This document shows positions 1-41,584 of a DNA stretch of 41,584 bases, one piece after another. The notes beneath the pieces are model-generated. The model ran no database searches. It was not told where the DNA came from and saw only the letters and a program-made list of their open reading frames with translations. Positions within the stretch are counted from its first letter, which is position 1. Every line of letters begins with the position of its first letter. Position numbers and translations under genes: made by a program. The DNA is from Choristocarpus tenellus KU-1152 (taxonomy: Eukaryota > Protista > Phaeophyceae), in NCBI GenBank assembly GCA_964200185.2, contig CAXNAD020000030.1, positions 1 through 41,584 of the forward strand, written 5' to 3'.

Positions 1-3000
1 TTGGAGTTGGTCTTGTGTGGGTTGGGGGGCGTTGGTGGGGGGGGGTGGGGGGTTGAGGAGGGGGGGGGGGGGGGTGGGCAGGCATTGGTTAAGCCTCTCT
101 TGGCGGTGTATGGGGCATCGATGTCAGAGGAGGATCAGGTGGGTCTGTTGGGGTTCTGTTTTTTGATGATGTTGTTACTGTTGCGATTTTGTTTTATTGT
201 GTGTACCTAGGTGTCACTCGTAGTCCCCTTCCGCCTGCCAAGATTAGTCAAGATTAGTCCCATTTTTTTTTTATTCTTTTTGAGGATGCCCTTTTTTATT
301 CCAAAAGACTGTTGCAAGAGATGCTTCTTACTGGCATACCTATATTTTTTCTAACCTTTATAGCTCCATGATAATGTCCACAAGTACCACTAGATTGAAC
401 CATGGTTATCTGATCCCAAAGTACGTCTTCACCCCTTCCACAAGTTGTTTGTTTTTTACAACACAGATGGGCTGTCTCTCCCCCTCCCCACTCCACACCC
501 ACCCCTTGTCCTGCACATGCCCTAGCAAGGTGCTGCATTTATTGACGTGGAAAATGTATTGGTTCTCGATCCTAACTTGCCCTTGTACCCAAGAGGTGCC
601 TCTTCTTTGCATGGCAACTCAATGGTATTTTTATTATTGTTATTTTGTGTTCCTTTATTTTCAGGTGGTGGTGAGACTTCTCTATCTCTTGCAAAGAGCT
701 GGCGCTCCCTTAGACCCCAACCTGGCCAAGTGGGGCTCTGCCACTGCCACTTCCAATACCTCAGAAACCCACCCGTTGTTCTTGACCAAGGGGGGTGGGG
801 GGGGGCAGGGGGGAGCAGGGTCTGGGTTGCGTCAGAAGTGGGAATGGCTCATTGCAGCATTTGACCCCCGACGGTTGAAATTTTCACTTGAGATGTTTCC
901 TATTGATCGCCCCGTTGATCCACCTCCCACATCCTATGAGACATGTGGGACGGAATTGAACCAGGCCACTGAGGTAGTGGGAGAGGGAGATGAAGAAGTA
1001 GAAGTTGTCCACGAAGGGGAGGAGGGTGAATATGAGATGGGGACAAGACAAATGTTGGGTACTGGTTGGAGTACGCAAGAGTTGGATGGAGACATTGGGG
1101 ATCAGGGCAAGGGGGAGGACTGTGACACTCACCTTGAGCTGGCCTCGGTGGGAAGGATGAGGAAAGAAGAAGTGTATGACCCAAGCTTTGTCCTTCCTCT
1201 GGTGGATTGGGCTCTAAGGGTGGCGGGTGCCCCTGCCCAGGCGGTGAGTAAAGAGTTTCTTTATGGTGGGAGGCTTTTGTTTGATCTTGCAGGTTTTGCA
1301 GTGTTATTTGAGGGAGTTTAAAGAATAGTTGATCTGTGCCTTTTTGCATTGCAAGTTTGTTGTTGTCCTGTATAGCCAAGGCAGTGATAGGGTAGGGAGG
1401 GGGGGATATAGAGTGAGCCCTTGAATCTCTCCAGTAATTGTGAAAGTGCCCTGTACCTTGCTAACGTCCACACACCATTTGATCTGCTTCCTTTGTGAAT
1501 CTTAGGTTCTCAATCACAGCATGAACCCCTTCTATTACCCAAAACCATCACATCACCAACACATAACCGGGCCACCAAGGCCACCTTTTTTTAGGCTAAA
1601 GGTCGATTCTAACATCAAAACACTGCTCCAGGTCGTGCAGTAGGTCCTCACCCTCCCCACCCCTCAGTATCTGACAACAGCTCCCCTAAGATGTTGACCT
1701 TATCGGTAAACTGGAACTCTAATTTTTGTGTTTTTTTTTCTCCTCCTCCAAGGTCTGCCAGCGAGGTCTGCTAGGCTACCTGTTGATGGCCACATCTAGC
1801 CTCTGTAAGTCCACAAGGACAGTGGGGTATTCCTGCCTACAGCAAATACTCAATTCTTTGATGCAGGTGACACAATCTTTTTAATAGTAGTTTTAATATA
1901 TATTTTTGAAATCTAGTTGGGCATACACTCTACACATATCTTCTGAGGTTGCAGGATTTGTGTCTCTTCCGGATCTACTGTGAGTGCCTTGATAGGACCT
2001 CTCCATCCCTCATTGCTGTTGGGAATGATGTGACATGTGTTTAAGGAGAAAGGGAGAGATTATTAGGAGTCTTTTACCTCTATGTGAATGGTCTTGAAAA
2101 GGTCCTGGGGCATGTATATAGCACTGGTGGTCTTACAAGCTTGCACCAAGGTGCCACTAGTTTTTCACCCCATGGTTCGGTCCTGTAATCCCAAGGCTGT
2201 TGCAGCTATGCTCCCAAATCTACCTAAATCTAACCAACATAATACCAGGGTTAGGGTTAAGGTTAGGGATGTGCCTTACATTTTTTTGGCAATTTTTTTT
2301 TTCTTGTTTTATAACTGACAGTGAAGGAGCTCCCCAATAGTCATATCCCCAGACCTCAATCCCTACCACCCCTCCCTCACCCCCATACTGATGACCTTTG
2401 ACTGCCATCCATTGACCTTTGTTTCATCTCTACCTTCCTCTGTTGAACCTACTGCTATACCTTCCCTAACCTTGACTGATCTCCGTTAGACTAATCTGCA
2501 CTCATCTCTGCCATGCATTTTTGCTCACCCCTATCCCTATCCCTGGCCCTAACCCTATACCTTTTCTCCAGGACAAGAAACAAACAGACAGCCGGTTTAA
2601 TCAACGGCCCCAGCTGGCTCTTCTCCTTCGCTGTTTAAGAGATAGCCTAGACGTTCCCTTCCAGAGGGTACCATGTGTGGTAGCTGTGTTGCTGGCACGT
2701 GCTTCTGAGGTGGTTATGTCCACCCCGGGTAGTGATGTGTACAAGGCTGTTAACAAGTGAGTCTCTGCGATGTGAATGTCAGTAAGTATGTATTGTTTGT
2801 GTCTGTCATGTGTGAATAGAATAGTATATTTTGTTGCATGGTATATGTGTTCCTGTGTGTGTTCTCCTCGCCTTGTCCCTGGCAGGCATTTTCTTGGAAC
2901 ACATCGGTGTTGGTATTTAATTGTCCTTGTGACTGTTTCAATCAGGGGAGGAGCAGCGAATCATGAGAGCTGGTCAGGGTTGTGTCTCTTTAGGGTTTTG

Positions 3001-6000
3001 TCTTGTTGTCTGTTTGAGCAGTACTACATTCCCAACCTCGAGAAAGTTTGAATTTGAAAAAAAAAAATGCACTGCCTTTTCTTGATTAAAACCATCATGG
3101 TATCAATTTTTTTCTCTAGCTCTAGCTCCAATCCTAACCCTTACTTGATCCAATCAACAAGTATAGAGAACGCATGCATTGCCCTCCCCTGGTCAACTCA
3201 GTCACATCAGCCTTATGCCAGTGCCTCACCGATGCAACCCATCTTCTCCCAAAAAACTTACGTCTCTTTTTCATTTTTCGCCCCGAGGAACACAGCTTCC
3301 TACTCCGTCGCCCCTGTATTCGGCTGCGTGAGCTCCCCATGTTTAACTCTCTTTTCACTGGAGTTCATGGATCTGGCGGAGGCATTGGGGCAGGGTCTGG
3401 GGCGTCTGGCCTCACCGCTGCTTCGCACCTGGACCCTGCCTCTGCAGGGAAGGCAAGACTGTGGCTGCTGAGGGGCTTAAGGGACGGTAAGTCCAGAACC
3501 CTGGAAGTATAAAGTTTGGTGTAGGGGGAGGTAGGCAGTGGAATGTGTGGAGCAATGCATACACGAGCAGAAGATAACGTTTTGGTATATTGTGGTATTG
3601 ACTGCTGATTGAGTGTAACCCTTCCCCCCCCCCTCCCTCCCTCCTGCCCTTCCCCACACTCATGTCTCTATCCCATCTTCATAACCTTGGAAGGCCTCCG
3701 GACTAGCCAAGACCTAGGTATTGTTGCGAGGGAGCGTGCTATTCCCCTGCTACTTGCCATGGCAGACTCTCCTGCTGGGGATGGAGATACGGCACTTATG
3801 GGGCTTGTACTGGACATCGTTTGCAGGCTTGCATCCCTGGAACAGTCAGGAACCAGGTGACCAGCGCTCACTCGGCCTCTACTCCTTCTGTTCATGATGT
3901 AGATGTGGGAGTCTTGAAAGCATGCTTTGTGATAGTGCTTATCAGTGCTTTGTCCAGAAATACAAAGAAGTCAATTTCAATCTTGTGTTTGAATTCACCC
4001 CACATGCTTTCAGGTACTTGCTCCTGTGATATTTCTGGAGGTGATACTTACAGCATTAAAGCAATAGTAACAACAATCCTTCAGCTCTTGGTATATTTGT
4101 GTAGAACTGGTTCATTAATCAAGTTTCTTAAGGTGGGAGTGGGGGGTGATCAACGTGACTTGATGTGGTCAATGTTGCTTCTGTCTTATCTTAATCAGCT
4201 GAGTGCTTGAAGTTAGTTCGTTTTCTTATTTTGCCTATTCTGGTGATGCTATAGTCTTTACGGATCACTTTATGTCCGCATCCATCATGGAAGTTGAAGG
4301 AAGAAAATATTTTCCAATTTCAGCATCAAATGTACAGCGCATGTTTTCCTTGCCTTGCCACTGTGGAAGTTGTTCCTACACATTTTTTCGACTTAATTTA
4401 AGGAGGGGCAACTACACCAGTTTCTGATGTTTTTTGTTGAATTTATTTTCAAGTTTTCTGTGTTGGAAAGATACGTATCAAGAGGGAAAGTGTTCGTTTG
4501 AAGTAGCACATTCATGAAGTTATCTGTATTCCAGGGTGCACTGGCTCAATGCATGATTGAATATCTGGCCTTTTGAAGTTGGTGCATCTATAATTTTATT
4601 TGTGACCCCTGTAGCTTTCTCTGCACTATAGCTCTTCAAGTAGTATCTAGATGTCTATTTTCGTACTGCGTTTTACCCGTATCATGACGTTACTGGACAA
4701 TCCTCTCCAATGGTGCCAGAGAGAGAGGTCGATGCATCAAAACAACACAACTCAGACTCAACATAAAAACACCATACTTGTAACACAAGCGGCCTATTTT
4801 TCGCCCTAACTCTGTCTTCCCCCTCCCTCCAATTTTTTCTTCCCCCCCCCCTCCTCTAACGATCTCTCTTCAGGTATCTCCTCAACACCATAGGTATCGT
4901 GGCATGGTGCCGTTTGGTTCTTGGCCGAGATCTCCCATCAACCTCATCCGCACTTGGTCAGAGGGTGGGAGGAGGAGGGGGAGAGCATGAGCTGGAGTCA
5001 AAATCCCTATCCCTGCCACCGGAGATGCAGATTGTTGTACTCCAGTTGCTGCGTACCTTGTTGCACTTGGGTCTGAAACTCAAAGACCCCCCTGTACTCT
5101 TGGTCCAAGAGTTTGCCCTTCTCACCCCAGATGTCATACAGTGCTGCTGTTCCAGGGTCAGGGTCAGGGCTGGGTCTGGGGTGGGAGCCCAAATTGTGAC
5201 AGAAGGTTTGGCTCTTCTAGTCGATGTGCACAGGGCGATGCGATCTGGATGTAGAGAAGAGTATTCTTTTTGGCAAAGCGCAATCAAGAAACCAGCAATT
5301 GAGTCTGGAATGGAAGTGGAGGAGGGAGGGGAAAGGGTGTGCGGGAGTAAGACTGGGTGGAGTGACGTCTGGGGACAGGAAGGTGAGGGGCTTGATCTGT
5401 CAATCAGAGAGGCTCTCTCTCTGAGTTTGGCTGTAGAGGCAGTGGGTGGTGTAAGTGCACCATCTCCAGAGGAATCTATTAATCTCCGATGGAAACTGCT
5501 GGGACTCCTGTCTTCACCTGGGGTGCTCGCAGTGAGAAGAACTGACGTATTTGGAGAAGAGATCGATGGGATGTCGAGGGTATTGGATAGAGAGGTTGAG
5601 GCTGCTGAGGGATTAATACGCTGGTGTATTAAGGCAGCCAATACAAAGTTTCGTTCTGCTACGGCCCACAATAGTCACAACTCTTTGAAGATAGGAACAA
5701 TGAGAAAGAATTCCAAGCAAAAGAGCCACATGGTGGATGCAGACACAATAGCTGCTCGTGGGGCATTGTGGGTGGTAGAACGGTTGCTAACTGGGGTAGG
5801 TGATCAGATGGGCCAAGCACCAGCAGTTGCACCTGGCATTGCCAATGCATTGAGGGCCTATCCCTCAGTGACCCTGTCAATACTAGGACTTGCTAACCCT
5901 TGTTCTATGGGACGCGCGCCCCTCTGCAGAATGGCTGTTTCCATTGCTCTTGCCCTCAGTCGTTGTGAACTCCCCCCCTGCTCTAAAAGTTCGGATCAAA

Positions 6001-6746
6001 ATTCGGTCAGATTGGACGAGGGCAAAAAGCATGAGGTAGGGGATGTCATGGGCCATGCGGATGCTGATGATGTGCTCCATACTCCTTCCTCGCTATTGCT
6101 TGCTCTCTCTCCATCACTCCAAAAGATGGTTGCCAATCCTACAACAATCTGTTTGCACCAAATAGTAGAAGATGTTGGAACAATGACGGGTAGAGAAGCT
6201 GCCTCAATGAAACCCCTACCGTCCTCTGTGGGCTCATCTTATTGGCTCTCTCTGACAGCTGCATCCCTCTTGACAGAGGTGATGACAGAGGACCCGGCGG
6301 GGGTGGCTCCCCTGTGCTCTGTCAATAGGGTTCAAGGGGATACAAGTAAGCAATTGTTGGGGGTAGAAGATGCTGCCTCTGGTGCCTGGCGCCTCCTGGT
6401 TAGTGTTTTGCCACAAGGTTTAGAAGAAGATTCAGACTTGAAAGCGTTTGCAGATCTTGTCCGTGATGTGGTTTGCAGTACAGGTAGGAATGGTAATGGG
6501 TGTGATAGTGCAGATGGAATAGATAAACGTGGTGAAGGTGAGAAGGATACTGGCCATGTAGTTTTGGACAAGGAAAAAGATGAACCCATGCCTGGGTCAC
6601 CTATTGCAATAGCCAAGAGTTGTGACAAGAAGCAGGCCATGGGGAGGACGGGGAGAAGAAGTAGTGGGAAGAAGCGCAGTAGAGGAGTTGGTCGTGATAA
6701 GGCAAAGAAGAGAAGGAAGAGTTTTTTTGATTCCTTCGTTGATTGA
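1..6746 (+). CDS. URB1: Nucleolar pre-ribosomal-associated protein 1 (URB1/Npa1), C-terminal part; 7 exons visible, 5' end outside window
   Basis: Exons 1-138, 665-1243, 1753-1866, 2572-2756, 3296-3486, 3694-3856 and 4874-6746, all joined by GT-AG introns with consistent phases. The spliced protein carries URB1/NopRA1 motifs in the expected order: LLAVYGASMSEEDQVVVRLL, VYDPSFVLPL, LLMATSS...R..GY..L, FNQRPQLALLLRCLR, QRVPCVVAVLLARA, VYKAVNNFLLRRP..LRELPMFNSLF, RLWLLRGLRDGLRT..D, IPLLL..ADSP, YLL..GIVAW. The basic C-terminus (GKKRSRG..KAKKRRKS) is NLS-like. Confidence 0.88.
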
Positions 6747-9700
6747 AACACTTAATATATATACATCCCCTTCTCCGATTTTCTTGATGGGAGTATTGTG
6801 ATATAAATGTATCATGACCAAACTCCTCAGCCAGATTCAAACTGAGAAACACTTACTCGACTTGTGGGTGTAGCGTTCTTGAGCCCAATGAAAAAATATT
6901 TGAGAGGTAGGTGGGTTCATGGTTAGAGATACATTCAAGCACACAGACAGGGTTATAGTGGAGGGGTGGGGATTGGTCCCCTTTACCAAGTGCCTTTAGG
7001 TAAACCTGAATTTGGCCAGAGTGTGGCTAGACCCCCTCATGCAAGCTTGTGACAGGATAATAATGCGTGGGAAAGGGAGGAGAGAGAGGAAGCTACCCTC
7101 TTCCTGCACCAATCTCATGATTACTAGGGAGAGGCAAGTTTGGCAGGGCGGAATGCTGGATCTGCGAGTAAGCGGTAGAGTACTAATCATGATAGACAAC
7201 AGTGTGGATTATTGATAAATTTGTCACACCTGTGCATCAAGAAAATATGTATGCCAAACTGGTAGGTAGATAGGTACAGAGTTTGCACGTCTCCAGATAG
7301 CAAAATATACAATTGTTACAGAGGTCACCAGTAATTTCCTCGTTATGTTAAACAAAAGATGCGATCAGCCAAGACAGGGATGACTTAAGTTCGTGACGAA
7401 GTGTACACAAACGTACACTCTCCTCTTGGATACTTACCTACTTGTTCGTATTGTAGGATCAACACAATACATGTACGAACCTGTACTTTGGTACTGAAGT
7501 AACACAGACTTACATTCTCAACCATTTTTTTGCCTTTTTTTTGTAGATTTTGTCCCACCCGAAGCATCAGCTGGAAGTGTCCACACACCACCTACCTTTA
7601 CTCCAACTGTTAACCGTTGAGATACCACTGTTCCATTTGACTACGTAGCGAACAATAGTGTCTCGATGTTCAACAAAACCAGAGGTGGGAACCTTCCCAG
7701 CCTTGGGTCATCACCCCACTAATATCGCGCACTCCCCAACCAGTCGTGTCAATTTTCGTTTTTCCCTTTGAGCCCGTCCCTAGACCCCCCCTCTATCACT
7801 CTATCTACAGAATTCCATCCTCTCATGACAATCGGTAAATAACGGCATGTGGCACCCAAAGCATTTTTTTCACCTATTATGTAGGATATATGCAAGCCCA
7901 ATTACTGCACTTCATCTTGACATCAGTTAACTTCAGATTTCAAGTCCTACGCTAAGTAAGGAGAGGAGTGTGCCGCTTCTCATGTTCTGTAACACCTTGC
8001 CCCCTTGACCATGCGTTTGAACGTAGATAGAGTGAAAGTATCTCCGCGGGTACGAGTTTTGCCCCATTTGTCCATTTGGGGCTTGACTCCCCACAGGTTT
8101 ATGATGACATTTTACCTACTCCGAAATGTTCCGGAGTAGATAAAATGTGTACGTTCGTTTATGGAAAGGTGTGTCCGAACAAGGATGTTGACACTACTTC
8201 CTAACAAACACGATAGCCAAAATTACATCAATATTTCAACATTGGATTTTGGCCCCCAAACAGACACGGCTCTCTACCCTCCAAGGTACTTTGATTCATA
8301 CATCTCTCAGATTTGGTAGGGATTACATTGCTGCGAGAGGAGAGACAAGTAGTCCATAGTACAGTACAAGAAATAATGAAAAAACGATCAATATACATGT
8401 ATTTATGCATGTATGTGTACATAATGCTTCAGCTACTGAATAGTGTATGGTGTATTGTATCAGTAAGCACAATCCTGGAAATTGCTAAGTTTACAGCCAA
8501 GGGCAACTATCTAAGTAACAAATATTGTATGATGTAAATATAAATGTTTCCTACCAGAGCGAACGCAGCTAACAGCTGATACTTGGATGACAGGCAGGTG
8601 ACAGGCATGAAGGTTGCATCCCCTGACCTGCTACTTACTTCACGCACCCTATAAAAGGAACTGAAGGCTAGTGAAAAGGTAAGGCTACCGTCAGTGGGTC
8701 GGAAGTTGTCCACATCAACTTTCTGTGTAACCACAAGACAGATAACATCCATCCGTTAAAAAAGCACCACAAACACATGCACACCACAGTGGACATTATT
8801 GAGCTCAAGAAGACTGTTCAGGAAAGTCATTCATTAGCCCAACCAGTCGAGCAGACCATCCTTGTTGCGTGAAAGTTTGGTTTTTATATGTAACGTGGAA
8901 GCCGCATATGCAGACAAGCAACATCAATATTAAAAAAAGCATGTCTTGTTCTTCTCATCATAGCCTGTCTAGCACAGAGTGCTCTCTATAATCAACTACT
9001 TTCCCCCTCCTTGAATCAAACAAAAAGTGAGAGCTAACCTCGATGATCATTCTTAACACAAAATCACTTTATCCCAACTCTAGGAAAACACTCTTACTAC
9101 CTGATCTACCCAAATAAAACCCAGTATGATACGAAGCAGTTGGAGAGACTAACCACCTTGTCAGTACATAATACCTCCTGCTCACTTACAAACAGATTCT
9201 AAACTTCTGATAAAGCTAGAATCAAGAGCAACAGATCTTCACTACTACTGCATCCAGCCAAGCGAAGGAAGTCACAGAGCTCCCTCAATCAGCCCCTCCC
9301 CATTGACCCCATGCATCTGCTAGTTCTACTTCTACCTCAAAAATAGTTTGTAATACACTTAAGTACTGCACTTTTCACTCTCCCCTAACTGGGTTTTATC
9401 ATTTTCAACCAACAGGGCACCTTCCCCTCTACCTTAGTGTAGAGGTAGAAGCCCCTTTCCTGCCTGGCATGAGCCTCTGACATAACATTGGACTAAAGGA
9501 AGTTTATCATCTTCAGATAAAAGAGATCCAGTCACACTACTACAACTACTACAGCCATGTATGCCCCTTGCACAAAACCACAAACCTCCTCTCCCCTCAA
9601 CCCAAAAAGAAACTTAGTCACCATGGAGCGGGGATAATGGGTGAGGGCCATGGGAAAAGTCAAGGGGACGGGCATCAGACTCAACAAAAAAATGAGTAGA

Positions 9701-9767
9701 CAACCCTCCAGTTACTAGAACCAAGAACAATGCTTCATCAGCAGGGTATTGCAGAGAACGTAGAGCA

Positions 9768-12700
9768 TTATGCCTTCTTGGCCTTCTGAGCAGCAGCTGC
9801 AGCATTCTTTGCAAGCGAATATGCAAGAGTGCCTGTCACTGCAATTAGCGCTCCAATCATCTGAGGAGGAGCATTATGATGCAGATTGCCAAATGAAGGG
9901 TTACACACACATACATCAATGATGGACACAAGATGCTGTTCACACGCATCTCACATTCATGATTGTTAGGGTTAGGGTTAGCTACAATTGTATGTTTGTA
10001 CAGGGTATTTTCAAGTAACTCTTTCCTCAAATGCACTCAGTGGCGAATTCAAGGGGGGAGTGAAACTGTTCTCAATCCGTGACACTCAAGGCACCCGAAA
10101 CATACGTTTCAGGCATCCATTAACTCCAGAAATCAATGAAAGGGTTAGGGCTGTAGCAACAAATCAACAACGCTAGGACATGAAGGAGCTTAGGGTTAGG
10201 GTTTGGGTTAGGGTTAGCTACAATTGCAATCGGAGGACATTAAGGAGGACCAAATGCACAAAGAGGATTGCGCAGCCTCTTTGTACAGAAGTTTAGTTAC
10301 AACTTTATACTTAAAATTATGAGTACCACACTCAAGCAGTCAGACAAAGTACTATGTATTGGGCGTTTTTCCCTAAAAAAAAAAGAAGGACAAAGCCAGC
10401 TTTACCAACTTATCAACAACATATTCACCTTATTCGTGGTCATCTTCTCACCCAGGAAGACCACAGCAGCTCCCATGATCACAACACGCCTGATGTAACA
10501 ATAACAAACCATGGGAGTTGGTGTTAAGGTTTCGTGCACAAGGTCAAGGGGGATACTCAATGCCTAACCCTAACCCTAACCCAAGTTGCATACTTCCCCC
10601 CCCAAAATAGTCCTCATCTGTAGCGGTAACTGCTAACTGGAATAAACCTCACCTCTTCATCTCACTGAACCATATTCACGTACAATTACATCACAAGGGC
10701 ATATTGGAGGTCAAGAACCTTTTGACCGCTTCCATCAAATCATGTCCACCATCTCCACAAGCAGAGATGTCTCATTACCATTATCAAACTGATCAAAGGA
10801 ATACCCACGCTACAAATTCCTATAATAGAGAGCATTACGACATCAACAAGACGATCATTTCAAGTAGAAAGGGAAGGCACGGCTCTGACAATTCAAAAGG
10901 TTCTCACTTTACAGTGTTACCAACGGCAGTGGACACAGGGTCAAGCTTGCCCAGCACACGGAAGCCCATCTCGTTGTAGAGGTAGTATGTCAGCCCGCAC
11001 GAGATAGTTGTCTGCACAAAAAACATTTTTTTTATATCACAAGTGTTCCACAAATGCAAAAGTAGAAATGGGTGATAAGAAACTTTACACGCTTCAGGAA
11101 GAGCATTACAAGCAGACTACAACAAATCTTAACCCTAACCCTAACCCTAAGTTTTTGACAGGGAGAGTGAAAAAATATATATAATTTGAAACAAAAAACC
11201 CATTGCAGCAAGGTGGGGTCATATCAGGAACAACACAATCAAGAGGAAACATGATGACAACAATCCAGAACACAAGTGCAACACTTAGTACAACCTTCCT
11301 TGGGATTGCGAATATAGAAATCCGTTGTGACTTGGACAAGAACATGTCAGCCTTTTCTCTTCCTGTGTGTTGTCCAAAATATGTGTATGTATACATATGT
11401 ATTTGTTTGCACATTTCAAAAAAAGGTAAAAAGCTTCATCATGAATGCTGTCCCTCTTCAGTCTACGAGATTGTTCTAATTTCAGGTAATACAAACTCAT
11501 ACAACAAATGAAACCATATTTCCATGTATTCCTAAAGAAAAATTAAACTCAGAGCAACTCCTCACAGAAGTCTTGAGAGGATTTTGATCTACTATATTTG
11601 ATACTCTTAGTTAAGGACAGGTCGCCAATACATAGAGAAGTCTGTGAGTTCTGCTTAGTAGAGAACAATTTCTAATAGTACCAACATCAGTGTCCCATCT
11701 TTGGAGCAAACTGTACATGCACTCCAAGCCCAGTCTAAATACTGACCATCACTACACATCAAGCCATATCACACTTGAATGAAGCCAGCTCTCGAGAGCT
11801 CTGTACACAAACCCTAACCCTAACCCTCTATCAAACATTCCTCTATCACAAAGAACATCAAATTCAACTCTTGGTATCACAAACATTTTACTGAAAAACA
11901 TGAAAACAGCTAAATGAATCACTTCCACTAATAAAAAACAAAGGATAGCATCTTCTCCTCAAATGAATATCCATACGGCATTACACCTTTCCATTAATTA
12001 ACACAAAACAAATTTTATTGTCCCTTCAAACTTAGGGTTAGGGTCAGAGTTAGGTATAGGACAAAATAAATGGAAACGGTCAATAAAATGGTTTTGTTGT
12101 GAATTGTGAATCACAATCAGCTAAGAAAAAAAAAGTGATTTGTTCTTTTGTTATTGCTGTAAAAATAACTCTTAGTGCCGCTAGCTTACAGGTTATTTAA
12201 AAACATAATCACTCAAAATATAAACCTAGCACTATACAAAGCAAAACACAAAAGTAACAACCTCAACCACAGCATTCATAACCTGTGCTTGAAGAGGGAA
12301 ATAGATTTTCACTAACAGCAATATGCAACCAGAGACTTGAACTTTAGTCCTCACCTTGATCAGGGTGTACTGATCCTCCACAGCATCAAAGGCAAACTTA
12401 GCCGACGCCCCCTCAAGAACCAGAGCAGGGACAACAAGGATGATGCTGGACAGAATGGTCAGCACTGCATAGGTATTGGATGCGTTCATGTTCTTCTTCT
12501 CCTTGTACTCAGGTGTCATCATCTGTCAAACAGGCAGCATCAAAGACAGTTTCATCAACAGTTTCATCTGTCAAGCAGTTTGATTGCCAATAAGTAAGAA
12601 AAAAATACACACTGTGTCCCTTCTACAATTGACCCATAGGGTTAGGGTGGTGGGGTTGAAACATTAAAAAAAATCACATTTAAGCAAAACAAAAAATTCC

Positions 12701-15700
12701 TACCGAAGCTGTCAGGCCATTTCTACAGTTACAAAAAAGAAGTCAGAGGATCGCAAATACCACCATAGCCCTAACCCTCAGTCTAACCCATAGAGTGCCT
12801 TTTTTCTCAAGCCATATGTGACTTACTCCTGTTCTGATTCATGATTCAATATGAGGGAGGAAGCATCTTACCTGCCAAACCATACTACACCTCTTGTTCA
12901 AAAGTTGAGTTTCCCCATCATCTCCACAGACACACATCGAAGAGGTATACACAGAACACTTCAAATTTCAATCAAACGTATACACAGAACACTTCAAACT
13001 TCAATCAAACACAACAAAACAAATACAGCATTTTTGACAGACTTTTGTTTGGAATTTACTACCAACAGCCCTACCATGTATACTGTGTATTATGTATACT
13101 GTGTACTATGTATACTGTATATTATGTATACTGTGTACTATGTATACTGTATATTATGTATACTGTGTATTATGTATACTGTGTGTCGTATACAAAAATA
13201 AAAAATAAAAAATTGTGAACAAGGGTGGAATATGGCAACCAACCATAGATATTACACACATCAAGTACTTGCTCCCCAACTTTGTCATGTCCACATATGA
13301 ACCTCCCAACTTTGGTGTAAGGACAATAGAGACAACGCCTTCCCCTTGAAAGGTACACAAATCACCTTTCAATAGAGACTTAGGGTTAACCCTAACCCTA
13401 ACCCTATACCCTTCTCATTCGACAATGCTTTCAAACAATCACCTTCTTGGAGAGGATGCCCCTGATGGCAAAGAACACGTTGGAGATCATAGCACACACG
13501 GAGGCGTATCCAGTGAGCTGAGACAGGTCCAGACCCTGCACTTACCAAAGCAAAACATATACACCCATCCCCATCCCCCCACACAATTACAGTTATAAAA
13601 AACACACATTTCATGGTGAGGGAGGGCAATGAGACCAGTCCTGCAACCAATACCCCTACTGCAAGTCACACCAACATTGTTGTCACTTAGCTATTTGTTG
13701 ACACTGACATGGAGGTACCAACACAAGATACGAAAGGCAAAGGCTGTCATCACGAGAAGGGGTAACATCTATGTCCTAACCCTAACCCCAACTCTAACAT
13801 CTATGTCCTATATGGGGTGTATCTCAAAATGTCATTTGCACAAGCAGCGAAAAGCACAACTTGAGTACCATTCCAATACCATTCCAATACCATGAACAGA
13901 GAGAAAATATAAAAAACAAGAAATGTACAAGACACAGGGACACACCAAAGAGAGCATGGGACACACGTACCTACTCGACCCTAACCCTAAACTCTTTATC
14001 CACTTCTGAACACAATGGTGAAATTGTAACTGACAAAAGAAACGCTACTATTCTTCTTTACACATCTCAGACCAAATCAACCACAACCCTAATGTATGAC
14101 GGAAGTTATGGATAACCCCTCGCTCACCTGCCCAGGCTTCATGGCAGCATATGCCACACCTCCCACAATGGGAAGGAGCCAGATGTTCACACTCATAGGC
14201 TGTTTGCAGGCAGAGACAGGGACCAAGAGGTATGGGGAGTTCAAGAGGAGGAGTGTGGTAGGAATCTATCATGCAGAAAAGGGTTAGGTGATTGAGGTCA
14301 ACGAGCTCAAAGACATGAGAGGTGTTTAATGTCCAACCAAAGATTACCAGGCATGGTCACATCAAAAAGGCAATCCCACATGCAGATGAATGTTATCCAA
14401 TCACATCACTTGCTTCACTGGGGAGGGCACAATTCATCTTTAAGTTGCTCAATGCCATAGACTAGGTCCACTACCACCCCTCCTCGATAAAAGAAAAGCC
14501 AAGTATATTCCATCTCTTATACAGAACATGTCTTTGGTCCAATGTCTTCTGTTGCCTCGCTCTCATCAAACATCTCATCGAATGCAACCTAATCTACGTC
14601 TCATCAAACATCTCATCACATGCAACCTAATCTACATCTACTGCCGGCATTTTTTTTTTTACCCCTTAAATGAACACATCACTTTATTTTATTTTTTATG
14701 GGCATAGCAAATATGTACAACAAAAAATTTCACAAACACTACCAACAGACCTTCCACGTGCCTCACCCCCTCCTCACTGCACACGCCTTCCAAGGAGTTG
14801 TCCCACCACTTGACATTTTTCAATACTCCAAAACAACACGTGATCAGTTGAGACCTCATCAAAAAAATGAATCAATAAAATAACACAGTGATACAAAGAA
14901 ACACAACTCGGTCTGACCTCTCACAACCTAACCAACCCTAACCCTTCCAAGCAAAGGAAGAAAAAAAATTATCACCTTGTCCCACCCCCTGCTCTAACAA
15001 CCGCATGAAAGGACATACCCCATCAAAATGCATGTCACGAAATGGTCCCAGGCAGGTCCAAGTCCACAAGGATAGGTTACAACTAGCCATAAAAGGACAA
15101 GTCAAGAACTAGTACCCGTGTATAGACTTATCCCCACCACATCCAAACAAGAATGACAACACAGCACATAGACCAGATATATACACACAAAAAAAGATTT
15201 ACTTGGCAATAAAACAAGCTACAAAAACTATTAAGAAATATCCACTGCTTGACATGCAAGAGGTAAAGAAGGTAAAATTTTGACAAGAACCGCAAGCACC
15301 AACGTATTCCCACCCTTACCTGCATTGACACTCCAAAGATGGGGCCGATGAGAGTGGATGCCACCGGTTCAGAGGCCTTGATGATGTGCGTAAAGGACAC
15401 TGCCCCAGCTCCCATAGACAGCACTGCCGCCAAATGACCACCAGCATGGAGAAGAGCGATTGGCAGCAACTGTCGCATACATGGGCAAGGACAGCAAGAG
15501 AGGAATATATCAATGAGAAGGTAAGTAGGAGGGCAGTAAATTTACTACAAGCAACGAGAAATGTCCTCTAACAAGATCTTTGTTGCTATGGAAGAGATTG
15601 ATACTTTGAGGGGAACGATGAGGGGGGAGGCAAGAGTCGACGACTAGATGTGGATTGCAACCACAACCATAACCCTAATCTTAGTTAATGCAGGTCGTGT

Positions 15701-16647
15701 ATGTTGCGAAACTTGGAACACTGACACAACCTTCCTTGCATACGTTCTGGTGGTCTCGAAATTTAATCAACCGCAACAAAAAAACACCAGTGGAGCGCAC
15801 TCAAAGAAAATCGAGGACTGTTTGTGGTTCCAATTACCTTCAGGGACTCCTGAATGGTCAGCTTAGGCTTGGCTTGGGTGCCAGTAAGCCAAAGGGGGAT
15901 CACATAGAAGAGACCAATCACCGTCTGGGATAAAGGACGGAGGGGAGAGAAAGGGCAAGGTAAGTTGAAGAGAAAAGACTACATCAAGGAAATGCCTGGT
16001 GACCTCTTCCAAGCGGCGTTACCAGTGCATTATTCAGTTTGCACAAGCACAGCCAAACACACCAGTACACTCGAAGTCCCGCCTGGCAACGTCGGCAACT
16101 TCAACTCAAGAGTGGCGTCAGTCAAACAACGCGCGTGATGGCCAAGGGTATCAAAATTCGCCGCAGATATCTACAACTGCACACAGGACATACTAGGAGA
16201 GAGGGTCAGAGTGATGAGGCCAAAGAGAACAGTGCAGCAAATCGGGTGATGGGTCGTAGTTAACTGCTTTCATTAGATCAGAACAATGGCAAGACTGGGA
16301 GTGATCTGAGGACTCTACAGACGCCACGTGTGCGAAGTGGTCCATATTGAACAACATCAATCAAGCTTTATCTAGTAGGACAACGGGTTCAAGTCAGCTG
16401 CGTACAATAAGATGCATGCTGTCGATGTTGCAGGAGTTGAAGCGTGAGGGAGGTAAGAGGGCGATGAGGTCACTGTCAGCATGCGCGCTTGCTCTAATAC
16501 GCCAACCTGAAGAAAGGAGACGGTGTACGGGAAGGCCCAAAGGCGGAGCACAATCTTGTTGCTGATATTGTAGTAAGCATTGAAAGCGTACCACATGACG
16601 AAGAGGATTACCATGCTGGAACTGGAGGATGCTGGCTTGTCCGCCAT
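9768..16647 (-). CDS. Triose-phosphate/phosphate translocator family (pPT/TPT, DMT superfamily), 322 aa, 9 coding exons
   Basis: Minus-strand exons 16647-16507, 15924-15838, 15469-15320, 14199-14128, 13535-13443, 12522-12355, 11011-10908, 10489-10429 and 9860-9768, GT-AG with frame preserved. TPT motifs: WYAFNAYYNISNK..L...FPYT, H..GH....SMGAGAVSFTHIIKASEP, AMISNVFFAIRGILSKK, YYLYNE.....L.PVSTAVGNTVKRVVI, GT.AYS.AK. Confidence 0.93.
13077..13184. repeat. Minisatellite, 16-bp unit (atgtatactgtgtatt), about 6-7 copies, in a TPT intron
   Basis: Direct reading of the tandem array. Confidence 0.9.
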
Positions 16648-17957
16648 GATGGGTCTCCTGTGCAGCGTTGAGAGAAGACGTGTCAACAGGAAATCGTATA
16701 GAGTCAAGAAGATTCTCTAAGAAAGCTGGCGAAAGCGGATTTCAAGACAGTGTTCTTTCCTCTACGCTTGGTCGGTCAAACTCGCTGAAAGTTGGAAGAT
16801 AGTCAACAGACTTTCAGGGAAGGTTCGTCCCGCCAACACAGGAATCGACAAATCCGGCCAATTTCAAAATGGGGAGAAGAAGAAGCTGTCACGAATCTCG
16901 TAGATGTAAGTACAACATCAATAACACGTGCTAACATAATATCGCTCACTTGTGGGGGGCGGAGACTTAAGGTTGGAGGCGTCTTTTACGCTGTTGTCCA
17001 ATTAAGACTTGCACAAACCCCGTCCTTACACCAACACCAACATTTCATCCTCAAATATTGATTATATTTATATTCTTTAGATTTTGGATTTTTCCATTTT
17101 TCATGTTGATTTTTTTTGTACCACTTTTTATTTCCTAAATTTATATCAATCACCTATACATGTATTATATGGGAAAGAGATCCAACACAATCATACCTTT
17201 CATTGAATGCATCAATCTTACACTCAAAAACAGACAAATGAAAGCCACCTTGAACATACATTGAACATGTTCGACCCCCTACCTAAAAGCACTATCCTTC
17301 CATTCATTGTCCTGTGGTTAGAAGTTAATAAGATGGTTAGAGATAGGGATGTTTCCCCACAATCAACTAGTAATTCATAAGGGTTTATGTGGGGGGATGC
17401 TTCATGATGGATAAGCACAGACCAAAGAACGCCAACGCCAACGCAACCTAGTCCTTCCAAAAACGTAAGGCTTCATTCAGAGGATCAATCAGAAGCCTTG
17501 TGAAATAGTTAAGTGTCATCGTGTGAAACCTACCCCCTAGAGAAATGGAAAACTCCGGTGGTAGGATCTGTAGGGAAAGAACTCTTGGAGGTTATAATGG
17601 AAAGGAGTCCGGGTGTCCCTATTACAGGTAGGTGTTGAGGTCGAGGTAATATTCACAAACCATTCAGGAGTCGAACCAATTGAGAGGCAGGCAGGTTTGG
17701 ACCATTTTGTATTCTAAGCGATCTTTCTTACCCTTGCAATACTCTATTCCAATGGTTAGTGTGCACAGCAGTGTACGAAAAAATGACATCACGATTCACG
17801 ATACACTATAACTACTGGTGCAGTAGACAATAAAATGGAGACCCAGTCATGGACATAGCAGTGCATTGTTTTGTAGTCAGAACTTTCTGTTTGTGTACTT
17901 GATATATATCATCATATTATACCTGATGTACTGACTGATAATGGCCCCTAATGATTA

Positions 17958-18445
17958 GTGTTCTTTTCTTGTGTTTTACGCTATGTGAGAGATAGTGATG
18001 TTTGTACTGTGATAGCCCCTCACGTTGATGACCTTTTGGTGGCTGGTATAAATAATGTTTTGATGTGGGTAGCTGGTATAAATGATGTTTTGATTTGGGT
18101 AGCTGTTGTGACAAGGCTAGACGTTGCAAATGCAATTCGTGAAGTTGCCAAGTGTAGCAGTAACCCCAAAGTCATACATTGGCGTGCAGTTAAGTGTATT
18201 TTAGCATATTTGAATACGTGTCCCAGTGTTGGACTGAGGTTTAGTGGTTTTGATACGGAGTGTGAGTTGAGTCCATATGGTGTTGCTAGTTGTGCTGGGG
18301 ACTGTAATGATCGTAGATCGGTGACTGGAGGAGCAATAATGTCTGCAGAAGAAGCAATATCTTGAATGCCAAAGGTGCAAAAGGTTGTAGCTCTGCCTTC
18401 CACGAAAAGAAAGTATATAGCCCTTAGCAGTGTGGCACAAAGCAG
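17958..18445 (+). mobile_element. Degenerate Ty1/Copia LTR-retrotransposon pol fragment (RT and RNase H)
   Basis: The translation shows HVDDLLVAG (Copia RT YVDD motif), TRLDVANAIREVAK..SNP...HWRAVKCILAYL, GD.NDRRSVTG, and AIS*..KVQKVVAL.ST...YIALS. TGA replaces the conserved Trp at 18363, and there is an internal deletion plus a 30-bp duplication. No LTRs were recognised. Confidence 0.88.
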
Positions 18446-18629
18446 TAACGTACATAGCAGTATGTTGGGTCAGTCTTTGGTCATATCAGAGATAATTGAT
18501 GGCTACGACAAAGGCCCAGTGGATAATTATGTATGCTTACCATGTAACTCAACCTCCAGCTTTAGGCGACAAGCCTTACACGCGCTAAGCACTTCCACAA
18601 AGCGATTTTATTCATTTAACAGTACTTGA

Positions 18630-19035
18630 GGATCCCAGGTATCACACAGTTTGAAGCGCCATTTGAACACCCAGGAAATATAATGGCATGGTAAGGTACG
18701 AAATGTTCCTGCCTATAGTCTGTATGTTCACACATAGAAGGTATTTCAACTTTCTATGGGTGGGGCAGTCCTTTGTTAGTTGGAAGGGACTGGGCAGGGA
18801 CATACAGGGACTGTGTAGTCACAGAGATATGTTTGATGACCCAATGGAGCTGGACTTTGTGAACTACAGTCATTCAAGGGTCCTATCAATACCCGTCCCG
18901 TTTCCTACGAGGAATCTGGCGATCACCAACTCAGACAACGTCGTTCATCTTATGAAAGAAGTTCTTCATACCAACTGCCCAAAACAACGTATCACTCTGG
19001 AGGTTTTAGCTGGTCAGCAACTCGCCATATCATAA
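18630..19035 (+). pseudogene. Possible decayed protein-kinase C-lobe fragment
   Basis: GMVRYEMF resembles kinase subdomain IX (G.vlyEm) and HLMKEVLHTNCPKQRITLEVLA resembles subdomain XI (li..ml..dP..Rit..e.l). The region is frameshifted and no catalytic motifs were seen. Confidence 0.25.
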
Positions 19036-20861
19036 TATGGTCCTTTGTATTGTTCTTTGTAATGGTACTGACTACTGTGTTGTGTTGGTAGGAGGCACCC
19101 TGTTGTACACCTATACTTCCCAACACACCCAAGGGATGAACCTATGGTACAGTGAATTGGTTGGATCATTTCAATTCCTCACAATGCCATAGCAATTGCA
19201 CTCTTTACCTACAGCAAGAATACTCCATTGACCTTCAGAATATTGTTGTTTTAGAAAAAACGAAATCAAACCATATCCTCTTGTTTTGCATGGTGACCAA
19301 CAAAAACAAAGCAACAACAGGACAAAAAACTGGATTGGATGAGTGCTGAAGGTGCCAAACAGGGTCTTTTCCTACGCAACAATACCTTGTGTTTCGTGTA
19401 GGAAAAGATTATCTAAGTGCAGGATGATGGTGGTTGTTTGATGTGCAATGGTGAAAATGGAATGATATCTTGCTATAATACAGAGCACCACAAACAGGGT
19501 AGTTAAGACCATCCCCTCATTGCAAGAAGCACATGTTTCATAGTCCGAGCTCAAGGACATACTATTGTGCAGATGGGATGCAACCACAAATATTGGTGCT
19601 GTCCGGATAGTTGGGAACACGTTTTTTTTCTATCACAGATTGTATTTAGCTTAGCTACTTAGCCTTCACATCGTCATTGAAAATGGAAGCCAATTCAGGA
19701 CCCAAATGATCTGCACTAGGAATCTGAACCTATATAGGGGATCGACTGCATTGTGACAACCTCTTGAATACGTACACTGCCCTGTAGAAAACAGACTACA
19801 GAGCAAACTTCCCAACTGGAGCGCTTCTTTTTTGTTGAACGTTTGTGTAGAAGTTAGCTAGAAAAATAATCACCACCCTAACCCTTGCATCTCAAGCGTG
19901 GGGCACATCAATGGAACAAAAAGAGAACCAAGCCCTGCCTGAGCAGAACGTCACCATCCACAACAAAGAGAATTTTGAAAACTGAAATCGGGGGGTTCCG
20001 ATCTCGGACCAATGACTCTTTCTGAGATATGTTCAGAAGAAGATTCAGGGGTAGGAGGCGTGGTGCATTAAGTTAATTCCTAGGGTTAGGGTTAATTCCT
20101 ACACAACAGCAATGGAGCAGTCACTCTTTTGTTCTTCAGTCTTTCAGTTAAACTTATGCATTCTCCCCCTTGCTTTCGTTGTTTGGGTCAACCACGCCTT
20201 CTGTACCTATACATACCAAGGCCAAACAATCAGCCTTAGTAGGTAATATACAAAGCCTACCAGAACAATAAGGAAATCCAAAACACACAGCCTTTGAGGC
20301 TGAGGGCAGCTAACCCTAAACCGAAGCTCTCATTTCCCCCCCCCATCTTTACCATTAACATCATATCTAGTCAATGTAAAAAGGTCTAAATAAGGTTTGA
20401 TGCAGAACCTTGTTCCATCTCTGTGTACGGTCATGGAAATAGAGAAGTCTAACCCTAACCCTAACCCTAACCGCGTACTGTTTCTTAGGGTTAGGGTTTT
20501 TCTCTCTTTTTCTCTGTAACCTTGGTAGAATCAAAGAAAAATGCTCTAGGTTTAGGTTTAGGGTTAGCTCTTTGTGTGAACCAGTACCATCCTCTTTCTC
20601 ATCGATATCCCAATACAGAGAGCTATAGTGCAGATAACCCTAACCTTAGTTTGAAAAAAAGAACTAAGATATACATATACCCATCAAAACCGTCACGTTC
20701 AACAACCCAGCATCCATCAAGTCTACTTTATCACAATCAGCAATCATCTATCACAGAGCAAGCATAGAAGTGCTCTCAAATCCAACCACATTGGCCAATA
20801 TCCTCTTAGATGAGACAACCTCCCTCCTCTACCATGCCAACATCGCTCTTCTCAGCAGTTG

Positions 20862-23800
20862 TCAGCAGTTGTCCACATTGGTGTACACAAAAAAGAAGAT
20901 GCCCAAGGCTGCAAAGTTGTTATCAACTGCCTTTAGGTTTATCTTCTGCTTGCGGTACCATTGACACAAAGCTCCCGGATCACCATCAAGTTCCTGCATC
21001 CATCCCAACTGGACCATGCACATCAATCACAAGAAACCAAAATCAGTAACAAGAAACAAAATTAGTAACAAGAAACAAAATTAGTAACAAGAAACAAAAT
21101 TAGTACCAAGAAACAAAATTAGTACCAAGAAACAAAATTAGTACCAAGAAACAAAATTAGTAACAAGAAACAAAATTAGTAACAAGAAACAAAATTAGTA
21201 CCAAGAAACAAAATTAGTACCAAGAAACAAAATCAGTACCAAGAAACAAAATCAGTAACAAGAAACAAAATTAGTAACAAGAAACAAAATTAGTAACAAG
21301 AAACAAAATTAGTAACAAGAAACAAATTAGTAACAAGAAACAAAATTAGTAATTAGTAACCCTAACCCTAACCCTCAGACAGTCAACCCCGTATCACCAC
21401 AAGATCGGTTATTATGTCCACGCATATATGCAGTCAGGCGAGCAGTCAGGGGAAAAAATTTCTCCGAGAAGGGGTTGTAAGAGGGTTAGAGTTAGGGTTA
21501 GTCAAACAATGCTCACGCAGTCTCCTTTTTTTCATTAGGAATTAGGGTTAGGGTTAGTTGCTGCTGCCCGATTGTAAGCGATTCTACTGTCAATGCAACA
21601 TAGGGTTAGGGCTTAGCTGAAGTCCAACCTCTTCCGTCAAATGCACACATTGCAGACAGTAGTGTGAAGGGTGAAATGATCCTTGTAATCGCTTGTACTC
21701 AGAAAAAAGAAATAGAAAGAGCAGACCCCTCGGATCTAGTCAACACCTGGGCAACAATAATTATACCGTAGTAAAAGGTTCCATTTACTTTACCGTAGTG
21801 TCTCCACATGTTGTGTAGACAAGGTATCATAGTAGACAAGGTCTGATTTAAAAATTGCAATTTATCATATTGCGGAAGAGGACTTGAACCCACGAGTACT
21901 TGAAATAATTGCCTCTAAACACTATTGCAGAGTGAATCGAAACATTTTTAGTCTCTTGAGGTGCAGCTTTAGGGAAGGAATGGAACACTATTAAAAAAAA
22001 AAAAAACTGTTTTTTTTTACGTGCAGAATTAGGGAACCTCAAACAAGAGTCATAATCCCGCTGGTGCTGGGTAGGTATGGTTGTCTTTGGGTAGACGTGT
22101 GATTCAAGGGACTCTTATTGCACACATGCTTTAGACAAAAACCAATCACTTGACCGCCACATGTTCTCACAATGAAAATCTACAATGACAAAACAGAGTC
22201 ATTTTGCAGACACCTGCAAACACTTCCTGAGTTCAAACCCCCCTTCAACGCCAGGTCTCCTTAATGGAGACATTTTTGCAAGTATAGAAGGGTGTGCGAG
22301 TGTGTGTTTGTGTGTCTAATGACAGCTACAGGTACTCACCACTCCGGGTGCAGCAATACCTACAAATACCTTCATTCAACCTCTCACATTCAATAGTCTG
22401 TCATCATACATAAAATATTTTTATTTTACGAAACGATAGTACTATTTGTATGCTATCCACTACTGTTGCAAAAACCACTGTACCTCCGCCTAATTTCTGA
22501 CCTCCAATGCATGGAATGTTCATGAACATGCCAACAAAAGGCACACAACACCATTGCACGCTGCATATTTTACAAGCATGATAATATAAAATACCTTATT
22601 TAATGAAACTGTACTATTCTATATAAAATACCTATTTAATGAAACTGTACTATTCTATATAAAATACCTTATTTAATGAAACTGTACTATTCTATATAAA
22701 ATACCTATTTAATTAAACTGTACTATTCTATATAAAATACCTATTTAATGAAACTGTACTATTCTATATAAAATACCTTATTTAATGAAACTGTACTATC
22801 TATATAAAATACCTTATTTAATGAAACTGTACTATTCTATATAAAATACCTTATTTAATGAAACTGTACTATTCTATATAAAATACCTTATTTAATTAAA
22901 CTGTACTATTCTATGAAAACCTACGATATTTTGAAAATGTAGTACTCTAAATGTGAAGGAAACAGACACCCCTCCAAATATCTCTCACCTTCCCATCAAA
23001 GAGTGCTGAGAATTTTGTCCGGTCTATACGAGAGAGTGCAACCAAGGGGTTACCAAGGATCACAGCACGGTGCGCTGCTTCAACACACCTATCCGCCACC
23101 TCCGCCCCCTGCAGAATAGTGCAAGATAACCAGCAGTCCACTTTTTCAGGCAAAATAAGAGAACATCACTCCCAGAATGTTGGCAATGAGACACAAGTTT
23201 TTGATCACCTCGCAATGTGCTGTGGCACTTACTGCTACTGTTTGTACCACACTGGCTTGAATTGTTTTTTTTTTAAATTGCTGTTTTGGTTTTGATAGGA
23301 AGGCAAAATTATTATTCTGTACTCGAGTCTGAGGGGCCTCAAAAACCTAACCCTAATCCATGGTCACAGAGGTCATCAGAGGAGAAGCAGGAACACAATG
23401 TTTGGCAAATAAAAGTAGTCCAGAGTACTATACAAATAAAAATAATTAACAAAGTAAAAAAAAAACACAAAAGTACCTAAGAATGGTAGTCAAGAGCAAA
23501 ACCCAGGCACAGCGCATTAGCACCCTAACCCTAACCCTAACACTTCAGATAGGATGCTGATAACATCACACTACCATGTTCATCCAAAGAAGAGAGGAAC
23601 ACAAGGGTAATCAAACCTTTAAGGAGTTAGATCATTTGGAATGACACCCTTCACCACAAAAAAATAATTTTCTTTTAGTGACGACTTCTCCCTCCATATT
23701 TTGTCGTTAGGGTTAGGGTTGGACCTAGTCCTAACACTTACCTCACCCTTCACTGAAAAAGAGCAACAGAAGTGGTTTACTACACCCTATCTCACTAAAA

Positions 23801-26790
23801 CAAAGAGGAGCAAGCACACCAAACATAACCCAAACCTCAAGCCTTGCTCTCACTCAAACCCCCCACCCCCTGGCATTAACAGTTGTGCTTAAGCAGTAGC
23901 AGCATGAATCAATCAAATCGGATGAACATGTTCCATGGGTTTTGCCTTGGCAACACGTACCTTAACCCTCAACCCTAACCCTATCCCAGGGTCTCACATA
24001 GCAAAACAGATATTTTCTTAACCATACAGCTAAAAAATAGTTGTAAGTAAAGCCTACTATTAACAATACTGTACTAGCTGGTCAGTGATAAGAACAACCA
24101 TCCCTAACCCTAGCCCTAAACCTTGAATTGTGCAAACAATTAGAAAAGAGAATGTAGCCCTTAGGTGTAGTTGAGGAGGTCGATTTTCGGTTAGGGTTAA
24201 TGTTAGGGTAACCCTAAACTCAGGTCAACTGAAGTATGATCACAGTTATTGGTGTCGGCATCAAACACTCAGGTAAGGAACAACAAGAGCTCCATGGCCC
24301 ATCTTGAAATGGCAATCCAAATGCAACATTATGTTTCAACCAAATGTGGAGTCTAGAATAACAGATTAGCTTTAGAGCTCAACACATAGCATTCATCAGG
24401 TTCAATTTAGTTTCACTTTAGTTTCTGATAATAAGTGTGGAATTCCAAAAGATGATCTCAATCCAGGCAAAAATCTTACCAATCCTCTGTTTCCTTTTTC
24501 AACAACTCAATCAAGTGCACAAGCTGCACTCACAGCATTCATTGATTCAATAAAAAATGCTGTGGTAATCAATTATACACCAACAAAAGTGACGAGAGCG
24601 CTATGGGTGCCTGTGAATAGTCCCAGTCTCAGACAGGACCCAGGTAGAAACTGCACCAATATCTGCTGGCACCTGCAGTCAAGCCCTTCAACATACCCAC
24701 TAAAAGGCCTTAATGCATGCACTGCCCTACAGTCCCGGTCTCAGACAAGAGTTAAGGAACCACTGTAACAATCATCTGCAGGTAATTGTAGGCCATCCCC
24801 AACAAATTCAACCCACAAGGACTTGCATTCAGTGTGAAAAATATGCATAATGTGTAATTGATGCCAACATTGAGGGGCAAGGATTATGGTCAGTCTAGAG
24901 GGGATTGCATAGAAATTGCATCTCCACGGTTTAATGGGATAAATGGTATCTCATAGTAATGGTATCTCATAGTAGTGGTATCTCATAGTAGTGGTATCTC
25001 ATAGTAGTGCTAACCCTAACCCTAAGTGAGTGCTGGTTTCCACACCACACTTCCTGCACATCAACATCAATACTATGCAAATCATGTGTAGAGTGGTTAC
25101 ACAAAGAAACATGTGTTTCCAATTTGAGCACTGCAGGCCATCGTGAACGAATGACACACACCTGAGTTGTGACAACATCATCCAGGAGCCCACAGTCCAC
25201 AATAGAGTCAGCACAAGATTGAGTGAGCTGCGGGATATCCCCACTCAAATCAAGCAACTCAAAACGAAGCTTCCTGTCATCAGATAGTACATCGAATCAA
25301 GGACAACAACAAAGAATGCACATCTAAGGGAAACATCAAAGTGAGGCAATCAAAGACAGTTGACAAAAACTAACCCTAACCCTAATCCCCATTCTACACT
25401 CGCAATGGTAGTCAACATCGACACAGTATACTTTGCAATTTCAGCACCAAAGTGCTTCTCATCCTCCACCATAGTATCTAACAGGAACATGGAATTACTC
25501 ACAAGACAACCCTTTTCTCTCATCACCTTTTTCGTTGTGATTCTTTTTTTGTCCGTCACATTTTCTGTTTGGATTCAAGAGTCAATTCAGGCACACAGGC
25601 TACATCTCTCTTGTGGAATAATGTGATTCAAGTTTCCATAGGCCCCTTGTCCTTCACAAATGGGGAACTATGGCTTACTTTTATTTTTCATTCCACATGT
25701 CCACATCATTTCAAAGCAGGGGACAGGACTAGGGTTATGACGCCTCATCGTTCTCGCTTACCCATTAGCAACATTCTGTGCGCAAACAGGGTCGGCTTCT
25801 GCTGCTGCCTTGAGGGTGTCAATCCTTGCAGCATCATAGTCGACACATCGGATGTTTCCACCGCGTCTGCACAGACACCACAGCACGGCAGTAGGAAGGG
25901 TATATCGCAGACACAGATAAAATGCGATACTTCAAAAAGGAGCAGTTGAAGTTACAACGAGCAACACAATAGGACAATCCACGGTCTACAGTGGCACAGC
26001 ACTGACACATATATGCCACGGCCCTTACATCACAGCGAACACCAGCAGCATATTAGGACAACGAAGAGCATCGATGTGCACATTGAGATGACCTAGGCCA
26101 TGTGTCTGTAAAAACTACGAATCCGTATAACTAGGAATTCGACGAGCAGCTGAATTCAAGCGTGCAAAATTGTCCTATCCTCGGGGTGGGTGGGGATTTG
26201 TACCATTAGCATACCTTCTAGTGAAACTTGATGAGTAGTGAAGGGCAGCTGGAAACACTACTTACAGGCCTTCAACATCGTACAACTTTGGGGAACTCAC
26301 ACAGTACCATAGCCGTCACGGCTGAGCTGTAGGGGAATGTCGGTGCCGCAGCCATAGATGAGGATCTGGTCTGGTGGTTGCACATGCTCTCTCAGGAAGG
26401 GAATAATATCGGCGTATGGAAGATTATCAAGCTTTCCCCGAGGAGTATAACATGCGTGGTGTGGACCAGACAGTCAAAGGAACAGACCTTCGTGAGGTAC
26501 GACAAGCGGATGCTTTCATGTTATTTGACTTCATGGGACAAGAATAGAGCCTTGCTAAACGAGTGCAACATAGCCTGAAACCTACTCAGGAATACCTCTA
26601 GGGCTGTGCCAGCCATGAACGTTGAGGTTGACGTCCTAGTTGCGGTCCTAGACACCCATCGGTTTGACCATGATTGGGTCGAGGTAGCGGAATGTCCACC
26701 AACCCTGACTCCAAATCCTTTAGCGCCATTTCCCATAATCAAAGCTAAAGTAGCAAACAGAGCATATCGTCGACCAGAGGAAGAGGGCAT
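20862..26790 (-). CDS. Plastid-targeted class I SAM-dependent methyltransferase-like protein (METTL13/EEF1AKMT4/CSKMT-like), about 269 aa, 6 exons
   Basis: Minus-strand exons 26790-26596, 26431-26301, 25866-25762, 25273-25162, 23108-22989 and 21008-20862, with consistent phases. The N-terminal hydrophobic signal (YALFATLALIMG..AKG-F) is followed by a Ser/Thr/Arg-rich transit peptide. Motif I is ILIYGCGT, post-I is IRCVDYD, and ADSIVDCGLLDDV resembles the FDvviDKGtlD motif. Confidence 0.8.
21030..21359. repeat. Minisatellite, 19-bp unit (aacaagaaacaaaattagt), about 17 copies, ending in a telomeric tract
   Basis: Tandem array immediately upstream (minus strand) of the methyltransferase last-exon acceptor at 21009-21010. 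Confidence 0.95.
22584..22915. repeat. Minisatellite, 36-37-bp AT-rich unit (atataaaataccttatttaatgaaactgtactattct), about 9 copies
   Basis: Tandem near-identical units with no spacers, inside a methyltransferase intron. Confidence 0.95.
24944..25008. repeat. 16-bp tandem repeat (tggtatctcatagtag), 4 copies, abutting a CCCTAA tract
   Basis: Direct reading. Confidence 0.85.
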
Positions 26791-27127
26791 ACCTCCAGAA
26801 GTGCAAGGAATGCAGTGGGTTTCTGTGTACGATAATCAACAACATTGTGACATATTTGTGTTTTTACAAAACATGGAAGGCCGTTTCGTGGTGTATGTCT
26901 GTCTGCGTATGTTGAGGACGGGCTAGGGGGAGGCTGAAGGACACACAACACTAGAAACCTAAGAAGGGAAAAGGTGGTGTACGATCGTGAAGCTTACGTC
27001 AGTCCCTCAAGTTCATTACACTTAAACGTCTCCTAGCTTGGAGTGTAGGCTGAACCTCCTCCATCATTGATTTCTGTGAGTGAGGGGGTTGTTGAAGACG
27101 TTGAAGGACTGAACACCACAAATCATC
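26791..27127. promoter_or_regulatory. Putative bidirectional promoter / 5' UTR region between divergent genes
   Basis: Only 337 bp separate the ATG at 26790 (-) from the ATG at 27128 (+). Confidence 0.55.
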
Positions 27128-28360
27128 ATGAAGGCAGCATGTGTCGCGGTCTTCGCGACTTTGGTTGCATCGGGGTCGACATTCGTCATTCCAGGGCCAT
27201 CCAGGGTGATAACTGGTCGTCCAACGCGCACAAGCACTTCCAAGGTGACACGAAATGGCTGTCTGAGTAGTTGCACACGTTTTTACATGTTCAAGTGAGT
27301 TTCGCAATTTTTAGGTTTGTCAGAACCACACCACGCTTTTCCCCAAGATTATTTAAACAGATGTGGTAGGAGTCCTTATTCTTTGTGTCGGTTGCTTCAG
27401 TATGAGACGCAACACTCCCGTCTATCTCTCCACGAGGATGTGTGATGCCCCTGCATAGCAGGAACCAGGTCTCATTCAAAGTTCTTACCGTTTGCGATCA
27501 CAGGACAGGTTAAACTCCCCCAGGACCGTTTCAAGTCATTGGATGCCACAGTCATGATGGCGTGTCTGACAAAACTTGTCTTCTCTTTGTTGCCATCTGT
27601 AACAGGTGTCTGGCCTTCAAATGGGTCGCGGTGACACAAGGACAAAGAAGGGGAAGCGCCATAGGTGGGCTCCATGGATTACCTGGACAATGAATCAATT
27701 TGTGTCGTGCTTGTTCCGTTCGAACGAACGCCATGTTATCCTTTTTCTGTGGAGAAATAGGTCCTTCTATCCTTGAACTGGCTGCTTGCCTCATTACCAT
27801 CTTGCTCTCCATAAAGAAGAAATTCTACCCCGAATGACAATGCAAGTTGCTTGCTGACCAGGCTCTGGGGCTCCAGTTGATAAGGGCATGTTAGTAATAA
27901 GTGTTCCTCTGTAACCGTGTCAGACGAGTCTCCTTAAGAAACCCTTGCCCGTAATTGATGGACCGTGCGATTTTTGCTGTAACGATTGGTTGTATTCCCC
28001 CACAATTCTTATTTCTTCCTTTTATCCTGCAGGCACTCTTTCGGTATCTGCCGGCCACGTAAGCCGGGGCGCAAGGAGGGTGCACCAGTCGCCGAGGCCC
28101 CAGCACCTCGCCCAAAGCTTGGGGACTATGAAATTGACCTCCAGGCTGAGCTGTACGATGCAGACATTCCACGGGACGAGGAGCTGCTTGCCGAGCTTGA
28201 AAAATATGAGCTGGAAGCCAAAAATGCGGTTGTGGAGCCCAAACCGGTACCCGAATTTGTTTGGTCCGACTTCAATGCAGAGCTAGACCCAGACCCTGAG
28301 GACTTGGAGGGGGGGGAGGCTTTTACCGGGGCTGCTGACCAAGCTGAAACTAGTAATTAA
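27128..28360 (+). CDS. PSRP4: Plastid 30S ribosomal protein bTHX (PSRP4/S31, Thx homologue) with acidic C-terminal extension, 167 aa, 3 exons
   Basis: Exons 27128-27244, 27606-27664 and 28033-28360 (GT-AG, phases 0 and 2). The spliced protein has a signal peptide MKAACVAVFATLVASGST-F, a transit peptide, then MGRGDTRTKKGKRHRHSFGICRPRK, which matches the Thx/PSRP4 signature G[RK]GD.[RK]T.[RK]GK....[ST][FY]G..RPR[KN]. Confidence 0.88.
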
Positions 28361-29019
28361 TCGAGAGGGTGGCTTAGAATGAAGGAGGGTGTGTGTGTGG
28401 GGATTGCATGACGGCAGTGAACAGGGCATCTTTAGCTCTTCGATGTTCGCGTTATGTGACGGGCACAGCCTGTTGGCATTTCTCTGCAGTTAGCTTGCGG
28501 TAGAGTATGGTGCTTGCTTTTGCTTTTTTGCTTTTTCTATGATGGAGATTTAGAGTTGGAGACCCAGAATTACAAGGTGCAATAGTTTAGAAAGAAAACA
28601 TTTGTTTGGAAGTTAGGGGAGAACAAATACAAATGTGTCTTGGACTATACAACAGAACGTGCACCTCCTGGGGGGGTGTCAGTTAAGAGGTGGGTGGTCA
28701 CCTTTATTTAGAAGGCTGACTGTACTTGACATTTTCAAAGAGTGCATATTCAGGTTCTTTGAGCTACATGCAGCAACCAGTCACATAAATCCTCCAAATA
28801 TATTTCACAGAAAAAGGACAAATTTTGCGTAACTGACATTTTCGTATCTTGCATACAAGAGAATGTTCCTACTCTGTGTTAGGGTTAGTGTTAGCAGTGT
28901 ACACTAGTCACATGCAAATAAGTCATGTAACCCTAACCCTAGATAGCTTTAATAATGTCTATTGTATTGCATGATTGACCCATATATCTGCCTCCCATGT
29001 TCCACCATATATTTTCGTA

Positions 29020-30572
29020 TGCTGTGATTAAGGATTTATCCGATGTTACAGACCTTGGTAAGCCTATTAGAATTAGGTGAAGTAGATCCTGCTGCTGTTA
29101 CGAAACCTTCTGTCGAGGATGTCTTGAATTGCAGAGTAAAACATGCCTCAATTACATTGAGGGTTAGGGTTAGATTGAGGCACACAAGCACAGTTTGTCC
29201 CTCAATTAAATTAAATGATCTGACCCAGAACCCACCAACTTTTATGTTGTTACTGGGTCTGCTTTGAAGCCTTATCTGAGCTACCTCTCCAATTCTAAAC
29301 TAGTTACGGTTAGGGTTATCATTAGAGTGCAGTGTATTACCAAGAGGTTGAGCCCTGCTTGGTAATGTACTTGGAAGGCATCTTTAGAAGCGAATTTGTT
29401 TCTTAGAAGATCACACCAGTTTTATTGAAGAGTTTCATCACACCGTAAACCCTAATGTTTCAAATCGTAGATAGTAGTACTTGAAAAATTCAATAAGAGT
29501 CTCTTCCACAGAAGGAGGTACTACTGGTGCTTTTGTGCAAAGAACCTGCACCACACCCACAGAGTATCCATGTATGTGTATGCTTTTTAACCTATGGTGA
29601 TTGCAAGCTGTGAAGCCATGCATTTGTTGGTTCTGGGTGTCCTGACTGCAGAGGAAGTCGCATCTTCTTCTAACTGGAACATAATCGATGCTGCTGTCTG
29701 CTTGACAAACTTACTATCGACATTGTTGAAAGCGATATTACTGCACTACCAAAGAAGTACAATAACTAGAAAATACTTATAATTGCAGGTAGGGGGAAAT
29801 ATTTACTTAACCTCTGGAGGACAGCGATCAAAGGAGGTGGTCAATTTGAGAAAGTCCTCCATTGTATGCAGTCTCGAAAACATCAAACCTTGATGGGGCC
29901 TAGTTCAGTACAATGTATCGACACACAAGTAGTAGTAGGTGTAAGAAATCGCATTAGAAATGCATTAGTTTTGCATCTAGAATATTGGAGAAACAGGGAA
30001 AATCATGAAATATTATATTTTTCAGTTGTTTCCTGTCTACAGAATAATGATGACCTCTAATGTACATGTACGTACATAAACCTAATTTTAATTTTTTGTT
30101 TGTCTTTAGATGGTGCAGACTGTTCCCACTGGGGCTTATTCTTGGGATCCTACTTACAAAGCCAGAGGAGGCTGGTCAATAATGGCCTGAAATTTGGACT
30201 CTGGATTCTTTGTAAGGAAAATGATTGATGCCCTGTCAAGACAAGGATGTCTTTGGGTTAGATGGGTCCCTATGACCGCCTTGTGGTAGATGTATTTTGA
30301 GTAACATGGAGGGCCCTGCTGTTAACCATGTGTTCACGCCTAATCCTCTCTATTATGCCTACACCATCCAAAGCGTTATTGACTGCATCTCAGGCATGGG
30401 TGTGGAGAATATATTGCATGAGCTTCAAGGTCTTAATTCAAGACTCAAGAGGACCAAAATCGACCTTGCTCTTCAAAGGTTTTACTCTGTCTTTCTTCAG
30501 AATGCACCAGATAAGCCATGTAGTGTGCTGTTCATTGGGCCGCAGTTGAAGGAGCAACTACAAATGGTTTAG
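29020..30572 (+). pseudogene. Decayed coding-like sequence, possibly a DNA-transposase relic
   Basis: Several broken ORF pieces on + (LQTLVSLLELGEVDP..., YSWDPTYKA, VENILHELQGLNSRLKRTKIDL..RFY) are interrupted by stops, frameshifts and telomeric inserts. The family cannot be identified with confidence. Confidence 0.25.
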
Positions 30573-32476
30573 GGTTAGGGTTAATTGTGCAATCTGCAGT
30601 AGTATCAAGATGTTGAGGTTGGCAGTCTTCCTACAACAGTCGATTTTAAAAATTGAGGATGGAGCTTTTCGAGGATGACATTAAAAAAAAAACATATCGA
30701 CACTTTATCCCAGTCAAGTTTGGGTCAAGTCCATCCTCAATGAAAAGCTCCCTCCATTTTTGAAATTGGCTGTTCTACGGAGTGGGATGTGCATGTATTA
30801 TTTATCTCCAGAAAGACCAAGAACACTATTTCCTCCTTGAAACCCATACCTCTATTCACTGTTAGCTGTGTTTCTTCATCCAAGGGCAAGAAACATAGTC
30901 AAATTCACTCTAGTGTAGCATCAGATATACATCAAAGAAATGGCAATACGAGACACTCCGCATTTACTAAATTAGCACTTCATCCTTCCAGAGGGTACAA
31001 ACAATATCCAGCAAATATTTCAGATGGACTTGCATTAGTATTGGTGCAGCTTCATGAGCACATTTGATATCAATACAAACAAGGGTTGCAATGTTCTGAC
31101 TGCTCTCTGCAATTCAGGAAAAAATGGAACAATTTCGAGTAATTATTGCCATGCCATAAACCAAACACATCATCAGGAAACGCTCAAGCATCTAGAGTAC
31201 AAAACAACACCAAACTTATACACCAACAGTTAATCAGTTAGTTCACTCTCTTCTACTTGCAGGGTACACTTCCTCTTGCATCCAAGAAGCTAATTTTTAT
31301 CAATACAAAAAAATTTCACAAAGAAAAAACCGGTGGGCGGATAAGTAGGGTCGTGCACAAACAGGCGGGACAAGTGGTCCCTCAACCATCATGCACAAAG
31401 CACAGGAGATAAAACTTCATCACCCCACTACTTTCAGTTCAACACACAACCGCTTGCATACAGTTTCCCATTTCTCCTGCAAGGTATGCTCATCAACTCC
31501 CATACAAAGTGATATTGTTGTGAAACTTCAAAAATTGTGAGATACACTACACCACAATACAAATATTTCGCCTCATGGGCTCTGTGAAGGTGCATGTTAT
31601 GCACTCTTAGCTTCACTATGAACTGCACAGACATCATCCCTTTTGCACCTTACTTCAAAAATAGAGGGGATGGTATCAAGGAAGCCCACACAACAGATTG
31701 GGCAATGGAATACCCTTGAGAAAAATCTTTCACATTTAAACAATACTGGCACAAGGGGGAAATACAAGTTTTCTACAATAAAAACATGCAGCGTTAGGGT
31801 CAGGGTTAGCCACAATTGCTTCCTACTCCCCTACTAACCCCTAAATTCCTAAAAACCTTTGTCACCTACAATGCAACCTCTCTAGTCAAGTCCAATGTGA
31901 AAGAGGAAAATCAACAAAAGACTGCCCCAGACTCATTCCATGCATCTAGTCACCAATAGAGTTGCAAGAGCACCACTTCAAGCACAGGATGGCTCAAACA
32001 GGATGGCTCAAACTGCATGTGAAGAGATCGGGCAACCAATTAACTACAAACTCTGTGATCTCCTAAGCATAACCTTAACCCTGTCCCAAGACTGTGGTGA
32101 AGGACGTAATGCAAAAGGCAACAATTCATCACCTCATATTTGGTTCACATTGATCCGAAGGATCCACCAGCAAACCCTAACCCTGACTTCAAAATCCTCA
32201 CAGTGGAATCCATCACACCATAAACACTCACCATATAACTGGATCAATAATACATCATTAGCAAATACTCCAGTAACAAATGCTCTACCAGACCGACTCC
32301 TTTCCAAGTGTCAAACTGGGGTACATCCCCAGAAGGGAGAACAGCATTTTTAAAAACTACCCCTCATCAAAAGAGGCAGGGAATAACGAAAAATAATGTA
32401 AGAATCTTGAATTACCCCACCAGATGGCAGAAAACGTTTGACTTAACACATGTATACAGGGTTAGTGTCAGCCACA

Positions 32477-35400
32477 TCAGACTGCAAATCCCATTGAAAA
32501 GGCTAAGGATCTCTCCATATCATGCCGAGTGTTGTGCCTCCCATGGGCATCACAGGCAGATGCAACAGCTCTCCTCAGACAGGCCTCCATGGCCACTTGA
32601 TCGCCCTCTACAGTTAGTGTCCCTAACAAAAGCAATACACCTGCAAAATGGTGACAAGCGAAATTATACATTCAGAGCAAGGCAGGGGGGGGGGGGAGTG
32701 ACAAGCAATATAAATATAATTATTTATCATCATGATCAGTATGTGATAAATATAAGAATGAGAGACAAGGAATACAATACGGTAGGGAAGTCAACATCCC
32801 ATCAATACAACAGCATCCAATCTATACATGTCACATTGAGTCAATGGGACTTGTTCCACCTAAATTATTGCATGACTCAAGAGCGCTTCCTTGTGTTGTA
32901 ATGTTGAAACTATCAAGGTTAGGGTTAGGGATTGCACACCCATACATACGATGAGGTTCATTTGGTAGGTGTGTCATATTTTCCATTGTCAAAGTTGTAA
33001 TACACAAAAAATGTCTCTTTGTATGTAGTACAAACAACTTTGTGTTGTGCACCTAACCCTAACCCTAACCATCATTCTGGCAACACCCGTGCAGAGTTGG
33101 TTCACACCAGGTACAACTCAGTTGCCCCACCTTGGAAGGGTTTTTCTCCTGTCCAAAAGCTCTAGCTCTCAACATAACCCACTTTATAAAAAGAAAAAGA
33201 GCTGTTCTCCACTATCACAATAAGAACATCTGAGGACTACGATCATTGAAATATCTTGTCGAAACAAACTCCTCCCCAACAGCCCAATTAGAGCTCATCC
33301 TTGTACATTACTGCAGTATCACTAGTACTTGAAAGAGTATTAGATGAGACCCTTCTAAAGGGTACAGTCAGGGACACAAAAAGCTTGTACTAAGAGTTGT
33401 ATACACGCAGAATCATGTGCATATACAGTCTTCTTCATGCCAACACCATGTAGAGCACTTTGCTATGGTTCCACTAACCTGCAATTGCCCAGAAGACCAG
33501 GCTAACATTGAACATCCCCACACCCTTCTCCACTTCACTACCTAAGGCTGTCAAAATTCCCCGTGAGAGACTTGGACCAATAGTGAGTCCAATATTTGTG
33601 GCGAAGTGAGCCATTCCCAGCAAGGCGCCTCTCACTTCTGGAACATTAGTGTTCATCAGCTGCAGGGAGGGATGGGTAGACAGTTCAATCTCATTGTATT
33701 CATCGCATTCATTGTATTCATTGTATTTCAATCTCATTGTATTTCAAGAAACACAACTATTTTCTTGTTCATATTTTGGCACCAATTCTTTCTAATTCTT
33801 GAAGAAAGTATCCCAACATCAAATTCTACAACAGCAAAAATATATAAGAACATTTGATCACATCGTTCATTGAAAAATTCACGATTTTTTTCAGTCAAAA
33901 ACCTGAACCCTAACCCTAACAAGGGCATAACATTGATCCCTAGTGCTCTCAGGTAATCATGTCGACAACTTGCCTAGTCACACCTAAGCATCACCCACTA
34001 CCTATGTCAACGATTTTTTAAAAGTCTTGCAGCATCCTTTGGTGATTTGATTTAGTCTTGTCACTGCTCCACTAAAAATCAGGTTTCGATCCCCAGATGC
34101 ATGGGAGCATTAATTGCCCCCATGCATCCCAACAGACTCACCACACATACTTCACCAAACTCTCTTATCAATCACAGTATCACAGTTCAAGTTGATAAAA
34201 CTTTACTCATTTCAAATCAACATTTTCGTCTGAGCTGGGGTTAGGGTAGATAGGCAAGATCAGTCAGGTCACAATGCTGCGCATCATCTGTCTCTGAGGT
34301 TGCATCAAGAAGAGGACTGGACCAAAGGAAGGTATACCTTATCCTCACATTTCTTATTCAAGAGAGGTACAAAATGATCCAAAACGAAACTGACTTGTCA
34401 GAATAGGACTGAAGGACCACACACAATGGCTGTGATTTTGTACAATGCACTGAGTTGTACCCTCTTTGGTCCCTGGAATGTGCGGGTATACCCCATGCCA
34501 TTTACTACACTGATCTCGTACCCTTTGTTGGTCTTTGGTGACACACAACAGTACCCTTTTCTGGCTGAAGATCACAAGGTTTGCACATGAAGAACCTACG
34601 TAGCAGGTGCCTACTACATGGAATCTACTACATGGAATCTACTACATGGAATCTACTACGTGGAATCTGCTACATGAAATCTCTTCCCCAAACTTCTGAA
34701 ATTGTGTCAATAGCGATTGATTATTCTGATATACTTCACACTAATTTAGAACTGAACCACAGGGATGCTGTTGGGAATTTATTGTCCCTGTGAGAATTGA
34801 GAAGATTCTAATTCTTGTTAGCAATGACAGCAATGTACTGACTTCATTTAATGTGACATACTACACAAGGAAGACTTGCCGAGATATGAGAGTCTAAGAA
34901 AGCATGAAAATACTACACTTCCTCAGTCCAGCATGACTTAGAACAGATACATCTATAACACCCGTATAACACATCTATAACATCTTGAACATTTCTCCCA
35001 CAAATAGCTTCAACTGATACTGAACATAGGAAGATATTACTACTGTTACTATAATTAATGAGGCAGTTGTAGTGTATCTACACTGGACACCACACATTTC
35101 ACACTTAAATCACAAAGGTATAGATGTTGTGTTTTTGAATTTTCATAAAAACCTTTCTCCTCTGAGCAAAACTCTTTGTTGACCTTCCAAAATAGGAAGT
35201 GAGTTTAACTTCACCCCTCAGATGTCACTATTAAAATATTATTAATAAATTACATGTAAAGATTAAGGACTGGGAAGTTCTCAGCTAAGTGGCAACAAGA
35301 TCTTGAATTTGACAAGACCCGTCCAGAACATCATCTAAAGTCAGCACAACACGTAAGTCCAATTCCTATATCCCCTTTCAGTCCAAATACTTAGAAGTGT

Positions 35401-38400
35401 AAACCCTTTCAACGCCCGATCAACAAATGTCCACCTTCCATTTGGTTTGCTTCTAACCCTTGATGTCTATGAAGATACACACTGACACAAAAATGTATTC
35501 CACCTGGTACAGCATGCAATTCTCCTACCTCAGAGGGAAAAACAAAAAAAAGACTTACCAGGAACTTAAGGTTAGGGTTAGGGTTAGGGTTAGGAAAACA
35601 AAAGGTCAAAGCAGAAAAGGCTCACCAGAGTTCGTACACAGGTGCCATTGATGCTCCCAAGGGTACCAATGGCAAATGCGCTCACCAGGGCAAGAGGCCA
35701 GTGTGATTGGTCATAGTCTAGGTTGACAATGAGCAGCATGGGGGGAAGCATAACTATCATAGAGGCCCCTAACAGCAATGGCCACAAAAATTTATCCCTG
35801 CAAGCAAGAATGGAATTGATGGACAGTACGGCGGAGAATGTAAGAAGGCGTTTGCAAACACTAGGGTTAGGGCAGAGAATAAACAGAGGGTTTCAAGAAA
35901 TTGGCTTAGGGTTAGGGAAGATTAGCAGGCAGGAAGGAAGAGATAACAATGAGTCATTTGCAAGTGGATGAGGGTTAGGGTTAGGGTTGACCACCATTAC
36001 GCCTAAGGAGAAAGTAAGGAGTTTGCAAGACTCTTATGTAAGAATATTATTGCAGTTGCTATTGATTTGAAGAGACTCGACTATAATTATTATATTATTA
36101 AAATAAAAATGCACCAGCAGTAATAATAATAACAATAATATTAACAAAAAAATGAAGTTTGGTGCAGAAATAGACTGATATTTCCTGCTGTAAATCAATC
36201 ACGTCAGGCACTGGCACACAAAGAAAGGGCCACCATTAGGCTGATTAAATCTTATCTACCCTAACCCTAACCAAAGTCTTGGTACTTGTCTGAAAACTAA
36301 ATCTAGGGTTAGGGTAGATCATTTGAGCAACAAGAAACTAACCCAAGAGGGAAAAGTTCCTGCACAATGACCCACGAGCACACTCTTCATCAGAACAACA
36401 AAGGGGGGATACAACTGCAGACCATTCAGATCCCTATACAACCGTGCAAACCCTAACCCTAACCCTAAGTCTTTGCACTATTCGTTCTCTTGTAAAACAT
36501 CTTGTAAAACATCTTGTAAAACATCTTAGGGTTAGAGTTAAAACACCTACACACCAACATTTACCAACGATAACTAAATCACTGAAAATACGCAATATCA
36601 ACATATCAAAAAAATACATAATATCGACGTATAAAAAAAAAAATAATACAAAATTGTGATAATATAACTAATGAGAGGTTCAGGACATGATGCTAACCCT
36701 AACCCTAACCCTAACCCTAAAGGTGCATACACCGCTAGCTAGAAACTGGCCTTACAGGAATGTTATCACCAATAGTATACCAATAGTATACCAATAATAT
36801 ACCAATAATATACCAATAATATACCAATAATATACCAATAATATACCAATAATAGGGAGTAATCCCCCAAAGGTTAGGTTGGGGTTTGGGTTGGGGTTAG
36901 GGTTAGGGTTAGGGTTAGGGTTTAGGTTGGGGTTGGCTTTTGGATTAGATATTAGTTGCCTCTGGATCATCTCAATCTGTACAGCAATAGACACCCTAAC
37001 CCTAAGATATCACACCTGCCACCGACATCCACGCATTGATTTCTAATCCCAATTGAGCCAAATGCAGCACCCAACATGGTGATAGACAAAAGAGCTATGA
37101 TGTCTAGTGTCTTCAAAGGCACCATGACATCATCCTGACAGGGCATTGAGGAGGCACAGACATCTTGGTCGAGCAAGTCGAGAATTATATTGCATTTGGC
37201 TTATATACACTAAACTAGTGCTGCAAACTATTATATCAGGTGTTACCATAACTTGAGACAAAGAAGATAAAACAAGCAGTTCAAATATAAACTTCATCCT
37301 AAATATGAAAATTAGTTACTTCTATGTACACAGAGAAAGAAGCATTGGGTATCAAGTGCTGTTCAGTACGTTTTAACCAAAAATACTACATATTATAAAG
37401 TGACTACTATGCACCCCCACAATTGAAACAATCTAATAAGTACCAAAAATTGGTTATTGATTGTCAGCAAGGATACTGACTACAATGGAAGAATGGACAA
37501 ACATACTCATCTTAAACAAAATCGCAGCAGGGGAACACCCTACATGGATCTGGACAAGGGCAAGCACATGTTACTATCCATACGGACGCACCTCAAACCC
37601 AAGCATAATATTATCAAGTACAAGTACAATATTATGAATGATATTCATTAACTTTCCCTAAACAAAACTACCTCGGTTGAGCATCACTTCAAACAGTTTG
37701 GGGAGTAGGATAGAGTAAAAATGCATCAGACGGCATCAGATTTTAATTACTTTATTTTATGGAAATGCAAAAAAGGCAAATTCGGATTTTCTTGACATTA
37801 GGGTTAGGGTTAGACCTGATTGTGGGTTCTTGCAAGACTCACACAAATATATATATATATATATATATTGATACCACCTTTTGCATTATACTATAGCCTG
37901 CCTTGCAAATTGTTGGAACTTATGCTCAACAGAGGAAGTGTCAATCTTCAACATTTCAATCTTAGAGTTTCTTGCAGAAGAAAATGTCTGACCAGCTACA
38001 CAAGGGAGATTGCATAATCCCATCCCCATCCCCAACCTTATCCCTAAGAACCATAGTGAGGTACAAATAGAACATGGTGAATAGTATGGACAGTAACATT
38101 ATACACCAATGGAATGAGTTGTATGTCACATTCCACCAATGGGGTGCACTTGTCCTTACGTCCCCAAGTTGACAGATTGTATATGTGCTGTATCATTTGG
38201 ATGCACAGAAGCACACTTGCCAGCAGCAGATACAAGAAACTGGGAAAACATAACATAACATAACATAACACAACACAACACAACACAACACAACATAACA
38301 TAACATAACATAACAAGATAATCTTGATACCCACAACTACAGGTTTGTTCAAAAAAGGTCACAAGCACCAACGTCTCATGCACAATACAAAATCATGAAA

Positions 38401-41400
38401 TAAAAAACATATACTGCACCCCACCTTGGCCAGGCGATCGTGGACATACCACCACATCACACCCAACTGGATGCCACCAGGCACTCCCTGCCCCACCAGA
38501 AGCAGGTTAGTCCCTGTTGTCATGCTGCTGCAGAAGGATGACCAGTTCAATCTTGAGGATACAAGACACATAATATACAAGGACATAAGACACATAATAT
38601 ACAAGGACATAAGACACATAATATACAAGGACATAAGACACATAATATACAAGGACACAAGACACATAATTCAGGCACGCAGAAGGGGGTTGCTTCAGAG
38701 GAGAGGAGACTAACTGGTACTCAGACTTAGTTCTATAAAAAAAAAACTGCATGTTCTGGTAAAAAATAACCCTAATCAATTTGACAGTTTCATTTCAATT
38801 TGGAAATGACTCGAGAGCTGAGAGCCAAGAGGATTTAAACGAACTTGCTACAAACATAGCTTTAGGTCTCATAATACAACCACATAATTAATCATAAATC
38901 ATCATTAGGGTTAGGGTTAGGGTTAGGGTCATAGGTCACGCACAATAAATACCATACCCACAAGAAAATAACACCCACCAGGTGGGGTGAGGAGCTCCAC
39001 TGGAGGAAAAAAAAAACACATTCCACATTCCACATTCCACATGACACGTGCCAATACGCAACTCTTCAGAGACACATGTGCACCCATGCAGACGACATGC
39101 CTAAAAAATAAAATAGTAGGTCTGAAAATGTCCTGTCATGTGCCAATCTCAATTAACTAATTGAATTTCAGTGATAGTTCAAATCTCTGTTAATAACAAC
39201 CTATTCAGTAACTCTAACCCTAAGCCATGCTAGGGACAAAAACATACTAAAATTAACAGGAGCTTTTCACCGGGGGTCAGAAACAGGAGGTGGTTCCACC
39301 TACTGGGCCGACCAGTGCTAGAATTTTCTGGCATGTCTCTGTCCATGTCCACTGGTCAGACCCAGTCTAAAATTGTCTAGCATGTCTGAATGATGTCTGT
39401 CAGCTGGATCAGGTATAACATTGTCTAGCATGTCTGAATGATGTCTGTCAGCTGGATCAGGTATAAAATTGTCCCATGTGGTTCGACCATGTCCCCCAGC
39501 TGGATCAGGTATAAAATTGTCCAATGTGGTTCGACCATGTCCTCCAGCTGGACCAGGTATAAAATTGTCCAATGTGGTTTGACCATGTCCTCCAGCTGGA
39601 CCAGGTATAAAATTGTCCCATGTGGTTCGACCATGTCCACTGACTGGTCAAACTTCGTCTCACATGTCCAGATCATGTCCACGACATGCTGTATTAGTCC
39701 AATTCACAGGCCAGGAAGGTCTACTCCAGACCATTCAAACTCAAACAGATTGGTCCAATTCGTGTGGTCACTCCATGCAAAGTAGTAATTGACAGCCTGC
39801 AAACATCCTAACCCTAACCCTAAGTTGAAATCATACCACTGTACAATCTAATATTTAGCGTAAATTAGAGTGAATTAGAGTGAAAGGGTCTCTGAGTGAT
39901 ATGTTATAGTGTGACATAACCGGCCTAGGTTATGTATGTATATTTTTGTATATTATCAAGCCAGTTGTAGGTGAAACGTTCTAACATGGCCAGGTCCATA
40001 GTCATCACTACCTCAACATGGCCGGGCCCCTGGCCAGCCCGGTAAAAGGACATTCAATCATGACCGAGTCCATGGCCATCGCTACTTCAACATGACTGGG
40101 TTGCCAACCATGTACAACCAGGTTCAAACATGACTGAATGCATTGTCATCAAAATGTTTCAACATGCCCAGGTCACGGGCCACCCTGCAGTCATTTGTTT
40201 GAGAGTGGGCATGCTAACAACAGTGGACATGCTAACAGCCCAGTCCTGTGAAAAACCCTTTTAGTGATAGTAATAGTAGTAATAATAATAGTACTAGTAC
40301 TAGAAATAGTGATAGTGATAGTAATAGAAATAATAAAATACAATGACTACGTATCACTAAATGCAAAGCAGCAGAAATCTGTAACTGACCCTAACCCTAA
40401 CCCTAACCCTTCCACTTTGAGCAATGTACCAGAGTAGTTAGTTAAAGACACTGTACAAAAAGTGTTCTATTCATGTTCTATTCATGTTCTATTCAGGATG
40501 TTCCTACGATTAAGTTTGACGTGAAGGTCAACTGACAAGAGAGTATGCACCTCACCTTTGGGTGATTTAGGGTCTACAACAACACTACCAGAATACCCAG
40601 TTAGATATTCAGGTAATGCTTAGGTTGGTCACTGTGGTCAAGTCTCAAGGAGTTGCCCTAGAAAACACAAATGACACTCCACCCCTGCACTGTCAAAAAC
40701 TTCTATAGTGATTTGCAGTCAATGAGTACAGCAATCGACGTCGCCTCTAAAGCTCTTAACGTCTCTTGGATATTTCACATTTGTCTCTATGTTTTATTCT
40801 ATTTTAATATGGTTAGGGTTAGGGTTTGTGCGTCTTTACATGGACTAATGGCATCTGTACCACAGATAGTACAGTCATCAGAATATTACTACCATCAGTA
40901 TTATCAATATTATTACCATCAGTATTATCAATATTACTACCATCAGTATTGTCAATATTATTACCATCAGTATTATCAATATTATTACAAAAATTGTGTT
41001 TCACACTATGCTCTGTGAAGACCTGGTAGAGTCCTTTCACCCTAACCCTAACACACGCAAAAGATAGCCCTAACCCTAACCCTAACTCAATCATCACACA
41101 TGATTTATCGTATGACATGGGATGACATGATATGACATCAAAACTGCCTCCTGCAGGTGATAGGTAATGTTCAGGATGCTCACTAACCTTACTTTGTAGG
41201 CACCCTTTCCTGCCTTTTGAAACAGTCCCTCCAGTGCCGTTTCCTGCTAACAAAAAATTAAGATTTGACTTTTAGGGGTTCTTGTAGTACAGGTTCTATC
41301 AATACTCAACCAGTAACAACCCAAGTATTCTGGAAAATAGTAAATTCTTCCTTATCACATTTACTATTCCTGCAGGGACTGCTTAACACAACATCACAAT

Positions 41401-41584
41401 CAGCACCACCATTGGCAATAATATCAAGTGCAGCAGCAAGATTACCTACAAGAGTATCATGGTATATATCATAACCCAACCCTAACTACAGTGCTCTTGG
41501 AGGTGGGAAACTCTGGACATCCTCCTCTGGTCATGAGGGGAAGGGATACTCCGACTTGCTTGAATGCTACTCACCCTCCCCCCC
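32477..41584 (-). CDS. Major facilitator superfamily transporter (Spinster-like), C-terminal half; 5' part outside window
   Basis: Minus-strand exons 41584-41575 (partial), 41246-41188 (NAGNAG acceptor, alternative start 41243), 38551-38425, 37134-37016, 35797-35626, 33659-33479 and 32640-32477, with consistent phases. The protein reads ..GGRQETALEG...YKVRLNW..TNLLLVGQGVPG...G......D.L..D, GSINGTCVRTLLMNTNVPEVRG.......NIG..IGP, followed by hydrophobic helices typical of MFS TM7-12. Confidence 0.82.
34612..34680. repeat. 14-bp tandem repeat (ctacatggaatcta), about 5 copies
   Basis: Direct reading; MFS intron. Confidence 0.85.
36768..36853. repeat. 11-bp tandem repeat (accaataatat), about 8 copies, between two telomeric tracts
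   Basis: Direct reading; MFS intron. Confidence 0.88.
38247..38315. repeat. Compound pentanucleotide microsatellite (acata)n(acaca)n(acata)n
   Basis: Direct reading. Confidence 0.88.
38557..38670. repeat. 24-bp minisatellite (ggacataagacacataatatacaa), about 4.7 copies, abutting an MFS splice acceptor
   Basis: Direct reading; the acceptor is at 38552-38553. Confidence 0.9.
39254..40263. mobile_element. Possible non-autonomous DNA transposon (imperfect TIRs, internal 48-bp and about 72-bp subrepeats)
   Basis: The left end taacaggagcttttcaccgg matches the reverse complement of the right end (taaaagggtttttcacagg) at about 16/20 positions. A 48-bp tandem array (about 5.5 copies) lies at 39370-39637 and three CATG-rich units of about 72 bp lie at 39980-40175. 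Confidence 0.4.
40881..40988. repeat. 24-bp minisatellite (aatattactaccatcagtattatc), about 4.5 copies
   Basis: Direct reading; MFS intron. Confidence 0.9.

Follow-up and report, generated by a model that had tools for sequence, protein, structure and literature searches.

Short interstitial telomeric tracts at high density in non-coding DNA of the brown alga Choristocarpus tenellus

The 41,584-nt stretch of the Choristocarpus tenellus KU-1152 genome analysed here (contig CAXNAD020000030.1, the whole of which is called the window) carries numerous perfect and degenerate copies of the telomere repeat, which are best explained as short interstitial telomeric sequences (ITSs) in non-coding DNA. 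On balance we favour an origin by the telomerase-type break repair known from mammals, in which telomeric units are written into non-coding DNA. This is a known process at very high density, about 100 times that in mammals, and it is the density that is notable, not a new system. The first-pass annotation had proposed an undescribed system of genome evolution, a proposal that falls because short ITSs arising from break repair with telomerase are already documented in primates and rodents (PMC2246262) and in the horse (PMC7215372).

The field extends over positions 2247 to 41486 on both strands and comprises degenerate copies together with 71 perfect tracts of at least 9 nt (33 on the plus strand and 38 on the minus strand), 57 of which are at least 11 nt; each tract is 9–29 nt. 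A scan of the window thus agrees with the initial estimate of about 60 tracts, about 1.5 per kb, on both strands, the measured density being 1.4–1.7 per kb. Exact matches to TTAGGGTTAGGG on the two strands number 48, against none in 100 dinucleotide-preserving shuffles, and in a comparison of 10 hexamer classes of the same composition over 283 kb the telomeric class gave 675 matches and the others at most 34 each. The range from perfect to degenerate was also recovered: loci with 0, 1, 2, 3 and 4 mismatches in 18-mer scoring number 16, 10, 15, 13 and 14 (about 0, 0, 0, 0 and 1.5 in Markov-1 random sequence), a spread that comes in part from short tracts being scored with their flanks. The phase of the repeat in which a tract starts or stops is distributed almost uniformly; a fixed junction phase was therefore rejected, and the finding also weighs against a single transposon as carrier.

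The tracts are not spread evenly across the window, as had been supposed. Distance distributions show strong clustering, and stretches of 6.8, 4.2 and 3.5 kb are empty. Three inverted pairs at 164–173 bp raised the possibility of a rule for paired orientation and spacing, which was rejected since the distance distributions show clustering only; an association with minisatellites was rejected likewise, the distance from tract to array being no shorter than for local random positions. The densest cluster, at 36258–37005, packs 8 tracts into 750 bp and holds both of the longest perfect runs, at 36693–36720 on the minus strand and at 36894–36922 on the plus strand, the second being embedded in a degenerate 63-nt array at 36872–36934. 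An inverted pair at 20449–20498 consists of (CCCTAA)4, 12 nt and (TTAGGG)2.3, and a G-strand run is fused head-to-head to a C-strand run at 13380–13406. On the minus strand, an insert of about 20 nt (13775–13794) stands between two exact copies of a 12-bp sequence, TAACATCTATGT (13763–13774 and 13795–13806), in direct orientation. Two plus-strand tracts within 9965–10226 have a common 9-nt tail, CTACAATTG; this tail junction occurs in two copies, both in the window, and nowhere else in the genome, and it is a local duplication only, probably not read-through of telomerase RNA.

The brown-algal telomere repeat is TTAGGG (10.1101/2024.05.11.593484), and a C-strand array starts at base 4 of contig C274. 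Genome-wide, exact matches to two, four and six units number 21,313, 2,344 and 490, against 61, 2 and 0 for the reversed motif, and are spread over thousands of contigs; tracts of at least 11 nt number about 25,000 (about 0.15–0.2 per kb). The idea of a genome-wide feature therefore stands, although coverage is patchy, with a pronounced local hot spot on this contig. Nuclear contigs differ about 50-fold in density, from 2 matches in 83 kb on contig C2 to 48 in 42 kb in the window, and since the window is an outlier at 7–9 times the genome mean, 1.5 per kb is not the rate of the genome. Conserved synteny was rejected as a cause of the hot spot, as one gene alone, that of the TPT-family transporter described below, is common to the window and the Discosporangium contig. 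The suggestion that tracts inflate introns was not upheld, because they make up a small share of bases, 2.46% in this hot window and about 0.3% genome-wide.

Five housekeeping genes were first reported in the window; three genes could be confirmed, namely a NopRA1/URB1-like gene, a TPT-family sugar-phosphate transporter gene and one unnamed spliced gene. Their exons were mapped by database proteins or read from a spliced contig, not joined into a spliced model. The TPT gene (9813–16647, minus strand) has nine coding exons, of which exons 1–5 lie at 16647–16507, 15927–15832, 15472–15320, 14202–14128 and 13538–13437, and exons 6–9 at 12525–12355, 11020–10907, 10527–10408 and 9863–9813. It was identified by Pfam (PF03151) on exon pieces and by tblastn of the C. 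tenellus protein P0151 onto the window; among 28 ORF pieces of the window, Pfam named the TPT exons alone. Its introns hold 17 tracts (2.9 per kb) and its exons none. The unnamed gene (19800–25272, minus strand) is given by a spliced contig (record 17 of run X3, depth 195), with exons at 25161–25272 and 22989–23107, a terminal exon at or below 21008 and a further exon from 25761. Its three GT..AG introns (25273–25760, 23108–25160 and 21009–22988) hold 13 tracts. The 3'UTR of this gene (19800–20861, minus strand, 1.06 kb), marked by stops by 20862 in all three frames, holds another 7 (6.6 per kb), retained in the spliced mRNA contig. The large exon of the NopRA1/URB1-like gene (4899–6746, plus strand; database protein P0267, PF16201) sits in the 6.8-kb tract-free stretch, 3141–9965; a search through this exon for orthologous loci returned the window's own protein only.

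Defined coding exons contain no tract in 1,401 bp, whereas the introns of these two genes, 10.3 kb in all, average 2.9 per kb (P ~0.02). The exclusion of perfect copies from exons, claimed at first reading, is therefore confirmed for coding sequence, yet the 3'UTR is not spared. Relative to transcription, 21 tracts are sense and 16 antisense, and this absence of a transcribed-strand bias argues against a function at the RNA level. No tract occurs in the 4.2 kb that lie upstream of the TPT gene.

The structure of the junctions can be read where tract-bearing copies of a repeat can be compared with empty ones. A copy of a ~290-bp MITE at 8011–8311 (minus strand), with the terminal repeat AGTATCTTAGAGGGTA, has neither of its telomere-like seeds rewritten and serves as an 'empty site' reference. 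The family has ~6,600 copies in the genome, and about 470 of its some 13,700 terminal repeats (3.4%) bear a 13-nt perfect tract, the change being from CTTAG/AGGGTA to CTTAG-GGTT-AGGGTA, nearly always exactly +4, with a +10 form at about 1%. Either end of the element can carry the +4 variant (135 copies at one, 241 at the other), and the copies concerned have no further diagnostic base in common and form no cluster in the family tree (Fitch 7 changes against 8.2 when shuffled, P = 0.18). A distinct MITE subfamily was rejected on these grounds, though the star-like tree still allows a variant master copy. At an internal site, TTTCGG/AGTAGG, one MITE copy has an insertion of 14 telomeric bases with a TGT filler and another has been rewritten to TTTAGGGTTAGG by substitutions alone, its length unchanged; the other 36 copies are unaltered. 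Elsewhere, a 10-mer array has gained exactly 12 nt in register, and another repeat has changed from CCAGAGTTGC to CCAGGGTTAGGGTTGC.

Each of these five informative empty sites records a one-step change relative to paralogous repeat copies or to array periodicity, not to orthologous or allelic loci. The view that tracts are genuine insertions, into DNA that is unique apart from them, is supported, with the qualification that the copies compared are paralogous. All five sites lie in repeats and have 1–4 bases in register with the telomere repeat on the 3' side of the break (GG, TTAG, GTT or G, TTT/AGG, CAG), but they are too few to give an in-register rate. Direct repeats of at least 7 nt border 5 of 107 junctions, against 0.26 expected, three of them clean (12, 11 and 7 bp). 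The scars of end joining are present as clean +12 and +4 insertions, the TGT filler, the length-neutral rewrite and the target duplications. Beyond the one MITE family, masked flanks of 120–150 bp from 107–171 tracts have nothing in common, and hundreds of contigs terminate at tracts with a flank consensus agreement of just 0.36–0.41. Because the flanks are so diverse, there is no single transposon carrier.

The junctions fit telomerase-type patching in their seeds, clean insertions, fillers, duplications and head-to-head fusions; breaks as the substrate and telomerase as the enzyme are what we infer from them. The tracts would have been written in during the repair of chromosome breaks or nicks. 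Where a broken 3' end happened to finish in a few telomere-like bases, telomerase, or some other enzyme able to copy a telomeric template, would lengthen it, and end joining, often via microhomology, would then reconnect it with the opposite side of the break. The products would be clean insertions, insertions with filler or substitution-only rewrites, and a staggered break would leave a short target duplication. Tracts would then decay neutrally, being kept in introns, UTRs and other non-coding DNA, whilst selection would remove them from coding exons. Such a process would act genome-wide, and in the sister genus at least. Points that count against it are the 50-fold difference in density between contigs, the lack of polymorphism in the contigs of three runs, the small number of informative empty sites, the near-constant +4 form of the MITE terminal repeat, and a tract position past TPT exon 5 that is nearly the same in two genera. 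Nothing obvious in the gene complement points to rewired repair, given the presence of TERT, Ku and PIF1 homologues, all of which the proposed check of repair genes recovered (for the TERT RNA-binding domain on contig C1404, presence only); their loss was rejected as an explanation.

Tracts of this kind are also found in the orthologous TPT gene of other brown algae. Discosporangium has them, Laminaria has a cluster at the 3' end of the gene and Ectocarpus has few. The head-to-head fusion in Choristocarpus lies 31 nt past the exon 5 donor, and in Discosporangium a tract of the same orientation lies 36 nt past the same donor; in both Discosporangium and Ectocarpus there are further tracts immediately before exon 5. 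The near-identical position past the donor in two genera hints, from sequence comparison, at either a hot spot or selection.

Four other accounts of the tracts can be weighed against telomerase-type repair. The least improbable, though still unlikely, is templated copying without telomerase, by polymerase-theta-type end joining, gene conversion or slippage, seeded by microhomology and using telomeric or ITS DNA as template. Seed microhomology, fillers, the substitution-only rewrite, the inverted and head-to-head pairs and the tract copied locally along with its 9-nt tail fit it equally well, and strong clustering is expected if neighbours serve as templates. However, co-copying of non-telomeric flank is seen in that one case only, flanks otherwise being unrelated, and something must still have supplied the motif in the first place. 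Slippage is unable to make the first two units. That the tracts are functional elements under selection, as sites for a putative telomere-repeat-binding protein acting on chromatin, transcription or splicing, seems improbable. It would draw on the location of tracts inside transcribed units with none upstream of the TPT gene, on the exon 5 tracts, and on the plant telobox, a short telomere-derived motif in or near genes that is bound by TRB proteins, which recruit PRC2; telomere motifs recruit PRC2 in Neurospora also (PMC8788455). But PRC2 and H3K27me3 are absent from brown algae (PMC8788455), and the telobox is a single functional motif of ~1.3 units with a promoter or 5' bias, whereas the tracts here run to 2–5 units, point either way and occupy introns and a 3'UTR; with the 4.2 kb before the TPT gene empty, a telobox-type position bias is not seen. 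The want of strand bias, the continuum from perfect to degenerate and the very patchy density also speak against selection, and the exon 5 coincidence was noted post hoc (P ~0.1 for the two-genus match alone).

Carriage by mobile elements, with tracts as MITE ends or retroelement tails spread by transposition, is a little less probable again. In its favour are the telomere-like terminal repeat of the MITE and the very uniform +4 form, which is as expected of a subfamily and also fits transposition from a variant master copy. Against it, the MITE covers about 2% of all tracts and none of the 71 in the window, the remaining flanks are unrelated, and the variant occurs at both element ends without the diagnostic bases or clustering of a lineage. 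Mobile elements are refuted as the main source of the tracts, and the idea that all might belong to one shared TE consensus is dismissed with them. The prospect of an assembly or contamination artefact, or of a purely subtelomeric contig, is slighter by far. That the assembly is a draft built from short reads, in 27,310 contigs, gives such an account some footing, but Logan contigs from three runs reproduce every tract in the 6 kb at 19800–25799 with zero differences, and are interrupted at two minisatellites only; these are contigs from another assembler, perhaps of the same data as the assembly, and not raw reads. The spliced mRNA contig has seven tracts. Further evidence against these accounts comes from the thousands of contigs with matches, from the position of the tracts inside ordinary genes that have orthologues elsewhere among brown algae, and from the absence from the window of a terminal array, the longest perfect run being 29 nt.

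The short ITSs of primates, rodents and horse are among the closest known counterparts of the tracts. In both, a few units of the telomere hexamer proper to the species stand at unique non-coding loci, pointing either way, and coding exons are always free of them; both show one-step insertion at an empty site with in-register bases at the break, clean insertions, fillers, rare target duplications and occasional head-to-head arrangements. In the horse, target duplications accompany 4.5% of ITSs, close to the 5 of 107 found here, and 78% of sites have in-register bases (PMC7215372). The differences are that in Choristocarpus an insert derived from telomerase RNA was not found, the empty sites are paralogous repeats rather than orthologous loci, and tracts occur in a 3'UTR. 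There is also the matter of number. Choristocarpus has an estimated ~1,380 loci of at least four perfect units in 164 Mb (~8 per Mb), a figure scaled from 59 loci among the first 100 matches, with some 25,000 shorter tracts besides. There are 229 ITS loci in human, with a genome of about 3.1 Gb, and 142 in the horse, so that the alga is roughly 100 times denser.

In Caenorhabditis elegans, with a genome of about 100 Mb and the repeat TTAGGC in place of TTAGGG, there are ~1,260 sites per ~100 Mb, several-fold sparser than in Choristocarpus. The two are alike in having a thousand or more interstitial tracts, from perfect to degenerate, in an intron-enriched and exon-depleted landscape (PMC6800518) with nearly none in coding exons. 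C. elegans ITSs, however, are depleted from 3'UTRs and tied to silencing marks and small RNAs, whereas here the 3'UTR is the densest class. Telomere-like seeds in subtelomeric satellites of Ectocarpus and Chlamydomonas have been proposed as telomerase primers after damage (10.1101/2024.05.11.593484); those seeds lie in arrays of ~98-bp satellites, whereas the Choristocarpus tracts lie in unique genic DNA on thousands of contigs.

For annotation, it would be a mistake to read tracts in introns and 3'UTRs of brown-algal assemblies as marking chromosome ends or fusions. Tracts also seed spurious joins of reads and contigs. The abundance of a MITE with two telomere-like seeds provides about 13,000 replicate targets for measuring the process. 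With rewritten seeds in 3.4% of the terminal repeats and 2 of 38 internal-seed copies, in elements ~10–12% diverged from their consensus, the rewrite rate per seed would be about one quarter to one third of the substitution rate per base, if the events are independent. A speculative extension, which we consider doubtful, is that telomeric 'writing' is a regular mutational process in early-branching brown algae, at a rate nearing that of point mutation, with some products perhaps retained; the tract just past TPT exon 5 that is common to two genera may be one candidate for retention. If telomerase-type repair is the true origin, thousands of natural junctions would be available for studying telomeric addition at internal breaks, where vertebrates offer a few hundred loci, and Choristocarpus, probably with other brown algae, would carry about 100 times more scars of such repair per Mb than mammals.

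The window is one complete contig (C30; 41,584 bp) of the C. tenellus assembly. Exact copies of the two-unit telomeric motif occur 48 times in it, on both strands, and not once in 100 shuffles of the sequence. Counting every perfect TTAGGG run on either strand as a tract, there are 71 of at least 9 nt (33 on the plus strand and 38 on the minus) between 2247 and 41486, and 57 of at least 11 nt; the longest is 29 nt, and tracts make up 2.46% of the bases. Scoring by 18-mers gives a continuum, from perfect copies to copies with four mismatches, that far exceeds random expectation, and the telomeric class alone is abundant amongst ten hexamer classes of equal composition. Brown-algal telomeres are built of TTAGGG repeats (10.1101/2024.05.11.593484), and one contig of the C. 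tenellus assembly, C274, carries a C-strand array that begins at base 4. The telomeric tracts reported by the first-pass annotation are thus confirmed as an observation. Tract-free stretches of 6.8, 4.2 and 3.5 kb are also present; the 4.2 kb stretch (15678-19875), where about seven tracts would be expected at the mean density of the window, separates the 5' end of a TPT-family sugar-phosphate transporter gene from the 3' end of its neighbour. A hairpin-like junction occurs at 29135-29190, where a 14-nt tract sits between the 8-nt arms of an inverted repeat (GCCTCAAT ... ATTGAGGC).

The tracts are also present in independently assembled sequence. Logan contigs from three runs of one study were aligned to 19800-25799, and those of the two DNA-like runs span every tract in this region with zero differences, being interrupted only at two intronic minisatellites, a 19-mer repeated 17 times (21029-21352) and a 37-mer repeated nine times (22584-22914). 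As these are contigs, possibly built from the assembly's own data, the agreement is support from another assembler rather than from raw reads. A third large intronic minisatellite, of five 48-mers, lies at 39368-39638; tracts show no excess adjacency to minisatellites.

Across the 164 Mb assembly (27,310 contigs), two, four and six units are matched exactly 21,313, 2,344 and 490 times, against 61, 2 and 0 matches for the reversed motif, so the tracts are not confined to one subtelomeric contig. About 25,000 tracts of at least 11 nt can be estimated from the exact-match counts. They occur across the whole genome but very patchily: 81 kb of quasi-random loci contain 0.20 tracts/kb, with a tract in 11 of the 29 loci, and the window, at 1.37 tracts/kb, is 7-9 times denser and the densest of the largest contigs. 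Other densities range from 0.88/kb on contig C4 through 0.28 on C5 to 0.15 on C3; the nuclear contig C2 has two matches in 83 kb, and C37, C67, C73, C105 and C109 are amongst the further hot contigs. The largest contig (C1, 120 kb, 25% GC) has no tract in the 40 kb examined and is probably organellar or foreign rather than nuclear.

Position relative to genes was assessed on two evidence-based gene models, both on the minus strand. The TPT gene (9813-16647) has nine coding exons, defined by a C. tenellus database protein (about 100% identity) and Pfam; a second C. tenellus database protein, that of a NopRA1/URB1-like gene, likewise matches the window at about 100% identity. The second gene is defined by the third, RNA-like, Logan run, in which a single 1,635-nt contig (depth 195) is spliced over three GT..AG introns (25273-25760, 23108-25160 and 21009-22988) into a terminal exon running from 21008 downward. 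All three frames are stopped by 20862, so that 19800-20861 is 3'UTR. Tracts of at least 9 nt are absent from 1,401 bp of coding exons, a significant deficit relative to intron density (P about 0.02), and reach 2.9/kb in the introns of both genes (17 in 5,812 bp of TPT introns, 13 in 4,521 bp of the second gene's) and 6.6/kb in the 3'UTR, of at least 1.06 kb, where there are seven. Tracts are nevertheless carried into a mature mRNA by way of the UTR. They are balanced with respect to the direction of transcription (21 sense, 16 antisense), and since both orientations occur in the 3'UTR, UUAGGG and CCCUAA runs are both present in the mature message. In C. elegans, about 1,260 interstitial telomeric sequences (ITSs) are 63% intronic and almost never exonic, but there they are depleted in UTRs (PMC6800518).

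The tracts are not carried by one shared transposon. With the tract removed, the flanks of 107-171 tracts find no match elsewhere in 240-322 kb, one MITE family excepted. Hundreds of contigs in the read layout terminate at tracts, and consensus agreement of only 0.36-0.41 shows the flanks to be unrelated. The phases of tract starts and ends are near uniform, and no rule of orientation or spacing amongst tracts holds. A minor share of tracts may nevertheless be transposon-borne.

The MITE contains two telomere-like seeds, occasionally rewritten to perfect repeats, and its abundance supplies many replicates of each. It is about 290 bp long, with 13,227 matches to its terminal repeat (AGTATCTTAGAGGGTA), or about 6,600 copies, mutually about 75% identical; copies lie at 8011-8311 of the window (minus strand, seeds unrewritten), in sampled loci L022-L050 and on C2, C3, C4 and C5. 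At the internal seed, TTTCGG-AGTAGG, the C3 copy has gained 14 telomeric bases and a TGT filler with no loss or duplication, the L044 copy is rewritten to TTTAGGGTTAGG at unchanged length, and the remaining 36 aligned copies are unaltered. The terminal-repeat seed, CTTAG-AGGGTA, reads CTTAG-GGTT-AGGGTA in 470 copies; the two end types account for 135 and 241 of them, and a few elements have the variant at both ends. Given that nearly all of these variants are +4 (+10 makes up about 1%) and that the family tree is star-like, they may have spread from variant master copies. However, the 29 variant copies compared have no further diagnostic base in common and, on that star-like tree, are unclustered (Fitch 7 changes versus 8.2 in shuffles, P = 0.18), which favours recurrent rewriting in place. 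Identity is 0.773 between variants and 0.731 between normal copies, and comparing a variant with a normal copy gives 0.747. Two further empty sites are a 10-mer array on C4 with an in-register insertion of exactly 12 nt, and another repeat in which CCAGAGTTGC has become CCAGGGTTAGGGTTGC.

In-register bases are present at the junction in every informative empty site. Direct repeats of at least 7 nt flank 5 of 107 junctions, where mismatched flank pairs predict 0.26; three are clean target duplications of 12 (13763-13806 of the window), 11 and 7 bp. In the horse, sites with 1-6 in-register bases received 78% of ITS insertions; 17% of insertions are unmodified and 4.5% carry duplications, and there are also complex events with head-to-head runs (PMC7215372). 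The features of the C. tenellus tracts fit this mammalian break-repair model (PMC7215372; PMC2246262).

Telomeric tracts are clearly not private to Choristocarpus, as small samples of orthologous TPT loci reveal. Counting tracts of at least 11 nt, Discosporangium mesarthrocarpum (L051, 20.6 kb) has nine (0.44/kb), three of them in introns of the TPT gene; in Laminaria digitata (L056, 10.7 kb) there are six, all within a local tandem duplication at the 3' end of the gene; each of two Ectocarpus assemblies (L054, L055) has one, at the identical site; and the outgroup Chrysoparadoxa australica (L057, 12.3 kb) has none. Synteny of the window with the Discosporangium contig is limited to the TPT gene. 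In L. digitata each copy of the duplication (about 230 bp; L056:9200-9920) contains a repeated exon fragment as well as telomere-like tracts. Every unit of a short tandem repeat in Discosporangium (L051:6280-6450) starts with a (TTAGGG)2-4 tract, so local duplication multiplies some tracts. Tracts lie near TPT exon 5 in three genera (window 13380-13538; L051:13083-13315; L054:10376-10386). On the donor side they are 31 nt downstream in Choristocarpus and 36 nt in Discosporangium, in identical orientation; on the acceptor side they are upstream by about 41 nt and 53-77 nt (two boundary estimates) in Discosporangium and Ectocarpus, the Discosporangium exon being flanked on both sides by inverted tracts. 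This coincidence is a post hoc observation; a hot spot, or an element related to splicing, could account for it.

Loci with at least four perfect units number about 1,380 in C. tenellus, an estimate scaled from 59 loci among the first 100 listed four-unit matches. The human genome is about 3.1 Gb. With 229 loci of at least four units in human and 142 in horse (PMC2246262; PMC7215372), the per-Mb density in C. tenellus, on its estimated count, is roughly 100 times the human value.

Matches to the TERT RNA-binding domain, Ku and PIF1 are all present in C. tenellus, so gene content offers no lead, and templated copying without telomerase is the main rival to telomerase action. Selection may also act on some tracts. 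A telobox function of the plant kind, exerted through PRC2, is unlikely, since brown algae lack PRC2 (PMC8788455). The first-pass annotation had seen in the tracts a candidate undescribed system that would inflate introns genome-wide. Its novelty is not borne out, the process being known (PMC7215372; PMC2246262), and its consequence was overstated, as tracts contribute about 0.3% of bases genome-wide and the window is an outlier. The kind of process proposed stands: the tracts most likely arise from break repair with telomeric patching, with telomerase, we infer, as the agent.
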